Below the pieces are notes generated by a model that did no database searches, was not told the origin of the DNA, and saw only the letters and a program-made list of their open reading frames with translations. From a virus, in the IMG/VR virus record IMGVR_UViG_3300008448_000023, positions 1 through 64,000 of that record: a stretch of DNA of 64,000 bases. One strand, 5' to 3'. Both the position numbers and the translations under genes were made by a program. Position 1 is the stretch's first letter, and the number at the start of each line of letters is the position of its first letter. Of this stretch, positions 1 through 64,000 are shown in pieces.

Positions 1-2251
1 TATTAAGACCAGACATGTCTGCGTTTGGACCTATTTTGAGACTACCTTTGCCCCCGCCTTGTGCCTGACCTGCTGGCGTGGGTTGCCCTGGTTGACCGTC
101 AGGTGCGCCTGCTGACGGAGGCGGTGGGGTCGAACTGCGTGTAGGTGCAGTAGTAGGAGCTGCGCCACCACCTGCTGCACCCCCGCCGCCTGCTGGCACT
201 GCTCCTCCACCTGCTACCGGGGCCAACTTGCCTTTGAGCGTTGATATCTGTCCTGATCTTGTGTCAATACTAGCTTTGGTGTCAGCAATCTTTTGTTCAA
301 CTTTAGCAGTGCTAACTCCTTTGGCAGCAAGATTGGCTCTTTCTTCATTGAGTTTGGCCAGACGTTCAACTTCGCTGACATTCATGGTTTCCAGGCGAGC
401 CAACTCTCCTTGATCAAGTCGTTGTTGTTGCCTTACTTTGCGTTCTTCTCTAGCCGCGTCTGCAATTTTCTTTTCTTGATCTAGCAGCGACTGCGAAGCC
501 TTGGCATATTCTTCTTTGTTCTTGGCAATTTTTTCTTCAAGAGGTTTGAGCTCTTCACCGTACTTGCCTGCACGTTTGGCATCTTTGAGAGATTTTTCGT
601 CAGCTTCTAATTGCTTGGCCAACAGATCTGCACGTTCTTGCAAAGGTTTAGCAACATCTCTTTCTTTGCTAGTAGCCGCCGCGGCCTTGGTTTCTTGTGC
701 AGTTTTTGGTTGTTCTTTTGCTGGTTCCTTGACTCCAAGTCCAAAGAAGCCTAGTACTTTGTTCAATGCTTTGCTTAACATAGTAAACTGATCTGCTAGC
801 ACATTGGTAACGTTGCCTAGCTTTTCAGTCACGCTCAGAGCCTTGTCAATGCCCACAAACACAGCATCTTCCATTTTCTTGTTGAGAGCTTGCTGTTTTT
901 TAATGTTTTCAGCATATTGGTCAGTGATACCATCGGCAGCTTTGCCACCGTCACGACCTTGTTTCTTCATGTCTTCTCGAATTTTTTCAGCTTCGGCTGC
1001 ATTGTCTTTTTGTGTGGCCAATCCTAGCTCTGCGCCTTCACTGATTTTGAGCATGGTCTCTTCACCTACACCCATTTGGTATAGGTAGTTCATTTCTTTG
1101 GTCACTCGGCCTACAGCTTTACCAGTTTGATCAAATGCTTCAATGCCTTTGAGTTGTCCTGCTTTTTGTTTGTCTAGGATGTTCAGAGCTTCGCCTTGTG
1201 TGCTTTGATACAGTTTCATAGCTGCATCAGTGCCCATCATGCCTGTGGCCAAATCTCCGTAACCAGTTGCGGCTTCTTTGCTGCGTTTGTACAGCATCTT
1301 GTAAGTCACTTCCATTTCGTCAGCGGCTGCAATCTGTTTGGCATCACCCGAGTTGCGCATTTCCTCCAGCTTGGCACGGAAACGCTGTTGACTACGTGCT
1401 GCTTCCAGAGCTTGCTCCTGCTCTTTACGACTCATACCTGTGAGTTGAGTCAGTGCGTCTTGTTCTTTAAGATACTTGTTGGCACCTTCAGCTAGCTCCT
1501 TGGTAGTTAAATTCTGTGATTGCCCTATGCGACTTTGCAGGCGCAGATACTGCATGCTGGCATCGTTGATTTCTTGTTGAGTGTAACCAGCTGCCATCAA
1601 GCTCTTGCGATAGGGCTCCATGGCTGCGCCCATGTCTTCAAATTTCTTGCGACCATCTGCTACACTGCCAGCAAACAGGGTCAAATCACCTGCGTTGTCT
1701 GCTATTAGCCCAACATAGCTGTCAAGTTCGTTCATTGACAAGCCTAGTTTTTTGGCTCCTTGGTACACCCCTGTCATGCCATCGCTGGCAGCACCGCCAG
1801 CTTTGGCTAATTTGCTGTAGCCATCATAAATTTTATCAGCCATGACATTGGCTGCTTTGATGTATTCAGCTGTGGCTGCTGTAACTGCGGTAAGACCAGC
1901 AATTAAACCTTTGATTAGTGGGCCGCCAGGAATCAGCAGTGTAAGAGCAGCACCTGCTAGTTTAGCAGCATTGGATAGCTCATCAATAGAACTGTTGAAC
2001 GCTGCGGCACCTTTTTTACCCTCGTACATGGCCTTGGCGCCTTCTACGCCAGCCTTGGCTACACTGGTTAGCGCATCAGCAGCCGCGGTTGTGCCTTTGG
2101 TAAAATTTGTAATGCCATGTTTGCTTTTCATTGCAGCATCTTGCACTTCGTCAGCAGTGCTCTGATGCATACGGCCATACAATTCCATCTCCCGGTTTAC
2201 CCGGCTCATTAAGTCTGCTAATTCTTGTGCTTGCTGATTTACGTCGGCCAT
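1..2251 (-). CDS. Tape-measure-like tail protein (3' end runs off the window)
   Basis: Absent from the ORF track because it has no stop in the window. My translation from ATG at 2251 (MADVNQQAQELADLMSRVNREMELYG...) stays open to base 2. Ala/Lys/Glu/Gln-rich helical sequence followed by a Gly/Pro linker. Late promoter TATAAATA upstream; next to tail chaperone genes. Confidence 0.75.
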   Translation of the reverse strand, partial: MADVNQQAQELADLMSRVNREMELYGRMHQSTADEVQDAAMKSKHGITNFTKGTTAAADALTSVAKAGVEGAKAMYEGKKGAAAFNSSIDELSNAAKLAGAALTLLIPGGPLIKGLIAGLTAVTAATAEYIKAANVMADKIYDGYSKLAKAGGAASDGMTGVYQGAKKLGLSMNELDSYVGLIADNAGDLTLFAGSVADGRKKFEDMGAAMEPYRKSLMAAGYTQQEINDASMQYLRLQSRIGQSQNLTTKELAEGANKYLKEQDALTQLTGMSRKEQEQALEAARSQQRFRAKLEEMRNSGDAKQIAAADEMEVTYKMLYKRSKEAATGYGDLATGMMGTDAAMKLYQSTQGEALNILDKQKAGQLKGIEAFDQTGKAVGRVTKEMNYLYQMGVGEETMLKISEGAELGLATQKDNAAEAEKIREDMKKQGRDGGKAADGITDQYAENIKKQQALNKKMEDAVFVGIDKALSVTEKLGNVTNVLADQFTMLSKALNKVLGFFGLGVKEPAKEQPKTAQETKAAAATSKERDVAKPLQERADLLAKQLEADEKSLKDAKRAGKYGEELKPLEEKIAKNKEEYAKASQSLLDQEKKIADAAREERKVRQQQRLDQGELARLETMNVSEVERLAKLNEERANLAAKGVSTAKVEQKIADTKASIDTRSGQISTLKGKLAPVAGGGAVPAGGGGAAGGGAAPTTAPTRSSTPPPPSAGAPDGQPGQPTPAGQAQGGGKGSLKIGPNADMSGLN

Positions 2252-2262
2252 GCTTGGTTACC

Positions 2263-2284
2263 TATAAGTAGAAGTATATTTATA
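2263..2284. promoter_or_regulatory. Overlapping divergent T4-type late promoters
   Basis: TATAAATA on the minus strand (2277-2284) faces the tape-measure gene. TATAAGTA on the plus strand (2263-2270) faces the gp26-like gene. Confidence 0.7.
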
Positions 2285-2292
2285 GGTGACAA

Positions 2293-3135
2293 ATGAACCA
2301 AACTGCTAACCCACTACGTCAATATTTTCGTCGTCCCAGCATCTATCTCAGACTGCCCAGTGGCGGAGATTTTTGGCCTCCGGAGTCGCTGAATTCTACG
2401 CAAAACGGTGAGCTTCCAGTTTTTCCCATGACTGCCATCGACGAGATCACATATCGCACTCCAGATGCACTGTTTAACGGAGAAGCTGTGGTGTCAGTGA
2501 TTCAAAGCTGTATTCCCAGCATTACCAACGCCTGGGACACTCCCGGATCAGACCTCAACAGTATCTTGGTTGCTATTCGAATTGCCAGCTATGGGCATGA
2601 ATTGGAAATGGCATCCGTTTGCCCGGCCTGTCAAAACGAAGGTGAATACAAACTAGATCTACGCACAGTATTGGATCAACTACAAACTCCTGATTTCAAG
2701 TACAGTGTCAATCACGGTGATCTGCAGATATTTTTCCAGCCCATTAGCTACCGACATCAGCAGGAAACCAATGCTACACAATTTGAAGAACAAAAAACAA
2801 TTCAAATGATTCCTGGATCAGACCTGCCAGATGATGAGAAAATAAAGAGACTCAATGCTGCACTCAAGCGCATCACGGAACTCACAGTAAATGCGCTCAA
2901 ACACAGCATTGCTGGTATTAAAACTCCTAGTGCACTGGTCACTGAACCAGAATTTATTCAAGAATTTTTGAACAACTGTGATCGAACATTGTTTAACCAA
3001 ATTAGAGATCATGTGATTGAACTGCGTCAGGCCAGTGAACTCAAGCCCTTGCAGATCAAGTGTAACAATTGCAACCATGAGTACAGTCAACCATTGACCT
3101 TGGACATGGCCAGTTTTTTCGCAGCCGCCTCCTGA
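2293..3135 (+). CDS. gp26: T4 gp26-like baseplate hub subunit / tail assembly chaperone
   Basis: NPLRQYFRRPSIYLRLPSGG, PMTAIDEI, LVAIRIASYG, two CxxC pairs (CPAC, CNNC) and C-terminal LDMASFF are typical of gp26-like proteins of large myoviruses. Confidence 0.75.
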   Translation: MNQTANPLRQYFRRPSIYLRLPSGGDFWPPESLNSTQNGELPVFPMTAIDEITYRTPDALFNGEAVVSVIQSCIPSITNAWDTPGSDLNSILVAIRIASYGHELEMASVCPACQNEGEYKLDLRTVLDQLQTPDFKYSVNHGDLQIFFQPISYRHQQETNATQFEEQKTIQMIPGSDLPDDEKIKRLNAALKRITELTVNALKHSIAGIKTPSALVTEPEFIQEFLNNCDRTLFNQIRDHVIELRQASELKPLQIKCNNCNHEYSQPLTLDMASFFAAAS

Positions 3136-3173
3136 CCTTAAGCTACGAAGAAATTGACAAGCTGGTCCAACAA

Positions 3174-3350
3174 ATGGATCAGGAGGCTGACTCATTGCGC
3201 AAACAAGGACTCAAAATGTCATGGTACATGCGAGGAGGAGCTTCTTACGAGGATGTGATGAACATGAGCTATCATGAACGTGCCATGCTCAATGAGTTGA
3301 TCAAAGAAAACTTAGAAACCACACAAAAATCCAAACTACCATTCTTCTAA
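3174..3350 (+). CDS. gp51-like baseplate hub assembly protein (58 aa; probably also the C-terminus of a -1 frameshift fusion with the upstream gene)
   Basis: Below the ORF-track cutoff: MDQEADSLRKQGLKMSWYMRGGASYEDVMNMSYHERAMLNELIKENLETTQKSKLPFF. The W-x-M-x-G...M...ER pattern resembles gp51-like proteins. The frame is open back to 3081. Confidence 0.65.
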   Translation: MDQEADSLRKQGLKMSWYMRGGASYEDVMNMSYHERAMLNELIKENLETTQKSKLPFF

Positions 3351-3856
3351 TGTTAGATATAGAAAAAGTTAAACGAGATATTGAGCAGTGGATTGTGAAC
3401 TTTGTAGAAGTTCCGCACCCTGCGTTGGGCGGATTTCCGCCTTGTCCTTACGCCCGTAGTTCACGACTTAAAAACAGTTATGATGTGATCATTGGCACAG
3501 ATCCTTACTATGATCTCAATAATCAAGCACGCCACGGCATGGGCGACAAAGAAGTTGTTATATATGTTTATGATCCTGTGGAATGGCCACATGACCAGTT
3601 TGCAGCAAATATAGATCAGGCCAATCAAGACTTTTTGCTGGCTGCTGACTTGTTGTCTTTGGAAGATCATCCTGCTGATCAAGAGATAGTCAACGGAATT
3701 TGTATGAATCAAGGCACTTATGCACTAGCACTAGTGCAAAGTGTAAGCGATCTTGATGCCAAAGCACGCTTGATGGCACGCAAAGGCTTCTATGATACTT
3801 GGCCGGAAGACTATCTTACAGCACTATTTCAACACAGAGAGGATCCTCGAAAGTGA
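3350..3856 (+). CDS. DUF1415-like protein
   Basis: N-terminal WIVNFVE...PPCPYAR and an internal DHP motif resemble DUF1415. TAATG coupling to the upstream gene. Confidence 0.5.
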   Translation: MLDIEKVKRDIEQWIVNFVEVPHPALGGFPPCPYARSSRLKNSYDVIIGTDPYYDLNNQARHGMGDKEVVIYVYDPVEWPHDQFAANIDQANQDFLLAADLLSLEDHPADQEIVNGICMNQGTYALALVQSVSDLDAKARLMARKGFYDTWPEDYLTALFQHREDPRK

Positions 3857-4284
3857 CGTACCAGTTTGCCAGAATCAATTTAGAAAAAACAACATACCAG
3901 CCCCAAGTGGATTGGTTCTATATCACTGAGCCTGATATTGCTGAACTGCAAGACATTTATCGAACCTACTGCATCTACAAACACTTTGGCAGTGTGATGC
4001 CGTTGTTTGACAGCCAGTTCACAGAACCAGGTATGGATCTCATTGGCTACAGGGATCAAGGCCAACTGGTGGCGTTTTCAATGATGAAACGCTACGATGA
4101 CAAAAATTTATTAGCCGCACAATTTGCCTGGAACTATCGCAAACCCCGATTACGTTTGGGAATTTCAAGTTTACAGACAGAATGTGCAATCTACAGACAG
4201 CGAGGATTTGAATACTTGTATTTGGATCAAGCGCACTTGTACAAACAGGACCTCGAAGGTTTTGAAATACTAGGACCACTATAA
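3853..4284 (+). CDS. ATE/Bpt-like aminoacyl-tRNA--protein transferase, C-terminal GNAT-like domain only
   Basis: GYRDQGQLVAFS...AQFAWNYRKPRLRLGISSLQTECAIYRQRGFEYLYL follows the ATE_C pattern (G.LVAV...D...SLG..S...EI......G..Y.YLG). The likely GTG start at 3853 overlaps the upstream TGA. Confidence 0.6.
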   Translation: MTYQFARINLEKTTYQPQVDWFYITEPDIAELQDIYRTYCIYKHFGSVMPLFDSQFTEPGMDLIGYRDQGQLVAFSMMKRYDDKNLLAAQFAWNYRKPRLRLGISSLQTECAIYRQRGFEYLYLDQAHLYKQDLEGFEILGPL

Positions 4285-4619
4285 TGGACATTTACACAAT
4301 TTGGGCAGACAAAGAAGGCGACATCTCAGACTTGGACTGGGTCAACGGCATGAAAAGTTTCTTTGATCATTTGAAATCAGAAGGCCGGATGGAAGACTAT
4401 CGCATCACTAGATGCAAGATGGGTTTTAGGTCAATCGCAGACATGCCGGAATGGATGATACTGATGGAGTTCCGAGACATGGCGCAGATGGACTCAGCAT
4501 TTAAACGTGTTGCTCCTCTTGAAGGCGAACTAGAAACCAAACACAAGTCATTCAATCAGTTTGTTTCTGGAACCATACAACATGCACTGTTCCGTGACTG
4601 GCCGGACCAGAATCTATGA
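4284..4619 (+). CDS. DUF6614-like small alpha/beta (ferredoxin-like) protein
   Basis: YRITRCKMGF...PEWMILMEFRDMAQMDSAF...H pattern; TAATG coupling. Confidence 0.5.
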   Translation: MDIYTIWADKEGDISDLDWVNGMKSFFDHLKSEGRMEDYRITRCKMGFRSIADMPEWMILMEFRDMAQMDSAFKRVAPLEGELETKHKSFNQFVSGTIQHALFRDWPDQNL

Positions 4620-4990
4620 AAGTCATGGCACCTATATCAGTAGGTGAACTGATTGACAAAATCACCATTCTAGAAATCAAACAACTCAGTGCTCGCACAG
4701 ATCAACAGCGTGGCAACATTGATCGTGAACTAGAACAGCTGATCAACATACTTGACTCATTGAGTCTGACTGAAGAGATTGCTGATTTACGAGCCAAGCT
4801 ACGCGGGGTCAATCAAGCATTGTGGTACATTGAAGACTACAAACGCCAATGCGAACGAGCTGACAGTTTTGAAGCTGGTTTTATCACGGCCGCAAGACAA
4901 GTTTATATCAAGAACGATCAACGTGCTGACATCAAACGCAAGATCAACGAGCTGTGTGGCAGTGATATCGTAGAAGAAAAAATTTACTAA
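4616..4990 (+). CDS. DUF6165-like protein
   Basis: PISVGELIDKITILEIK...VNQALWYIED...ARQVYIKNDQRADIKRKIN...GSDIVEEK. This family is common in T4-like phages and near glycosylation loci. Confidence 0.7.
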   Translation: MKVMAPISVGELIDKITILEIKQLSARTDQQRGNIDRELEQLINILDSLSLTEEIADLRAKLRGVNQALWYIEDYKRQCERADSFEAGFITAARQVYIKNDQRADIKRKINELCGSDIVEEKIY

Positions 4991-5002
4991 CAATATCAAA
5001 TC

Positions 5003-6073
5003 ATGACAACAAAAATCATTGCTTTTTTAACTGGAACAAATACTGGTTGCACATTTCTTGATTGGAGTGTGTTGTATTTGTCAGGGCAGACTGAGTTTTA
5101 TTCATTCTTAGACCAAGATTACATACCATTGACACATAATCCAGTGACTCCGCTCAATGCGCACGGACACAAGAAAAATCATCTATGTGGGTTTGATCGA
5201 AACTCCGAAGAAGTCAAAACATTTTTGAATCATTGTCAGGGGTTGTTGACCTTGTACCCTTGGACCTTGCGTTTTTCACAGGCTGCTGAACAAAACGGTA
5301 TAGACATAGAATCTTCAATTCTTACGCAAGATTTGATTGACAAGATTGAAGATTCCATGGCTCAGGATTTAAAAAAACTTTGGTTGTATTTGCATTCATT
5401 ACAAGCCAAAGTGGTGTACGTAGAAGACGATCCTAATCTGTCCTTGGCACATGTGGACCGTCGCAGTACTGAAGGTGGCATTAAAATGTTTAAGCCATCA
5501 ACTCTAGAAGAAATTGACAAAGAATATCAAGAAATATTTTATTCAGACAGTATAAAAGCCTGGCAAGATCTTGGACTAAACAACATCTGGGATGACAGAG
5601 AACGGCGTGCATTAGACTTTCGACATCACCTTGACTACACACAAGCTAGGCAGCATATGATGCCATTTGATCTACCTCATCTAAGAGTCAACACCTCTGA
5701 GCTTTGGACGCAAGGAGAATGGGTAATAAAACAGGTCATGGCTTTTTGTGAGCTTGAGATTGACCAATCTCGTTGGGAACACTGGACGGTTATGTATCAG
5801 CAATGGAAAGATAAACTGCAACAGAGAATATTATTCTGTTATAGATTACCAACAATATTGAAATCCATAGTTAATAATTGGTATTACGACATTGGTGAGC
5901 TGACATTCATGCAAGAAGTTGTAGTGCAACATCTGTTGATTTACAAACATCAGTTGAATCTCAAAACATGGGAATTGTCTAAATTTCCACGCAATGCACA
6001 AGACCTACACAAACTTCTGGAACCAAATATACATTCAGTGCCAGACATCTACAATATAAGATCTACTGCGTAG
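5003..6073 (+). CDS. Hypothetical protein, possibly sulfotransferase/P-loop-like fold
   Basis: 356-aa ORF. N-terminal FLTGTNTGCTFLDWS resembles a sulfotransferase PAPS-binding loop; otherwise unassigned. Confidence 0.4.
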   Translation: MTTKIIAFLTGTNTGCTFLDWSVLYLSGQTEFYSFLDQDYIPLTHNPVTPLNAHGHKKNHLCGFDRNSEEVKTFLNHCQGLLTLYPWTLRFSQAAEQNGIDIESSILTQDLIDKIEDSMAQDLKKLWLYLHSLQAKVVYVEDDPNLSLAHVDRRSTEGGIKMFKPSTLEEIDKEYQEIFYSDSIKAWQDLGLNNIWDDRERRALDFRHHLDYTQARQHMMPFDLPHLRVNTSELWTQGEWVIKQVMAFCELEIDQSRWEHWTVMYQQWKDKLQQRILFCYRLPTILKSIVNNWYYDIGELTFMQEVVVQHLLIYKHQLNLKTWELSKFPRNAQDLHKLLEPNIHSVPDIYNIRSTA

Positions 6074-6076
6074 ATC

Positions 6077-6505
6077 AGTTGTTTTCGCTATCGCTCAACA
6101 ACTATTTTATTTAAAGAGCGAAGCGATTAAGTATTCATCCAGATCCAATGGTCACACTTTGCCCGCACAGGGCAAAGAAACTTCATCCGAGTCGGGCAAG
6201 TCACTTAGCGTTACAGCATTGCAGAGGCGGTTGTCCGGTACCTCGAGCTGCGTCTTTATCACAACGGCGGTTTGTATCACATACGCTAACATGCATACAA
6301 ACGTGTACTATCACTAGTACGTCTTTTTCCCTTTTAAAATTCTGTTCAAACAATCAAACCGCAGGTGTTAAGCGATCGTGGTCCTGTCAAGGATACTGAT
6401 TGAGTGCTCGCTGGCGCGGCGAGGCTTCGGATCCCTGCGACACTGGGCCCAGGTTTCTACTGTTCGGCACACGAGGTTGACCTGTGCGAGTCCTAACTGC
6501 CTAGT
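6077..6505 (-). ncRNA. Candidate large structured non-coding RNA (or structured DNA element) downstream of the GIY-YIG gene
   Basis: The only long intergenic stretch in the window. Many perfect stems (6077-83/6097-103, 6157-64/6170-77, 6270-77/6295-302, 6305-10/6315-20 closing a GUGA GNRA loop on the minus strand, 6407-11/6419-23) and crossing pairings (6205-11/6283-89; 6351-56/6397-402 with 6360-65/6434-39). Confidence 0.6.
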
Positions 6506-6934
6506 TTAGATTTTGTTGATTATGTGACTGCCATGTACACGAACTTGGATGTGTCCGTTATACCAGTCTTTTGATTCTAGCACTCTGCGTGAAAATTGTT
6601 CTCTTGCTTCGATATAGCTGCACTCTGATTTGCTTTTACAGTAATAAAGTATTTCTCTTGTAAAATTGTCTTTGCCTAAAAGTTCTACATCCTTGGACAG
6701 TTCTGGTGAGCTACCGTAGTAGTCTCTCCAGTCTGAATCCACTTTGGTGCGAATCTTCTTTTTCTTTTTAGTGCCGTTCTTGAGTTTGACTGTACGTTGT
6801 GTGGTACGAGAGAATTTTGCTAGTTTTTTGCCTATGTATTTGCGTTGATTGGTGACGTTGGTTATAAGATACACAAAGCCTACGCAGTCTTCGGGTAGCT
6901 CCTCTACAAGTTGATTGTTGTAAAACCATGTCAT
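6506..6934 (-). CDS. Minimal GIY-YIG family endonuclease
   Basis: GFVYLITN...RKYIGKK motif, YYGSS, catalytic-type E (YIEAREQ) and YN. Very basic insertion KLKNGTKKKKKIR; no C-terminal DNA-binding domain. Confidence 0.8.
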   Translation of the reverse strand: MTWFYNNQLVEELPEDCVGFVYLITNVTNQRKYIGKKLAKFSRTTQRTVKLKNGTKKKKKIRTKVDSDWRDYYGSSPELSKDVELLGKDNFTREILYYCKSKSECSYIEAREQFSRRVLESKDWYNGHIQVRVHGSHIINKI

Positions 6935-6971
6935 CCATGTTAGTTATCTGCTGCCTGTCTAAATGTTATTT

Positions 6972-8735
6972 TTATGCCAAATCTACGTCAGTATTGTATT
7001 GTGTAAAGCCGTTTTCTTTGATCACTTTGAGAATGTTCTCAACACGACCAGCTAGTTCGTCTTTGTGACTCACAAGCCAGATACTCTTGTGGCGTTCGCG
7101 ACTCATCTTCTTCAACAAGCCCAGACCGTTTTCTACACCCTGTGTGTCCAGACCATTGTCCATGAGCTCGTCGATGAACAGCAAGTTGATGGGATGATAT
7201 AGGCTTTCCCAAACATCGCGGAATGCCCAGCTCATTGAAAGTATCAATCGGGTACGTTCGCCGCGACTCAAGTTATCAAAGTCCAGTTCTCGACCCAGTT
7301 CTTCAATGCTCACAGAAAGATCATTCTGGAACTTTACTGTGTGTGGAAGACCAATACGATCCAAGTAGTGTGTGAGACGTTGATTGAGATAGCTCAAGTT
7401 TTGGTCAATGATTTTCTTGCGCACAAAGCTGTCTTTTGATGTTAACAGTTTTAGCAAGAAGTCTTGATGCTCTTGCAGCCTGGTAAGATCATTCAGTGTA
7501 TCGTAGCTTACTGTCTGTAGAGCTTGGCCTTGCATGTCAGAAATTTGTTCGCCATACGGGTCTACCTCATTTTGACGAGTTTCTAGACTGTTTTTAAGTG
7601 TGCTCAAAGTATTGCGATGGTTTAGTGCATTTTCCAAGGTATCGTAGAACACAATGGGTGCTGTGCCCAACGGACCCAGTTTGGACAATGTGTCTTGATG
7701 TTCTTGCCTTTGAGTATCATTGGCCAGGAGTTGCAGTGCAATTTCCTGTAGGCTTTTTTCGCGATCAGCACGAACTTTGTCTAAACTGTTGTCGTGTATC
7801 TCTGTACCACAAGCAAAACACCGATGTTGTTGGATCTCTTTAAGATCTTTGTCTAGTTGTTGTTTTTGTTTTTGTAGCTTGATGTCGTCAGTGGCAATTT
7901 GTCGTATCCAAAGATTCAAGTCATCAATGGATTTTTTCTTGACGTGATAGGCGTCAAGATCACGATGGGCCTGGATTTCAACGTCAATGTTGATGTGTTC
8001 TAGGTCTGTGATAGCTTGTGCAAAATTTGCACAATCCTCAGTTTGTTTTTTCAACCAAAGTGTCTGGCGCTTGCGCAGGCTTTCTATCTGCTCTTCAATG
8101 CGCTTGTTGGCTTCTTGTACTGCACGAATGCGAAATTCTTCTTGCGAGATAGCATCCTTGGTTTGTCGATTTAACTCTTTGACACGATCTGCACGTTCGC
8201 TGAGTTGCGTAATACCCAACAACTGTTCAATGATGATTCTTTGTTCATTGGCTTTCAGACTCAGGAACGGTTCGGTATAAGTGTTCAGAGCCAGTACATG
8301 TTTAAACATGTCATGACTCATACCTAGTATATGCTCAATAGCATCCTGCGTTTCTCTGCTGTCACCTTGTGCTTCATCAGTAGCAGACTGTTCTTCGTTG
8401 TTGACGTAAAACTTCAGCACATTGGGTTTGCGTCCACGTTCAATCTTGTATTCTTTGCTGCCAACTGAAAAATCCAAACTCACCAACATGTGTTTAGCAT
8501 TGGTCTTGTTCACAAGATTGTCCTTGCGAATGTTTGACAGTGCATTGCCATACAAGGCATAGCTCAGTGCATTGATGATGGTGGTCTTACCAGTGCCGTT
8601 GCGACTGCCATCGCCACCTAGGTCAAGGTTCTCGCCTAGTACTAGAGTAAGGTCTCTGCGGTCAAAGTCAATGCCTTGTGTGGCATTGCCCACACTCATA
8701 AAGTTTTTTACAGTTAAATTTTTAAAACGAATCAA
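6972..8735 (-). CDS. gp46: Recombination endonuclease ATPase subunit (gp46/SbcC/Rad50-like)
   Basis: Walker A NGTGKTT, coiled coil with CFAC zinc hook, signature LSRGE, Walker B LLFIDE, H-loop VSH. Confidence 0.95.
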   Translation of the reverse strand: MIRFKNLTVKNFMSVGNATQGIDFDRRDLTLVLGENLDLGGDGSRNGTGKTTIINALSYALYGNALSNIRKDNLVNKTNAKHMLVSLDFSVGSKEYKIERGRKPNVLKFYVNNEEQSATDEAQGDSRETQDAIEHILGMSHDMFKHVLALNTYTEPFLSLKANEQRIIIEQLLGITQLSERADRVKELNRQTKDAISQEEFRIRAVQEANKRIEEQIESLRKRQTLWLKKQTEDCANFAQAITDLEHINIDVEIQAHRDLDAYHVKKKSIDDLNLWIRQIATDDIKLQKQKQQLDKDLKEIQQHRCFACGTEIHDNSLDKVRADREKSLQEIALQLLANDTQRQEHQDTLSKLGPLGTAPIVFYDTLENALNHRNTLSTLKNSLETRQNEVDPYGEQISDMQGQALQTVSYDTLNDLTRLQEHQDFLLKLLTSKDSFVRKKIIDQNLSYLNQRLTHYLDRIGLPHTVKFQNDLSVSIEELGRELDFDNLSRGERTRLILSMSWAFRDVWESLYHPINLLFIDELMDNGLDTQGVENGLGLLKKMSRERHKSIWLVSHKDELAGRVENILKVIKENGFTQYNTDVDLA

Positions 8736-8757
8736 TATCTACTCCGCAATAGTACAT

Positions 8758-8786
8758 AGTGTAGCAATTTTTAAGAAGTTAAGCAA
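8758..8786 (-). promoter_or_regulatory. Sigma70-like promoter for gp46
   Basis: TTGCTT-17 nt-TACACT with a TGn extension; GGAG RBS before the TTG start. Confidence 0.55.
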
Positions 8787-8795
8787 GTTTTTCGA

Positions 8796-10265
8796 TCATT
8801 TGCACTGTCTAAAATACCGCATCAATTTTTGTCTATCAATTTTTCTACTTACAGTGTACTCGATTGGATTAAGATGCCTGGCAATTTTGTTAACCTTGAC
8901 ATGGTCAAAATGCCTGTCAAGGTACTGCAAAAACTCATGCTCGGCAGATTGACTTGGCGCCCATACGCTGAGATACAACTGTTGTTCTTCGTTGTCGATT
9001 ACAACTGTAGCTCCGTCTACGCCAAACAAATCATGAACCATCTTGTCAATGTCACCAAGATTTATCCACTCGTCACCAATTCTGAAATTAGTACCGCGGC
9101 CGTAAAAATAATAGTCGTTGTTTATTTTTTCAAATTTATCTGAACTGGTCTTCCACTGAGTTTCTCCTAGACCAAGAGCTCTAACATAGAGAAAACCGTC
9201 AATGATATCAAATTCAAAAAAATCATCTAGCTGTGGCCCAATGCGATTGGTAATATATTTGTCAGGATCAGTGTCTTGGTCAACGACCTTGACCAAAAAT
9301 CCATATCCAATGGTAGTATCACCAAATACATTTCGAATTGATGCAATATTTTTTTCTTGCATGAGTCGAACACATTGTTCGTTGACATAGAACAACGTAA
9401 CAATATCCAAATTAAAATCAATCTTTGGAGTCTGTTCTAAGAAATTGATTAGTTTTTCTGAGCTATAGAGTAAGATTTTGTTGATCTGATGGTCAGTCAC
9501 ATATTTGCACAAATTTTTGTAGTAATTTGAATCAGGATAATGGTTAAACACGTAGTGGTTTTTGCTTGTTATAAAACTAGGCAAAAAGTGATAACACATA
9601 CTAGCACCGTGATGTAAATTATTGGTATGTAAAGTGTTTTCGTTGGGTTGAAAATTCAAATGTTTACACAGTCGCAGAGTTTGCAAAACAATTTCCTGAT
9701 GAGTAATTTTGATTTGTCGCGGCAATCCAGTGGTCCCGCCTGTGGCAGTCCACACAGCATCTACATCGGGAGTTGCAAACGCAGTATTGAGTATTCTCGA
9801 TACTAGACTATGATTTTGAATTTGATAGTTGTCAAAGTCTTGTTCAGTTATTATGACATTGCAATTGAGTCGATTCCGTTCGTGATCCCAGAAAGAATAG
9901 AAATCTTTGTCGTTGGGATCAGTTTGTCTGCTGTAAACTATGGCAAAATCAACTTTACCGTGCATGGTCATTCTATGACTAGTTGCATCTTCCAAACTGT
10001 AAGCATGCGGCCAATCTACAATCATGATCATGCCTAATTCCCACACAGCAAAAACTGCACTATAGTAGTATGCGTTGGTGAGATTAAATTCTAACATCAC
10101 TGTCTGCCCTGGCCGAGCCTTGTATTTTTCTACCAGCAGTATTTTCCAGTAGTCAATCATCTCACAGAATTCATCTCTGTCGATTTGAAAAATTTCTCCT
10201 GTGTTTAGATTTTCTTGGTGCAGAACAAAGTCTGCAGATATTAGATTCCTCGAAAGAATGTTCAT
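8796..10265 (-). CDS. Adenylate-forming (ANL/AMP-binding) enzyme, acyl-CoA synthetase-like
   Basis: P-loop TATGGTTGLPR (cf. TSGTTGxPK), FGDTT, WKTSSD, YFYGRG hinge, C-terminal RKIDR lysine motif. Confidence 0.75.
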   Translation of the reverse strand: MNILSRNLISADFVLHQENLNTGEIFQIDRDEFCEMIDYWKILLVEKYKARPGQTVMLEFNLTNAYYYSAVFAVWELGMIMIVDWPHAYSLEDATSHRMTMHGKVDFAIVYSRQTDPNDKDFYSFWDHERNRLNCNVIITEQDFDNYQIQNHSLVSRILNTAFATPDVDAVWTATGGTTGLPRQIKITHQEIVLQTLRLCKHLNFQPNENTLHTNNLHHGASMCYHFLPSFITSKNHYVFNHYPDSNYYKNLCKYVTDHQINKILLYSSEKLINFLEQTPKIDFNLDIVTLFYVNEQCVRLMQEKNIASIRNVFGDTTIGYGFLVKVVDQDTDPDKYITNRIGPQLDDFFEFDIIDGFLYVRALGLGETQWKTSSDKFEKINNDYYFYGRGTNFRIGDEWINLGDIDKMVHDLFGVDGATVVIDNEEQQLYLSVWAPSQSAEHEFLQYLDRHFDHVKVNKIARHLNPIEYTVSRKIDRQKLMRYFRQCK

Positions 10266-11206
10266 TGTTGCGAGCTAATGTTAAATTTGGAAATAATTGC
10301 GTTGTACTGTGTTTGATCGTTCTTGACTTTTTGTTTAAAATTGTTCAACGACATGGTGTGTAAAGAAATGTAGTCAAATCTTGACATAGTTTCTTGTACC
10401 CGTTGATCTTTTACTGCGTCACGTAGATCTCTTTCCAGTTGTTCTTTTACTGCTCGGGGAGCAGAGCTTGGCACATAAAAAGCACACCATGCAATTAGAG
10501 TAGTGATATTTTTACCAGTTAGTTCTTTTACTGTTGGAATGTTAGGATAGCGAGAATCTCGTTGCTCGGCAGCAATAGCAAACCATTTGTTTTTGCCAGC
10601 TTGGACCATGCTTTTGGTTGTTCCGGTACTGCCAAATCCATATGCTACTTGTTTGGTAGAAATATCAGCTTGCCAAGTACCAAAATCTTTATAAGGTACG
10701 TGAGTGGCCTTGTCTGTGAACAACAAACCATATTCAGCTCCTAATATATGACCCACTGAACCAATGTTCCAAGAGCTATAGGAAGGATTTTTCAAAATTT
10801 CTTGTTTAAGATCGTTGTAGGTCTGAATGCTAGCTGATGCAAACAAAGCCATGTTAGCGTCCAATACTGGAGCAACAGGTTCCAATCGACTAATAGGTTC
10901 GCTGTTCTTGAACAAAGAAGAATATGCAACCACAGTGCCGCCGTCTAAAAAACCAATGGTGTAGCCGTCAGTGGGTTGATCATTGATATGATTCAACCCA
11001 ATAACTCCAGCGCCCCCGGGTTTGTTTTCTACAATCACAGGTTGTTTCCATTTTTCAGTTAGGACTTCAGAAATTTTTCTTGCCATGACATCAGGACCTG
11101 AGCCTACTCCAACTGACAAGACAATTTTCACAGGTTTCTCGGGCCATGTTTGTGCATTAACAGCAAGAGTTGCAGTCAATGATAGAAGTGATAAAAATTT
11201 TTTCAT
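10262..11206 (-). CDS. tctC: Tripartite tricarboxylate transporter substrate-binding protein (Bug/TctC)
   Basis: Signal peptide, WPEKPVKIV...G.GPDVMAR, VIVENKPGGAGVIG, DGYT, HVPYK, PNIPTVKE. Confidence 0.9.
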   Translation of the reverse strand: MKKFLSLLSLTATLAVNAQTWPEKPVKIVLSVGVGSGPDVMARKISEVLTEKWKQPVIVENKPGGAGVIGLNHINDQPTDGYTIGFLDGGTVVAYSSLFKNSEPISRLEPVAPVLDANMALFASASIQTYNDLKQEILKNPSYSSWNIGSVGHILGAEYGLLFTDKATHVPYKDFGTWQADISTKQVAYGFGSTGTTKSMVQAGKNKWFAIAAEQRDSRYPNIPTVKELTGKNITTLIAWCAFYVPSSAPRAVKEQLERDLRDAVKDQRVQETMSRFDYISLHTMSLNNFKQKVKNDQTQYNAIISKFNISSQQ

Positions 11207-11218
11207 TTGATTTTTCCT

Positions 11219-12235
11219 TTAGAGATTTTGATAAATCTTCAGCAACAGTTTGTTGTCGTAAAATTCAGATTCAATGTTGGTGAGCTGGTCTGTCACAATT
11301 TGATCCACTGATTCGAACTTAACATCACCAGGAGCCATGTCTTCGTCTACACCTACAGCTTTGTTTGGAATCAGGGCCATCTCACGCAGGGTGTAGTCCC
11401 GCACAAAAGTTTCTTTGATGAAGTTGGCTTCTTCGTATGAAATCTCAATGTCTAAGTTAACTCTAACATGCATCTTGGGTCGAAGCAGAGACGCAGCGTT
11501 GTCGATAAGATTTGCAAGGCCGTAAACCCTGTAGGTAGGCTGATCGGGCCAAGCATGATATACTGGATCTTTGCCCCATTCTAACACAGCGAGTCCGCGT
11601 TCGTCGTCACCGGCGTCTGCGTAGTTGTGAGGGAACGCATTTCCAATGTAGGTGATATTCTTTTTAGTCTGGCGTTTGTGAAAGTGCCCAGTGAACACAT
11701 GACCAAAGCCTCCAAGATCTTCGCGACGAATTTCGCCATGATCCGGCATCTCTACCATGGCATTCATCAGGTAACCGGGCAGTTCAAAGTGTCCAAACAG
11801 GTAATCGCCTTTTAGTTTGGCCAAGCGTCGATGATCGTCCCCACATAACCAAGGGGCAATAGTGACATTACCATCGCTGAACCAATCATTGCAGATTTCC
11901 ACACGAGGGAGGTGCTTCGCCCACTCCACGCTTTGAATGTCACGTTTATCGCGATAATATAGATCGTGGTTACCAGGAATAAAATACACACGTTCAAAGT
12001 TGTCATTCATGTGCTCCAGGGCTCGTAGGCTGTAGTTCAGGGTGACAATGTTCAGACTAGCACGATTGTTGTGCCAGTCGCCTAGGAACAAACAGGTTTC
12101 ACAACCCTCTTGCTTGGCTTTTTCGGTAGCCCACTTCACAAAAGCCAAACAGTCTTCGTTGTGAACGGTGCTGTTTGACTTGAGCCCAAAATGTATGTCT
12201 GTGAAGATTGCGGCTTTTTTAAATAGATTACTCAT
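11219..12235 (-). CDS. gp47: Recombination endonuclease nuclease subunit (gp47/SbcD/Mre11-like)
   Basis: Metallophosphoesterase motifs DIHFG, LGD, GNHD, GH, GHFH. Confidence 0.95.
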   Translation of the reverse strand: MSNLFKKAAIFTDIHFGLKSNSTVHNEDCLAFVKWATEKAKQEGCETCLFLGDWHNNRASLNIVTLNYSLRALEHMNDNFERVYFIPGNHDLYYRDKRDIQSVEWAKHLPRVEICNDWFSDGNVTIAPWLCGDDHRRLAKLKGDYLFGHFELPGYLMNAMVEMPDHGEIRREDLGGFGHVFTGHFHKRQTKKNITYIGNAFPHNYADAGDDERGLAVLEWGKDPVYHAWPDQPTYRVYGLANLIDNAASLLRPKMHVRVNLDIEISYEEANFIKETFVRDYTLREMALIPNKAVGVDEDMAPGDVKFESVDQIVTDQLTNIESEFYDNKLLLKIYQNL

Positions 12236-12241
12236 CTACTG

Positions 12242-12270
12242 ATTATACTACTCATCTAGACTAGAAACAA
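12242..12270 (-). promoter_or_regulatory. Sigma70-like promoter for gp47, probably leaderless
   Basis: TTGTTT-17 nt-TATAAT; the -10 box ends 6 nt before the ATG. Confidence 0.5.
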
Positions 12271-13144
12271 CCGGTCCGGACATTTCTGCTGCACTCTTAC
12301 CGCCGGCATTTTGACGAGTCCATGATGGGTTCAGGCCGTTGATTTCCAGGATGTCATCTCGTATGTTTTGCATTTTCTTCTCAATGTTGAGAATACGAGT
12401 AAAACTGTTGGTGATTGCGGCGGTATAGTAAGCGAATGGGTTCTGGCTTTTTGATTCGTCGAATTGTAGACCAATTTGACTGAGTTGAAGAAGAGCTTGT
12501 CCGCGCATTTCCTCGTTGTAGGTGTAGCCACGCCAGTTTGATCTTGTGGCATAGCGTTCACACAGTTTCATAAACATCATAGCAAGCTTGCGGGTCATGT
12601 TGCCGTGTTCTCTCGAAAACTCGCCAGTTTCTAAATCGCCCCGCCAATGACTACGGCCAACCAGATAGGGATTTTTATCTTCATCTATGCGATAGTGTTC
12701 AAACGGCGGGAAATTCAATCTTACATAGTTCATGTCCAGCACCGGAACCTCTACTAGGTCATCCAAGGGGTCTGTTTCGACATCGTCTAGTTCAAAGATT
12801 TCATCCAGTTTCTTTTTCTTTTGCTCAGCTTTGGTAAGTTTTTTAGGTGCTTTGGGAATGTGATCCCAACAGGTAATACGAAACACTAGATCAGTGTTGG
12901 CAATTTTCTTCTGATCAATTACTTCGCCTGTTTCGCGCTTGATGCGGTCTGCACGGTTCTTACGTGCTTCAACCACAGTGCGTTGATTGATTTTGTCTAC
13001 GCTGGGCAGTATCAAATCAAATTGATGATCCAATACTCTATCTCTGTACCAACAGTAGGTATTTTTACTGAGGTGAATTTCTTTGAGAATGTCTCGATTG
13101 TTAAGGTAGTTGACCTTGGCAGGGGTTTTTGTTAGTAATGTCAT
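12248..13144 (-). CDS. gp55: Late-transcription sigma factor (gp55-like)
   Basis: VNYLNNRDIL, YATRSNWRGYTYNEEM, FDESKSQNPFAYYT...NSFTRILNIEKK. T4-like gp55-gp47-gp46 synteny. Start set at ATG 13144, downstream of a promoter. Confidence 0.85.
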   Translation of the reverse strand: MTLLTKTPAKVNYLNNRDILKEIHLSKNTYCWYRDRVLDHQFDLILPSVDKINQRTVVEARKNRADRIKRETGEVIDQKKIANTDLVFRITCWDHIPKAPKKLTKAEQKKKKLDEIFELDDVETDPLDDLVEVPVLDMNYVRLNFPPFEHYRIDEDKNPYLVGRSHWRGDLETGEFSREHGNMTRKLAMMFMKLCERYATRSNWRGYTYNEEMRGQALLQLSQIGLQFDESKSQNPFAYYTAAITNSFTRILNIEKKMQNIRDDILEINGLNPSWTRQNAGGKSAAEMSGPVVSSLDE

Positions 13145-13154
13145 AGATGTATGT

Positions 13155-13182
13155 ATTGTAGCATTTACGCAACAGTTGTCAA
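13155..13182 (-). promoter_or_regulatory. Strong sigma70-like promoter for gp55
   Basis: TTGACA-16 nt-TACAAT with a TGn extended -10. Confidence 0.7.
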
Positions 13183-13191
13183 CCAGAATTT

Positions 13192-13199
13192 GGTAAATA
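13192..13199 (+). promoter_or_regulatory. Late promoter variant GGTAAATA
   Basis: Shares the TAAATA core with other sites before structural genes; AGGAG RBS downstream. Confidence 0.5.
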
Positions 13200-13217
13200 T
13201 GGTAAACAGGAGCCATT

Positions 13218-14117
13218 ATGCTTACAGCACCGGACTATTACTATTATCAACAACAGCAACAGGCAAACGCCTACAATGCTTATATTCAACAACAGCAACA
13301 AGCCCAGCAACAAGCCCAGCAACAGGCCTATCTGCAACAACAAGCCTATCTTGCACAACAACAAGCATACTATGCTTATCAAGCTCAACAGCAACAAATT
13401 GCGCAACAACAAGCCTATCAACAGTATTTACAACAGCAACAACTGGCCGCGCAACAAGCAGCTCAAGCAGCCGAACAGGCTCGTCAGTCTGCTGAAAACG
13501 CCGCTATTGAACAGGCTCGTGCTGCCCAGGCCGCACAGGTCGCTGCTATTCAGGCCGCTGCCCTGGCTGCTCAAGACATACTGGCTGCGCAGACTGCACA
13601 GGCTGCACAAGCCGCTCAAGATTTGGCAGCCGCACAGATACAGGCACAAATTGCTGCACAACAGTCAGCTGCCGCTGCCGCTGCTGCCGCGCAACAACAA
13701 CAACAATTACAACTGGCATTGCAGGCACAAGGACAAGAACAATTTGCTGCTTCGGTGGCTGTGGCTGTAGGACAAGCATCCAACAGTGTGACAGCCAGCA
13801 TTGAACAAGCTCAGGTAGCTGCTGGTCGTACTCTGTTTTTGATTGATGTGTCTGACATAGTGGTCACTCAACCTGAACAGAGCTTCTATTCAGATCCGCA
13901 GTACACAGCGCAACAACCAGTAAACGTGCGAATTGGACCCACTTCCACAGTATATGATCCCAGTGTGCCCACGGTTACAACATCAGCTGCAACCACAGGA
14001 TCAGTAAACACCAACTACAGTATAAATGTTGGATCAGATTACAATCTGGCTTTGCAACAGCTGGACAACCAAATCTACGCAGGACCTGCGGTTAGACTAA
14101 CACCTGTTGCAGTGTAA
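13218..14117 (+). CDS. Gln/Ala/Tyr-rich low-complexity protein
   Basis: 299-aa ORF with AGGAG RBS. Repeated QQQAY units, then an Ala/Gln helical tract and a Thr/Ser/Val-rich tail. Confidence 0.65.
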   Translation: MLTAPDYYYYQQQQQANAYNAYIQQQQQAQQQAQQQAYLQQQAYLAQQQAYYAYQAQQQQIAQQQAYQQYLQQQQLAAQQAAQAAEQARQSAENAAIEQARAAQAAQVAAIQAAALAAQDILAAQTAQAAQAAQDLAAAQIQAQIAAQQSAAAAAAAAQQQQQLQLALQAQGQEQFAASVAVAVGQASNSVTASIEQAQVAAGRTLFLIDVSDIVVTQPEQSFYSDPQYTAQQPVNVRIGPTSTVYDPSVPTVTTSAATTGSVNTNYSINVGSDYNLALQQLDNQIYAGPAVRLTPVAV

Positions 14118-14144
14118 TCAGTTATCTACGCCTTTTTTGTTTTG

Positions 14145-14152
14145 AGTAAATA
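14145..14152 (+). promoter_or_regulatory. Late promoter variant AGTAAATA
   Basis: TAAATA core about 20 nt before the ATG at 14173. Confidence 0.5.
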
Positions 14153-14172
14153 ACATATAAAGGTCAGTAGAT

Positions 14173-16638
14173 ATGCCATGGATAACAATTGAAGCCGGTG
14201 AAGGATATATAAACGTTTGGGAAGAAGACCCCAAACCGACGCCTGTATCTGCGGCCTCAGATCCTGAATTACCGCAACCAGATCCCCCACCACCTGCTCC
14301 AACAGCGACCAGCACCACTGCATCCAACAATGCTGCTACCACAGGCAACGGCACATCAACGCCAGCAGGAGATCAGTCAGGACCGACAGCTACCACCAGC
14401 ACGGCAGATATTACTGCGCAGATTCGCGGCGAATTGTCTGGCGGTCCGCAAAATCAGGGCTATCTAAATCTAATTCTCAACAAATACAGCGCAGAAGATT
14501 TGGCACGAGCATATCCTGAGTTTGGTAATGCTGAGGATTATCGAGTTGCAAAAAATGGCTTGCCCAAGGATCTCATAGTGCCAGGAAGCTTGGACGCCGA
14601 AGGCCGACTACAACTAGTTCAAGGCACTCCTGAGTTTATTCGAGCAGAACAGCTTTCAAGACAAGCCAGCCGCGACGCTATACGAAAAGCAGCCATTGCC
14701 AATGGATTTCCGCCTGATGCAGCAATTCCTACCACCGGCGACATCAACGGCCGGGTTTATATTACGCTAGAAAATGGTAAAAATATTGACATCACTGACT
14801 ACTTTGAAGGCAACCCAAAGCCTCCAGTGAATATACCTCTCAATGTGGCCACATACGGCACTTCTACAGTGACTACTCCGTTTAGAGAAGTAGAAATAAC
14901 AGCTCTGCCTGCAGTATCTATAACTGTGAACACTTCTGAAGGTGCAATAGTAGTTGATCCTAACTCTGAAACAGCTAGATTTATTCAGTGGCAAGGTTCT
15001 CAGCCTGGTATTGATGGACGCCCACTTAGAGAAACGTGGGCTCGACAAGGTATCTCTGATCCTTACAGCAATCCTGCAATTGTTGGTCAGGCGGTTAAAC
15101 AAATTGATCGTGCAGATGCGCGAACAGAACTGTTCAATCAAAGTGGAGTGACACCCCCGGCTGGACAAATTGCACCTTGGAACGATCCAAAATGGCCAGA
15201 ATATCAAGGCAGCAACCGAGAAGCCTACGCATCCGCTAGTGCAGCTCTCGCGGATGTTGATGTTAAAAATCAACTCAAAGCCGAAAACGGTTGGGACGAA
15301 GCCACTTTTCAAAGCTGGGCGTTGAGAGCTACCAATCCTGAAGAGTGGGGTCGTCAGGCTGCTGCTTATGATGCAGCCAACGGCATTGTAGTAGGACCAA
15401 GTTCAGGTGCAACCACTGCTCTATCAGCCAATGGTGCCACAGCGGTGACCACAACTGGCCAAGTCAACAGCCAGGGCTTTGCGGTGACTGCATATTCAGC
15501 AGTAAACAACGCCGCTGGTGCGGTTGATGCAGCGACTGGAGGATTGATTACCACAGGGGCAGGTGCTATTAACACAGCAACAAATATAGTTAATACAGCA
15601 ATACCTGTGGCCACAGCGGCACTGGCAGGTTTTGCTAGTGCCTCAGCCGCCGCTGATGCTGCACAGTCGCTGATCAGCGGAGCCGTTAAATCAGCAGTGG
15701 CATTGCCATCGTCGCTGAGTCCATTTGTGACTGCGGCCACTGATGCTTTTAGTGCCGCTGCCAGCACAGGATTGACCACAGTTGAAAACTTGTTTAGTGG
15801 TCAAGCGGCTACCTTGTTGTTGGCCAAAAATCAAGCCACTCTGCAGGCCAGAAACAACGAAGCGGCCACAGCCGATTGGCGAGTGCGATTGCAATTGGGG
15901 ACACAAGCTGACTATCTGTACAAGGATGCTGAACCTGGAATTTTGGCACCATTGTACGACACTGACGGTGTGATATTTCCCTACATGCCCACGATTGAAA
16001 CTTCCTATGCTGCCAACTATGACAAATTTGATCTCACGCATTCCAACTATCGCGGCTATTTTTACAAAGGCAGCAATGTCAATGACATCAATCTTCGTGC
16101 CACATTTACAGCACAAGACACACAGGAAGCTAACTACTTGTTGGCAGTGATACACTTTTTTAGATCAGTAACCAAGATGTTTTATGGCCAGGATGCGTAT
16201 CGTGGCGCACCACCGCCCTTGGTGTTTTTGAATGGACTGGGCAATTATCAGTTCAATGAACATCCTTGTTTTGTGTCTAATTTTAGTTACAGTTTGCCCA
16301 ACGATGTTGATTACATTCGAGCCCAGGCTCCCAACAACTACGGTAACTTGTTTAGCAAACGCGAACGCACTGGCAGCACCAGTGGAGGACTATTAGGCAG
16401 TGTAGCAACCAGATTGCTGGGTCTAGGAGTGTCTACCGTAAATCCAAGCATGCCCAATGTACCATCGCCGGGTATGATACAAAGCAATGTCACCAACATC
16501 AATGATGCCACTTATGTGCCTACCAAAATGGAAATCAACATTACTCTACTGCCAACAAACACTCGAGCTCAAGTCAGTCAACAGTTTAGCCTTACAGAGT
16601 TCGCCAATGGTAACCTGCTCAAAGGAGGATTCTGGTAA
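14173..16638 (+). CDS. Baseplate/tail-tube initiator-like protein (gp48/gp54-like C-terminal domain) with a long low-complexity N-terminus
   Basis: C-terminal DWRVRL...GVIFPYMPTI...THSNY...FTAQ...RSVTKMFYG...PPPLVFL...LPNDVDYI. Lies just before the gp53-like gene. Confidence 0.55.
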   Translation: MPWITIEAGEGYINVWEEDPKPTPVSAASDPELPQPDPPPPAPTATSTTASNNAATTGNGTSTPAGDQSGPTATTSTADITAQIRGELSGGPQNQGYLNLILNKYSAEDLARAYPEFGNAEDYRVAKNGLPKDLIVPGSLDAEGRLQLVQGTPEFIRAEQLSRQASRDAIRKAAIANGFPPDAAIPTTGDINGRVYITLENGKNIDITDYFEGNPKPPVNIPLNVATYGTSTVTTPFREVEITALPAVSITVNTSEGAIVVDPNSETARFIQWQGSQPGIDGRPLRETWARQGISDPYSNPAIVGQAVKQIDRADARTELFNQSGVTPPAGQIAPWNDPKWPEYQGSNREAYASASAALADVDVKNQLKAENGWDEATFQSWALRATNPEEWGRQAAAYDAANGIVVGPSSGATTALSANGATAVTTTGQVNSQGFAVTAYSAVNNAAGAVDAATGGLITTGAGAINTATNIVNTAIPVATAALAGFASASAAADAAQSLISGAVKSAVALPSSLSPFVTAATDAFSAAASTGLTTVENLFSGQAATLLLAKNQATLQARNNEAATADWRVRLQLGTQADYLYKDAEPGILAPLYDTDGVIFPYMPTIETSYAANYDKFDLTHSNYRGYFYKGSNVNDINLRATFTAQDTQEANYLLAVIHFFRSVTKMFYGQDAYRGAPPPLVFLNGLGNYQFNEHPCFVSNFSYSLPNDVDYIRAQAPNNYGNLFSKRERTGSTSGGLLGSVATRLLGLGVSTVNPSMPNVPSPGMIQSNVTNINDATYVPTKMEINITLLPTNTRAQVSQQFSLTEFANGNLLKGGFW

Positions 16639-16940
16639 TGGCTGCTATCTATAACACCGCTAGTCCTTATTATTCCACTGGGTTCACACAGTTCTACCTT
16701 GACGTCATGGTCAACCGGCCTATACCACGGGAAACTGATGATAAAGAAGTCATAATCAATCAAACCTATCAATACAGACCAGATCTCATGGCCTATGACT
16801 TTTATGGCGATGGCAGTTTGTGGTGGGTTTTTTATCAACGCAATCCTAATACATTGACTGCTCCAGTGATAGATTTTACAGCCGGCAAGAGAATTTTTGT
16901 GCCCAAAATTTCTGTGTTGCAACAAAGTCTTGGAATATAA
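16638..16940 (+). CDS. Baseplate wedge protein, gp53/LysM-like
   Basis: YQYRPDLMAYDFYGDGSLWWVFYQRN...DFTAGKRIFVP. Confidence 0.75.
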   Translation: MAAIYNTASPYYSTGFTQFYLDVMVNRPIPRETDDKEVIINQTYQYRPDLMAYDFYGDGSLWWVFYQRNPNTLTAPVIDFTAGKRIFVPKISVLQQSLGI

Positions 16941-16943
16941 TCA

Positions 16944-19640
16944 ATGACCAATCCAGCAGCAGTTGCATCACAAATTAACTATTTAGAAAGCTTGATCGCG
17001 GGCTACGCATCAACTTTGAGAGATCCTACATCCAGCCCGCAACAAAAATCTCAAGCACAGCGCGAAATTCCTCAGCTTGAATTGACCATAGAGTCTCTAC
17101 GAACTCAGTTGACTCAACTGTCATTGACTGTGGCCAAAGATGCTGGAGTTGTGCCACCACCACCAAAAACTGCTGGTCAAACAGTCAACGACGACGCGGT
17201 GCCCAACCCAATCAAAACTGCGCCACTGGAAGCAGATCCAGTTACCGGTAGGATACGTCCTATTAAAACAGTGACGGAACCCAGCAACGCCGATATACCG
17301 TCTACGGCCGAAACCGGTGATGTCGATCGCAACATTGATGGCCCTGTAAAAGCATTTTTTACCACACAGGCTATATTTTCTCAACCTGGAGTGCTTGCTG
17401 GGCGTGCACTCTTTGATCCATCTACTATTAACTATCCCAACACTGACGTCAGTTTTGGTATCAGACTACCTGGCAGCAACAGTGATTCAGGATTGTTCAC
17501 TGGAGGCAGTGCTCCGATACAGCCAGGCATTGGGTCCAATGACGATTTTCCATCTCCTAGCCCGCAAAAAACAGCCACAGAAGTCAACAACACCTACAAC
17601 AATGCGCTGCCTATTCAACCGCAGCCCAATGGCCTGGACCAATTTGGCAGCTATACATATTCAGTTAGCCTGTATTTGATGACTCCTCAACAGTACTCAA
17701 TCCTGGTGCAGAGTAAAACCAAAACAGTGGTTGGCTATAATCTATTGATACAGAGTGCAGGTGCGCCCACAGAAGGTCGTAATCCTTATTTTGGCGATGA
17801 TTTTTATATTGAAAGTCTAACAGTAGAAAGCAATTTTCCTGGCGGCGGCACACGCATGGCACATTCGGTGTCTAGCATGAAAATAACTATCACAGAACCT
17901 GCTGGTATTACTCTGTTAGATAGACTATACAAAGCTGTGCAGGATTTTATTCCCAAGGATGGTGCTGGCGCCATTAACTATACCTCAGTGCAATACCTGT
18001 GTGTGATACGCTGGTATGGCTGGGACCTTGACGGCAAATTGATAAAAAATCCTGGTGGTGGTACAACATTGTCAGACCCCAATGCAGCTTTTGAAAAATT
18101 TATTCCGTTTAACATTCGAAAAATAAACTGGGGTGTCAGCAACAAGTTGGTGAGCTATGAATTAGATTGTGCACCCATTGGACAAACGCTGGGTGCATCT
18201 ACTGCTCGAGCAACCATACCTTATGACATTGAACTCAGTGAGAGCACAGTCAAAGGTCTGCTGAGCGGCGATGCTGTGACAACCACAACTTTTACACCTA
18301 CAAATAATTCTACTACAACGTCTACACCAGCACCTGACAAGGCCAATGCTGCACCCAGTACCAAAACAGTGATACGGCAGGGTCTCATGGGCGCCATGAA
18401 TGATTTTCAACAAAAGTTAGTGTCAGACGGCATCTATGAAGTTGCTGATCAGTATGAAATTGAATTTGTCAACGGGGCAGAAGTCATTGCCAATGCCAGC
18501 GTGACCAAACCTGGTAACGTAATAAAAAATCAAAGCGCCACTCCCATGGCTCCGCCAGTGACCAAAAGTCCCGGTGGTGTAGATCCTAAAAAAACCAGTG
18601 TGGATAACACTGTAAGGAATTTTGCTATCACTGCCGGACAACAACTCATGCAGGTCATAGATCTGGTGATTCGCAACAGTACTTTTATCACAGACCAGGC
18701 CAGAGTAAGCGAACAAGAAGAAACTGAAATTTTTGAAGATGAACTGGGCAACGTAGTAGAGATACCAAAAAACACCGCAACCAAGGCCACAATTTTATGG
18801 CACAATGTAACCATGGATGCGGTGCCTATCAAGTATGACAAAAAACGCAATGACTATGCTTACAAAATAACCTATGTTGTAAGCACCTATGTGGCGCCAA
18901 ACTTTGACAGCAAGTACTTTCCGATACCAAACTTCAATGGCGTTCACAAGAGTTACAAGTATTGGTGGACAGGCGAAAACATTGGAATTTTAGATTATCA
19001 AGTTTCCTTCAATGCTTTGTACAACATGACTATCTCTGGTAGTGAGCCAGGAAATTCAGCCACAGAACGCATACGCCAACAGCGTAGTTCCAGCATGCGA
19101 GACATTCCCAAATACACCTACCAAGCTCGTAGTACTGAAAGTTCATCTGGTGCCAAAGGCACCGGCAATGAAGTAGCGGCCAATGCAGCCGAATACCTGT
19201 ACAGTCCCAATGACTTGAGTCAGGTCAAACTACGCATTGTTGGAGATCCAGCCTGGATCATGCAAGGCAGCTTGGCCGAAGGTATAAATGCAAAAAATTT
19301 CAATCGCTCAGGATTTTTGCCTGACGGTACTATAAACTTTGACAGCCAGCAGGTGTTGTTTGAAATAGCCTGGCAGCGTCCTCAAGACTACAATCTTGAC
19401 ACAGGTCTAGCAGATCCTTACGCATTGGTAAGTGGAGCGCGGGAACCTATTCAAAGTAACATCTATCATGCAAGAAAATGTCTTAGCGAATTCCGACAAG
19501 GCAAATTTGAACAAACCATTGAAGGTGCTCTATACTCCTGGCCAATCCCTGCAGGACAGAACACACCGGCTACAACAGTACGCAGCAATGCTGCGGTAAA
19601 TCAAGCCAACAGTGGGCAGCCCGCAGGTGGCGGAGTGTGA
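16944..19640 (+). CDS. Baseplate hub protein (gp27/gpD-like position)
   Basis: 898 aa between the LysM/gp53-like and gp5-like genes. Motifs NGLDQFGSYTY, ITEPAG, LRIVGDPAWI, SEFRQGKFEQTI. Confidence 0.55.
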   Translation: MTNPAAVASQINYLESLIAGYASTLRDPTSSPQQKSQAQREIPQLELTIESLRTQLTQLSLTVAKDAGVVPPPPKTAGQTVNDDAVPNPIKTAPLEADPVTGRIRPIKTVTEPSNADIPSTAETGDVDRNIDGPVKAFFTTQAIFSQPGVLAGRALFDPSTINYPNTDVSFGIRLPGSNSDSGLFTGGSAPIQPGIGSNDDFPSPSPQKTATEVNNTYNNALPIQPQPNGLDQFGSYTYSVSLYLMTPQQYSILVQSKTKTVVGYNLLIQSAGAPTEGRNPYFGDDFYIESLTVESNFPGGGTRMAHSVSSMKITITEPAGITLLDRLYKAVQDFIPKDGAGAINYTSVQYLCVIRWYGWDLDGKLIKNPGGGTTLSDPNAAFEKFIPFNIRKINWGVSNKLVSYELDCAPIGQTLGASTARATIPYDIELSESTVKGLLSGDAVTTTTFTPTNNSTTTSTPAPDKANAAPSTKTVIRQGLMGAMNDFQQKLVSDGIYEVADQYEIEFVNGAEVIANASVTKPGNVIKNQSATPMAPPVTKSPGGVDPKKTSVDNTVRNFAITAGQQLMQVIDLVIRNSTFITDQARVSEQEETEIFEDELGNVVEIPKNTATKATILWHNVTMDAVPIKYDKKRNDYAYKITYVVSTYVAPNFDSKYFPIPNFNGVHKSYKYWWTGENIGILDYQVSFNALYNMTISGSEPGNSATERIRQQRSSSMRDIPKYTYQARSTESSSGAKGTGNEVAANAAEYLYSPNDLSQVKLRIVGDPAWIMQGSLAEGINAKNFNRSGFLPDGTINFDSQQVLFEIAWQRPQDYNLDTGLADPYALVSGAREPIQSNIYHARKCLSEFRQGKFEQTIEGALYSWPIPAGQNTPATTVRSNAAVNQANSGQPAGGGV

Positions 19641-19661
19641 TTATGAAAAGGAAATGTCAAA

Positions 19662-19934
19662 ATGCGTTCTAATCCTGTTGGCTCTCCATCACGACTCAAA
19701 ATACCAGGAGCAGGTCCAATGATTGATCCTCAATCGCCAATCTTGGTTCCACGACAATCTGCTCCTGGACTGCTTGCAACACGTGATACCAATGCTCCGG
19801 CACGCCAGAAAAATAATCCCCCAACCAGTAATGGAGAACTGGTTGGAGTTAATGTGCCCTTGCCCCCGCCGCTACTGATAAATTCATCAACGCTGACAAC
19901 TGAACCATTACAGTTAATCAGCAGTTCACCTTAA
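19662..19934 (+). CDS. Pro-rich hypothetical protein (possibly a detached C-terminus of the upstream gene)
   Basis: 90-aa ORF filling the gap, in the same frame as the upstream gene. Confidence 0.35.
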   Translation: MRSNPVGSPSRLKIPGAGPMIDPQSPILVPRQSAPGLLATRDTNAPARQKNNPPTSNGELVGVNVPLPPPLLINSSTLTTEPLQLISSSP

Positions 19935-19944
19935 AGGATAAAGC

Positions 19945-21441
19945 ATGGCAGAAGACGTCCAAAGAACACGCGGTCGGCCGCAGAATTACAAGCAAGACCG
20001 AGGCGGCGTACCAGCAGAATATGGTCCATACCTAGGCAAAGTAATGAGCAATGTGGACCCTACTCGTGCTGGACGTCTACGTGTGTTTATTGAAGCGTTT
20101 GCTGACGGACCACAGGATGATGACAACAAATGGATCACAGTGAGTTACCTGCCTAACTACTACGGTTCCACTCCCAACGCAGGTACAGGCACAGGTACAG
20201 GCACGTACCCTGGCAACCGTAACAGCTACGGTATGTGGTTTACTCCGCCAGACGTGGGCATAACAGTGATATGTATTTTTGCCAACGGTGATCGCAACCA
20301 GGGCTTTTATATTGGTGTGGTGCCTGAACAAGCATCTACACACATGGTTCCGGCTATTGGAGCCAGCAAAAAATTTGCAGTGGCCAACCAAACTCAACAA
20401 AAATTTTTCTATGGTGCTACTCAACTGCCAGTGGCTGAAATCAACGTCAACGATCCAGACATTGTTAATCAGCCTCGGTATTTTGAAGAAACCAAGCCTG
20501 TACAAAGTTACCAGGCTGCAATTATGTTTCAGCAGGGATTGATTCGTGATGTTAATCGTGGACCTATTTCCAGCACCAGCCAACGTGAAACTCCCAGTCA
20601 GGTGTTTGGTATCAGCACTCCTGGACGCCCAATTTATCTGGGTGGAAAAACACAAGAAGAAGTTATACAAAATCTTGACAACATACAGTCAGGAGAACTA
20701 AAAGTAATTGGACGTCTAGGCGGTCACACTTTGGTCATGGATGATGGCGCCACTGATGGTAAAGATCAACTGGTAAGAATTCGTTCAGCCAAAGGTCACC
20801 AGATAACCATGCATGACAGTGAAGAATTTTTCTACATCACACATGCCAACGGCAAAACCTGGATTGAATTTGGCAAAGAAGGCACCGTAGATGTTTACAG
20901 TACTAATTCTGTGAATGTTCGTACCGCAGGCACAATAAATCTGCACGCCGACCAAGACATCAACATGTTTGCCGGTAGAAAAATCAACATGAGAAGTTTA
21001 GATGACATCAACGTTGAGTCGGTGAAAAATATCAACATCAGTTCTGAAGCTAACTTGACTGTGTATGGAAAAACTGCGGTGCGAGTCAAATCTGACGGCA
21101 CATTGGCCATACAAAGTGCCAGCACCGGATCCTGGGGAGCCAGTGCATTGGTCTTCAAAGGAGACACTATTGATTTGAATGGTCCATGGGCGCCCACGGT
21201 TACCAAACCTGCACCAATTGTGATATCCTCACTGGATGACACCGAATTCAATGCCAGCGAAGGATGGCAGGTCAAAGCAGCCGCGATTAAAACATCAGCC
21301 ACACGAGCACCCACGCACGAACCGTATCCATATCACAATCAAGGTGTATCTACTGCCGGTCCGGCTGCATCTTCAGTCAGCAACACGCCTCCGGGATCTC
21401 AGTCGGTGCCGTCTGGGGTCTCAGTGGGCAGAAATTCTTGA
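19945..21441 (+). CDS. gp5: Baseplate central spike (gp5/VgrG-like, no lysozyme domain evident)
   Basis: OB-fold GKVMSNVDPTRAGRLRVFI, SYGMWFTPPDVG, GHTLVMDDG, beta-helix repeats, terminal APTHEPYPYH. Confidence 0.75.
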   Translation: MAEDVQRTRGRPQNYKQDRGGVPAEYGPYLGKVMSNVDPTRAGRLRVFIEAFADGPQDDDNKWITVSYLPNYYGSTPNAGTGTGTGTYPGNRNSYGMWFTPPDVGITVICIFANGDRNQGFYIGVVPEQASTHMVPAIGASKKFAVANQTQQKFFYGATQLPVAEINVNDPDIVNQPRYFEETKPVQSYQAAIMFQQGLIRDVNRGPISSTSQRETPSQVFGISTPGRPIYLGGKTQEEVIQNLDNIQSGELKVIGRLGGHTLVMDDGATDGKDQLVRIRSAKGHQITMHDSEEFFYITHANGKTWIEFGKEGTVDVYSTNSVNVRTAGTINLHADQDINMFAGRKINMRSLDDINVESVKNINISSEANLTVYGKTAVRVKSDGTLAIQSASTGSWGASALVFKGDTIDLNGPWAPTVTKPAPIVISSLDDTEFNASEGWQVKAAAIKTSATRAPTHEPYPYHNQGVSTAGPAASSVSNTPPGSQSVPSGVSVGRNS

Positions 21442-21457
21442 CAAGGCATAGTCTACC

Positions 21458-22864
21458 ATGGCAACATATAATTTTCGCAATGTAGATAACGGTCTTTCTT
21501 ATTTTGTAAGAGGACCAGCTTCTCTCACCAAAGAACAGGCAGAAAGAATTTTTAATCAACAGCAGTCAGCAGGCGCCTTGATTGCTATCCAGCCTGGGCA
21601 AGCAATCACAGCAGAATTTCAATTGTCCAATGGTCTTACTACGGCTCAATCAGCAGTGACCAAAGATATTGCACAGTTTTCAAATGTTATTGCCAACAAG
21701 TTAGGAGAACTGCCCAAGATTGGTGTGACCGATGGAATAACTATTGCAAACTACGCCAAGCAAGCCCCGGTTGTAGAAGGTATAAAAAACATATCCAGCG
21801 TTGAAGTCACAGGGGTATTGGCACAGTGCCAAAATCTCACACAACAAAAAGCCACAGAAGCTACCAATTTGGGAGCAGGCAAGTATGCATTTACTGTTTC
21901 GCAATTGGAACGTGCAGGGTATGTCAAGCCTGGCACCACAACCACTTACATGACTTCAGGCACACGCAGTACTCTCACAGTGTTGAATATGACAGAAATT
22001 TGGTCAGGCAAAGATGGCATATCTAATCTAACTCAGTTGTTGTCTAACTCATCGTTGCAAGATACAATTCAACAATTTTTAATGAGTTCAGGCCTGGACC
22101 AGCTGGCTGAAGTGGGCATTGATGTAGATCAGTTGCCCTCAAAAACTCAGGCTGGCCTGGCATGTCTCAGCGCCATTGATCCAGCACTAGCAGTGAACTG
22201 GGTTAAAAATACATCGGCAACCGCATCTATTGCAGTACTTGGACGAATTGGTCCAGCGACATCGGCTGCAATTACAGCTGGAGGTTTTAAAAATTGGCAA
22301 ACTCCAGATCGCATTGTCAGAGACGCAGCATTTGCCTGTGAATTTTCTGTTACAAAAACCAACAATGCCATGCGCAACGAAACAGCAGAAGTTTTTGTGA
22401 TCAACCCCGAAACTATTGTTGAGCAGCAGGTGATAAATTTTGCCTGTAATCAAATTGTGGGCAATGATAAAGTGGCAAAAATAGGCTACGGAGGCACCCT
22501 ACCTCCTGCTGACTTGGTCCAGACACTGACAGAACTTACACAGGAGCTGACCAGTATCAGCAACCAAACCACAGCGGCACTAGAGCAAAAAATCACAGTG
22601 TTTAATGCATCAGTTCGCCGTACTCAGTTAGAAACGTATCGTAAAGAACTGGTAAATCTCAATGCCAATTTTTCTTTACTGACCAACAAGGCCTTGACAG
22701 CTACACCGGTGTCTGCACAGTTTTTAGCTGATATCGAAGTGCAACGTTTGTCTATCCAAAATTTAGTTTTAAGGATAGATCAAGTACTACAAGTGATAGC
22801 GCAGGTACTAGGTCAACGCACAATTAGAACACTAGGCGATATAGTCACTGGTGCTGGTGTATAA
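21458..22864 (+). CDS. Virion-associated protein with a degenerate lysozyme-like segment
   Basis: Between gp5 and gp25. GAGKYAFTVSQLERAGYVKPG...W.GKDGI...LLSN...Q resembles GKYQF-type muramidase-like domains; C-terminal coiled coil. Confidence 0.4.
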   Translation: MATYNFRNVDNGLSYFVRGPASLTKEQAERIFNQQQSAGALIAIQPGQAITAEFQLSNGLTTAQSAVTKDIAQFSNVIANKLGELPKIGVTDGITIANYAKQAPVVEGIKNISSVEVTGVLAQCQNLTQQKATEATNLGAGKYAFTVSQLERAGYVKPGTTTTYMTSGTRSTLTVLNMTEIWSGKDGISNLTQLLSNSSLQDTIQQFLMSSGLDQLAEVGIDVDQLPSKTQAGLACLSAIDPALAVNWVKNTSATASIAVLGRIGPATSAAITAGGFKNWQTPDRIVRDAAFACEFSVTKTNNAMRNETAEVFVINPETIVEQQVINFACNQIVGNDKVAKIGYGGTLPPADLVQTLTELTQELTSISNQTTAALEQKITVFNASVRRTQLETYRKELVNLNANFSLLTNKALTATPVSAQFLADIEVQRLSIQNLVLRIDQVLQVIAQVLGQRTIRTLGDIVTGAGV

Positions 22865-22867
22865 ATA
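22860..22867 (+). promoter_or_regulatory. Late promoter TATAAATA
   Basis: Exact T4 late consensus, ending 5 nt before the gp25 ATG. Confidence 0.7.
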
Positions 22868-22872
22868 TTATC

Positions 22873-23247
22873 ATGACCGTATTTGTTGGATTCAATACTA
22901 TTAACCAGTTCAAAAAGTTTACACTGACAGACTTTGATCTAATCAAGCGTGATCTACTGAACGCATTTAATATTCGCCAAGGACAACTGCCTGGACGTCC
23001 TGCATATGGCAGTTCAATCTATGATTTTGTGTTTGAGCCACAGACTCAAAAAACACAACAAGAAGTAATTCAAGAAATACAGAGAGTGGCCGGCGGCGAT
23101 CCAAGAATTTATGTCAGTGACCTCAAATGCTATCCACAAGAAAATGGCCTGTTGGTAGAATTACAAATACAGGTCATTCCATCTAAAAACGCCGAACGCC
23201 TGAGCATCTTTTTTGATCAACAACAACGCAACGCCAGCTACGTATAA
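22873..23247 (+). CDS. gp25: Baseplate wedge subunit gp25-like
   Basis: LTDFDLIKRDLLNAFNIRQGQLPGRPAYGSSIYDFVFEP...DPRI. Confidence 0.85.
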   Translation: MTVFVGFNTINQFKKFTLTDFDLIKRDLLNAFNIRQGQLPGRPAYGSSIYDFVFEPQTQKTQQEVIQEIQRVAGGDPRIYVSDLKCYPQENGLLVELQIQVIPSKNAERLSIFFDQQQRNASYV

Positions 23248-23266
23248 CTGAGCCGTTTTTTGTCAC

Positions 23267-23274
23267 CATAAATA
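23267..23274 (+). promoter_or_regulatory. Late promoter variant CATAAATA
   Basis: One mismatch from consensus, upstream of the gp6-like gene. Confidence 0.6.
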
Positions 23275-23301
23275 CTTCAAGGTGACTTAAGGTTAACAAG
23301 C

Positions 23302-26300
23302 ATGGCAAAAACCACTAGACAAACGGCAATATTTGGCGTAGAAGACTGGAAACAGATCTATCAAACCTATCGTGAAGCTGACTTCCAAAGCTACGATTTT
23401 GAGACTCTTCGCAAGAGTTTCATTGACTATCTACGTTTGTATTATCCCGAAACGTTCAACGACTACATCGAAAGCAGTGAGTTTATTGCACTGTTAGACG
23501 TAATTGCGTTCATGGGGCAAAGTCTTGCATTCCGTACTGACCTTAACACTCGCGAAAACTACCTAGACACTGCTGAACGTAGAGATTCAGTGGTACGACT
23601 TGCCAACCTTGTTAGCTACAGTCCAAAGCGTAATACTGCGGCGCAGGGCCTGCTCAAAGTTTTTAGCATGAGCACCACCGAAAATGTTGTGGACTACAAC
23701 GGTGTAAATCTTAGCAATGTCACAGTTAACTGGGCCGACCCAACCAATCCAGACTGGCAAGAGCAATTCACTGCTATTATAAATGCCAGCTTGGTAGACA
23801 GTCAACGCATAGGTCGCCCAGGCAACCGTCAGACTATACTGGGTGTGCGCACTGACGAATATGCTATTAACCTGCTGCCAGGATTTTTGCCTGTAATTCC
23901 TTACACAGCCACAGTGGATGGCGTGAGCATGCCTTTTGAAGCAGTTACATCAACGTCTATCAATCGTGACTACATCTACGAACCAAGTCCTCAGCCCAAT
24001 TCGCCATTTAATATTTTGTTCCGCAATGATCAGCTGGGGTTTGACAGCGCCAACACAGGATATTTCTTTGCGTTCAAGCAAGGCACACTGACCAACACAG
24101 ACTTTAACCTAGCTGAACGTATCAGTAACCGCACAGTAAACATCAACGTAGAAGGCGTCAACAACGAAGATCGTTGGTTGTTCCAACTTGACAACATTGG
24201 CAACATTGCTCGCGAGTGGGCCTACGTAGAAAGTGTGTACACAGCCGCTGCTGAACAACAAGTAGAACTACGTCCAATTTTTTCTACAACCAGTAGAACC
24301 AATGACCAAATTACCCTGGTTTTTGGCGACGGTGTGTTTTCAGAAATTCCTGTGGGTATTTTCCGTTGTTATACTCGTGCTAGCAACGGTTTAGAATACA
24401 TCATCAACCCAGAAGAAATGCAGGCAGTATCACTGCCTATCAGCTACACTGACCGCAATGGCAACCTGCAGACCATAACATTTACTTGTGGAATCACTCA
24501 GCCAGTGACCAATGCACAGGCACGTGAAACCATTGATGCTATCAAACAACGTGCCCCTGCTCGTTACTACACACAGAACCGCATGGTCAACGGCGAAGAC
24601 TATAATATCTTCCCGTTCACAGCCTACAACTCAATTATCAAGAGCAAGGCCTTGAACCGTTCAAGTATTGGTACTAGTCGCTATCTTGATCTTGTGGACA
24701 ACACTGGCAAATATTCCAGTACCAACACATTCTCCAGTGACGGAGCACTGTGGGAACAAAACATATTACCGGCCATACTGTTCTCGTGGATCAATCGCAA
24801 TGACATCGCTGACTTTGTGACCAATCAGGTGCAACCACAGCTGAGTGAAGCCACCATGAAGCAGTTTTACTATGCTAATTTTCAACCTAGGCCACAGCTC
24901 AACACCGCACCTACTGCACTGAGTACCTGGAATCAAAGCACTACACTGGCCAACGAAACCACTGGCTATTTTAAAAATGCCACAGGCACACCTATTCCTG
25001 TGGGCACAAATACCACAACAAATTTCAAATATGTGCAGGTAGGAAGCTTGATCAAGTTTACCGCGCCCACAATCAATGAGCAGTCCTACTACTTTGACAA
25101 AAACAATCGATTGCAACCTGGTACACCCACCCGACCTGATGAGCGACTGGACATTTGGGCCAGTCCCATGGCCATCATTGGCGACGGCTATAACAACGGA
25201 CTGGGCAATTTGATCAACGGCCAAGGACCAGTTACACTCAACAATTTTGTGCCCACAGGTGCCATAGTCAGCGAAGTGATACCAGTATTTGTTACTGATT
25301 TGTCGGTGACACTGGAACAAGAAATTGGAGATCAAATTGAACTGCTACGAAACTTTGGACTGGGCTACGACTGGCTAGGTACAATAACTGGTACTATAGG
25401 ATCCTGGTATTTGATTACACAGCAAAATCTAGCTACTGATGCAGAGTTTAGTTTGACCAACGCTGGTTCTACTTCAGGTACGGGCCAAGATGCCAGCTGG
25501 TTGGTACAGTTTGAAGTTGAAAATCAAAACTACACAGTGACATTCCGTGGCCTGGCCTATTACTTTGGTTCAGTGCTACAGACACGATTCTTCTTTTATG
25601 ACAATCAACTGATCTACGACAGCCGCACAGGAACAGTGATCAAGGACTTTGTGAATGTGTTGGCTATGAACACACAGCCTGACAGTACTAGTCCGTTGCC
25701 AGGCGACGTATACATGACCATTATTGGACAACCTGTGGAGTCAGATGGCTACGTTGACGACTTCCAGGTCCTGGTCAGCTATCGAGATTCAGACAATGAT
25801 GGTGTACCTGATGATCCAGATTTCTTTAATGAAATTGTTGCCCCCAATGTCAACGCCAACCAGAAACTGATATTTTTACAACAAACTGTGGACTTTGACA
25901 ATCTACAACGTTATCTTCTAGTAGAAGAAGGTGTGGTCAACAGTGACTATGCTACCTATGATGAAATAGAGTTAGCAAAAAGCGAGTGGTCGCCGGGTCA
26001 GGTGTTCTATGCCTACAACGAAGGTACTTTCTGGTTGCTGAGTGTCAACGTAGCCGGAGTTCGCACATTGGTGCAGCAGTCAGGCTGGATTGCACGCAAT
26101 GGCCGACAAGACCTCTACTTCCAGTATCGTCACAACTCTCCGTTGACAGCAAGAATAGATCCAGGTACTACCAACATTATCGATCTTTACGTGGTCACAC
26201 AGGCCTACTATACAGCCTACCAAAACTGGATCAGAGATACTACAAACACAGTGACAGAACCCAGTGTGCCTACCATTGATGAGTTGAGCACAGCATATCA

Positions 26301-26745
26301 AGGTCTGCAGGACTACAAAATGATTTCAGACAACGTGGTTCTAAATTCAGTGGTATTCAAACCACTGTTTGGTGCCAAGGCTGCACAACAGCTACGGGCC
26401 ACTATCAAAGTGATTCGTGCACAAGGATCAACCGCCAGCACCAGCGAAATAAAAAGCTCTGTGGTAGCTGAACTCAACAAATATTTCAGTATTGATAAAT
26501 GGAATTTTGGCGATACATTCTACTTCTCAGAACTGGCAGCGTATCTGCATCGTCAGCTGGGTAGTATCATTAGTTCTGTTGTGTTGGTACCATTGGATCC
26601 ACAAAAGAGTTTTGGTGACTTGTATGAGATTAGATCTGCTCCCAACGAAATTTTCGTTAATGCAGCAGACATAACTAATATAGATGTGATTGAGGCTTTA
26701 ACCAGCACCAATCTCCGAACAGCTCCTGGTAGCGGGGTAATTTAA
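23302..26745 (+). CDS. gp6: Baseplate wedge protein gp6-like
   Basis: YDFETLRKSFIDYL...FNDYIESSEFIALLD...ENYLDTAERRDSVVRLA, FGDG, ETIDAIKQRAP...QNRMVNGEDY. Confidence 0.85.
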   Translation: MAKTTRQTAIFGVEDWKQIYQTYREADFQSYDFETLRKSFIDYLRLYYPETFNDYIESSEFIALLDVIAFMGQSLAFRTDLNTRENYLDTAERRDSVVRLANLVSYSPKRNTAAQGLLKVFSMSTTENVVDYNGVNLSNVTVNWADPTNPDWQEQFTAIINASLVDSQRIGRPGNRQTILGVRTDEYAINLLPGFLPVIPYTATVDGVSMPFEAVTSTSINRDYIYEPSPQPNSPFNILFRNDQLGFDSANTGYFFAFKQGTLTNTDFNLAERISNRTVNINVEGVNNEDRWLFQLDNIGNIAREWAYVESVYTAAAEQQVELRPIFSTTSRTNDQITLVFGDGVFSEIPVGIFRCYTRASNGLEYIINPEEMQAVSLPISYTDRNGNLQTITFTCGITQPVTNAQARETIDAIKQRAPARYYTQNRMVNGEDYNIFPFTAYNSIIKSKALNRSSIGTSRYLDLVDNTGKYSSTNTFSSDGALWEQNILPAILFSWINRNDIADFVTNQVQPQLSEATMKQFYYANFQPRPQLNTAPTALSTWNQSTTLANETTGYFKNATGTPIPVGTNTTTNFKYVQVGSLIKFTAPTINEQSYYFDKNNRLQPGTPTRPDERLDIWASPMAIIGDGYNNGLGNLINGQGPVTLNNFVPTGAIVSEVIPVFVTDLSVTLEQEIGDQIELLRNFGLGYDWLGTITGTIGSWYLITQQNLATDAEFSLTNAGSTSGTGQDASWLVQFEVENQNYTVTFRGLAYYFGSVLQTRFFFYDNQLIYDSRTGTVIKDFVNVLAMNTQPDSTSPLPGDVYMTIIGQPVESDGYVDDFQVLVSYRDSDNDGVPDDPDFFNEIVAPNVNANQKLIFLQQTVDFDNLQRYLLVEEGVVNSDYATYDEIELAKSEWSPGQVFYAYNEGTFWLLSVNVAGVRTLVQQSGWIARNGRQDLYFQYRHNSPLTARIDPGTTNIIDLYVVTQAYYTAYQNWIRDTTNTVTEPSVPTIDELSTAYQGLQDYKMISDNVVLNSVVFKPLFGAKAAQQLRATIKVIRAQGSTASTSEIKSSVVAELNKYFSIDKWNFGDTFYFSELAAYLHRQLGSIISSVVLVPLDPQKSFGDLYEIRSAPNEIFVNAADITNIDVIEALTSTNLRTAPGSGVI

Positions 26746-29700
26746 TGTCAAGAATTAGAAGTGTAGATTTTTTACCTGAGATTTTTCAAACTGATGTCAA
26801 CAAGCAGTTTTTTGCTGCTACTTTGGATCAGTTGATACAAGAACCTCAATTTAAGAAGACCCAGGGCTTTATTGGCCGCACAGTGGGACCTGGGGTCAAC
26901 CCCAACGACCGTTATGTGATCGAGCCTAATCGTGTTCGCGCTGACTATCAGCTAGAAGCAGGTGTGATCAGTCTTGAACCAGGCACAGGTAAAATTCAAG
27001 ATGCTATTACCTATCCTGGTCTGCTGGATAGCATAGCTTATCAGACGGGTAGTCCTGGACTGACTAGTGGCATTATCTCTACCGAAGGTGGCGACAGTAT
27101 TCGTCCAGACCGACTGTTCGAAAGCCAATACTACACTTGGGACCCGTTCATTAACTGGGATACCTTTATCAACTTCAGTCAGTATTTCTGGTTGCCCAAT
27201 GGCCCAGATGCTGTGACTGTGGCTGCTTCTACTGTACCAGCTACCAACAACTTCACAGTTACTCGTTCTAACGATTATTATAACTTTTCTGGAGTACAAG
27301 GCAACGATCCTACTATTGATCTTGTGCGTGGCGGCAGCTATACTTTCCAAGTAGCTCAAAATCAAAAGCAAACCATAAACTACGGAGTAGGAAACAACGG
27401 CACCAGTGCTTATATAATAAATCTGGCAGCTAACCCCACTGTGTCTCTGGTACGGGGGAACACCTACACCTTTACATTGAGTCTAACAGGCGACTATCCG
27501 TTTTACATCAAAACATCGCCTACCACTGGTCTGACCAATATCTACAGCGATGGCGTAACCAACAATGGCGCTGTCACAGGCGTGATCACTTTTGTTGTAC
27601 CACAAAATGCTCCAGACGTATTATACTATGCCGCTGCAAATCAAAGCAACATGCGTGGACAATTCAATGTCATTGACGCATCATCAGGCACTGGTTCCGG
27701 CTTCTGGATCCAAACAGCACCAGGGGTAAGCGGGCGAATTCCAGCTACACCAAACATCAGCAGTCGTGATGTACTGGGAGTGACCAACAACGGTGAAGAC
27801 CTTGGCACAATCACTTTCAATGTGCCCACTAAAACTGCTCAACAATTCTATTACGGCCTACCTAACGTAGGTGGCGGTACTAGTCCTTACAATGTTGACT
27901 TAATTACAGATCTTAAATTCAATCAAATTGATGGAATAAAAGTCACTGATTTCCTAGCTACCTATGGTGGCATCGATGGCATCACTGAACTCAATGGTCG
28001 CACATTAGTTTTTGATCAACCCATTGTGGACGTTGACCAAGGTGGCTGGTACAGCACTTCAATGTTTGATCCATTGAGTGCAGGCAGCACCAACAATGGT
28101 CTACCTGGTAGCTTTGACAGCTTGCCTTATGCTCTGCAAACCACAGTACCGGTGAACGAACGATATAGCGTATGGCAAATCAACTATGTAGACAACGATG
28201 GCTATGTGACTATTCAGTTGGTTAGTACTCAGTTGATTGGCAATTTAGAAAAATTTAATATTCTGTACGGTACTACATACGCCAGCACTAGTTGGTACAA
28301 AAACGATGCTGGTTTCCTGCGACAAATACCTTTGCTCAGTGCTATTCAAGATACTTTGTACTATCAAGACGGTACTAACCCAGAAATTTTTGGACGTATT
28401 CGACTAATTGAACAACCGTTGGCATCAACACTGTTCATAGAAGAAATACTAGGCAAAAAAACTTATACCAGCCCCAATGGAATTACATTTACCAACGGAC
28501 TAAAAATTATTTTACGTGGTGAAGTAGTACCAGCCAGCTATGCTGACAAAGAATACTATGTATCAGGCGTGGGCACAGCCATTGAACTGTTGCTGGTATC
28601 AAACTTTGTTGTGCCTGAAACTTATGTAGTTGACGCCAACGACAGTACCGCTGCGGTAGAACCAGCTGAGCTTGACTACTTGACTATAAACCGTGCCAGC
28701 AAAGATCTCAATGCCTGGACACGCAGCAATCGATGGTTCCATATTGACGTTATCAATGCCACAGCTGAATACAACAGCACCACAGCTGATATCGACAACA
28801 GCTACAGAGCCAAACGACCAATCATTGAGTTTCGTCCTGGACTGCGCCTGTTTGACATGGGCACTGAAGGCAAGCAACCCGTTGATATAATAGATTTTGA
28901 AGAAACTGATGCGTTTTCTAATATTCAAGGTGCCACAGCCTACAGTGTTGATGGTTACAATTTAGTCAACGGCAGTCGAGTTATTTTTGCTGCTGACGAA
29001 GATGCAGATGTACGAAACAAAATTTGGGTGGTAAACTTTGTTGATCCAGACTCGATACCTCCACTAATTGCACAGCCAATTATTAACCTGACCTTGGCCA
29101 CCGACGGCATAGTGCTGTTTAATCAATGTACAGTTTGCACAGAAGGTACCACACTCAAAGGACTAACTTTCTGGTATGACGGTGTTGATTGGATCCGAGC
29201 ACAACAAAAACAAGGTGTTCAACAATCTCCGTTGTATGATGTTTACGATGCCAACGGTGTTAGCTTTGGCAATAGAGCTGTATACCCATCGTCTACGTTT
29301 GTAGGCAGCAAGTTGTTTAGCTATGCGGTGGGCGACACAGGAATACTAGATCCTATATTACAGTTTCCTTTGCAGTATCTCAACCTCAACAACGTTGGCG
29401 ATATTGTGTTTGAAAACAACTTGTACAAAGATACATTCTTGTATGTTCGGGACAACGTGTCTGTTACTGAACCTATCAGTGCAGGTTTTGTTCAAGAATT
29501 TTTAACCAGAACAACAAGTGTTCGAGACATTGGATGGAAAGTGGCAGCCACTGACACCCAGATTCGACAACAGTTTAAATTTACCTACACTGGTGAGTCA
29601 TTGAAGTTAGACATCAAAGTTGAGTCAACAGTGGCACCTTTACAAAATCCTGTGCCTCCAGTTAAAGTATATGTTGGTTCAGAATTCAAAGACCCGGACA

Positions 29701-32700
29701 CATATACTGTTGTTACCACAGACAACACTACCACTATTACACTAGACGAAACCTATTTTGTTGGTGATATAATTGAAGTTTTAGCTTTGAGCAATCAAAG
29801 CAGTGCAGTGGCTTTTTATCAGGTGCCTATTAACCTTGAAAAGAACCCACTCAATGGAAACAGTGCAAGTTTTACACTGGGTACAATTCGCACACACTAC
29901 GAAAGTATCTGCGAAAATTTGTTGGATCTGACTGGATCAATCAACGGTGCCAACAACACTAGAGACCTTGGTGACATTGGCCCGTATGGCTTGATAATTC
30001 TTCAACAGAGTGCTCCGTTGACGTTGGCTGGTTACTTTAATCGCAGCAAAGAATACAATATCTTTGCCAGCCTTCAATACAACAGTCGCGAGTATACCAA
30101 GTTTAAAAACCTGCTGATGAAAGAAGTTACTCAACTAGAGATTAACTTTCAGACCACGGCTGAACTGCTCACAGAAGCCATGGCAAATATCACCGCTGGC
30201 AGAGTAGAAACCAACCCATTCTATTGGAGCGACATGTTGCCCAGTAGTTCAGTGTTTACTCAAACAGTGTACACAGTGAGCCTGATAACGACCAACGTAT
30301 TTGATACAGTACAGGTATATAATTACACTTCTGCTAACTATCTTGGCCTGCTGGTTTACAAAAACAATCAACTGTTGATTCGCGGCATTGACTATGTTGT
30401 TGCCACAGATGGTCCACGAATCACAATCACAACAACTCTGGCAGTGGGTGATAAAATCACCGTACAAGAGTTTCCAGCTACCTACGGCAATTTTGTGCCA
30501 AACACACCAACCAAATTGGGACTATACCCAGCATGGAAACCCGGCATAGTCACAGTAGACACCACCACTGGCACAGCTCAAGTAATCGTAGGACACGACG
30601 GCAGCCAAACACCTGTGTTTGGTGACGTGCGCGACGATGTGTTGTTGGAATTTGAAAAACGTATCTACAATAACCTCAAGGTAGACGGAAATCCAGTACC
30701 ACTCAGTGTGTACGATGTATTGCCTGGACAATTCAGAGACACTGGTTATAGTTTTTCAGAGATCAATCAGATTCTAGCACAAGATTTTTTAAGCTACGTT
30801 GGTTGGAACAAACTAGACTACAACAATCAGAATTACATTGCCAGCAATGAATTTAGTTGGAATTATTCTAATGCTACCAACAAGCTCAACGGAGAAAATC
30901 TTCTAGGTGCCTGGCGCGGGATCTATCGTTATTTCTATGACACTCAAGATCCTTCCCGCACACCATGGGAAATGCTGGGCTTTACTATTGAACCTACCTG
31001 GTGGATCTCTACCTATGGTCCAGCACCTTATACTAATACCAACCTGGTACTGTGGGATGATTTAGAAGCTGGCCTGATACGTGATCCTGCTGGCTCGTAT
31101 TTCTTGCCGCAATATGTAAGGCCTGGTCTTACTGATGTAATTCCAGTGGACTCAGAAGGCAACTTACTGAGCCCATTTGATTGTGTTGTTCAAGACTACG
31201 ATGACCAGCAATGGCAACGAAGCTGGGTAGCAGGCGACGGCGGACCAGTAGAAGCATCTTGGTGGAATTCTAGTTCTTATCCTTTTGCTGTAATGCGACT
31301 GTTAGCATTGACTCGTCCAGCTAAATTTTACAGCCTGTTTGCTGACCGAGATCTTTACAAGTTCAACGATGCGTTTAGCCAGTATCTTTACAATCAACGT
31401 TACCGCTTGGACGCCAACGGCATTGAAGTCTACGGCGACGGCGTCAGCAAAGCCAGTTATATCAACTGGATTGTGGATTACAATCAGCAGTTGGGTCTAA
31501 ATTCTACAAAACGATTACAAGACGACTTGGCCAATTTAGATGTTCGTCTGTGCTATCGCATGGCCAGTTTCAGCGACAAGCAGTATATCAAACTATACAC
31601 AGAAAAATCTAGCCCCAACAGTCTCAACAGCACGTTGCAGATCCCAGACGAAAGCTACGATTTACTGTTGTACAAAAATCAACCTGTTGAGCGATTGATT
31701 TACAGTTCTGTGGTAGTCCAAATAGTCGAAGGCGGGTACGCAGTCTATGGTTATTCAACTTCTCAACCCTATTTTAACATTGCAGTAAGCCAAGGTATTG
31801 GTAGGTTACGTCCTATCACCGTTGGTGATGTCACGGTCAGAGTTCCTACACAGTACACCAATTCAGTGGCTCAGGTTCCCTATGGCTTTGTGTTCACCAA
31901 CCCCACCAGTGTGTGTGATTTCTTGTTGAGTTATGGCAAATTGTTGAAAGATCAAGGGTTGACCTTTGATGATCGCGCCAACGGATTCATACTAGACTGG
32001 GATCAAATGGCTCAGGAATTTTTGTATTGGACACAGCAAGGATGGGAAAATGATAGTCTTATCAATCTTAACCCATTGGCAGGAAAGTTGATCATCACTA
32101 AACCAGGTTTGGTTGCTGACAGTATCGTAACGCAGACCAGCGAAAACATTTTGTTGAATCAAAACAAACGTGAACTGAATACTCGCAACTTGAACATTGT
32201 ACGTTTGGGCAACACACTGAGCCTTGAGCCATTGACAGACGAAAGTTTGAGTTTTGCTGATTTTAGATTTACCAATTTTGAACACATGATTGTGCTAAAC
32301 AATCGTAGTGTGTTCGGAGACTTGATCTATGAACCAGTAACCGGAGCTAGACAAAGTCGTCTTGACCTAGTTGCCTTTAACTCAACACAGTGGAATGGTG
32401 TTGTTGATGCCCAGGGCTTTATTCTCAATCAAGACAACGTTGAAGAATGGACTGGATTTAAGAAATACACCAAAGGCCAAATTGTCAAATACAAAGATCA
32501 GTTTTGGAGTGCGCAAACCATAGTGAACCCAAAATCAAACTTTGATTTCAATGATTGGGTCAAGAGCGATTATGAACAAATTGAGCAAGGTTTGTTGCCT
32601 AACATTGCCAACAAATCCAATCAGTTGCAACAGACCTACAGTGTTAATTCTGCTAACTTGGAACAAGATCAGGACTTGTTGAGTTATGGTCTAATTGGAT

Positions 32701-35700
32701 TCCGACCAAGGCAGTATATGGCTGCACTGAATCTAGATGATGTCAGTCAAGTCAACATATATCAGCAGTTCCTTAAGACCAAAGGAACTATTCTATCTGC
32801 CGAATTGTTAAGTCGAGCAAACCTAGGCAAAGAAGCAGCCGACTACAATATCTATGAAAATTGGGCAGTTCAGCGTGCGGTGTACGGCGCCAACGCCAAC
32901 CGTAGTTTTGTTGAACTACGCCTTAACCGAGCACTGTTGAGTAGTAATCCAAGCCTGGTACAAGTGATTGAACCACAGCAAGTAAGTCAAGCTGACCAAC
33001 AAATTTTGTTGAGTGATGTTTGGAAACAAAGTTACAAACTCACCGGAACAAACTTTTTGCCTACCACCGAAGAAACCATCACTGATACTGCTTTGCCCAG
33101 TGCCGGTTATGTAAATCTTAATGATGTAGATATTACTGCATTTTCACTGACTGATGATAGTTCTGCCATTGAGGCAGCCCTTGGTGCAGTCAAGGTTGGA
33201 TCAGATCTGTGGGTAGCCAAGGTCAACACCTATGATTGGGATGTATTCCGTTGCGTACAAGTTCCTGGATATATTGATCACGTCTGTGACAATCTTGACG
33301 GAACCAGTATTGCAAGATTTACCAAGGCACACGGACTAGTTCCAAGTGACCAACTGATCATCAGAGAATTTGATCCGTTGGTAGACGGTGTCTACACAGT
33401 GTTAGAAACACCAGACATCAACAGTGTTGTTATTGCGTATACGTTTGTTGGATCGCAGAGCGTGATTGAAGGTGTGGGCATTGGTTTTAGCTTGCAATCA
33501 GAGCGAGTAGCACAGGCCAGTGATATAATCAATCTTCCCTACGCTAATGATATTACCACAGGCAACAAAGTCTGGGTAGACAACAACGGCAACGGTCGCT
33601 GGGCAGTACTGGAAAAACAAAATCCGTTCTCAGACATTACTGAACTTGCGCCGCAACTTTTAGATGCCACAGAAGAGTACGGAGTAGCTGTAGCCCAGGC
33701 CAAAAATAGATTGGCAGCATTGGTAGGCAGTCCACGATACGGATTTAACGTTGGTGCTGAAAAAGGCGGAGTGTATGTTTACGTTAAAAACTACGGTGAT
33801 CAATACATTCCTGTCAGTCCGCTAGATCAAGGAGATGCTGTACTCACACTTGACGTTACTGGAGCCCTAGGCTACGGTAATGCGGTGGACTTTGGAAATC
33901 AAACCTGGGCTATAGCTGGCGCCAGCAAGAGTCTAGGACCCGCAGGACAAGCAGATGTAGGTTATGCTGCAATCATTTATCGTGATCCTACACTGGGAGA
34001 ACCAGGAGTAAATCCATATGCACAATGGCAACTCATTGTGCCTGAAGATTTAGATACCCTGGGAGAGTTTGGTCACAGTGTTACCGTGAGCACAGATGAG
34101 CGCTGGGCTTATGTTGGAGCACCAGGAGCCAACAAAGTCTATGCCTATGGACGTGTGGATTGGGAAGACCAATTTGTACAGGCATTGGGCAACGGAACAA
34201 CCAAGACTTATCAAATTGGTAATGTTATTCAAATCAATGCCAACACACAGTTAACAGTCACACTTGACGACACTGTGCAGTTTCTCACCACTGACTATAC
34301 TGTAGCCGCTGATTTCAACTCTGTAACATTTACAACTGCTCCAGCAGCAGGTGTAGTGGTCAAAATACAAAGAATCAATCGTCTTAACGTGGATGGTGGT
34401 ACCTATTTCAACGTAACTCAAAGCTCTACCACTGGTGGCGGCTCTGGAGCAACATTTACAATTGAACGAATCAGAGGCCAAGTAGGACAGCTTCCGGGAG
34501 CTCCAACTATCAAGGGTAGAGTGGGTCTAGTGGCTGGAGGTATAGGTTACGCAGCCGGCAATACTGTTAGATTTGCTCCAAGCAAATTTGGCGGAACTGG
34601 AACCAGTCCCAGCAATGATATTGTTTTAACAATCACTGGAGTCAACGCAACCACCGGTGCTATCGAAGCATATACTATTGCGTATAGTGCTCCAATAACA
34701 AACACATTCTCATTGAATGAATATTTCTTCACAGCAACCAACATATATTCGTTCTCAGTGTATGTTGACGGTGTGTTGCAACGCCCACAGATTGATTACA
34801 CATTTGGAGAAGATTCAACCTACGACCTTACTTTGACTTCCAGCAGTTCTGGCTACAATGTTTATGGAACTGTAATTGAAGTACAAGCACAAAGTTACTT
34901 TGATTATGTTTACACGTTGACTGTTGCTGGACTTGACGCTGGTGCAAGATTTGGTCACAGTGTGGCCACATCCACTGACGGTCGTCAAGTACTAGTCGGA
35001 ACTCCTGACCGCACTGTTAGTGGCAAAGTAGAAGCCGGTAGTGTCTATGTATTTGATCGTAACGTGCAAAGATTTATCTACGGAACCGATCCAAGCTCAG
35101 TTGCATTTACAGTACTCGGAACAGTGACAGAACCAGTGAGTGTTATTGTAAACAATCAATTTTTGGTCAACGAAGCCAACGATGTTCTCAATGGCACCAA
35201 TACCTTTACTGTGGCAGGGAATCTTGTGACAGTAAACACTGATTTGGCAGTTGGCGACACAGTTGAAATAGAAACCAACCAATTTAGATTGATGCAGGCT
35301 ATCACACAAAATACTGTTGCAGAATTTTCTAATTTTGGACAAGCGGTAGACCTTTGTGCTTACAATTGCAGCTTGTATGTTGGAGCACCACAAGATAGTA
35401 CCGCCACCTGGAAAGCAGGTGCAGTGCAACGCAGTGTAAATCAAAGTCGCAGCTATGGTACAATCACTGCCACAGTGGCCAACCCAAGTATCACAGTCGG
35501 CGACACACTGAGAGTCAACAACATTGACGTTGCAGTACCGTCAGCTGGCACACTGACCAGTTTTGCTTCGGCTATCAATGCTGATGTTCCCAATGTGATT
35601 GCAACTGTCAACAACGGTTTGTTGACTTTGAAAGTAAAAAATGCTGCCGCAGCCTCGCCTACAGACCTACTACAAGTTGCACCGGGCTCAGTTGGCACTG

Positions 35701-38700
35701 CATTTAATGCGTTTGGATTCCAGACGTTTACCTACTCTCAGACACTGTACAGTCCTTACCCAACAGAATTTGCTCAGTTTGGTTACAGCGTGTCTGTGGA
35801 TGAAACTGCGGTGAACCTAGTAGTGGGATCGCCACAGGGAACTTTGTGGGTGCTAACAATATGGGACGATGGACTGGTAGACTGGGACGGCAACAGTACC
35901 ACATTCTTTAGTACCGTGGAGCAGAGCGGTAGTGTATACACCTACGATTATTTGCCTGCTGCCAACGAAAGCGCAGCCAACACAGGAAAATTTGTGTTTG
36001 GAATTCAAATAATTGATTCCAATGTAAGACCGTTGGACGGTTATGGTACTTCGGTGAGCTATGTAGACGGGGTGCTGATGTTAGGTGCTCCGGGCAGCGA
36101 TGCTGTGGCCAGTGACAGTACCGCTGCTGATTACGGCCGAGTTTTTGTGTCACAAAACCCAAATAGAATTCCTGCGTGGACCACATTAAGACAACAACAA
36201 CCAGTGGTTGACATTGGACTAATCAATGGAGTATTCACATACGATCGAATCACCAGTGCTCGTACTGAACAGTTTGATTTCTTTGATCCTTTGCAAGGCA
36301 AAATACTTGGCGCAGCAAGACAAAACATCGATTACATTGGAGCTGTTGATCCAGCACAGTACGACAACGGTCCAACCAACAACAATGGCACAACATGGTT
36401 TGCAGAGCATGTGGGAGAAATTTGGTGGGATATTGGTACAGTAAGATTTATTGACCCCAACCAAGATGATATCGTATATGCCAGCCGACGCTGGGGACAA
36501 CTGTTCCCTGGTAGTACTGTAGACATTTATCAGTGGGTCGAAAGCACAGTACCGCCAGCGTCTTACTCAGGACCTGGAGTACCTCTCAACATAAATTCGT
36601 TTAGTTTCAGCGCTCGTCTCAGCACAGACGGTGTTGTGAACACATATTATTATTTCTGGGTTCGAGGTATAACCACAGTGGCCACTAACAAAGGTAAAAC
36701 TTTGAGTGCTACAACTGTAAGTCGCTACATTGAAAATCCAAAAAGCAGCGGTATTCCGTACATTGCTCCTATCAATGCCAGCACAATTGCCTTGTATAAT
36801 GCCGCAAACATCATCGAAGCGCAGGATACCATAATCAACATTGAGTATGATCGTGAGTATACCACCAACAATGTTCACGTAGAGTATGAGCTGATTGCGC
36901 AAGACAAGTCCGACGGCTTCTTGAGCGACGGATTATATCGTAAATTACAGGACAGTTTCTGCGGAGTTGACACAGCAGGTAATCTTGTACCAGATCCTAA
37001 CTTGAACGCAGCAGAACGATACGGTGTCCAATTCCGTCCGCGCCAGTCAATGTTTGTGGATCGCTTTGAAGCTCTGAAAAATTATTTACAACGTGCCAAT
37101 GCAGTGTTGGCCATGTACACTATTTCCGAAAGTAGAAGTTTTAATCTGCTGAATTCCAGCGATCCTGAGCCAGATTCCACCACCCCTGGACAGACTGAGC
37201 CAAACTGGAACATGCGTGTAGCCAACTTGGAAATTTTGAGTTTCCAAAACATATATGCTGTGCCAATTGGTTATAGATATCTAGTAGCCAGCGACAGTAG
37301 CAACAACGGTCTGTGGACAATCTATCAAGTGCAATACGTACAAAACGGACTATTTGATGCTCGAGAGTTAGTACTAATCAAGGTACAAAACTATGACACC
37401 AAACGTTACTGGAGTTACATTGACTGGTACTTGCCGGGATACAACCCATCTACTAAAGTAACTGCAGAAGTTCCTAACTTCAGTACGTTAGACACCTTGT
37501 CTGTTCCTGTGGGAACCAGTGTGCGAGTGACTGCTAACGCACAAGGTAAATTTGAAATTTATCTCAGGTCGTTGACTGGCTGGGATCGAGTGGCTTTAGA
37601 AGACGGTACCATTGCATTCTCGGCTGAATTGTGGGATTATGCACTGGGACGTTTTGGATTTGACGTTGAAGTGTTTGATGCGCAGTACTTTGATCAAGAG
37701 CCAGTGATTGAAACTCGCAAGATCATTCAGGCCATCAATCAAGAACTGTTCATCGACGACCTGCTGTTAGAACGCAATCGCAGCTTGACGCTGATGTTTA
37801 ACTATGTGCTCAGTGAGTTTGCAGCCCCTGAGTGGTTGGTTAAAACTTCGTTGATTGACGTTGATCACCGAATTCGAAATCTAGAACCCTTCCAGAACTA
37901 TCGTCAAGATAATCAGGAATTCGTTCTTGACTATATTCAAGAAGTCAAGCCTTATCACGTACAAATTCGTGAATTTAATCTGTTGTACAATGGTCAAGAC
38001 CAGTACGGCGGCGACGTCACTGACTTCGATGTGCCAGCATACTACAACACTAGTTTGCCAATACCGCAGTACACAAGTCCAATATTAAACATCAGCGACA
38101 CAACTGATCCACGTTACCAATCGCCATATTTGCTCAGCACTCCTGAACCTGATAACACACTCAGCGACGCTGATCCAGGTGCGTTAATTTGGCAAACTTG
38201 GCCTTACACACAATGGTATGGCAACTATTTGCTGAACTTACAAAGAATTGAGATAGTAGATGCAGGCTCAGGCTATACAGATGTTCCAACTGTGATTATC
38301 ACTGGTGATGCTGATGTTCCTGCTACTGCTGAAGCTTTCTTGACCAGCTTTGGATCTATTGCTTTTATTACTATAACTGATCCAGGATCAGGATATTTTG
38401 CCACTCCAGTGATTACATTTGACGGGGGCAACGGCACAGGCGCAAGAGCTTATCCTATAATGGGCAATGATCTTGTTCGTAGCTTTAAGACAGTGATCAA
38501 GTATGACCGTTGTTCGTATCAAACACAAGTTCTTACTTGGGATCCTAGTGGCACGTATGAAGACGGCACACTGGTACGATTCACTGATCGTGTATGGAGA
38601 GCATCTAGTCTAGATTCAACGGCTGTAGTAGGACCAACGTTTAATCTTGAAGATTGGACTCTAGTACCTGCCAGCGAACTTGGCGGCATAGACCGAACAG

Positions 38701-41363
38701 CTGGTTATTATGTTCCTGGGGTCAACGAGCCTGGTATAGATTTGCCTTTGTTGATTGATGGCATAGACTATCCTGGTGTACAAGTTTATGGTAAAGAGTT
38801 TGTGTCTGGGGAGACCCTGGATGTTGAGTACAGCAGCAGTTTTACTGACGTATATCTTGGCACACGAGTTACAGACATCAATGTTGATGGTGGCGAGTTC
38901 ATTGGACTGTACGAAGGCCATGCACCTGAAGAACTAGTAAATGGCAGCGAGTTTGACACTGTTGATATCAAAGTGTTCACACGCCCGGGCAGTGATTGGT
39001 CTTTGCTTGACGGTGTTGCAGGAAATGACGGTCATGGATTTCAAATAGCTAGCCGTCGCTACACAGTGTCTGATGTGGGTAATGCTGTGTTTAACTGGGA
39101 CGGTATTGAAGAACATCCTGTTTATCTTGATGTTGCAAACATTACTACTGGCGTAAATCTGGATCTCAGTACAGACTATACAGTTGATTGGGTAGCAAAA
39201 ACTGTTACAGTTACTGGTAATATCAGTGTCAACGATTCTATATCAATCACAGCTTATGAAGTTGGCGGTGGTAGTCAGCTATATCGAGCCAATGCCATAG
39301 GTGATAACGAAGATTTCTTAATAGTACCTGTAGCAGCTAACGAAATTTACGATGTTGTGCTATTTGTCAACGGCGTGTTGACTCAGGTCAACACATGGGA
39401 AGCTTACTACCCAGCTGACGTTTGGAATCAACTCACAGCCTACAACAGATTAGATGTAGTCTATACCACAGGTCCTAGCTATTACCGTGCTATTCAAAAT
39501 GTTCCTGCTGGTATTGCAATCACCAACACTGATTATTGGCAGTCTTTTGTGCCTGGGCAGTTAAGCAAGGTCAACTTGTCTACTGCTTACACCGCCAGCG
39601 ACTATTTGACTTTTGTTGTACTAGGCATCACTACACCAATTCAATATTCCTGGAGCACTCCACAAACTGAATATTTTACAGTTGATGCAGCAATCAATGC
39701 GGCTCGCACTGTAAATCTTTCCAACAACACTGGCGGCACCAATCCTTGCAACGCCATTGTTGAGATCAATGGCTTACGCCTGCGTCCTTCGGAAGGCGCA
39801 GAATACATTGGAGACAACACTACCACAGGATTTGCTTTGCCAACCCGAGGTGGATATTCCCAAGGTATTGTTAATGCACTAACTGATGTGACGGTGTATG
39901 TTAACAATGTGCTGCAACAGCAAAACACTGGCGCAGGCGGAGCTTATGTAGTAACTCCCTGGAACAGCGTCAGTAATGACCGTGAAGTAGTGTTTGCAGT
40001 ACCTCCGGCAGTTGGTGATCGTATATTGATTGCTGTAAGTACAGTAGCTGAATACCTTATTGTGAACTCACAACTACAACTAGTTACTGCACCCACAATT
40101 GGCGCAACTATTGCAGTGACCACTTATAACGACACAAGTCAACAAAATATTCTTACCTTGGTATTCCAGGGTCCATTGAATACTGGTATCACTGTAACTG
40201 AAAGCTATGACAGCACTACTTTTGATGCTGGCAGCACAACCGGTGCTCCAGGATCTTATGATTATTCTGCTGGTGCAATAATTCCAGACAACAATCTTGA
40301 TCTTCAGCGATTGGGAGTACAAGCTGGTCGTTTGTGGGTCACACTCAACGGCTATAGACTGTTTGACGGTGTAGATTACACTGTACAGGGCCAGTATCTC
40401 ATACTGGCATCTGGACCAATGGCCAGTTCTGATATTGTTGTGATAACTGAGTTCACAGAAAGCGTGGTGCCTGAGGCATTGGCTTTCCGTATTTTCCAAG
40501 ACATGCGCGGAGTGCAGGCAACCTATCGCATGACTACCGCAACAACCACATTCTTAACAGCCAATGTCACTGCCAGTGCTGATATCATTTATGTTAATAA
40601 TGCCAGTGCGCTGACCGAACCAGATTTGCCCAACGGAATTTTTGGTGTGTGCATGATAGAAGGCGAACGTATTATGTATCGCAACAGAAATACAGCATTG
40701 AACACCATCAGTGGACTCATGCGTGGCACAGCAGGAACTGCTACAACTGGCCACAGTGCTGGTACTGTGGTCTATAACATGGGACGCGGCAATTTGATGT
40801 ATGAAGAATACCAAGATCGTATTGTAAAAGATACATCGTTGGGCGACGGTTCTACTACTATTTTCTATGCACCCAACATCAATGCTGTGCCAGAATATCC
40901 ACGTGACAGCAGTACTGCTTATATTGATCACAGCATTGAAGTGTATGTAGGCGGAATTAGACAGTATCCTATCACTGAGCTTGAAACCCCAAGTCAGTAT
41001 AGATACACTGTGTCTATGATAGAGCCATTGAGCATTGAGTTTATCACTGACAATGATCCAGTTAGTCCGCTGCTGGCACCAGCTGCTGGTGAAGAAGTTT
41101 CAATAACTCAACGAGTAAGCAAGAGCTGGTACGATCTTGGAACTATTTCTCCAGTCACCAGCATCGTGGTTGGAAACAGCTACTTTATCTGGGCTCTAGG
41201 AAATACCAACTGGATTGCACTGGGCGCTGAAGACGCTAGAGAAGGTGCGTTGTTTACAGCTACCGCAGCAGGAACGGGAACAGGACAAGTGCGTACTGCC
41301 AGCGATGGTATAGCTCTGCAGGAAACTGACACTCAGGCTGCAAGGTTCCTGCGTGGTTTATAA
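26745..41363 (+). CDS. Giant (4872 aa) baseplate wedge/structural protein (gp7-like position)
   Basis: Follows gp6 with TAATG coupling. FLPEIFQT N-terminus, YIQEVKPYHVQIREF motif, FG-GAP-like propeller repeats (FGHSV...VGAP) and repeated beta-sandwich modules. Confidence 0.7.
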   Translation: MSRIRSVDFLPEIFQTDVNKQFFAATLDQLIQEPQFKKTQGFIGRTVGPGVNPNDRYVIEPNRVRADYQLEAGVISLEPGTGKIQDAITYPGLLDSIAYQTGSPGLTSGIISTEGGDSIRPDRLFESQYYTWDPFINWDTFINFSQYFWLPNGPDAVTVAASTVPATNNFTVTRSNDYYNFSGVQGNDPTIDLVRGGSYTFQVAQNQKQTINYGVGNNGTSAYIINLAANPTVSLVRGNTYTFTLSLTGDYPFYIKTSPTTGLTNIYSDGVTNNGAVTGVITFVVPQNAPDVLYYAAANQSNMRGQFNVIDASSGTGSGFWIQTAPGVSGRIPATPNISSRDVLGVTNNGEDLGTITFNVPTKTAQQFYYGLPNVGGGTSPYNVDLITDLKFNQIDGIKVTDFLATYGGIDGITELNGRTLVFDQPIVDVDQGGWYSTSMFDPLSAGSTNNGLPGSFDSLPYALQTTVPVNERYSVWQINYVDNDGYVTIQLVSTQLIGNLEKFNILYGTTYASTSWYKNDAGFLRQIPLLSAIQDTLYYQDGTNPEIFGRIRLIEQPLASTLFIEEILGKKTYTSPNGITFTNGLKIILRGEVVPASYADKEYYVSGVGTAIELLLVSNFVVPETYVVDANDSTAAVEPAELDYLTINRASKDLNAWTRSNRWFHIDVINATAEYNSTTADIDNSYRAKRPIIEFRPGLRLFDMGTEGKQPVDIIDFEETDAFSNIQGATAYSVDGYNLVNGSRVIFAADEDADVRNKIWVVNFVDPDSIPPLIAQPIINLTLATDGIVLFNQCTVCTEGTTLKGLTFWYDGVDWIRAQQKQGVQQSPLYDVYDANGVSFGNRAVYPSSTFVGSKLFSYAVGDTGILDPILQFPLQYLNLNNVGDIVFENNLYKDTFLYVRDNVSVTEPISAGFVQEFLTRTTSVRDIGWKVAATDTQIRQQFKFTYTGESLKLDIKVESTVAPLQNPVPPVKVYVGSEFKDPDTYTVVTTDNTTTITLDETYFVGDIIEVLALSNQSSAVAFYQVPINLEKNPLNGNSASFTLGTIRTHYESICENLLDLTGSINGANNTRDLGDIGPYGLIILQQSAPLTLAGYFNRSKEYNIFASLQYNSREYTKFKNLLMKEVTQLEINFQTTAELLTEAMANITAGRVETNPFYWSDMLPSSSVFTQTVYTVSLITTNVFDTVQVYNYTSANYLGLLVYKNNQLLIRGIDYVVATDGPRITITTTLAVGDKITVQEFPATYGNFVPNTPTKLGLYPAWKPGIVTVDTTTGTAQVIVGHDGSQTPVFGDVRDDVLLEFEKRIYNNLKVDGNPVPLSVYDVLPGQFRDTGYSFSEINQILAQDFLSYVGWNKLDYNNQNYIASNEFSWNYSNATNKLNGENLLGAWRGIYRYFYDTQDPSRTPWEMLGFTIEPTWWISTYGPAPYTNTNLVLWDDLEAGLIRDPAGSYFLPQYVRPGLTDVIPVDSEGNLLSPFDCVVQDYDDQQWQRSWVAGDGGPVEASWWNSSSYPFAVMRLLALTRPAKFYSLFADRDLYKFNDAFSQYLYNQRYRLDANGIEVYGDGVSKASYINWIVDYNQQLGLNSTKRLQDDLANLDVRLCYRMASFSDKQYIKLYTEKSSPNSLNSTLQIPDESYDLLLYKNQPVERLIYSSVVVQIVEGGYAVYGYSTSQPYFNIAVSQGIGRLRPITVGDVTVRVPTQYTNSVAQVPYGFVFTNPTSVCDFLLSYGKLLKDQGLTFDDRANGFILDWDQMAQEFLYWTQQGWENDSLINLNPLAGKLIITKPGLVADSIVTQTSENILLNQNKRELNTRNLNIVRLGNTLSLEPLTDESLSFADFRFTNFEHMIVLNNRSVFGDLIYEPVTGARQSRLDLVAFNSTQWNGVVDAQGFILNQDNVEEWTGFKKYTKGQIVKYKDQFWSAQTIVNPKSNFDFNDWVKSDYEQIEQGLLPNIANKSNQLQQTYSVNSANLEQDQDLLSYGLIGFRPRQYMAALNLDDVSQVNIYQQFLKTKGTILSAELLSRANLGKEAADYNIYENWAVQRAVYGANANRSFVELRLNRALLSSNPSLVQVIEPQQVSQADQQILLSDVWKQSYKLTGTNFLPTTEETITDTALPSAGYVNLNDVDITAFSLTDDSSAIEAALGAVKVGSDLWVAKVNTYDWDVFRCVQVPGYIDHVCDNLDGTSIARFTKAHGLVPSDQLIIREFDPLVDGVYTVLETPDINSVVIAYTFVGSQSVIEGVGIGFSLQSERVAQASDIINLPYANDITTGNKVWVDNNGNGRWAVLEKQNPFSDITELAPQLLDATEEYGVAVAQAKNRLAALVGSPRYGFNVGAEKGGVYVYVKNYGDQYIPVSPLDQGDAVLTLDVTGALGYGNAVDFGNQTWAIAGASKSLGPAGQADVGYAAIIYRDPTLGEPGVNPYAQWQLIVPEDLDTLGEFGHSVTVSTDERWAYVGAPGANKVYAYGRVDWEDQFVQALGNGTTKTYQIGNVIQINANTQLTVTLDDTVQFLTTDYTVAADFNSVTFTTAPAAGVVVKIQRINRLNVDGGTYFNVTQSSTTGGGSGATFTIERIRGQVGQLPGAPTIKGRVGLVAGGIGYAAGNTVRFAPSKFGGTGTSPSNDIVLTITGVNATTGAIEAYTIAYSAPITNTFSLNEYFFTATNIYSFSVYVDGVLQRPQIDYTFGEDSTYDLTLTSSSSGYNVYGTVIEVQAQSYFDYVYTLTVAGLDAGARFGHSVATSTDGRQVLVGTPDRTVSGKVEAGSVYVFDRNVQRFIYGTDPSSVAFTVLGTVTEPVSVIVNNQFLVNEANDVLNGTNTFTVAGNLVTVNTDLAVGDTVEIETNQFRLMQAITQNTVAEFSNFGQAVDLCAYNCSLYVGAPQDSTATWKAGAVQRSVNQSRSYGTITATVANPSITVGDTLRVNNIDVAVPSAGTLTSFASAINADVPNVIATVNNGLLTLKVKNAAAASPTDLLQVAPGSVGTAFNAFGFQTFTYSQTLYSPYPTEFAQFGYSVSVDETAVNLVVGSPQGTLWVLTIWDDGLVDWDGNSTTFFSTVEQSGSVYTYDYLPAANESAANTGKFVFGIQIIDSNVRPLDGYGTSVSYVDGVLMLGAPGSDAVASDSTAADYGRVFVSQNPNRIPAWTTLRQQQPVVDIGLINGVFTYDRITSARTEQFDFFDPLQGKILGAARQNIDYIGAVDPAQYDNGPTNNNGTTWFAEHVGEIWWDIGTVRFIDPNQDDIVYASRRWGQLFPGSTVDIYQWVESTVPPASYSGPGVPLNINSFSFSARLSTDGVVNTYYYFWVRGITTVATNKGKTLSATTVSRYIENPKSSGIPYIAPINASTIALYNAANIIEAQDTIINIEYDREYTTNNVHVEYELIAQDKSDGFLSDGLYRKLQDSFCGVDTAGNLVPDPNLNAAERYGVQFRPRQSMFVDRFEALKNYLQRANAVLAMYTISESRSFNLLNSSDPEPDSTTPGQTEPNWNMRVANLEILSFQNIYAVPIGYRYLVASDSSNNGLWTIYQVQYVQNGLFDARELVLIKVQNYDTKRYWSYIDWYLPGYNPSTKVTAEVPNFSTLDTLSVPVGTSVRVTANAQGKFEIYLRSLTGWDRVALEDGTIAFSAELWDYALGRFGFDVEVFDAQYFDQEPVIETRKIIQAINQELFIDDLLLERNRSLTLMFNYVLSEFAAPEWLVKTSLIDVDHRIRNLEPFQNYRQDNQEFVLDYIQEVKPYHVQIREFNLLYNGQDQYGGDVTDFDVPAYYNTSLPIPQYTSPILNISDTTDPRYQSPYLLSTPEPDNTLSDADPGALIWQTWPYTQWYGNYLLNLQRIEIVDAGSGYTDVPTVIITGDADVPATAEAFLTSFGSIAFITITDPGSGYFATPVITFDGGNGTGARAYPIMGNDLVRSFKTVIKYDRCSYQTQVLTWDPSGTYEDGTLVRFTDRVWRASSLDSTAVVGPTFNLEDWTLVPASELGGIDRTAGYYVPGVNEPGIDLPLLIDGIDYPGVQVYGKEFVSGETLDVEYSSSFTDVYLGTRVTDINVDGGEFIGLYEGHAPEELVNGSEFDTVDIKVFTRPGSDWSLLDGVAGNDGHGFQIASRRYTVSDVGNAVFNWDGIEEHPVYLDVANITTGVNLDLSTDYTVDWVAKTVTVTGNISVNDSISITAYEVGGGSQLYRANAIGDNEDFLIVPVAANEIYDVVLFVNGVLTQVNTWEAYYPADVWNQLTAYNRLDVVYTTGPSYYRAIQNVPAGIAITNTDYWQSFVPGQLSKVNLSTAYTASDYLTFVVLGITTPIQYSWSTPQTEYFTVDAAINAARTVNLSNNTGGTNPCNAIVEINGLRLRPSEGAEYIGDNTTTGFALPTRGGYSQGIVNALTDVTVYVNNVLQQQNTGAGGAYVVTPWNSVSNDREVVFAVPPAVGDRILIAVSTVAEYLIVNSQLQLVTAPTIGATIAVTTYNDTSQQNILTLVFQGPLNTGITVTESYDSTTFDAGSTTGAPGSYDYSAGAIIPDNNLDLQRLGVQAGRLWVTLNGYRLFDGVDYTVQGQYLILASGPMASSDIVVITEFTESVVPEALAFRIFQDMRGVQATYRMTTATTTFLTANVTASADIIYVNNASALTEPDLPNGIFGVCMIEGERIMYRNRNTALNTISGLMRGTAGTATTGHSAGTVVYNMGRGNLMYEEYQDRIVKDTSLGDGSTTIFYAPNINAVPEYPRDSSTAYIDHSIEVYVGGIRQYPITELETPSQYRYTVSMIEPLSIEFITDNDPVSPLLAPAAGEEVSITQRVSKSWYDLGTISPVTSIVVGNSYFIWALGNTNWIALGAEDAREGALFTATAAGTGTGQVRTASDGIALQETDTQAARFLRGL

Positions 41364-41366
41364 CAA

Positions 41367-41374
41367 GGTAAATA
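41367..41374 (+). promoter_or_regulatory. Late promoter variant GGTAAATA
   Basis: TAAATA core ending 7 nt before ATG 41382. Confidence 0.5.
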
Positions 41375-41381
41375 AGTGATC

Positions 41382-41531
41382 ATGTCAAATACAGTACCAA
41401 ACAAGCAACAACCACCAAAAATGCCGGCTGCACCGCGCCGGCCCAACGAGCACGGTACAATCAGCGTACAGGGTTATTTTAGAGTGTTTGATCCAAAAAC
41501 ACAAAAAACCATTGTGGAGGGTCGCTCATGA
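41382..41531 (+). CDS. Small 49-aa protein resembling the N-terminus of the next gene
   Basis: Not in the ORF track: MSNTVPNKQQPPKMPAAPRRPNEHGTISVQGYFRVFDPKTQKTIVEGRS. ATGA overlap with the next gene. Confidence 0.6.
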   Translation: MSNTVPNKQQPPKMPAAPRRPNEHGTISVQGYFRVFDPKTQKTIVEGRS

Positions 41532-42133
41532 TAGTTCCTGGATTGGCCAAAATTGAAGGTTTTGTAAAAATTCACAACCCAGAAACCGGCGAAGTTTTTG
41601 TTGACAAGAAAAATGCTATTCACTACGAAAATATTAGTATCAGCATGGCACAAACACTGAGTGATCGCAACACCGGCTACATCTATGCTATGGCGTTTGG
41701 CAACGGTGGTAGCTCGGTAGATCCCACTGGTGTTATTACATACTTGCCGCCTAACACAACTGGCCAAAACGCTGACTTGTATAATCAAACTTATATTAAA
41801 GTTGTCAACGATAATTCAGCAGCCGACACTGACCCTGAAAACAACAAAATGACTGTGATTCACACTCCAGGCACAGTGTATACAGACATTCTTGTTACTT
41901 GTTTGTTGGACTACGGGGAACCTCCTGAACAGCAGGCATTTGACAATTCAACCAATTTCAATGGTGAATATGTTTTTGACGAGCTTGGACTCAAAGCCTG
42001 GAATGGCAGCGCAGACAATTTAAGATTGATCACTCATGTGATTTTTCACCCTGTGCAAAAGAGCTTGAACCGTCAAATTCAAATTGACTATACCTTGCGT
42101 ATTCAAACGCTCAGCAACATAAATGCTGTATAA
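41528..42133 (+). CDS. Virion structural protein (baseplate/fibre attachment)
   Basis: NAIHYEN, MAFGNGG, LDYGEP, FDELGL, LITHVIFHPVQKSLNRQIQIDYTLRI; lies in the late operon. Confidence 0.65.
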   Translation: MIVPGLAKIEGFVKIHNPETGEVFVDKKNAIHYENISISMAQTLSDRNTGYIYAMAFGNGGSSVDPTGVITYLPPNTTGQNADLYNQTYIKVVNDNSAADTDPENNKMTVIHTPGTVYTDILVTCLLDYGEPPEQQAFDNSTNFNGEYVFDELGLKAWNGSADNLRLITHVIFHPVQKSLNRQIQIDYTLRIQTLSNINAV

Positions 42134-42136
42134 ATA
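42129..42136 (+). promoter_or_regulatory. Late promoter TATAAATA
   Basis: Exact consensus upstream of the fibre gene. Confidence 0.7.
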
Positions 42137-42163
42137 TGATATAATTAGGAACAGGTAACTGAC

Positions 42164-43900
42164 ATGGCTTATGTAATCAACCTTACCGATGGTGCTACTT
42201 TTGCTACCATTGCAGATGGTACTATCAATACTTCTAGCTCAATGACGCTGGTAGGTAAAAACTACGCCGGCTACGGTGAGTTCTTAGACGAAAACTTTAT
42301 TCACTTGTTGGAAAACGGTTCTAACACCACTGCACCCCCAGCACCGTTGACTGGTCAGCTTTGGTGGGACAAAACCAATAACTTGCTGAAAGTTTACAAC
42401 GGCTCAACATTCAAAACTATTTCAGCAGCTACAGCCAGTGCCAGTGCACCTGCATCTAATGTCACAGGAGATTTGTGGTACGACACGGTTAACCAGCAAC
42501 TTAAGGTGTGGACTGGTTCTGCTTTCTTAGTAGTTGGTCCGGCCTTCTCTAGTGCTACAGGCACAGCTGGCGCTATTCCTGAAACTATTAACGATTCAGG
42601 CGGCAGCCCGCACTTTGTTACCACTTTGTACGTAAACAACAGCAGACAGGCTATTGTCAGTTTAGACTCGGCTTTTACACCTGCGTCGCCAATTAACACC
42701 AACTTCCCAACTATCTATCCAGGTATAACCGTGACCAAGAACGCCAGCAGTGTTCTCAGCGGAAACGTGGTCAACACTGGTAACCTTACTTTAGGCGCAG
42801 GCGGCGCAACCACTGTTACTGTAACTAGCACAGGCGGCAACATTTCTGGCTATGTTAGTGCTAGTGGAAACGTTACAGGTGGCAATTTAATCACAGCTGG
42901 CCTGGCCACAGTGTCTGGCAACGTTACAGGTGGCAATTTCTTAACCAGCGGCATTGTCAGTGCCACAGGCAACATCACCGCCGGCAACGTTGCAGCAACC
43001 AATTACACTGGTACCGTAGTTAGCGTGACTGGCAACGTCACCGGCGGTAATGTACTAACAGGTGGAATTTTGAGTGCTAGTGGTAACATCACTGGTGGCA
43101 ATATTGCTGCTACATTGCACACTGGTACCGCAGTTAGTGTTACAGGAAACGTCACTGGTGGTAATTTGATTACTAGTGGTCTAGTGACTGTGACTGGTAA
43201 TATCAACAGTTCAGCTAACATTGCAGGTAGTTACTTCTTGGGCAACGGTGCATTACTAACTGGTATCAGTGCAGCGGTTAGTGTTCAAAAGATCTCTGCT
43301 GGCACAACCGAAGTTAACATTCCTAGCTCAGGTGGATCAATTTTTGCCAACGTAGCAGGAACTTCCAACGTCATGGTTGTTTCTAGTTCAGGCGCTACCT
43401 TCAGCGGCATTACTGTGCCCAGCATTGGTAAAAGCGGTTCAAATGCTGTGGGCAACATTGGATCTAGCTCAAACTATTTTAACCAGGTATTTGCCACAGC
43501 AACTACAGCACTGTACGCTGACGTTGCAGAACGATTTGAAGCTGACGAAGTCATGGAACCAGGTACAGTGGTCGAACTTGGTGGCGAAAAAGAAATTACC
43601 AAATCTCGTGCAGAACTCAGCGACTTAGTGTTTGGTGTGATAAGTACAAAGCCCGCATTTACTATGAACGGTGGAGCAGGCGAAAACGATACTCATCCTC
43701 CTGTGGCAATGACTGGTCGCGTTCCAGTTAAAGTTTCAGGTATAATACACAAAGGCGATCGATTAGTTTCAGCAGGAGATGGGTTGGCCCGTGCAGCTCG
43801 CCCAGGCGAAGCAACATCATTTAATGTGATCGGGCGTGCATTGACATCCAAGCTGAGCACAGATATTGGTACCGTTGAAGCAATTGTGAGTATCAAATAA
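42164..43900 (+). CDS. Tail fibre protein with GNVTGGN repeats and a C-terminal chaperone-like domain
   Basis: LVGKNYAGYGEFLDENFIHLLEN and GQLWWD/GDLWYD head motifs, repetitive shaft, C-terminal YADVAERF...PGTVV...GRVPVKV...KGDRLVS. Confidence 0.75.
   Translation: MAYVINLTDGATFATIADGTINTSSSMTLVGKNYAGYGEFLDENFIHLLENGSNTTAPPAPLTGQLWWDKTNNLLKVYNGSTFKTISAATASASAPASNVTGDLWYDTVNQQLKVWTGSAFLVVGPAFSSATGTAGAIPETINDSGGSPHFVTTLYVNNSRQAIVSLDSAFTPASPINTNFPTIYPGITVTKNASSVLSGNVVNTGNLTLGAGGATTVTVTSTGGNISGYVSASGNVTGGNLITAGLATVSGNVTGGNFLTSGIVSATGNITAGNVAATNYTGTVVSVTGNVTGGNVLTGGILSASGNITGGNIAATLHTGTAVSVTGNVTGGNLITSGLVTVTGNINSSANIAGSYFLGNGALLTGISAAVSVQKISAGTTEVNIPSSGGSIFANVAGTSNVMVVSSSGATFSGITVPSIGKSGSNAVGNIGSSSNYFNQVFATATTALYADVAERFEADEVMEPGTVVELGGEKEITKSRAELSDLVFGVISTKPAFTMNGGAGENDTHPPVAMTGRVPVKVSGIIHKGDRLVSAGDGLARAARPGEATSFNVIGRALTSKLSTDIGTVEAIVSIK
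42860..43210 (+). repeat. Coding tandem repeat, about 19-20 aa period (xSATGNVTGGNL)
   Basis: About six imperfect GGxAACGTxACxGGxGGxAA units in the fibre shaft. Confidence 0.75.
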
Positions 43901-43913
43901 TTAGGACAAAAGC

Positions 43914-44879
43914 ATGACATACGTAAGCGGTGGTTTAATACAGGCCACAGACTATAATGGATTCGTAAGTACCAATGCCAATGCCAACGTCAACGACGTT
44001 TGGGGCACTGGATCGGGAGACAAAGGCTGGGGGCAAAGTGCGCTGGCCACTGTGAGTGCTACCAATACAATCACTGCTACTCAATGGGGTAGTTTGGTCA
44101 ACACTCTTGCCAGCATGGGAAGCCAGACCAACACCGCAATCACTGCAAGATCAGCACCCACCACTGGGCAAACCATTGGCATACTATCAGCTCTCAACAC
44201 TGATCTAACCAACATAACCACTAACCGCGCATTTGCAGCAGCCAACGGTAGTCAATTTACAGGATGGACTGGCACCAATTCTAAAACCGCTGCCACATCG
44301 GGCGCACCCTGGAGCATTACTTTTACCAATACAGTAACTTTTGCTAGTGCAAATGCTGCTCGCTGGTTTTTCAATGCTGGAGGTCGAATCAAACTAGACG
44401 TAAGCAAAACAGCCACAGGTGCCACAGGCGATCCAGAATGGAACGATCTGGCCAATACCTTGTGTGGTGATATATTTTTCACCGGCATTGCTGCCAGCAA
44501 AACTATTGCTGGTGCTGCATACACTGGAACTACCAAAGTTGGCGGTTCGGGTACGCCCAACACACTGAGCACTGCTACTGGTTTTTATGCTTTGACCCCT
44601 GGTGCAGCAGCCACTATTATCTATAAACAGTTTGCCGATACTGCTCCGTACACCGCAAACTTTATTCAACACAGTGTGGCGCTGAACGCCGCTTCGACTG
44701 TTTTAACATTTACTACACTTTGGTCAGCATCAGACGGCGACCCAATTTCGGGCGGTACTGCAAGTACAGGAGCCACTCCCGGAACTGCACCTACTACTAT
44801 TTGTACATATTTCCCGCCCTCAACAACATATTTGAGCAACAGTTGGGGAACACCAGCTGTAGCTGCTACAACAGTTTAA
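43914..44879 (+). CDS. Thr/Ala/Gly-rich virion structural protein
   Basis: MTYVSGGLIQATDYN, GWGQ, TVTFASANAARWFFNAGG; last gene before the terminator. Confidence 0.6.
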   Translation: MTYVSGGLIQATDYNGFVSTNANANVNDVWGTGSGDKGWGQSALATVSATNTITATQWGSLVNTLASMGSQTNTAITARSAPTTGQTIGILSALNTDLTNITTNRAFAAANGSQFTGWTGTNSKTAATSGAPWSITFTNTVTFASANAARWFFNAGGRIKLDVSKTATGATGDPEWNDLANTLCGDIFFTGIAASKTIAGAAYTGTTKVGGSGTPNTLSTATGFYALTPGAAATIIYKQFADTAPYTANFIQHSVALNAASTVLTFTTLWSASDGDPISGGTASTGATPGTAPTTICTYFPPSTTYLSNSWGTPAVAATTV

Positions 44880-44882
44880 TCA

Positions 44883-44918
44883 AAAGGGCCGCAAGGCCCT
44901 TTACTTTTCTCTTTTTTT
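44883..44918 (+). terminator. Rho-independent terminator ending the structural operon
   Basis: AAAGGGCC-GCAA-GGCCCTTT hairpin followed by a T-rich tract. Confidence 0.85.
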
Positions 44919-44928
44919 CCTGTATACT
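44900..44928 (+). promoter_or_regulatory. Sigma70-like promoter for the enzyme island, probably leaderless
   Basis: TTTACT-17 nt-TATACT; the -10 box ends 6 nt before ATG 44935; no SD sequence. Confidence 0.55.
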
Positions 44929-44934
44929 AACATC

Positions 44935-45243
44935 ATGGATACTGATGCCCTTGTTGCTCACGCACGAGCAAGATTTAATCATGCTGTTGCAAAACGGCTA
45001 CTAAAAGAAAAATACCTGGCCAAAATGACCTTTGCTTATCGCGGTGGCATGTGGCGTGCTGGTCCTGAACTGCTGGCTGTGTTACAAACTGTGCCAGTAG
45101 AAGATGAAGTGGTTATTGTTGACTTATACGAAAACCCTGTTAAAATTGATCCACTAGAACTACAGCACTTGGCATTTGACCGTTGGCAAGAACAAATGAA
45201 TGCCTGGCACGTGGAGTTTGAAGAAATGAGCAAACGTCGATGA
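44935..45243 (+). CDS. Hypothetical protein
   Basis: 102-aa ORF, ATGA-coupled to the next gene. Confidence 0.6.
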   Translation: MDTDALVAHARARFNHAVAKRLLKEKYLAKMTFAYRGGMWRAGPELLAVLQTVPVEDEVVIVDLYENPVKIDPLELQHLAFDRWQEQMNAWHVEFEEMSKRR

Positions 45244-46043
45244 CCACCGGCGCACTGATATTTGCATTTAACAATGAACAAACCGACTACCTTGCTATGG
45301 CTCGATGGAATGCTGCAAACATTCGTAGGCACCTTAACATTCCAGTGGCCGTGGTCACAGACCAAACAGGATCTGATATTGTGGAAGGATTTGATCACGT
45401 CATTCATGCAGACCCCAAAGCGGGAGGAACCCGTTATTTCCAGGATTATGATGCCACTGTTACGTGGCATAACGCAGGCCGAGTTGATGCTTATAGTTTG
45501 TCCCCTTGGGACTGCACACTAGTATTAGATGCTGATTATGTTGTGGCCAGTGCTGCACTGCGCAATGTAATCAACGCTGATCGTGACTTTATGTGCTATC
45601 GCTGGGCCACAGACATGACCACTGGACGGGAGTTAGAAGCTCTCAACACATTTGGGCGCCATCAAATGCCCATGCGTTGGGCCACAGTAATGATGTTCCG
45701 TAGATCAAACACAGCACAATATATATTTGACTGTATGCAAATGATTCAAGACAACTGGCAACACTATCGCGATTTGTATGCCATAGACAAAAGCACATAT
45801 CGCAACGACTTTGCATTGAGTATTGCTCTGGGCATTGTAAGTGGACACACCAACCATGTAAGTGATATTCCATGGCCCATGATGAGCGTCATGCCTGAAC
45901 ATACTTTAAAGCAAGTGGACGCTGACAGTTACGAGATTACATTTGTAGATGCTGATCGAAAACCTCAAACAGTAGGCTGGATTGGTTTTGATTTCCATGC
46001 CATGGGCAAACGTCATTTGGAGAATATCGTTGCGTCCTGTTGA
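45240..46043 (+). CDS. GT-A fold glycosyltransferase-like protein
   Basis: VAVVTD, LSPWDCTLVLDADY (DxD), RNDFALS, C-terminal HAMGK. Confidence 0.65.
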   Translation: MTTGALIFAFNNEQTDYLAMARWNAANIRRHLNIPVAVVTDQTGSDIVEGFDHVIHADPKAGGTRYFQDYDATVTWHNAGRVDAYSLSPWDCTLVLDADYVVASAALRNVINADRDFMCYRWATDMTTGRELEALNTFGRHQMPMRWATVMMFRRSNTAQYIFDCMQMIQDNWQHYRDLYAIDKSTYRNDFALSIALGIVSGHTNHVSDIPWPMMSVMPEHTLKQVDADSYEITFVDADRKPQTVGWIGFDFHAMGKRHLENIVASC

Positions 46044-46794
46044 AGAACAAGGTTACATTATTCCTGCGTTCAATGTAGACAAGATAGACTACGTTGATTG
46101 TGCTCGTACCTTGGCAAAAACTTTACTGGCACAACATCCCAGGGCACGTATCTGTTTGCTGACCAACGAACCCTATGCAGCGGACTATAGTTTGTTTGCC
46201 TACACACACGTTGTAGACATCAATCGAGAAAATCCCTATGCCAACGACCCTTTGGTATTTGCTCAAACACCCTTCCGCGAAACTATCAAGCTAGAAGCAG
46301 ACATGCTGATTGCCAGTCCAATAGATCACTGGTGGACCATGTTTAGGCATCGTGATGTGGTGTTGTCCACTGGCTGCCGTAACTGGCGCGACGAAATCAG
46401 CACAGCTCGAGACTACCGAACAGTTTTTGATCAAAACAATTTGCCAGACGTGTACAATGCTATTACCTATTGGCGTCGCAGTGAAATGGCCAAAGAGTTC
46501 TTTGACACTGTGCGCAATATATTTGTTCATTGGACAGAATATCGTCGGCTCATCAAATACTCGCCCGATGTACCAGATACAGATTTGGTCTATGCCATGG
46601 CTGCACAGGTTATAGGGCCTGAATTGGTTACTATTCCAGGATCGCCCTCAATTGTACACATGAAACAAGCACATGCAGGCACAGCCACAAAAGACTGGAC
46701 ACAAGAATTGGTTTGGGAAATGAATCCATTGAGAATCAATACCGTTGCTCAATGGGGTGCGTTCCACTATAATGTTAAAAGGTGGCAACCATGA
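46030..46794 (+). CDS. GT-A fold glycosyltransferase-like protein (paralogue of the upstream gene)
   Basis: ICLLTN, TPFRETIKLEADM, PDVYNAITYW, TDLVYA, VHMK, FHY. Likely TTG start at 46030. Confidence 0.6.
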   Translation: MRPVEEQGYIIPAFNVDKIDYVDCARTLAKTLLAQHPRARICLLTNEPYAADYSLFAYTHVVDINRENPYANDPLVFAQTPFRETIKLEADMLIASPIDHWWTMFRHRDVVLSTGCRNWRDEISTARDYRTVFDQNNLPDVYNAITYWRRSEMAKEFFDTVRNIFVHWTEYRRLIKYSPDVPDTDLVYAMAAQVIGPELVTIPGSPSIVHMKQAHAGTATKDWTQELVWEMNPLRINTVAQWGAFHYNVKRWQP

Positions 46795-47117
46795 TGACCC
46801 CAGATGAATTCTTTGGTGTATTAGAAAGTATGCCACAACCTCAGTCTGTATTTTATAGACTGTATTATGAAGGTGAACGCCCACTATTCTACAGCATGGA
46901 AGACTTGCCCGGTACATACATTGAAGTTACCCCTGAACAGTATGCTAGGAGCCAAATGAAAGTGCGTATTCGCAACGGAAGGATAATTCCTATCACTTGG
47001 CAAACGGCACAAAAACTCGCACCCAGCAACGCAGGCACACTGTGCCATTTGCAAGATGTTGCTATTGTTGTAAAAGAAAACGGAACCTATTGGAGCAAAC
47101 GGACTTATGAAAGTTGA
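46791..47117 (+). CDS. Hypothetical protein
   Basis: ORF overlapping both neighbours; ATGA coupling at 46791. Confidence 0.55.
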   Translation: MMTPDEFFGVLESMPQPQSVFYRLYYEGERPLFYSMEDLPGTYIEVTPEQYARSQMKVRIRNGRIIPITWQTAQKLAPSNAGTLCHLQDVAIVVKENGTYWSKRTYES

Positions 47118-48027
47118 TATCGCAGATTTAGACTGCATTTACTTAACCTATGACGAACCACAAAAAGAAGAGTTTTGGATCAAAATTCGCAACATGGTGC
47201 CTTGGGCAAAACGGGTGGATGGCGTTAAGGGCAGCGATGCTGCTCACAAAGCGGCGGCGCAGGCCAGTGACAGTGATAGATTCATTCTCATTGATGGCGA
47301 CAATCTCCCCAACCCGTCGTTTTTTAATCAGACGCTTGTTCTTCCTAATGAAGAATACAAGAACGCTGTGTTCCGGTGGCGGGCACGTAATCACATTAAC
47401 GGTTTGATGTACGGCAACGGAGGCCTAAGTTCATGGACAAAGGAGTTTGTGATGAACATGCAAACTCATGAAGCCACAGACGGACGAGATGAAACTCAGG
47501 TAGAGTTTTGTTTTGATCCCTTGTATTGGCCCATGCATGATTGTTATTCAACAACTTACCCCAACGGTGATGATTTCCATGCGTGGCGTGCAGGATTTCG
47601 AGAAGGCGTTAAGATGTGCCTGCAACGCGGTCGCAAACCCACGGTAGAAGAATTTAAAAATCAAGTGCTACGAAACTTAGACAATCTCACAATCTGGCAC
47701 AACGTGGGCACAGATGTAGAATATGGCGAGTGGGCCATCGCTGGCGCACGTCAAGGCACCTATATGACCATGCTTACTAATTGGGATCATACCTTGGTGC
47801 AAAGTTTTGATGCCTTGGCCGAACTATGGCTCACAGTGAAAGATGGCCAACCAAGATTGCTCAGTAATCGGTTGGCCGAGGACTTGCACACACAATTGGA
47901 TCTGCCAATGGCCATCCTAGAATGTGAACAAAGCGCATTTTTTAAACATCACTATCGTTTGAACTGGCACAATCAAGGTGTTATGGTTCGAGAAATTGAC
48001 GTTATTCGCAAGATAGAAGGTTGGTAA
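47107..48027 (+). CDS. Glycosyltransferase-like protein (GT-A)
   Basis: YLTYDEP, RVDGVKGSDAAHKAAA, FILIDGDN (DxD), NGLMYGNGG, AWRAGFREGVKM. Confidence 0.6.
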   Translation: MKVDIADLDCIYLTYDEPQKEEFWIKIRNMVPWAKRVDGVKGSDAAHKAAAQASDSDRFILIDGDNLPNPSFFNQTLVLPNEEYKNAVFRWRARNHINGLMYGNGGLSSWTKEFVMNMQTHEATDGRDETQVEFCFDPLYWPMHDCYSTTYPNGDDFHAWRAGFREGVKMCLQRGRKPTVEEFKNQVLRNLDNLTIWHNVGTDVEYGEWAIAGARQGTYMTMLTNWDHTLVQSFDALAELWLTVKDGQPRLLSNRLAEDLHTQLDLPMAILECEQSAFFKHHYRLNWHNQGVMVREIDVIRKIEGW

Positions 48028-49412
48028 TGAGCAAAGGCGACCAAAGCCGATTCATGAGCAGTGCGGAACAAATGTCGCAGGACCTAGGTCCTGCGCTGTG
48101 TTTGGCTAAATGGAAGCAGGTCAGCTTTCACTTGCCCACAGGTCTAAACAACTCATGTTACCATCCGCCCCTGCACCAAATTACCGCAGACGATTTGACA
48201 CGCCCTGGTGGCCTGCACAATACAGCACACAAGAAATCTCAACGAGTAATGATGATACAAGGCGAAAAGCCTGGTGAGTGTCAGTATTGCTGGAACATGG
48301 AGAATCTAGGCAAACTCAGTGACAGACATTATCGTTCAGGAGAGCCGTGGGCCGCTGTGGATTTTGAACGCATTCGTAATTCAACAGGAACTGAAGATGA
48401 TGTCATTCCAAGCTACGTGGAAGTCAATTTTAATAATGCTTGCAATCTTCGTTGTAGTTATTGCAGCCCTCAGTTTAGCAGCAGTTGGATGGACGAAACT
48501 ACTAGACACGGAGCATACCCAACTAGTAAACCTCATAATGATCCTGCACACTTTGTGGGTTCGCGACGCCCCATACCGGCTAGGGAAGCTAATCCCTACG
48601 TTGATGCGTTTTGGGCGTGGTGGCCCACTCTCTATCCCAAACTAGAACACTTTCGCATGACCGGCGGCGAGCCGCTGATGGACAAAAATACCTATCGAGT
48701 GTTTGACTATGTGTTGGAGCATGACAATCCCAAACTGCATTTGAATGTAACTTCAAACTTTTCAGTAGAGGATGCGCTGTTTGAAAAATACATGGACTAT
48801 GCCAAGAGATTATGTACACCACGGATTGAACATTTCATGCAGTATGTTAGCCTAGACTCGGGCATTGCTACGCAAGCAGAATACCTGCGTCACGGCCTAG
48901 ACTATGCTCGCATGAGTCGCAATGTTGAACGATTCTTACAGGAAATACCAAGTCGCAACAGCCTGACGTTTATTATTACAATGAACAATCTCAGTGTCAC
49001 AGGACTGCGGCCCATGCTGGAATGGATACTGAATCTACGCCGGACACACAGTTCAACCTATCAACGTGTATGGTTTGATACACCTGTGCTGCGCGAACCT
49101 GCTTGGCAAAGTCTACAAATACTGCCAGAAAGTTATGTACGTCAACTAGAACAGGCTAGAGATTACATGCTGGCCAACTTGACCACAGAAGCCAATCCCC
49201 TACACGGATTCAAAGACTACGAAGTGCAACGCCTGGAGCGTGACATTGCCTGGATGCGTGAAGGACAGTTACAGTACAATAGTATAGCCAAAGCAGACTT
49301 CTATCGTTTCTTTGCAGAACACGATCGTCGAAGGGGCACAGACTTTTTGAAGTCTTTTCCTGAGATGCGAGCCTGGTGGGCAGAATGTGAGTATCATGCT
49401 AGGAATACATAA
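48027..49412 (+). CDS. Radical SAM enzyme with N-terminal Twitch/SPASM-like Cys cluster
   Basis: CNLRCSYC, TGGEP; N-terminal CLAKW...SCYH...CQYCW. Confidence 0.9.
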   Translation: MSKGDQSRFMSSAEQMSQDLGPALCLAKWKQVSFHLPTGLNNSCYHPPLHQITADDLTRPGGLHNTAHKKSQRVMMIQGEKPGECQYCWNMENLGKLSDRHYRSGEPWAAVDFERIRNSTGTEDDVIPSYVEVNFNNACNLRCSYCSPQFSSSWMDETTRHGAYPTSKPHNDPAHFVGSRRPIPAREANPYVDAFWAWWPTLYPKLEHFRMTGGEPLMDKNTYRVFDYVLEHDNPKLHLNVTSNFSVEDALFEKYMDYAKRLCTPRIEHFMQYVSLDSGIATQAEYLRHGLDYARMSRNVERFLQEIPSRNSLTFIITMNNLSVTGLRPMLEWILNLRRTHSSTYQRVWFDTPVLREPAWQSLQILPESYVRQLEQARDYMLANLTTEANPLHGFKDYEVQRLERDIAWMREGQLQYNSIAKADFYRFFAEHDRRRGTDFLKSFPEMRAWWAECEYHARNT

Positions 49413-50502
49413 AATTTTTGTTGACGAATGGGCCGAAACCTGGGACTTGCTAAAGCCCTATGCTGATGAGGTGTTTTGGCAATGGCCTAAAGAATTGGAT
49501 CCTTCTAGTGTGTACATTGTAGGTCGTGTGCTGCTGAAGCAACACTGGACAGAAATCACAGAATGGGCTACTCAGCATCCCGGACGCATTGTGTTTTCAA
49601 ATCCTGCTGAAGGATCTGAAACTATACTACTGCAACTCCGACGACTGCGTATTACAGAGCATGTGCGTGACGGACGTATTGGCCTACTAACCTCCGGTGA
49701 CATGGAACCCGGCTGGCGTTATTGCAAAACAGATTGCTACTTCTCTAACATAGTAGAGTTCACAGAAAATCGAGCAGCACAGATTGAAGCTGCACTGGAC
49801 CACAAAGTTCAGCGCCCTTATGAATTTTTGTTCTTAAATGGTAGACTGAGACCGCATCGCAAGTACCTAATAGACCATCTAAGAGCTCAAGAGTTATTGT
49901 CAAATGCACTGTGGACCAATCTTGGTAGTCAAGTTGAAATGGCTTTTACGTCTGCGTTGGACACAGGCAAAACAGAACCCATTAGATTGTTGCCCCCAGA
50001 ATACGAGATCCCACGTGCTGTGTCGCAGTTGAATACAGTACCTGAGTCGGGGTTTGTCAAACACGAGTTGTTCAACAACACCTGGGGTGATGCCATAGTC
50101 AATCATCGGTGCTACACAGACGCCTGGTTCAGTTTGGTAACAGAAACAATATTTGATTATCCGCACACGTTTCGCACAGAAAAGATCTACAAGCCTATTC
50201 TAATGGCACATCCATTTGTGGTTGCAGCCAATCCAGGCTATTTGCGAGATTTAAGAAACGCTGGATTCAAAACATTCGACACCTTGATAGATGAATCGTA
50301 TGATCAAATCAATACCCCAACTGCACGAATAGAGCGTATAATAGATACAGTGCGTGACATAAGTTTGAATGGTGCTGCTAATTTCTGGGAAGCCAGTCGT
50401 GATATCTGTAAATACAATCAGCAACATCTTGTGGAATACAATCGTCAGCAACGTGCTGAGTTGCCCACACTACTAGAACAATACCTCAATGAACGATCTT
50501 GA
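49387..50502 (+). CDS. Putative glycosyltransferase-like protein (GT-B-like C-terminus)
   Basis: FLFLNGRLRPHR, FSLVTET, TEKIYKPILMAHPF, LRNAGFKTF...IDESYD. True start may be a few codons downstream. Confidence 0.5.
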   Translation: MSIMLGIHKIFVDEWAETWDLLKPYADEVFWQWPKELDPSSVYIVGRVLLKQHWTEITEWATQHPGRIVFSNPAEGSETILLQLRRLRITEHVRDGRIGLLTSGDMEPGWRYCKTDCYFSNIVEFTENRAAQIEAALDHKVQRPYEFLFLNGRLRPHRKYLIDHLRAQELLSNALWTNLGSQVEMAFTSALDTGKTEPIRLLPPEYEIPRAVSQLNTVPESGFVKHELFNNTWGDAIVNHRCYTDAWFSLVTETIFDYPHTFRTEKIYKPILMAHPFVVAANPGYLRDLRNAGFKTFDTLIDESYDQINTPTARIERIIDTVRDISLNGAANFWEASRDICKYNQQHLVEYNRQQRAELPTLLEQYLNERS

Positions 50503-51817
50503 TTTTCGCCAGCAAGTACTGGATACCTTGAGTCCTAGCTTTTGTGGGGCAAAGTGGTTTAATGCTACCATTTGGCTTGGTAGCGGCATGAGCACCAGCT
50601 GCCATCACCCGCCAGCTCATTTGGTGGACATTGATAAAGTCACTACCAACCCTAAGCTGCTGCACAATACACCCGAAAAGAAAGACGACCGTGCAAAAAT
50701 GCAGGCAGGCGAACGTCCCAGTGGTTGCGAATACTGCTGGAAGATTGAAGACATGGGTCGCAATGCTGTTTCAGACCGTGTGTACAAATCAAAAATTTAC
50801 CCTATAGCTGCATTAAAGGAAGCACATGAAACTCCGCCTGATCAAGACGTGGATTTGCGAACTCTTGAAATTTCTTTTGATCGGACCTGCCAGTTTGCTT
50901 GTTCTTATTGTAATCCTGCATTCAGTAGCACATGGGTTAAAGACATTAGGAATAACGGACCCTATATGGGCCTTGTGTCTGACGGTCGTAATCACTTTAC
51001 ACATGAGCATTCAAGTGCTCAATTGTATCGCTTCGGGGAGACCAATCCGTATGTTGAAGCTTTTTTTGCGTGGTGGGAATCAGATCTACATCACACATTA
51101 CAAGAATTAAGAATCACCGGCGGTGAGCCACTAATGAGCGGCCACACCTGGAAACTGATTGACTGGTTCCGTAACAATCCAGGACGCAGTCGCACACGCC
51201 TGGCCATCAACTCAAACCTGGGTGCAGATGTAGATGTGGATCGACTGCTGGATTCCATACAGGGGCTGGATGTGGACGTCTATACCAGCCAGGAAGCTGT
51301 GGGCGTTCAAGCCGAATACATACGTGATGGCCTGGACTATGTTGCCTGGAAGGCAAATGTAGAAAAGATCTTGGCCAGTGGCCGTGTGCGTACCTTGCAC
51401 TTTATGGGCACTATTAACGCACTGTGCCTGCCCAGCTTGCCCGACCATTTGCGTTATCTACTGGAACTAAAACAACGCTACGGGCGTGACGCAGTAAGTT
51501 ACACACTGAACATTTTGAGATTCCCCAGCTTTCAAAGTGCGCTGGTAATGCCACATGAACTACGTGCTAGATTTTCTGTAGAACTAAAAGAATTGCACTA
51601 CCGCAATCAACACAATCCGCTGTTTCATGAGCATGAATTGGATCACTTGCAACGGCTGATTGATTACTTGGATGTAGTCGAAACTCCGCATTCAGAAGCA
51701 TTTGACCTCCCTAAACTACTGAACGATTTTGTTGAATTTTATCGACAGTACGATATTCGCAGAGCAAAGAACTTTGCACTGACGTTCCCTAAATTAAAGA
51801 AACTCATAAACAAATGA
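50489..51817 (+). CDS. Radical SAM enzyme with N-terminal Twitch/SPASM-like Cys cluster
   Basis: CQFACSYC, TGGEP; CGAKW...SCHH...CEYCW. Confidence 0.9.
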   Translation: MNDLDFRQQVLDTLSPSFCGAKWFNATIWLGSGMSTSCHHPPAHLVDIDKVTTNPKLLHNTPEKKDDRAKMQAGERPSGCEYCWKIEDMGRNAVSDRVYKSKIYPIAALKEAHETPPDQDVDLRTLEISFDRTCQFACSYCNPAFSSTWVKDIRNNGPYMGLVSDGRNHFTHEHSSAQLYRFGETNPYVEAFFAWWESDLHHTLQELRITGGEPLMSGHTWKLIDWFRNNPGRSRTRLAINSNLGADVDVDRLLDSIQGLDVDVYTSQEAVGVQAEYIRDGLDYVAWKANVEKILASGRVRTLHFMGTINALCLPSLPDHLRYLLELKQRYGRDAVSYTLNILRFPSFQSALVMPHELRARFSVELKELHYRNQHNPLFHEHELDHLQRLIDYLDVVETPHSEAFDLPKLLNDFVEFYRQYDIRRAKNFALTFPKLKKLINK

Positions 51818-53502
51818 CCCTAGAAGAATTACAAACACAATACAACGTAGTTGGCATAATTGATTTGTCTGCATGGACTAACAACTACGAAACCAGCACA
51901 CAGTGGCTACGCAGTCAATGCCAAGCTGTGTACCAACCAGCCTACGCAGAAAATCAACGCATTGTGTTTGTACATTCACATGATTACTATGTTAAGAATG
52001 CAGACTCTGCGGGTATCATTTTAAAGAACATACAAGTAGCACTGAATGAAACTGATATTAGCAATTATTTTGCGCTAGTACTCAGTACCAATCCCAATAT
52101 TGAACAAGAAATGGCTTATATCAATTCGCAGAGTTCTGACCCAGTGCCTGTGAAATTTGAACGCTGTGTTGGCGAGTTTGTTACAAAAGAATTGACCCAG
52201 CATCCTTACAGTCGTAAAGAGCAGTATCAGTACGGATCGGCTAACCCTATAAAAATCAGCCTAAATGAAGTCAGCGAGCAAGATAAATTTTTACTCAGTG
52301 AAAGCAAGAACTTCTGCATTTACCCTTGGATTCACCTGCACGCTTGGCCCACGGGCGAAGCATATCCTTGCTGTCATGCCACACAGCATCCTGTGTATGG
52401 TAACACACGTAAAGAAACCTTGTCTGATGTATGGAATGGCACACGCATGCGACAACTAAGACAAGACATGCTGAGTGATACACCAAATGAAACCTGCCGT
52501 AAATGTCACGAACAAGAAGATTCTGGATTCTTTAGTGGCAGACAAAGTGCAAACAAACATCACGGACACCATATTGATCGTGTGCATAGAACAGGACCTG
52601 ATGGCACATTCAATGAGTTTGAAATGACTTATTGGGATATTCGTTTTAGTAATCTTTGCAATTTAAAATGTCGTAGCTGTGGACATATCTTTAGCTCACA
52701 GTGGTATCAAGATCAAGCCAAGTTAGCTGGAGGTACCTGGAAACAATCTAATCCTGTGCTTAACTATGCAGGACGTACAGAAACAGACATGTGGGAACAA
52801 TTGATTCCACATCTGGACTATGTGGAACAGATTTATTTTGCCGGTGGCGAACCCTTGCTGATGGAAGAACACTATCATATTCTCGACGAGTTAGTAAAAA
52901 GAAAAAGATTTGATGTAAGATTGATTTACAACACCAATTTTACACACACTGACTTGAAAGGTAATTCGGTATTTGACTACTGGAAACAATTTGATTCGGT
53001 GGCTGTAGGCGCCAGCTTAGATGCTTCAGGAGCACGTGGAGAATACATACGCAAAGGCACAGACTGGGCACAAGTAGAACAAAATCGCAGAGACATGTTG
53101 GCAATTTGTCCTGGCGTGGATTTTTATATTTCGCCCACACTCAGTATCATGAATGCGCTACACCTGCCAGATTTTCATCGTGACTGGGTAGAAAAAGGCC
53201 TGCTAAAACCGCAAGATCTAAATGTGAATATTCTTCAGGACCCCTACGAATACAGACTGGACATTGCTACTCCTGAATACAAACAACAAATACAACAGCG
53301 ATTTCTTGAACACATTGAATGGTTGCGACCACAAGACCCCTTGCATAGAGCCACAGTGGGTTTTGAATCGGCAATCAACTACATGATGAGCACAGACAAC
53401 ACCGCACTGATACCTAAATTTTGGGACAAGACTCAACAGCTGGATAAAATCAGAAAAGAAAACATCTTGGACATTATTCCTGAATTAGCTGCATTAAAAT
53501 GA
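51814..53502 (+). CDS. Radical SAM enzyme with Twitch/SPASM domain and an extra N-terminal domain
   Basis: CNLKCRSC, AGGEP; CIYPW...PCC...CRKC. Confidence 0.9.
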   Translation: MTLEELQTQYNVVGIIDLSAWTNNYETSTQWLRSQCQAVYQPAYAENQRIVFVHSHDYYVKNADSAGIILKNIQVALNETDISNYFALVLSTNPNIEQEMAYINSQSSDPVPVKFERCVGEFVTKELTQHPYSRKEQYQYGSANPIKISLNEVSEQDKFLLSESKNFCIYPWIHLHAWPTGEAYPCCHATQHPVYGNTRKETLSDVWNGTRMRQLRQDMLSDTPNETCRKCHEQEDSGFFSGRQSANKHHGHHIDRVHRTGPDGTFNEFEMTYWDIRFSNLCNLKCRSCGHIFSSQWYQDQAKLAGGTWKQSNPVLNYAGRTETDMWEQLIPHLDYVEQIYFAGGEPLLMEEHYHILDELVKRKRFDVRLIYNTNFTHTDLKGNSVFDYWKQFDSVAVGASLDASGARGEYIRKGTDWAQVEQNRRDMLAICPGVDFYISPTLSIMNALHLPDFHRDWVEKGLLKPQDLNVNILQDPYEYRLDIATPEYKQQIQQRFLEHIEWLRPQDPLHRATVGFESAINYMMSTDNTALIPKFWDKTQQLDKIRKENILDIIPELAALK

Positions 53503-54137
53503 GTTTGAATTTTGATAGTTTTTTTGGCGCACCTACTTCCTATGTGCCGGGACCGTATTTTTTAGCAGCAGGTTGCAGTCATACTTCAGCGGTGGGGGTA
53601 GATGCTGATCAATGCTGGGCAGGCCAACTGGCTCAACGCACTCGAATCAAGACTTGTAATCTAGCCGAAGCCGGGGGCAATGCCTGGATTGCCAGTATGC
53701 GTATAGCACAGTGGATTCTGGTCACCGGTCGTCCAGAGTTTGTTGTGGTACAATGGCCTCACCCCATACGCACAGTGATATGGAAAAACGGACAAGGTAA
53801 TTCTGTTAACGTACACGACACTGAAGATCATTTATTTCACACCCGCTTGCGCTACGGTGACTCCAATTACTGGGCTGAGTGGATGCAGGCAATAATTACT
53901 ACAAATGCCATTTGCGTCGCAGCCAAAATCCCCATTATAAATTGGAGTCTTGACAACGTTGATCCGCACTATCTTGCACTGTTAAAGGCCAATGGCATTG
54001 TTGTGCATGATCAAACAGATCAACCACGCTGGGAAAGAGACCGGTCGGGCTCAGATCAACGACATGCCGGGCCCTTGTCACATGCGCAATGGGCACAACA
54101 ATTACAGGAAATGTTAAATGCAATTACCACACGATAA
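53499..54137 (+). CDS. SGNH/GDSL-like hydrolase or acyltransferase
   Basis: AGCSHT (block I), NLAEAGGN (block II), C-terminal DQRHAG (DxxH). Confidence 0.65.
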   Translation: MSLNFDSFFGAPTSYVPGPYFLAAGCSHTSAVGVDADQCWAGQLAQRTRIKTCNLAEAGGNAWIASMRIAQWILVTGRPEFVVVQWPHPIRTVIWKNGQGNSVNVHDTEDHLFHTRLRYGDSNYWAEWMQAIITTNAICVAAKIPIINWSLDNVDPHYLALLKANGIVVHDQTDQPRWERDRSGSDQRHAGPLSHAQWAQQLQEMLNAITTR

Positions 54138-55356
54138 ATTCTGCGTATTACCTTGGATCAGTTTGGAGGCCAGCCCTATAGGTACAGTACGTCCTTGTTG
54201 CCTAGCCGACGACGAAATTGTAGACAACGCTGGCAACAAATTTGAATTAAGTACAGCAAATTTTGGAGACATTCAAAATTCCAATCACATGCGCGATCTT
54301 CGCCAGGAGTTCTTGGATGGAAAAAAACCTCAAACCTGCCGTAAGTGCTGGAACGAAGAACGTGCAGGACGCACATCAAAACGTATGCACACCCTGGACA
54401 GACTCAAACATGTGGTCACAGATACAGAGTGGACCGCAGATGCTAAACCTTTGATGTTCCTGGATCTCAAGCTGGGCAACATCTGCAACTTGAAATGCCG
54501 TATATGCGGTTCATGGTCTAGCAGTCAATTTGCCGCAGAAGAAATCCAATGGACTGCCTCGCATGAACGCAAGCAAACCTATGCATATCAAATGTTGCGA
54601 GCTGGTGCATGGCCACAGGAAAATCAACAATTCTGGAATCAAATTGATAGCTGCCTGACAGATATTCGTTATATTGAATTCACAGGTGGTGAGCCATTTA
54701 TGATTAAAGAACACTTTGCTATGTTACAAGGCATTGTGGATCGTGGTATTGCACATCAGGTAGAAATACATTACAACACCAACGGAACCATTTTTCCCGA
54801 AGAAGCTGTTGAAATCTGGCGCCATTTCAAAACTGTAGAAGTAGCGTTCAGCATCGACGACATGGGTCCTCGTTTTGAATATCAGCGCACCAATGCCAAG
54901 TGGGTAGAAGTAGAAGAAAATATAGCACGTTTCTTTGAATTGAAAAACACGTTGCCTGGGTTGAAATTACAGGTCTGCTGCACAGTCAATGTATTCAACG
55001 TCATGTATTTGCATCAAACGTCAGACTGGATTGTACAGCAAGGATTTGACTTTGTGTATTGGAATATGATGCATGATGCTTGGTATTTTTCTATAGCCAC
55101 ACTGCCCAAAGAAGCCAAAGAAAAAATTGATCAGCATTTTGCACGGCATGTTACACAGCCCAGCTGTCAAGCTGAATTTATTCGCATAATTGATTTTATG
55201 AATCGTGGTGCTGATTCCGACGGTGATATGTTGCGTATGAAAATACGTGACTTAGATCGTAAACGCGGACAGAATCTTGCAGACTTTGCACCCGAATTTG
55301 CAGCCATGATCAACTACAATTACAATGACACAGACCCCAACGCTCCCAAAGCCTGA
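54118..55356 (+). CDS. Radical SAM enzyme with N-terminal Twitch/SPASM domain
   Basis: CNLKCRIC, TGGEP; CVLPW...PCC...CRKCW. Confidence 0.9.
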   Translation: MQLPHDKFCVLPWISLEASPIGTVRPCCLADDEIVDNAGNKFELSTANFGDIQNSNHMRDLRQEFLDGKKPQTCRKCWNEERAGRTSKRMHTLDRLKHVVTDTEWTADAKPLMFLDLKLGNICNLKCRICGSWSSSQFAAEEIQWTASHERKQTYAYQMLRAGAWPQENQQFWNQIDSCLTDIRYIEFTGGEPFMIKEHFAMLQGIVDRGIAHQVEIHYNTNGTIFPEEAVEIWRHFKTVEVAFSIDDMGPRFEYQRTNAKWVEVEENIARFFELKNTLPGLKLQVCCTVNVFNVMYLHQTSDWIVQQGFDFVYWNMMHDAWYFSIATLPKEAKEKIDQHFARHVTQPSCQAEFIRIIDFMNRGADSDGDMLRMKIRDLDRKRGQNLADFAPEFAAMINYNYNDTDPNAPKA

Positions 55357-56641
55357 CACCTTGTGCATGGCACCTTGGACGCACACATATCTAAGCCCGC
55401 AAACCGAGCGTAGAATGTGCTGTGCGTCGAGAGAACCTGCACAGAACTTTGCGCAATACATAGACACAGCCGCAGGCACTGGGCGCTATATTCCTGTCAC
55501 ACTAGAACAGCACTGGAACAGTGATCACATGAAGTCAGTTCGTCGCAGAATGATGGCAGGGGAAACCTTGCCTGAGTGTGAAGTATGCAATGACCGACTG
55601 CTTAATACCAGCGTTTACCGCACTTACTTTGATCATTTGTTTGGGCACAAACTAGAGGAAATATATGCAAGTACCGATGCTTCAGGGCACACAAGCATGG
55701 CTCCTGTTTCGTGGGATTACCGCTTTAGTAACCTTTGCAACTTCAAATGCAGAACCTGCGGAGATATGCTTTCGTCAGCATGGGAGACCGAAGAAAAGAC
55801 TCAAAACATGGTTGACTGGCATAATCCAAAAAATAATTGGATGCAACCTAATTATCGTCAACAGATCACTGAGTTTCAGGATAGTCAGGTTGAGGCCGAA
55901 TTTGCTGCCGCCGTTGAGCGACATGATGTTGAAGAGATCTACTGGGTAGGTGGCGAACCCTTGATGTATGAACAACACTGGCGTTACATGCAACGCATTG
56001 TTGAACTAGGAGATGGACCCAGATTATATGCACGATACAACACTAACCTTAGCCGAATTCATTATCGGGGGCGTGACCTTTATAGTGATATCCTGGATCA
56101 TATACGAGATTGGCAAATTTGCGCGAGCATTGACGGCACTGGAGCAATCGGTGAATACATTAGAACAGGTCTTGACTACGCAACGTTCTGCAGAAACTTC
56201 GAAGCAGGACTGCAACACCAGCGAAACCGACGACAGATGAGACTGGACTTTACATTGACGTTGCCGGGCATGTTTGAAGTTGATGCAATGCAGCAATTGG
56301 CCTCCAGCTATGACGTAGAATTGTTGGTCAAAGTGATATTCAGTTTTACTCCAGATATTATTATGAGTCCTTTGGCATTGCCACGACATCTGTTGGATGT
56401 CTGGGTAGATGAACTAGTGCCCAATTGTACCTCCGGTGCCATGCGCGATGTACTGCTACAGTTAAAGAACCGTCCCACATTTGAACAACAATGGCCTGAA
56501 GAATATCGTGCAGGTCTTGCTCGAGGCAAGGCTCGTGTGTTAAAATTAGAAAGCATAAGAACACAGTCGGTAACAATGACTGACATTCTGGGCACACGTC
56601 CAGAAATACTAAAATGGTGGAACGAAATTGGAATCAATTGA
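55325..56641 (+). CDS. Radical SAM enzyme with N-terminal Twitch/SPASM domain
   Basis: CNFKCRTC, VGGEP; CMAPW...MCC...CEVC. Confidence 0.9.
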   Translation: MTQTPTLPKPDTLCMAPWTHTYLSPQTERRMCCASREPAQNFAQYIDTAAGTGRYIPVTLEQHWNSDHMKSVRRRMMAGETLPECEVCNDRLLNTSVYRTYFDHLFGHKLEEIYASTDASGHTSMAPVSWDYRFSNLCNFKCRTCGDMLSSAWETEEKTQNMVDWHNPKNNWMQPNYRQQITEFQDSQVEAEFAAAVERHDVEEIYWVGGEPLMYEQHWRYMQRIVELGDGPRLYARYNTNLSRIHYRGRDLYSDILDHIRDWQICASIDGTGAIGEYIRTGLDYATFCRNFEAGLQHQRNRRQMRLDFTLTLPGMFEVDAMQQLASSYDVELLVKVIFSFTPDIIMSPLALPRHLLDVWVDELVPNCTSGAMRDVLLQLKNRPTFEQQWPEEYRAGLARGKARVLKLESIRTQSVTMTDILGTRPEILKWWNEIGIN

Positions 56642-57662
56642 AATAGATCTCCGTGGCAACAGCGGAGACTGTCTAACTGTTTATATCAATGTGCACGACA
56701 ACAGTTTGAGTCGTAAATGGTTGGCCGCGCTCAATGATATTATTCGTAATCAACTGCATCTAGAAAAGAACTATTGTTGGATGGGCTGGACTGAGCATGA
56801 TCGCAACTTAGAATATCTTTGTACACAAGTCAATCGCAGTATTCATGCAATCAACAGCAGCAATTTAGATTATCGTATACAAGACTTTTTTAGTCCTGCC
56901 AATGTAATACAAAAAAATCTTGATGTCAATCATGACAAAATGAATCATCTGCATCGTTATTTCGAAGACCTGCAAGGAACTTCGGGTGCAATGAGCAGGT
57001 ACTACACAGCCGCAGACGATCACACACGTTGGCACATACGCCAATTAAATTTATTGTGTCATGAAATAGAAAGTCTTGTGCTGAGCATGCGCAAAGATGT
57101 GCAAGCACCTGAATGGAAGCGTCCCAGCCAGTTGATGTGCTGGCTCAATGCCCCACGTTTTGTGCTAGAACAAGAAGATTATGAGTTGTTTGGTGTTGAC
57201 ACCATTAACCGTAGTCTTGGTGGTGTGTATGTGGGCGTGAACAAAGCAGTAGGCAAGCACCATTGGGAAGTGTTCAACGACGAAGGCCGCGACAGTCGCA
57301 TCGGCGAACTTGTTACGTCCTCACTAAAAGCACAGACTGAAGCCGCAGGAGATTTTGATATTGAGTGGGCACGTGACCCTGGCGCTTACCATTGGCAAAA
57401 GACCAAATTGGCTGAATTCCGTGAATGGCTTATCGCGAACGGATTTGATCCTGACGACAAAGCCCTCACTATCGGCCATCCCAAGGTTGCTCAAGTTGAT
57501 TTGCAGCGCTCATTCGGCACAACAGACTACACAGAGATATGGGCACAGCTAGCCCAACATCTGGATGTGTATAAAATACGCACCAGTTCAGCAGAAGCTA
57601 CATATAACTATAACTGGAGCGATGCAGACTATGCAGAGCAACAAATAAAGGAACTTAAATGA
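56628..57662 (+). CDS. Hypothetical protein
   Basis: 344-aa ORF coupled to its neighbours. His-containing motifs NHLHRYFE and LNLLCHEIES suggest metal binding. Confidence 0.6.
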   Translation: MESIEIDLRGNSGDCLTVYINVHDNSLSRKWLAALNDIIRNQLHLEKNYCWMGWTEHDRNLEYLCTQVNRSIHAINSSNLDYRIQDFFSPANVIQKNLDVNHDKMNHLHRYFEDLQGTSGAMSRYYTAADDHTRWHIRQLNLLCHEIESLVLSMRKDVQAPEWKRPSQLMCWLNAPRFVLEQEDYELFGVDTINRSLGGVYVGVNKAVGKHHWEVFNDEGRDSRIGELVTSSLKAQTEAAGDFDIEWARDPGAYHWQKTKLAEFREWLIANGFDPDDKALTIGHPKVAQVDLQRSFGTTDYTEIWAQLAQHLDVYKIRTSSAEATYNYNWSDADYAEQQIKELK

Positions 57663-57760
57663 ACTGGATTAAAAGCATCTGGAATCGAATTACCTTGGAA
57701 ATTCGCTATCGTAAAAAGCTAAAAGAACTACGCAAGCGCGATCCATTTATCTACAAATGA
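57659..57760 (+). CDS. 33-aa basic peptide ending RDPFIYK
   Basis: MNWIKSIWNRITLEIRYRKKLKELRKRDPFIYK; ATGA overlaps at both ends. Confidence 0.65.
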   Translation: MNWIKSIWNRITLEIRYRKKLKELRKRDPFIYK

Positions 57761-58401
57761 AAAAGCAGTTGTTAACAGTAGGGGATAGTTTTACCTATGG
57801 TGATGAACTTGACGATATCTATCAGGCTTGGCCTTATCAGTTGGCAGATCTACTAGATTACGAAGTGCATAACATGGGCCTAAGCGGTGCCAGCAATGCT
57901 AGTATATTGCGTAGATCACTAGAAGAACTAGTAACCAACGAGTACGATCTAGTAATCATTGGATGGACTAACCCGGGACGTATCGAGTGGAAAGACGACA
58001 CTGGTATTCCCTATAACATGTGGCCAGGACATGCAGGGTCGTCGGCGTTCTTTGTTGAACAACCATGGCGGTTGGATCTGCTGAGCTACATTAGTCAACA
58101 TCATAATTCATCATACCTGTATCAGCGATATCTAATTCAAGTTCTTTCTTTACAATCTTATTTTGAAGCACATAACATTGAGTATAGAATGATAGATACT
58201 GTACGCAACAACTACTATCGAAAAGTTGGCGCCGAAGAACATGATAAATTAGAAGCAAAAATAAACACTAAAAAGTTTGTAGGCTGGAACAGTTTTGGAA
58301 TGTCTGAGCTAACTATGGATTGTCCACGCGGTGTAGGTAGTCACCCACTGGAAAAAGGCCATAAAAAAATAGCCAATGAAATATATCAAGGATTAAAATG
58401 A
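57757..58401 (+). CDS. SGNH/GDSL hydrolase family protein
   Basis: GDSFTYG, NMGLSGASN, HPLEKGH. Confidence 0.8.
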   Translation: MKKQLLTVGDSFTYGDELDDIYQAWPYQLADLLDYEVHNMGLSGASNASILRRSLEELVTNEYDLVIIGWTNPGRIEWKDDTGIPYNMWPGHAGSSAFFVEQPWRLDLLSYISQHHNSSYLYQRYLIQVLSLQSYFEAHNIEYRMIDTVRNNYYRKVGAEEHDKLEAKINTKKFVGWNSFGMSELTMDCPRGVGSHPLEKGHKKIANEIYQGLK

Positions 58402-59879
58402 ATATTCTAGGGATATCCGGCGGCTTTCACGATGCTGCTGCCACAGTAATTGATAGTTCAGGCAACATCTTGTTTGCTGGCCATGCAGAACGCTATAGTA
58501 AATGCAAGAGCGATGCTGACATTGGCTCTGCACTGTTAGACGAACTAGAGCAATACAATCCCATTGGTACTGTAGCATACTATGAACGACCGCTAGTAAA
58601 GCAACTGCGTCAATGGTACGCAGGACAGGGCATAGAGTGGGATAAACTAACTGCTCGACAAGCTGTGAACAAACAAACACAAGGGAGGTACGATCATGTG
58701 CCCATACAGTCTTTCAATCATCATCTTAGCCATGCTGCTGCGGGGTTTCAAACGAGCACGTTCCAAAGAGCCACAGTTGTGGTAATAGATGCTGTGGGTG
58801 AATTTGAAACAATCACAATATGGGGAGCACAATATGATCGAAGTGGTGTGGCAAAGTATAAAAGACTTTGGAGCCAGCGTTATCCACATTCAATTGGACT
58901 GTTCTACAGCGCAGCTACTGGCAGCGTTGGCCTACGCCCACTAGATGAAGAATACATCTTGATGGGCATGGCTGCTTACGGCAGCTCAGAACATAATCTA
59001 ACACTGCAAAAAAAGCTAGTCAGTGATACTGTGAATATTAAATTCCGTGAAAATCTACACACAGGCATAGACAGTAAACACCTAGCTGACATGACAGACT
59101 ATGACATTGCTGCCAGCGCACAGGCCATTGCAGAAAATTTGATCAACAATGTCATGAGCAGAGCACGTGATTTTAAGTGGTCTGACAATCTGGTATACAT
59201 GGGTGGCGTTGCTCTCAATTGTTCAGCCAACAGGCATATAGGACGGTATTTTGATAACATATGGATTATGCCTTGCCCTGGCGATGCTGGCAGTAGCCTG
59301 GGTGCTGCTGCCCTGGCTTGGGGTAAAAGAGTTAAATGGACTGATGCTTATCTCGGACACAATATCGCTGGTGACTATCCTGTTAATGATATTCTCAATC
59401 ATCTGGCATCTGATCTCATTGTTGGTGTTGCTAGCGGCCGTGCTGAGTTTGGTCCTCGTGCACTAGGAAATCGTAGCTTGCTGGCCGATCCACGAGGCGA
59501 GCGTATCAAGGACCAAGTAAATGCAATCAAACGTAGACAAAAATTTAGACCTTTTGCCCCTGTTATTTTGGAGGAACATGTTGATATGTACTTTGATATG
59601 CCTAGGGGTTTCCCTGACAGTAGGTATATGCAAGTCATCGCTCGTTGCCGGCATCCTCACATATTTCCTGCTATCATTCATCATGACCACACTAGTCGTG
59701 TACAAACTGTGCCGCGAGATGGAAGCGGAATTAGACAACTACTCGAAAAGTGGTACACAATGACTGGGTGTCCCATGTTGCTGAACACATCGTTGAACAT
59801 TCGCGGCGAACCCATGGTCAACGATCGCAAGGACGCAGACAGATTTGAAACATTGTATGGCGTCAAAGTATGCAGTTGA
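58398..59879 (+). CDS. O-carbamoyltransferase (NodU/CmcH/TobZ family)
   Basis: ILGISGGFHDAAA, HHLSHAAAG, DAVGE, MGMAAYG, GGVALNC, GDAGSSLG, EFGPRALGNRSLL, FRPFAP, SRVQTV, LLNTSLNIRGEPMV. Confidence 0.95.
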   Translation: MNILGISGGFHDAAATVIDSSGNILFAGHAERYSKCKSDADIGSALLDELEQYNPIGTVAYYERPLVKQLRQWYAGQGIEWDKLTARQAVNKQTQGRYDHVPIQSFNHHLSHAAAGFQTSTFQRATVVVIDAVGEFETITIWGAQYDRSGVAKYKRLWSQRYPHSIGLFYSAATGSVGLRPLDEEYILMGMAAYGSSEHNLTLQKKLVSDTVNIKFRENLHTGIDSKHLADMTDYDIAASAQAIAENLINNVMSRARDFKWSDNLVYMGGVALNCSANRHIGRYFDNIWIMPCPGDAGSSLGAAALAWGKRVKWTDAYLGHNIAGDYPVNDILNHLASDLIVGVASGRAEFGPRALGNRSLLADPRGERIKDQVNAIKRRQKFRPFAPVILEEHVDMYFDMPRGFPDSRYMQVIARCRHPHIFPAIIHHDHTSRVQTVPRDGSGIRQLLEKWYTMTGCPMLLNTSLNIRGEPMVNDRKDADRFETLYGVKVCS

Positions 59880-60562
59880 GCGGAAATTTGTTGATACTGG
59901 GAGATAGCTTTTGTCAACATCCTGAATACTGGCCTGAGTATTTTGCTGGTCATATACTGGGACCAACCAGTCAACATCGTTGCCTAGGGTACGGCGGCGC
60001 CAGCTGGTGGTTTTTGCGCGACAAATTATTGCAGTTCATATCTTGTGAATCAAAGTTTTGGAACAACACAGAGCTGCTGGTTATGATACATCCTCCGCGA
60101 TCACGAATTCATACTACATTAGACGAAGTTAGATTTAAAACTTTTGATCCTCCTTTGCCACGTGTTTTCAACAATGTTGATTTTGAAGAGTTAGACATAG
60201 CAGTCAAGCTTTATTACAAGTATTTTCATTCAGAAGAATATTGCCGTTGGGCAGAAACTCAATGGTTCAAAGAATTATCCACACTGTGCAAAAATAAACA
60301 AGTTATCAATCTGTTTGTAGACATAGATGTGCCTAGATCATCTGACCACTTGCCAGGAATAACAATAGATCAGTCATTGATTGGAATTCAATTCAATCAA
60401 TACATGCGTACACAAGATATTGAACCATTTGATGGTATCATTGGATTTCAAAATCATTTCACGGCAAACAACAACAAAATCTTTGCCAAACAACTATATG
60501 AAATTGCTCAAGGTACAACCAAAAAATTTAACCCAACAGAATTTGAAAAGTATGAGCAATAG
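59870..60562 (+). CDS. SGNH-like protein
   Basis: LILGDSFC, GYGGASW, C-terminal QNHFT. Confidence 0.6.
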   Translation: MQLSGNLLILGDSFCQHPEYWPEYFAGHILGPTSQHRCLGYGGASWWFLRDKLLQFISCESKFWNNTELLVMIHPPRSRIHTTLDEVRFKTFDPPLPRVFNNVDFEELDIAVKLYYKYFHSEEYCRWAETQWFKELSTLCKNKQVINLFVDIDVPRSSDHLPGITIDQSLIGIQFNQYMRTQDIEPFDGIIGFQNHFTANNNKIFAKQLYEIAQGTTKKFNPTEFEKYEQ

Positions 60563-61817
60563 AGTATTCCCGATTAAAAGCGACACGGCCTGTTTGTTGA
60601 AGTGGGCCTGGTCAACAGTATATCTAGGTCAGGGCACAAGCTCAAGTTGTCACCGCACAGATCAGGCACTTATTCCCCCAGACAACTTTGCAAGCTTTCA
60701 CAACTTGCCCAACAAAGTGGCAGCACGAAAGCAAATGCAGGAAGGCACTTGGCCACAAGGCGGATGTCAGTACTGTGAAAAGATTGAGCAAGCAGGCGGC
60801 ATGAGCGATCGACAATACCAACTCAAGGCTGGTCACGAAGCTGATCGCACTCCTGAAGAGTTGTTGACAGACCCCACTGCCACAGAAGTTGTGCCCACTA
60901 TCTTGGAAGTCTACTTCAACAACACCTGCAACATGGCCTGCTTGTATTGCGGTAGTCACTTCAGTACCAAATGGGAAGAAGAAAACAAGAGATTTGGCGT
61001 ATTTGAACAAGGGCGTGTACGGTTTGGATACAATCAACCCTCCAATCCCAACTATGACAAAATGTTGGCAGACTTCTGGCAGTATCTCAGAGACAAAGAT
61101 CGCTACAAGCACATACGCTACTATCAGATCCTAGGCGGAGAACCATTCTTTCAGCCAGAGTTTGACACCAGCTTAGACTTCTGGGAAAGTCATCCCAACC
61201 CGGAACTCACATTCAACATCATTACCAACTTGAAAGTGCCCACAAAGAAGTTCAAAGCATACATAGATCGCTTTGGGGCAATGGTTGAGTCTGGTGCATT
61301 AAAACGTCTACAAATAACTGGCAGCTTGGATGCCTGGGGTCCACAAGAAGAATATGTGCGCTGGGGACTTGACCTTGAGGAGTGGCAAGAGAACTGGGAA
61401 TACTTGCTGGACAAAGACTGGGTTGTGATGTGCATGAACACAGCTATCAGTGCGCTGACAATTAAAACACTGCCTGACTTAGTGGAACGTATCAATGGTT
61501 GGAATGCTCGCCGCAATCCCTGGAATCCCATCAGCTTCAGCTTTATGTCAGTAATGACACCGCCTGAAATGGTTCCGGATATCTTTGGTGCTGGAGTGTT
61601 TGATGCAGACTTTGAACGTGTGTTGGCAGCCATGCCTACAGACAAACCTGGATCCCAAGAAGCACGAGAACACATGACTGGCATTATGCGACAGATACAA
61701 GCAGGCCCCAGAGATCAAAGCCGCATTGATGATCTCAAAGTTTATCTAACTGAGATTGATCGCCGCCGCGGAACCAATTGGAAACAGTTATTTCCGTGGC
61801 TTGCAGAGCTCAACTAA
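60552..61817 (+). CDS. Radical SAM enzyme with N-terminal Twitch/SPASM-like Cys cluster
   Basis: CNMACLYC, LGGEP; CLLKW...SCHR...CQYC. Start placed at ATG 60552. Confidence 0.9.
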   Translation: MSNRVFPIKSDTACLLKWAWSTVYLGQGTSSSCHRTDQALIPPDNFASFHNLPNKVAARKQMQEGTWPQGGCQYCEKIEQAGGMSDRQYQLKAGHEADRTPEELLTDPTATEVVPTILEVYFNNTCNMACLYCGSHFSTKWEEENKRFGVFEQGRVRFGYNQPSNPNYDKMLADFWQYLRDKDRYKHIRYYQILGGEPFFQPEFDTSLDFWESHPNPELTFNIITNLKVPTKKFKAYIDRFGAMVESGALKRLQITGSLDAWGPQEEYVRWGLDLEEWQENWEYLLDKDWVVMCMNTAISALTIKTLPDLVERINGWNARRNPWNPISFSFMSVMTPPEMVPDIFGAGVFDADFERVLAAMPTDKPGSQEAREHMTGIMRQIQAGPRDQSRIDDLKVYLTEIDRRRGTNWKQLFPWLAELN

Positions 61818-62816
61818 ACTGGCGTTAAACTGAATTTGATCTGCGTAGGTATCATGTGCCGTACGCAGATTTTCTATTGCAGCCAGGTGTTCAGAGTGTG
61901 CAGGATTGACAACATCTTGGACAGCAAAGTCAGCCCATGTGCCCCAATCTTCGAGTCTGTTGACTACCCCGTCAAACCCAAAGTTAACACATAGCTCGCA
62001 GAAGTTTTGCACGTCATGATGGTTGGCTTGTTGAAACACGAACTTCAACAGCACTTCCGACTTGGTACGTTGTTGTACCAGCTTCAGCCACTCTAAGTTG
62101 CGCATTAGTACATCCCAGCGTCCGGGTCTGCGTACATTGTGATACACTTCTGCAGAACCTGCGTCCATACTGATAAAGTATTGCGTAATGTTGTCTAGTA
62201 TAGGTGAGTCGCTTAATTGCTTTTCCATCAGCAAACCATTGGTAAACAATCGTATAGTTTGTTGTGGAGTCGGCTGGAACTCACGGATCAGCGGACGCAT
62301 GATAGAACTTGCTAGTGGATCGCCATTGCCCGACATAACAATATGACAAGGTTCTTCAAATTGTTCTAACAGTCTTCGTGTGTGTTCTACTTGTGCTAGC
62401 TTGCGCTCATAGTCTGCGCCTTGTGAAACCATGATAGCATCACTGCGGCAACTAGGGCAAGCTAGATTGCAACTTTCGTCTATGTTGATGCTGACAACAT
62501 AGCCAGTATCAAATAAGTCTCGGTTTCTAACACCGCAACGGTCTACGGCACAGTGCGTGAACTTGCCATCTACAATGTCTTGTTGTAAGGCTTGTGCTGT
62601 GGGATGTGCCCATACATCCGCTAGGCGATCAAAGTCAGTGATCCGGCCAGGACTAACAGGCAACCATGCTTCGCAGCCGCATACAAAACAATCTCCTTTC
62701 CAATCTACTACCAATTGACGACTAGGTGCATTGCAGCGGTAGTCTATGGTGTAGCCTAGTTGCGCATTGCGCGGGATTGAGTTATATGCATGCTGGTTAG
62801 CAATCGGGATGATCAT
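61788..62816 (-). CDS. Radical SAM enzyme
   Basis: CNLACPSC, SGNGDP; N-terminal C...GDCFVCGC...C...C cluster. Confidence 0.88.
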   Translation of the reverse strand: MIIPIANQHAYNSIPRNAQLGYTIDYRCNAPSRQLVVDWKGDCFVCGCEAWLPVSPGRITDFDRLADVWAHPTAQALQQDIVDGKFTHCAVDRCGVRNRDLFDTGYVVSINIDESCNLACPSCRSDAIMVSQGADYERKLAQVEHTRRLLEQFEEPCHIVMSGNGDPLASSIMRPLIREFQPTPQQTIRLFTNGLLMEKQLSDSPILDNITQYFISMDAGSAEVYHNVRRPGRWDVLMRNLEWLKLVQQRTKSEVLLKFVFQQANHHDVQNFCELCVNFGFDGVVNRLEDWGTWADFAVQDVVNPAHSEHLAAIENLRTAHDTYADQIQFNASLVELCKPRK

Positions 62817-63832
62817 AGATATGACTCTAGACCACCGCGACGACGTAGGTCCTGGGTACAGCAGCTGATGCCGCCGTCCCAGAAGTAGCTGTGACGCAAC
62901 TCACTTATAATCGGATTGATCCGATGCTTCTTACAATAATCAAACACCTGCTTGTTATAAGCAGAGAAGATTACATTCTCTTCGTCAAGCACAAGACAGT
63001 TAACATCAAAAACTGTCTCAGCTACAAACCCTGTCCATTTATTTAGATACTTGTCCACAAAGTCTGTAAACTCTGCTGTGGGAGTTTGTCCTTGTACATA
63101 CCAAGCACCAGGGCTTTGTTCGTACTTGAACTTGCCAACTTCCATGGCGGCCCAGATACTTGGATCCCAGATCTTGCACACATCCCAGCCAGGGAAATCA
63201 CGTGCTAGATCCAAGTTAACATCGTGCTTGGAACTTAACAGCACACCAGGTTTGAGAATAGCAAACACAGCATCGCCATGTCCGTCGGTGATGGCCTCAT
63301 GGATTTGATATTCTGGTCCTAACACGTTATCCACTATCCAACGGGTTTGTTCGGGCTTTAGGAAGTCTGAGTTGTCAAAGAATACATCGCGGCCCACACG
63401 CACGATACAGCTGGCACTTGCACCATTTAGAATGCAGTCTTCATCCCACTCGCTCTTGTGTGGGTTAACAACTTGATCCTTGTATTCAGCACAAATAGTG
63501 TCTAGCTCTTTCATGTTTAGTACACGCAACAGTTTGTCGCCTAGTGTGATTTGCCAATCTCTTGGAGTCAGTGGCGGTAGCGGAGCACCCCCACCTTCGG
63601 TTTGAAACCAAACAAACTCGTCCTTGGGACGCACGTCAGGTCTGCGCACTCGGGCACCATATTGCTCGATGGTCTTTTGTAGGTTGTTGAGATCCTCTTC
63701 TGTTTCATGCAGGATCTGTTGCATTTGATTACGAACTTGAGGATTGTCGATGAAGTCAAAGTAATCTGCTGGGTAGGCACGGCCCACAATAACTTCTTCT
63801 AAAGGTTGCCAAGATGTGTAACTGTTGATCAT
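62813..63832 (-). CDS. Amidinotransferase (glycine/inosamine-phosphate amidinotransferase family)
   Basis: NSYTSWQPLEEVIVG, PRD, GHGD, FDVN, C-terminal DGGISCCTQDLRR with catalytic Cys. Start placed at ATG 63832. Confidence 0.85.
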   Translation of the reverse strand: MINSYTSWQPLEEVIVGRAYPADYFDFIDNPQVRNQMQQILHETEEDLNNLQKTIEQYGARVRRPDVRPKDEFVWFQTEGGGAPLPPLTPRDWQITLGDKLLRVLNMKELDTICAEYKDQVVNPHKSEWDEDCILNGASASCIVRVGRDVFFDNSDFLKPEQTRWIVDNVLGPEYQIHEAITDGHGDAVFAILKPGVLLSSKHDVNLDLARDFPGWDVCKIWDPSIWAAMEVGKFKYEQSPGAWYVQGQTPTAEFTDFVDKYLNKWTGFVAETVFDVNCLVLDEENVIFSAYNKQVFDYCKKHRINPIISELRHSYFWDGGISCCTQDLRRRGGLESYL

Positions 63833-64000
63833 ATGTTTAATTGTGCGAATAAAGTATTTAGGCGTTGAGTCTTGCTGGCGGCAAATAAACGCTGGTTGTG
63901 TACAATGTCGTCCCAGCAGCCGGTATACCAAGCTTGCATGTCTTGACTTTGTAGTTGTTGCAAGCTGGATTTGATAGCTTGCCACCTTTGGGTGTTGTTG
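63829..64000 (-). CDS. Partial CDS (C-terminus) entering from the right edge
   Basis: Open frame ...NNTQRWQAIKSSLQQLQSQDMQAWYTGCWDDIVHNQRLFAASKTQRLNTLFAQLNI* with ATGA overlap into the amidinotransferase. Resembles the C-terminus of the 49387-50502 protein. Confidence 0.55.
   Translation of the reverse strand, partial: NNTQRWQAIKSSLQQLQSQDMQAWYTGCWDDIVHNQRLFAASKTQRLNTLFAQLNI

What the first reader, a model, noticed from the sequence alone, without database searches (positions are those of the whole stretch)
6077..6934. Minimal GIY-YIG nuclease followed directly by a ~430-nt pseudoknotted non-coding element: candidate RNA-associated nuclease system
Seen: genes in this window almost all overlap or abut, and this is the only long gap. 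It begins at the GIY-YIG stop codon and is dense in complementary segments. Hairpins: 6157-64/6170-77, 6224-30/6235-44, 6270-77/6295-302, 6305-10/6315-20, 6382-85/6390-93, 6407-11/6419-23, 6467-76/6481-87. Two crossing pairings: the loop ACGCTAA (6283-89) with TTAGCGT (6205-11), and CAATCA/TGATTG (6351-56/6397-402) crossing CGCAGG/CCTGCG (6360-65/6434-39). One stem closes a GUGA GNRA tetraloop only on the minus strand, the same strand as the nuclease. The 142-aa protein has only the catalytic domain plus a very basic insertion. Known: Seg-type homing GIY-YIGs carry separate DNA-binding domains, and compact nucleases such as IscB and TnpB get specificity from an adjacent structured RNA. Inference: the RNA may be a scaffold or guide for this nuclease, or a new large phage ncRNA or ribozyme. 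I could not match it by eye to tRNA, tmRNA, RNase P or group I intron cores.
Basis: partly seen in the sequence, partly recalled or inferred. Interest (0 to 1): 0.9.

Follow-up and report, generated by a model that had tools for sequence, protein, structure and literature searches.

The report
Full-length Polynucleobacter-1 twin-box phage RNA
The gene-free stretch behind a small nuclease gene of this uncultured giant freshwater T4-like phage encodes a real, about 450-base, multiply knotted non-coding RNA; its first third is an orphan motif catalogued in 2010, its function is unknown, and it does not look like the nuclease's guide.

Summary
Window 6054-6505, minus strand, is a conserved structured RNA. 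Positions 6348-6492 match Rfam RF01718 (Polynucleobacter-1) at 79.1 bits against a cut-off of 37.

On 34 distinct homologues, a curated fold of 19 helices, including three well-supported pseudoknots and a weaker fourth, is 91% paired. Shifted controls are 36-42% paired. Single-sequence folding energy is not significant.

The 3' part carries one 7-letter word twice (GGAUGAA here). The two copies are identical in 52 of 53 distinct relatives, across 9 different words. I found no complementary partner.

The guide or scaffold reading is not supported:
- The nuclease is 73-91% conserved, also in related phages that lack the RNA.
- Its cultured-phage relatives have no such RNA.
- Four RNA-bearing phage contigs carry an unrelated PD-(D/E)XK nuclease in that slot.
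- 18 of 151 Polynucleobacter genomes carry the RNA. All 12 islands examined have no GIY-YIG within 10 kb.

Weinberg et al. 2010 already reported this RNA downstream of this gene family, and their supplement shows the central stems and one pseudoknot.

This scan has found the same RNA family at least ten times on other DNA. It is an extended form of a known orphan RNA, and its function is unknown.

The parts
6506..6934 (-). 142-aa single-domain GIY-YIG endonuclease gene (SegE_GIY-YIG type, phrog_447). It is the upstream neighbour, not shown to be part of the RNA's function.
   Evidence: Pfam PF19835 at 1.4e-33; phrog_447 at 5e-38; AlphaFold model pLDDT 79.5, with the I-TevI catalytic domain as best PDB fold; 73-91% identical in 80 viral contigs
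6054..6505 (-). Whole RNA element: full-length Polynucleobacter-1 / twin-box RNA, about 450 nt. It starts at the stop codon of the GIY-YIG gene and runs to the U-rich tail after hairpin T2. The ends are inferred from conservation, not mapped.
   Evidence: nhmmer finds the element in 68 of 80 homologous loci, full length in 44; alignment A1; 100 pairs, 91.4% paired, 71 with compensatory change
6348..6492 (-). 5' domain = Rfam RF01718 Polynucleobacter-1 (helices P1-P6, plus PK0 6490-92 with 6479-81)
   Evidence: cmscan 79.1 bits, cut-off 37, E 8.7e-17, model positions 1-141; helices 1-7
6205..6320 (-). Central domain. P7 (6316-20/6305-09, GUGA loop). P8 (6291-6302/6270-82). PK1: P8 loop UUAGCGU 6283-89 with ACGCUAA 6205-11. 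PK2: GUUGU 6261-65 with hairpin loop ACAAC 6230-34. P10 (6247-51/6213-17). P10a (6241-44/6224-27).
   Evidence: PK1 98.7% paired, PK2 99.4%, P10 with 5 of 5 pairs changed on both sides; coordinates; P7, P8, P10 and PK1 are already in the Weinberg 2010 supplement
6134..6204 (-). Twin-box domain. GUGAC 6200-04, then CUC+GGAUGAA 6182-91, then hairpin P11 (6170-77/6157-64), then GUGAC 6151-55, then UCU+GGAUGAA 6134-43.
   Evidence: The two 7-mers are identical in 52 of 53 distinct domains across 9 words, while CUC and UCU always differ. This is the most widely retained module in variant RNAs.
6078..6126 (-). 3' hairpin T1 (6097-6102/6078-83) with conserved loop GAGCGAUAGCGA 6085-96. The loop may pair with UCGCUUCGCUC 6116-26 (PK3, weaker support).
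   Evidence: T1 stem covaries; PK3 is 81% paired with few double changes. The loop GAGCGAnAGCGAA is shared with the Polynucleobacter island copies.
6054..6076 (-). Hairpin T2 plus UUAUAU tail: probable intrinsic terminator of the RNA. It overlaps the stop codon of the convergent + strand gene 5003-6073.
   Evidence: Terminator scan, both strands; all 7 pairs covary, 97.8% paired

Best explanation
The gap is a gene for an autonomous structured non-coding RNA. It is the full-length form of the orphan Polynucleobacter-1 RNA.

Shown:
- It is read from the minus strand.
- It has a 5' domain (RF01718), a central domain locked by two pseudoknots, a twin-box domain, and two 3' hairpins, the last of which looks like a terminator.

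Inferred:
- In the phage it is made as the 3' end of the gp46-GIY-YIG transcript, or from a promoter inside that gene. In the Polynucleobacter islands it is its own transcription unit.
- It acts in trans as a folded RNA or RNA-protein particle.
- Its two identical 7-letter boxes are each read by the same partner. That partner could be a two-fold (dimeric) factor, a direct box-to-box contact, or contacts between copies of the RNA.

The neighbouring GIY-YIG enzyme is a conserved stand-alone DNA endonuclease that works without this RNA. Their adjacency is inherited gene order in one phage lineage. The cellular task of the RNA remains unknown.
For: Family and strand:
- RF01718 at 79.1 bits on the minus strand.
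- Many G-U pairs that would be A-C on the other strand.

Structure:
- 19 helices, 91.4% paired against 36-42% when slid, 71 of 100 pairs with double changes, 0 of 500 shuffles as good.

Conservation:
- 44 of 80 records that encode a close homologue of the nuclease hold one RF01718 copy.
- The 3' modules persist in 24 more of these loci, which have other 5' domains or are cut off by the contig end.

Autonomy:
- 18 of 151 Polynucleobacter genomes carry it, 1-2 copies each.
- In 12 of 12 chromosomal contexts there is no GIY-YIG within 10 kb.
- All 12 have a divergent DUF6641 gene and a 188-aa tyrosine recombinase. The two islands annotated further (L219, L226) also hold an AAA+ ATPase and a 424-aa integrase.

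The nuclease without the RNA:
- Melnitz (51% identical), ACP17, S-SRM01 and phiM12 have no RF01718 and no long gap.
- A group of about 160-kb phages keeps the protein at 73-77% identity, directly followed by another ORF.

The RNA without the nuclease in phages:
- 4 of 79 RNA-first loci have a PD-(D/E)XK gene (PF24608) in the slot.
- The 89.5-kb contig among them has no PF19835, and the positive controls ring.

Twin boxes under selection for identity:
- 52 of 53 identical across 9 words, with the CUC/UCU difference kept between identical flanks. That argues against gene conversion.
Against: - No transcript evidence. No RNA sequencing run holding this stretch was listed, so expression, ends and processing are inferred only.
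- In phages the synteny is strong: 74 of 79 RNA-first loci have the GIY-YIG gene upstream on the same strand. The alternative occupant of the slot is again a small nuclease. A functional tie to 'some nuclease' is therefore not excluded.
- The phage contigs are mostly fragments, so 'no GIY-YIG' in them is not proof of absence from the genome.
Confidence: 0.75

Rival explanations
1. RNA-associated nuclease system: the RNA is a scaffold or guide that gives the domain-poor GIY-YIG enzyme its target specificity, as omega RNAs do for IscB and TnpB.
For: - The gene and the RNA abut on one strand in 66 of 79 RNA-first phage loci.
- The protein has no separate DNA-binding domain.
- The RNA holds two short words that change between phages.
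Against: - Each occurs widely without the other.
- ORFs of 238-337 aa are inserted between them in L018, L022, L029, L050 and L056.
- The protein is as conserved in RNA-less phages as in RNA-bearing ones.
- The words are only 7 nt, internal and duplicated, not a variable terminal guide.
- No complementary site lies within 6 kb at any consistent place, and the word is not enriched in the 94-kb record.
- The nuclease fold differs from every known RNA-guided nuclease.
Confidence: 0.04
2. Selfish-gene adjacency: the small nuclease genes next to the RNA are, or descend from, free-standing homing endonucleases. Their cleavage site would lie in the very conserved RNA gene, so the link would be genetic (co-conversion), not biochemical.
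For: - Two unrelated nuclease folds (GIY-YIG PF19835, PD-(D/E)XK PF24608) alternate in the same slot just 5' of the RNA.
- Other ORFs come and go there.
- The protein's more distant PHROG matches are homing endonuclease families.
- From my own knowledge, T4 seg genes sit beside conserved genes, for example segB in the tRNA cluster.
Against: - The GIY-YIG gene is near-universal and 73-91% conserved in this lineage, and present in 510 cultured-phage records. That is unlike sporadic, fast-decaying homing genes.
- It lacks the DNA-binding domain of Seg enzymes.
- It sits at other genome positions without the RNA in cyanophages and Melnitz.
Confidence: 0.1
3. Replication- or recombination-linked RNA: the transcript primes or marks DNA synthesis (an R-loop or origin RNA in the manner of ColE1 RNA II or the T4 origin transcripts), or recruits phage DNA-handling proteins. 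The Polynucleobacter islands would carry a copy so that an infecting phage replicates them.
For: - In phages the RNA lies beside recombination nuclease genes: gp46 is an SbcC-like AAA protein.
- The two islands annotated further hold an AAA+ clamp-loader-like ATPase and two tyrosine recombinases near the RNA.
- There is one copy per phage record.
- An earlier report of this scan raised the same idea.
Against: - Nothing here tests it.
- A priming RNA needs no such elaborate covarying fold with four pseudoknots.
- No DUF6641 or integrase is found in the complete 347-kb phage, so the island proteins are not shared partners.
- That the islands are phage satellites is itself unproven.
Confidence: 0.08
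4. RNA-only assembly: like the phage-associated ornate RNAs GOLLD and ROOL, the RNA forms symmetric multimers. The two identical boxes would make like-with-like contacts, either box to box within one molecule or between protomers.
For: - Strict identity of the boxes, including G versus A: position 1 is GG 32, AA 20, GA 1, and position 5 is AA 31, GG 22 with none mixed.
- A Watson-Crick reader carrying U would tolerate G/A mixtures, which are almost never seen.
- No complementary partner exists in the RNA or nearby.
- GOLLD, ROOL and OLE were shown to self-assemble (bioRxiv 10.1101/2024.12.08.627333, found).
Against: - This is pure inference.
- The pyrimidine triplets before the boxes always differ (CUC against UCU), which a simple like-with-like duplex does not explain.
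- A dimeric protein explains the identity equally well.
Confidence: 0.07
5. Cis-acting 3' untranslated region: the structure only stabilises or terminates the gp46-GIY-YIG mRNA.
For: - It starts at the stop codon.
- It ends in a terminator-like hairpin at a convergent gene junction.
Against: - In Polynucleobacter it stands alone, divergent from its neighbour gene, behind a conserved upstream stretch that I read as promoter-like by eye.
- About 450 nt with four pseudoknots and sequence-constrained boxes is far more than an mRNA end needs.
- It is kept when the upstream gene is exchanged.
Confidence: 0.04

Closest known systems
Polynucleobacter-1 RNA motif (Rfam RF01718; Weinberg et al. 2010, Genome Biol 11:R31, PMC2864571)
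   Same: - Window 6348-6492 matches the whole 141-position model at twice the gathering score.
- The strand and helices are the same.
- The position downstream of the GOS11034 / PSSM2_218 gene family is the same.
- The authors' raw alignment already contains P7, P8, P10 and pseudoknot PK1 as a 'tail'.
   Different: - The Rfam model stops after 141 positions.
- PK0, PK2, the twin-box domain, the T1 hairpin with its conserved loop and the T2 terminator are not marked in the consensus structure lines read in that supplement.
- In 2010 no copy was known from a purified phage. Here it lies in a T4-like phage record estimated at about 350 kb, and in hundreds of viral contigs.
GOLLD and ROOL (large ornate RNAs, often in phages or prophages, shown to self-assemble)
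   Same: - It is a large, multi-pseudoknotted orphan RNA.
- It was found through lake metagenomes.
- It is carried by phages and by mobile islands.
- It has no protein partner known.
   Different: - There is no Rfam match to either family at E up to 10.
- It is smaller.
- There are no tRNA genes in the window.
- Multimerisation is untested.
IscB/TnpB omega RNAs (including the former HEARO motif)
   Same: A structured RNA of a few hundred nucleotides lies next to a compact nuclease gene.
   Different: - The nuclease fold is different (GIY-YIG, not RuvC/HNH).
- There are no transposon ends.
- There is no variable terminal guide.
- RNA and nuclease are separable in nature.
T4 Seg-type GIY-YIG homing endonucleases and I-TevI
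   Same: - The catalytic fold and the SegE-type HMM match.
- It is a T4-like phage gene.
   Different: - There is no DNA-binding domain.
- The family is highly conserved and near-universal in its lineage (phrog_447, widely mislabelled 'NAD synthetase').

Membership tests
Rfam RF01718 Polynucleobacter-1 | Covariance-model score at or above the gathering score (37 bits), over the full model | tested here: met
   79.1 bits, E 8.7e-17, model 1-141, window 6348-6492 minus strand
Rfam RF01718 Polynucleobacter-1 | Helices P1-P6 kept by compensatory change in relatives | tested here: met
   Helices 2-7 are 81-99% paired, and each has at least one pair changed on both sides
Rfam RF01718 Polynucleobacter-1 | Usual position downstream of a GOS11034 / PSSM2_218-like gene (Weinberg 2010 supplement) | tested here: met
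   The window ORF is 37% identical to PSSM2_218, E 5e-20
GIY-YIG nuclease superfamily, SegE_GIY-YIG (PF19835) | HMM match above cut-off and a GIY-YIG fold with its conserved motif residues | tested here: met
   116 bits against a cut-off of 25. Residues I read as the motif residues are invariant in 25 homologues: Y22 in GFVY, Y33 and G35 in KYIG, E109, N126. The I-TevI catalytic domain is the top fold match. Catalysis was not assayed.
Seg-type free-standing homing endonucleases | C-terminal DNA-binding domain, and sporadic distribution among related phages | tested here: not met
   The protein is 142 aa and the HMM covers residues 3-129. More than 575 close relatives, 73-91% identical among the 80 kept.
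RNA-guided nucleases of the OMEGA type (IscB, TnpB) | RuvC-type nuclease, an RNA with a variable guide at one end, and obligatory co-occurrence within a transposon | tested here: not met
   The fold is GIY-YIG. The variable words are internal, duplicated 7-mers. RNA and nuclease occur apart.
Group I intron carrying a GIY-YIG gene | Group I ribozyme core and an interrupted host gene | tested here: not met
   No Rfam intron family matches at E up to 10. The flanks are a complete gp46-like gene and a convergent gene, so there are no split exons.
Box C/D (kink-turn) guide RNAs | RUGAUGA and CUGA boxes paired as kink-turns, with guides next to D boxes | tested here: inconclusive
   The phage words contain GAUGA or GAUAA and there is a GUGAC nearby. 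The island copies use AGCGAAA, AUCAAAA or AGAGAAA with GUGUAG. A C391-R463 closing pair is not kept (by eye on A1).
GOLLD / ROOL | Match to their covariance models | tested here: not met
   No match in window 5800-7200 at E up to 10, nor in the whole window at gathering score

The most novel reading that the evidence does not exclude
The two always-identical 7-letter boxes are not read by base-pairing with a complementary strand. Instead they contact each other like-with-like (G with G, A with A), either within one molecule or between copies. That would make this a natural RNA built around a parallel homo-paired element, or a self-assembling RNA particle of giant phages and their host's mobile islands.
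Probability: 0.06. Interest if true: 0.85.

Novelty: new variant of a known kind. Interest (0 to 1): 0.5.

Why it matters
Large, intricately knotted orphan RNAs are rare, and past examples have turned out to be ribozymes, guides or self-assembling particles. This one is common in uncultured giant freshwater phages. It is also present in mobile islands of a culturable bacterium, Polynucleobacter asymbioticus QLW-P1DMWA-1, which makes its function testable. The twin boxes, which must stay identical, are a sharply defined and unexplained constraint.

For annotation:
- The Rfam model covers only a third of the RNA.
- The neighbouring gene family, labelled 'NAD synthetase' in many phage records, is a GIY-YIG nuclease.

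The attractive idea of an RNA-guided GIY-YIG nuclease can be set aside on present evidence.

Tried and rejected
- blastn of the gap against cultured phages: no match.
- tRNA and tmRNA scan: none in the window.
- Sequencing runs: no RNA holder was listed for window 5000-9000, only DNA metagenomes. Expression could not be examined and read laying was not used.
- Partner of the boxes:
  - No Watson-Crick covarying column in the 622-column alignment.
  - Neither the word nor its complement is enriched in the 94-kb record.
  - No complement at any consistent place within 6 kb in 48 loci.
  - In the islands, no word or complement at a consistent site within 10 kb, which argues against an att-core reading.
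- A helix between the two spacers before the boxes: up to 8 bp in one clade but 2 bp in others, and cognate pairs are no better than non-cognate ones (4.6 against 4.0).
- Kink-turn pairing of GUGAC with the boxes: not kept (by eye).
- DUF6641 as a shared protein partner:
  - Absent from the complete 347-kb phage and from four large contigs (where no control genome rang).
  - No relatives in viral contigs.
  - The fold searches gave only weak helical matches.
  - No paper mentions it.
- Tyrosine recombinase in the phages: none.
- The genome contigs pattern scan gave mostly chance hits, and only 2 Polynucleobacter loci were useful.
- PDB sequence search with the nuclease: nothing significant, and no T4 endonuclease II match.
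- The boxA-like GCUCUUUAA at 6111-6119 is confined to the window's clade, so it is probably chance.

Full report
WHAT IS THERE

The window comes from a 94,412-bp IMG/VR virus record that CheckV rates at 27% complete, which implies a genome of about 350 kb. A related record of 346,856 bp has terminal repeats and is rated complete.

On the minus strand lie a gp46-like SbcC/AAA gene (6972-8735) and a 142-aa ORF (6506-6934). Then comes a gene-free stretch that runs up to a convergent + strand gene (5003-6073).

The 142-aa protein is a SegE-type GIY-YIG domain:
- PF19835 at 1.4e-33, covering residues 3-129.
- phrog_447.
- Its AlphaFold model has pLDDT 79.5, and the best PDB fold match is the I-TevI catalytic domain, 1mk0.

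THE RNA IS A KNOWN FAMILY, EXTENDED

An Rfam scan places RF01718 (Polynucleobacter-1) at 6348-6492 on the minus strand. The score is 79.1 bits against a gathering score of 37, E 8.7e-17, over the full model. It is the only Rfam hit in the 64-kb window.

Weinberg et al. 2010 (PMC2864571) say that the motif is mostly downstream of genes of family GOS11034, which resemble PSSM2_218 of cyanophage P-SSM2. They also say that no purified phage carried it. PSSM2_218 is a 145-aa homologue of the window protein, 37% identical, E 5e-20. The gene-RNA adjacency was therefore published in 2010.

Their raw alignment marks an 'actual motif' longer than the 'search motif' that became the Rfam model. It already includes the stems I call P7, P8 and P10, and the pseudoknot between the P8 loop and a downstream ACGCUAA.

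STRUCTURE

I collected 80 viral contigs that encode close relatives of the nuclease (73-91% identity).
- RF01718 is present once in 44 of them.
- An iterated nhmmer profile finds the whole element of about 413 nt right after the stop codon in those 44.
- The profile finds only the 3' modules in 24 more. Most of these have other 5' domains, and a few are cut off by the contig end.

On 34 distinct full-length copies (alignment A1) I curated 100 pairs in 19 helices. The counts are:
- 91.4% of cells are paired, against 36-42% when the partners are slid.
- 71 pairs show changes on both sides.
- None of 500 shuffles is as good.

The pseudoknots, with window coordinates:
- PK0: 6490-92 with 6479-81.
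- PK1: 6283-89 with 6205-11, 98.7% paired.
- PK2: 6261-65 with 6230-34, 99.4% paired.
- PK3, weaker: 6116-26 with 6085-96, 81% paired.

Frequent G-U pairs fix the minus strand as the sense strand.

The 3' hairpins T1 and T2 belong to the element. The T1 loop GAGCGAnAGCGAA recurs in the bacterial copies. T2 plus its U-rich tail scores as a terminator and overlaps the convergent gene's stop codon.

Single-sequence folding energy is unremarkable, z = -1.4.

The CGCAGG/CCTGCG crossing pair does not (64% paired).

TWIN BOXES

Between PK1 and the 3' hairpins lie two similar modules: GUGAC, a spacer of about 8 nt, A, a pyrimidine triplet, and then a 7-letter word. They are separated by hairpin P11.

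In the window the words are CUC-GGAUGAA (6182-91) and UCU-GGAUGAA (6134-43). Across 53 distinct sequences:
- The two 7-mers are identical in 52.
- Nine different words occur.
- The triplets stay CUC and UCU.
- The eighth position is not matched.

The island copies use other words (AGCGAAA, AUCAAAA, AGAGAAA, AGCAAAA), and these are again mostly twinned.

I found no complementary partner in the RNA, in 6-kb flanks, in the 94-kb record or in the islands.

G and A almost never mix between the two boxes. A pairing partner that carries U would tolerate such mixtures. This points to a reader that tells G from A. That could be a two-fold protein, or the boxes contacting each other.

This feature was reported by earlier follow-ups of this scan on other genomes. 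I reproduced it independently here.

IS IT THE NUCLEASE'S RNA?

An RNA-first pattern scan of viral contigs gave 79 usable loci:
- 66 have the GIY-YIG gene directly upstream.
- 8 have it 240-970 nt away.
- 4 have an unrelated PD-(D/E)XK endonuclease (PF24608) in its place.
- 1 is a chance match.

The synteny is therefore strong in this phage lineage. Four lines of evidence show it is not obligatory.
1. Cultured-phage homologues (Melnitz at 51% identity, ACP17, S-SRM01, phiM12, P-SSM2) have neither RF01718 nor a long gap. A group of about 160-kb uncultured phages keeps the protein at 73-77% identity, with an ORF overlapping its stop codon.
2. ORFs of 238-337 aa separate gene and RNA in several contigs.
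3. An 89.5-kb RNA-bearing contig has no PF19835, while the control records do.
4. 18 of 151 Polynucleobacter species genomes carry the RNA. In 12 of 12 chromosomal contexts there is no GIY-YIG within 10 kb.
   - All 12 have a divergent DUF6641 gene and a 188-aa tyrosine recombinase next to the RNA.
   - The two islands annotated further (L219, L226) also hold an AAA+ clamp-loader-like ATPase and a 424-aa integrase.
   - L219 lies beside repeats that I read by eye as tRNA 3' ends.
   - None of these island proteins is found in the complete phage genome.

The nuclease is thus a conserved enzyme with a life of its own, and the RNA is an autonomous gene.

VERDICT

The stretch is a real, multiply pseudoknotted RNA of about 450 nt. 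It is the full-length form of an orphan family catalogued in 2010.

New relative to the literature:
- PK0 and PK2.
- The twin-box domain and its identity rule.
- The conserved 3' hairpins.
- Its home in giant T4-like phages.

None of this is new to this scan, which has reported the family repeatedly.

The RNA-guided-nuclease reading gets about 4%. The function remains unknown. I commit to a trans-acting folded RNA, or RNA-protein particle, whose twin boxes are read twice by one kind of partner. The replication-linked, homing-adjacency and self-assembly readings are minority options.

Noticed in passing
L219:8900-16200 (Polynucleobacter genome G118) and L220-L230: All 12 Polynucleobacter contexts share DUF6641 (divergent), the RNA and a 188-aa tyrosine recombinase. 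In L219 and L226 the shared stretch of about 7 kb also holds two unknown ORFs, an AAA+ clamp-loader-like ATPase and a 424-aa integrase. L219 lies beside repeats that look like tRNA 3' ends. This may be a small integrative element, possibly a phage satellite.
   Followed up: partly
L245, L249, L280, L282 (viral contigs): In four RNA-bearing phage contigs a 173-188-aa PD-(D/E)XK endonuclease (PF24608; phrog_244 'RusA-like resolvase') replaces the GIY-YIG gene between gp46 and the RNA. A non-homologous small nuclease occupies the same slot.
   Followed up: partly
L018:3429-4226, L022:3426-4199, L029:3440-4453, L050:3436-4152, L056:3429-4217: Unrelated ORFs of 238-337 aa with no family match are inserted between the GIY-YIG stop codon and the RNA in some relatives. 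The junction is a hot spot for gene insertion.
   Followed up: partly
window 5003-6073 (+): The convergent 356-aa gene has no Pfam or PHROG match. Its stop codon lies inside hairpin T2 of the RNA, so the two transcripts overlap tail to tail by about 20 bases.
   Followed up: no
window 6111-6119 (-): GCUCUUUAA matches, from my memory of it, the core of the ribosomal boxA antitermination signal. It is found only in the window's own clade of the RNA, so it is probably chance.
   Followed up: partly
L041, L031, L033, L027 and others (viral contigs): Many relatives, among them the complete 347-kb genome, keep a gap of about 400 nt and the 3' modules of the RNA, but with a 5' domain that RF01718 does not detect. 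This is a sister variant of the RNA.
   Followed up: partly
L351:26712-27149 (P-SSM2 PSSM2_218) and many cultured-phage records: This GIY-YIG family (phrog_447) is widely annotated as 'NAD synthetase'. That label looks like a propagated error.
   Followed up: partly

Follow-up and report, generated by a model that had tools for sequence, protein, structure and literature searches.

A widely conserved 26-kb enzyme block behind the tail-fibre genes of an uncultured aquatic jumbo phage

INTRODUCTION

What does a jumbo phage build with a row of radical SAM enzymes and transferases encoded behind its tail-fibre genes, and on which acceptor would the product be placed? The question is raised by the IMG/VR record IMGVR_UViG_3300008448_000023, of which positions 1 to 64,000 form the window analyzed here (64,000 nt). 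A sequence-only reading of the window had described an island of about 20 coupled genes after the fibre genes and a terminator, and had proposed a heavily modified glycan as its product. Virus-encoded virion glycosylation is known from the capsid glycans of chloroviruses, the fibril sugars of mimivirus, and the capsid and tail O-glycans of mycobacteriophages. These viruses have their own nucleotide-sugar enzymes and soluble glycosyltransferases (GTs), and their structural proteins are glycosylated in the cytoplasm. None of these systems is known to contain radical SAMs, amidino- or carbamoyltransferases.

RESULTS

The 26-kb block is real and widely conserved. Downstream from the terminator-like hairpin lie about 26 tightly overlapping genes (Table 1), all tightly translationally coupled. 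From 44935 to 61817, 18 genes are co-directional with overlaps of 4–32 nt, and convergent minus-strand genes follow. As had been anticipated, the island extends beyond the window as far as contig position 71471, with two GT10-like genes, a repeat protein, a DegT aminotransferase, and an SDR. No T4-type late promoter motif was found marking the block. There is no membrane segment in the block products (no hydrophobic 19-residue window above 1.6 among 34 products), and all the block enzymes are predicted to be soluble.

At least 150 IMG/VR contigs (35–374 kb) share the block in the same gene order, at ~70% amino-acid identity, and its strong conservation extends over contigs binned with widely differing hosts. 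The carrier contigs are Rak2/Atu_ph07-like jumbo phages; the baseplate wedge groups the phage with Atu_ph07, PBECO4, and relatives. In 30 of 160 loci, those with the upstream flank available, the block directly follows a Ser/Thr/Ala-rich 321-aa protein (43914–44879). Scattering in relatives had been named as an outcome that would count against the island; instead, more than 100 contigs of related phages keep its genes together and in synteny. The isolated-phage collection searched yielded mini-versions only and not the full block. The cultured Ralstonia phage RsoM2USA carries such a mini-module, with an orthologue of radical SAM 2 at 49% identity.

Table 1. Features of the block and its upstream border (window and contig positions coincide)
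Feature	Position	Strand	Remarks
Intrinsic-terminator-like hairpin and T-run	44883..44902	+	closes fibre genes
Promoter-like site	3′ of hairpin 44883..44902	+	TTTACT-17-TATACT
102-aa conserved protein	44935..45243	+	first block gene; 39 related loci, median identity 62%; family search negative
GT-A-like (GT8-like) protein	45240..46043	+	LDADY motif; joint profile with 45997..46794
GT8-like paralogue	45997..46794	+	LEADM motif; phrog_1903; start uncertain (TTG 45982 or ATG 45997)
111-aa conserved protein	46782..47117	+	64 related loci; family search negative
GT-A-like protein	47107..48027	+	IDGDN motif; AF2 model; shares family with repeat-protein C-terminal domain
N-terminal-twitch radical SAM 1	48021..49412	+	NF033640 303 bits; CNLRCSYC motif
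GT10-like paralogue 1	49387..50502	+	ET..TEK motif; hhalign to 64964–66055 family, E 7e-22
N-terminal-twitch radical SAM 2	50489..51817	+	NF033640 279 bits
N-terminal-twitch radical SAM 3	51814..53502	+	NF033640 406 bits; additional 160-aa N-terminal domain
SGNH-like protein	53499..54137	+	GCSH variant motif only; family search negative
N-terminal-twitch radical SAM 4	54118..55356	+	NF033640 348 bits
N-terminal-twitch radical SAM 5	55325..56641	+	NF033640 281 bits
344-aa phage-specific protein	56628..57662	+	AF2 pLDDT 89
33-codon micro-protein	57659..57760	+	C-terminal DPFIYK; ATGA overlaps at both ends
SGNH hydrolase/acyltransferase-like protein	57757..58401	+	GDSFTYG; DUF6071 36 bits (cut-off 27) and GDSL matches
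NodU/CmcH/TobZ-type carbamoyltransferase	58398..59879	+	PF16861 1.5e-47; PF02543 2.3e-33
SGNH-like protein	59870..60562	+	GDSFCQ motif only
N-terminal-twitch radical SAM 6	60552..61817	+	NF033640 230 bits; likely start ATG 60552, ORF open from 60381
Seventh radical SAM, not NF033640	61788..62816	-	SPASM-like Cys region N-terminal to SAM domain
Arginine-type amidinotransferase	62813..63832	-	likely start 63832, ORF open to 63985
GT10-like paralogue 2	contig 63829–64980	-	3′ end 63829..64000 in window
GT10-like paralogue 3	contig 64964–66055	-	beyond window
1128-aa repeat protein	contig 66054–69440	+	GT-A-like C-terminal domain; beyond window
DegT aminotransferase	contig 69409–70542	-	beyond window
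SDR / 4,6-dehydratase-like	contig 70494–71471	-	beyond window

The CxxxCxxC motif is present in seven ORFs, as first read, and their Pfam Radical_SAM matches are weak. Six of the seven belong to NCBIfam NF033640 (N_Twi_rSAM, twitch domain-containing radical SAM protein), with 229–406 bits against a cut-off of 170 bits; the other is of a different kind. A further member occurs at contig 89673–90848 (205–406 bits together with the six in the window). The members here have a Cx17-18C(C)x41-52CxxC region ~45–50 residues N-terminal of CxxxCxxC, and in radical SAM 3 a SPASM match (residues 168–232) is likewise N-terminal to the SAM domain. A BtrN-type identity was rejected: the twitch of BtrN is C-terminal, and the block enzymes are of the permuted NF033640 family. 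That family is a catalogued one; in the block it is present as an array of old paralogues (mutual identity 18–32%). Each paralogue is separately conserved (medians 69%–73% for five) and should, therefore, have its own role. Radical SAM 4 has relatives in more than 7500 metagenomic clusters. A literature search on NF033640 found no paper, and no member with an assigned reaction or substrate.

Three GT-A-like and one or two GT-B-like proteins had been proposed. The block has a GT8-like pair, one protein with a GT-A-like model, and, as the GT-B-like candidates, three GT10-like paralogues; support for the GT folds is weak. The joint profile of the GT8-like pair matches glycogenin (GT8) at E 0.009; glycogenin is a protein-tyrosine glucosyltransferase, which we counted in favor of a protein acceptor. 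The AF2 model of the GT-A-like protein with IDGDN is poor (pLDDT 47), with residues 1–140 resembling GT-A and nucleotidyltransferase folds (Z 6–7), and the protein aligns with the C terminus of the 1128-aa repeat protein (hhalign 96.8%). The three GT10-like paralogues, with their shared ET..TEK motif, gave an Atlas lead of just 0.80 and no match in a Pfam search. The DegT aminotransferase and the 4,6-dehydratase-like SDR would supply a nucleotide-amino-sugar branch.

The carbamoyltransferase and the amidinotransferase are as first described and, like the six GT-like and the SGNH-like proteins, intact. The former matches two Pfam domains (HHxxH, D131, D296, and GPRALGNRS invariant). For the latter, phmmer gives matches to AGAT, StrB1, and SxtG (1e-14 to 3e-11), in which the catalytic Cys is in register, and its relatives are at a median of 84% identity. 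Among the three proposed SGNH-like proteins, one has Pfam support and two are recognized by GDS/GCS-type motifs only. The 344-aa protein possibly contains a cyclophilin-like barrel with a helical insert, judging from its model: cyclophilins occur in the VIA-align list (Z 5–6.8), Foldseek against the PDB gave no match, and 10 uncharacterized phage proteins were matched in BFVD.

The 33-codon gene is under strong protein-level selection, with a variable N terminus and an invariant C-terminal core in the peptide. The carbamoyltransferase adjoins it in 79 of 90 peptide-anchored loci, and in 76 of 98 there is no island gene within 0.4 kb upstream. In 37 peptide-anchored IMG/VR loci of another phage lineage, only a DnaG-type primase, the peptide, the carbamoyltransferase, and a DnaB-like helicase occur, without sugar genes. 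The peptide is thus probably the partner of the carbamoyltransferase, travelling with it rather than with the radical SAMs. Since the pair exists elsewhere without sugar genes, its target could be something other than a virion glycan. The linkage seems much as that of bacterial DUF5989 (PF19451), also small and beside a carbamoyltransferase, which adjoins a homologue of that enzyme in 16 of 16 loci examined (DUF5989 is present in 60 of 301 sampled genomes). DUF5989 proteins have ~50 aa, with L-x-x-L-W-x-F-M-x-x-R-K-K near the N terminus and a PFIY motif near the C terminus; the phage peptide carries a basic helix at the place of their membrane helix. It was not matched by the PF19451 model, and the profile–profile match between DUF5989 and the peptide is weak.

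DISCUSSION

In aquatic myophages, cassettes with GTs and radical SAMs adjoin the tail-fibre genes (PMC7029224). Synechococcus phage S-SCSM2R carries DegT, radical SAM, and amidinotransferase genes, and a phage amidinotransferase was detected in a virion proteome (PMC12801897). Like the block, these cassettes join sugar genes, radical SAMs, and amidinotransferases to a host-recognition module in large aquatic myoviruses. However, the pelagi- and cyanomyophage regions are described as hypervariable, whereas the block is a fixed syntenic unit of a Rak2/Atu_ph07-like lineage and includes a repeat protein, six or seven twitch-first radical SAMs, and a carbamoyltransferase–micro-protein pair. The amidinotransferases of the block and of S-SCSM2R share 29% identity. 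The analogy with aminoglycoside pathways drawn in the sequence-only reading holds only at the class level. The enzyme families of aminoglycoside and saxitoxin tailoring (StrB1/SxtG and TobZ/SxtI) recur with family-level similarity only, and the short ORF beside the carbamoyltransferase recalls sxtJ/K with sxtI (PMC2885083), but the block showed neither a cyclitol synthase nor a polyketide-like core enzyme, nor radical SAMs of BtrN type. New here are the block synteny in at least 150 contigs, the products free of membrane segments, and the selected 33-codon gene paired with a carbamoyltransferase.

Four other destinations of the products can be weighed. LPS synthesis often involves GT8-like and GT10-like families. 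Remodelling of the host envelope (an altered LPS or capsule on the infected cell, e.g., for superinfection exclusion) is the interpretation given to the GT-rich regions by the tail fibres of pelagimyophages, whose most frequent GT family is GT8 (PMC7029224). We consider it unlikely here: with no membrane-spanning segment, the block encodes no flippase, polymerase, ligase, or polyprenyl-phosphate transferase, which tells against an envelope pathway complete in itself, and a late surface change would be of little gain to a lytic jumbo phage. O-antigen genes, moreover, are normally host-specific and variable, whereas the block is strongly conserved across very different binned hosts. Transfer of the tailored sugar, or of another group, to a modified base of the phage DNA, in evasion of host nucleases, is improbable as well. 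In T-even phages, nucleotide sugars and GTs do act on DNA; the solubility of all the enzymes, a ThyX gene 600 bp past the block, and the primase–helicase setting of the carbamoyltransferase–peptide pair agree with such a target. On the other hand, the position and orientation of the block go with the fibre genes, and the known substrates of NodU/TobZ-family carbamoyltransferases and SGNH enzymes are hydroxyls of sugars or natural products. The sequence-only reading leaned slightly against DNA for want of nucleotide-modification markers; across 94 kb, genes for a base hydroxymethylase, a DNA glycosylase-like transferase, or a DpdA-type enzyme were indeed not seen, but this argument is weak because CheckV completeness of the contig is 27%, and marker genes could sit elsewhere in the genome.

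A diffusible pseudo-oligosaccharide bearing guanidino and carbamoyl groups, with aminoglycoside-like or saxitoxin-like tailoring logic, could be directed at the host or at competitors. The amidinotransferase matches to StrB1 and SxtG, the TobZ/SxtI-type carbamoyltransferase with a small partner ORF (PMC2885083), and the name "antibiotic synthesis genes" given to the similar trio of S-SCSM2R (PMC12801897) point that way. Such a free metabolite is nevertheless doubtful, as cyclitol synthase, transporter, and self-resistance genes were not found in the block, six GT-like genes and the repeat protein suggest a polymer or protein acceptor, and the likeness to named pathways is at family level only (NodU equivalog, 136 bits against a cut-off of 1000). 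Least credible is a RiPP-like product, with the 33-aa peptide as a precursor cross-linked by the radical SAMs, then glycosylated and tailored by the remaining enzymes. Its variable N terminus, invariant core, strong protein-level selection, and place inside a radical-SAM array would suit a precursor, and Twitch/SPASM enzymes often serve in peptide maturation. Against this stand the neighborhood counts given above, the 37 loci with primase, peptide, carbamoyltransferase, and helicase alone, and the small PFIY-ended neighbors of bacterial carbamoyltransferases; no protease gene was recognized.

The best explanation, which we hold tentatively and at a little less than an even chance, is that the block of this uncultured Rak2/Atu_ph07-like jumbo myovirus is a self-contained soluble cassette that builds and tailors a glycan on a phage-made virion or fibre protein. 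The enzyme inventory fits the heavily modified glycan first proposed, with the reservation on GT folds made above. Of the proposed steps, only the SDR and DegT family assignments are shown; these two enzymes would make a nucleotide-linked 4-amino-4,6-dideoxy-type sugar. Assembly of an oligosaccharide would then fall to the three GT-A-like and three GT10-like transferases, possibly joined by the repeat protein. On this chain, the amidinotransferase could form a guanidino group from an amine, the carbamoyltransferase with its peptide partner would O-carbamoylate a hydroxyl, and the SGNH proteins may put on or take off acyl groups. The six N-terminal-twitch radical SAMs and the seventh would perform C–H-activating edits of sugar carbons, with epimerization, dehydration, oxidation, and C–C bond formation as candidates. 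Because the products have no membrane segment and the block always lies behind fibre genes, the acceptor would most likely be a virion or fibre protein made by the phage and glycosylated in the cytoplasm of the infected cell.

A conserved, putatively sugar-tailoring gene block in a jumbo myovirus

The virus contig (IMG/VR type), of which the window covers the first 64 kb, totals 94.4 kb and has a completeness of 27% (CheckV). On its left, T4-type functions are encoded: an SbcCD-like nuclease, a late sigma factor of the gp55 type, and the hub and wedge of the baseplate. The wedge protein is closest (35% identity) to those of Sinorhizobium phage Phosso, Agrobacterium phage Atu_ph07, E. coli phage PBECO4, and other phages of 310–490 kb; because of this relationship, the contig is taken to be part of the genome of a jumbo myovirus of the Rak2/Atu_ph07-like kind. 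The single giant ORF that follows the wedge gene presumably encodes a fibre or decoration protein. Beyond the island, genes for a MoxR-type AAA ATPase and a VWA/DUF2201 protein are found close together (such CobS/CobT-like pairs are typical of aquatic T4-like phages), and one Rpb6-like and one dual-specificity phosphatase-like protein are encoded further along.

From the island start at 44935, 18 plus-strand genes run to 61817 with overlaps of 4–32 nt between neighbours, bearing out the coupled genes behind a terminator of the sequence-only reading; four minus-strand genes from 66055 converge on them. The enzyme genes are intact. That reading also had the block continuing past the edge of the window and, read on in the contig, it extends to the end of the SDR gene at 71471; the island is therefore ~26.5 kb long, with ~26 genes. 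The T4 late-promoter motif TATAAATA has three matches (vs. 1.6 expected), none of them at the island. In no island product does a hydrophobic 19-residue window exceed 1.6, and membrane segments are thus absent.

Features of the contig, with their coordinates
Feature	Coordinates	Remarks
Giant ORF, 4872 aa	26745–41363	directly after baseplate wedge gene
Hairpin with T-run	44883–44902	3′ of Ser/Thr/Ala-rich 321-aa protein
GT8-like protein	45240–46043	paralogue of the next
GT8-like protein	45997–46794	
IDGDN protein	47107–48027	homologous to C-terminal domain of 1128-aa protein
ET..TEK protein	49387–50502	paralogue of the two below
SGNH-like protein	53499–54137	GCSH or GDS motif only
Protein upstream of peptide	56628–57662	
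DPFIYK peptide, 33 codons	57659–57760	
SGNH protein	57757–58401	DUF6071, 36.1 bits (cut-off 27); GDSL matches
Carbamoyltransferase	58398–59879	PF02543 and PF16861, 116.5 and 161.8 bits (above Pfam cut-offs)
SGNH-like protein	59870–60562	GCSH or GDS motif only
Radical SAM, different family	61788–62816	NF033640, 27–32 bits (not a member)
Amidinotransferase	62813–63832	
ET..TEK protein	63829–64980	
ET..TEK protein	64964–66055	
Repeat protein, 1128 aa	66054–69440	beyond window edge
DegT aminotransferase	69409–70542	PF01041 at 1e-62
Extended SDR, 4,6-dehydratase/epimerase type	70494–71471	PF01370 at 4e-45
MoxR and VWA/DUF2201 proteins	76095–79290	
Radical SAM, seventh NF033640 member	89673–90848	205 bits

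The island is conserved across related phages. One radical SAM as query retrieves 154 confirmed IMG/VR contigs and the carbamoyltransferase at least 597, and the island-bearing contigs reach 374 kb. The core genes keep the same order in the 160 loci fetched, with median identities of 68–84%, and insertions are confined to a few fixed points. Among isolated phages, megablast finds no match to the island, and distant relatives of the queried radical SAM occur in only four of 50,697 records (Vibrio phages K566 and K567, Ralstonia phage RsoM2USA, and a marine single-cell virus). In RsoM2USA, there is a mini-module, annotated as hypothetical, that consists of an SGNH gene, a radical SAM (49% identity), one unassigned ORF, an SGNH gene, and a carbamoyltransferase (43%).

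An array of radical SAM enzymes

The seven CxxxCxxC radical SAMs of the sequence-only reading are all present as ORFs in the window. Six of them match the NCBIfam model NF033640 (N_Twi_rSAM) end to end with 229–406 bits, for a curated cut-off of 170 bits; the remaining one is a radical SAM of a different kind (see table). A seventh NF033640 member, the eighth radical SAM overall, lies 18 kb from the island, and its median identity to anything in the related loci is only 25%. Common to all members are a GGEP motif and, ~45–50 residues N-terminal to the SAM-cluster motif, a Cx17-18C(C)x41-52CxxC region; in four of the seven radical SAMs of the window, a SPASM-like Pfam match precedes the Radical_SAM domain. 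The members are predicted to be SAM-cleaving enzymes with two [4Fe-4S] clusters. We rejected the possibility that they are frameshifted genes for proteins with a C-terminal SPASM domain, since the N-terminal Cys region belongs to the curated full-length model and all paralogues retain it. The paralogues are mutually only 18%–32% identical, whereas orthologues from other phages are ~70% identical for five of them, values that mark them as old and individually constrained. More than 7500 protein-database clusters are related to one of the island radical SAMs; a literature search for NF033640 found no paper.

Glycosyltransferase-like and repeat proteins

The GT-A-like proteins of the sequence-only reading have weak matches. 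A joint profile of the two GT8-like paralogues matches glycogenin-1 (GT8) in the PDB at E 0.009 over profile positions 17–112 and, more weakly, NleB; the pair carries the DxD-like LDADY and LEADM and has no Pfam match. For the IDGDN protein, the AF2 model from a shallow alignment is poor (pLDDT 47), with residues 1–140 matching GT-A/nucleotidyltransferase folds at Z 5.3–7.0. The GT-B-like assignment is left as a lead: the three ET..TEK paralogues have a motif like that of GT10 fucosyltransferases, and among named Atlas clusters those of GT10 come nearest, at 0.80; Pfam, PF00852 (GT10) included, gives no match at E 0.01. In six of eight relatives (loci L044, L036, L063, L046, L049, and L062), a mini-ORF of 7–12 codons (MPWA-x-N-x-W-R-like) stands in the same frame as a GT8-like gene, with its stop immediately before the gene; in the window, the two are fused in one frame (45982–46794). 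Recoding at these in-frame stops was rejected, as they separate the mini-ORF from the gene.

The 1128-aa protein contains ~10 tandem repeats of 65 aa around W-x-P-D-P-x-D-P-P-Y-I-Y-V-F-G-N-Q, and its counterparts in relatives have anything from 793 to 2109 aa; it is often encoded directly 3′ of the carbamoyltransferase. Its GT-A-like C-terminal domain is without the DxD of the IDGDN paralogue. The repeat core P-Y-I-Y resembles the P-F-I-Y end of the peptide described below. Searches of the PDB and PHROGs with this protein returned nothing, as did profile searches of four island families without assignment against PDB sequences. The protein encoded upstream of the peptide has a confident model (pLDDT 89) with no Foldseek match in the PDB; VIA-align gives ~30 cyclophilin-like barrels at Z 5–6.8, below the level trusted. 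It has ten uncharacterised phage relatives in BFVD (one from Atu_ph07), and its ESM Atlas matches are uninformative (at most 0.80).

Transferases and sugar enzymes

The NodU/TobZ carbamoyltransferase proposed from the sequence is confirmed by both Pfam domains, and HHxxH, D131, D296, and GPRALGNRS (presumably the metal and nucleotide residues of TobZ) are invariant in 20 orthologues. Against the NodU equivalog NF041651, it scores 135.7 bits, below the cut-off of 1000; it belongs to the family and is not NodU itself. The amidinotransferase is likewise upheld, with matches to HsvA and, at E 1.3e-14 to 2.6e-11, to AGAT, StrB1, and SxtG. Its GGISCC aligns with GGFHCW, which places the catalytic Cys in the C-terminal G-G-x-x-C motif, and the His of GHGDAVF aligns with that of PHIDATF; no other gene of the island is as well conserved (median 84%). 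Three SGNH-like proteins had been proposed: the one next to the peptide has Pfam support, and two are recognized by motif only. The sugar aminotransferase, of the DegT/DnrJ/EryC1 family, and the SDR each exceed a Pfam cut-off (see table), and neither reaches an equivalog cut-off (PseC, 153 vs. 423; RmlB, 131 vs. 365).

A micro-protein partner of the carbamoyltransferase

Between the confidently modelled protein and the SGNH gene, a 33-codon ORF encodes MNWIKSIWNRITLEIRYRKKLKELRKRDPFIYK. The ORF is joined to its neighbours at both ends, the ATG overlapping the stop codon of the gene before and the TGA the ATG of the gene after. Of the 160 loci, 141 have the gene, with 90 distinct DNA sequences among them. 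Leu21 is encoded by six codons and Pro29 by four while both residues stay fixed; this codon variation shows selection at the protein level. No change is seen in the last six residues, not even where carbamoyltransferase identity drops to 43%–45%. In RsoM2USA, an unannotated small ORF between genes 201 and 200 (L163:14027–14150), 5′ of SGNH and carbamoyltransferase genes, ends in ...IRKQDPFIYK.

Among 1.84 billion representative proteins, a profile search finds 382 peptide clusters, nearly all of them 30–75 aa long and matching at their C-terminus. Some database entries (P0142, P0164) read the stop as Q and continue, one of them into a second DPFIYK peptide, which suggests tandem peptide genes and perhaps also contigs called with a code in which a stop is Gln. 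A degenerate DNA pattern finds the peptide at only nine places in 185,579 species genomes, seven on MAG contigs with cassette genes and two by chance. Pfam and NCBIfam give nothing for the peptide, and a literature search for DPFIY found none.

In the IMG/VR loci anchored on the peptide (n = 120), the carbamoyltransferase follows directly or after one SGNH gene in 79 of 90, and no island gene lies within 0.4 kb upstream in 76 of 98. In 37 loci, peptide and carbamoyltransferase are flanked by a DnaG-type primase on one side and a DnaB-like helicase on the other. Because of these three observations, the peptide is assigned to the carbamoyltransferase and not to the radical SAMs. These 37 loci (L177:7395–10946 and 36 others) represent a different phage lineage, in which the pair stands alone between primase (E 2e-4) and helicase (E 6e-29) and neither sugar nor radical SAM genes are nearby. 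A split-off N-terminus of the carbamoyltransferase was rejected, as the peptide does not resemble the Pfam N-terminal strand pattern. The prediction of a complex of the two, run without controls, gives no verdict (score 0.00).

There is a parallel in bacteria. PF19451 (DUF5989) is found in 60 of 301 bacterial genomes. In all 16 loci inspected, it adjoins a carbamoyltransferase homologue and has ~50 aa, an N-terminal segment similar to that of the phage peptide, a membrane helix, and PFIY near the C-terminus. Both are thus small ORFs next to a carbamoyltransferase with PFIY near the C-terminus. The PF19451 model has no match in the contig at E up to 10, and the profile–profile comparison is weak (hhalign probability 18% over 11 residues); DUF5989 is for these reasons considered a functional analogue and possibly a remote relative of the phage peptide, not the same family. 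A literature search for DUF5989 found none. Short uncharacterised ORFs, sxtJ and sxtK, adjoin the saxitoxin carbamoyltransferase (PMC2885083). At the level of gene neighbourhoods, these cases show that NodU/TobZ-type carbamoyltransferases have an apparently dedicated micro-protein in phages and bacteria.

Possible products and acceptors

A branch for a nucleotide amino-deoxy-sugar would feed several soluble transferases, and the resulting chain would receive amidino and carbamoyl groups, gain or lose acyl groups, and undergo radical chemistry. As its acceptor, a protein made by the phage may serve, since the place of the island behind the fibre genes is constant and all steps would be cytoplasmic. 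This reading, a glycan on a phage protein, is the one that we favour, tentatively and at slightly less than an even chance. In a fuller version, which we judge unlikely, the twitch-first radical SAM array would make a series of novel radical edits in a protein-linked oligosaccharide that, with amidino and carbamoyl transfer, would become a cationic sugar coat of unprecedented chemistry on the fibres or capsid of giant aquatic phages, and DPFIYK would be an obligatory activating subunit of the carbamoyltransferase.

Other acceptors have to be weighed against the phage protein. A change of the host envelope is the literature reading for pelagimyophages (PMC7029224) and is here rather improbable. 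Modification of DNA would fit the carbamoyltransferase pair in the replication modules of other phages, and ThyX is encoded shortly past the SDR gene on a contig that is fragmentary; we consider it improbable, as we do a free metabolite bearing guanidino and carbamoyl groups, the reading given for S-SCSM2R (PMC12801897). A RiPP pathway, with the peptide as precursor and radical SAM substrate, is very improbable: the peptide does not co-occur with a maturase, as seen in the loci with no island gene upstream and in those between primase and helicase.

Sugar/radical SAM cassettes beside the fibre genes of aquatic myophages are already known, and NF033640 is catalogued. The literature searched yielded no description of the cassette as a fixed unit, of the array of paralogues, of the repeat protein, or of the micro-protein as a partner. 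The cassette, with a core chemistry that is putative, is common, occurring in hundreds of IMG/VR contigs of large phages and thousands of metagenome protein clusters. One operon holds a whole uncharacterised radical SAM family as six to seven old paralogues and is a natural entry to their substrates, and the micro-protein partner may account for some NodU/TobZ-type enzymes behaving poorly alone. Should virions be decorated with the product, no virus-made glycan known from phages would be as elaborate; it would then matter for host recognition, and for escape from recognition by hosts and grazers, in lakes and oceans.
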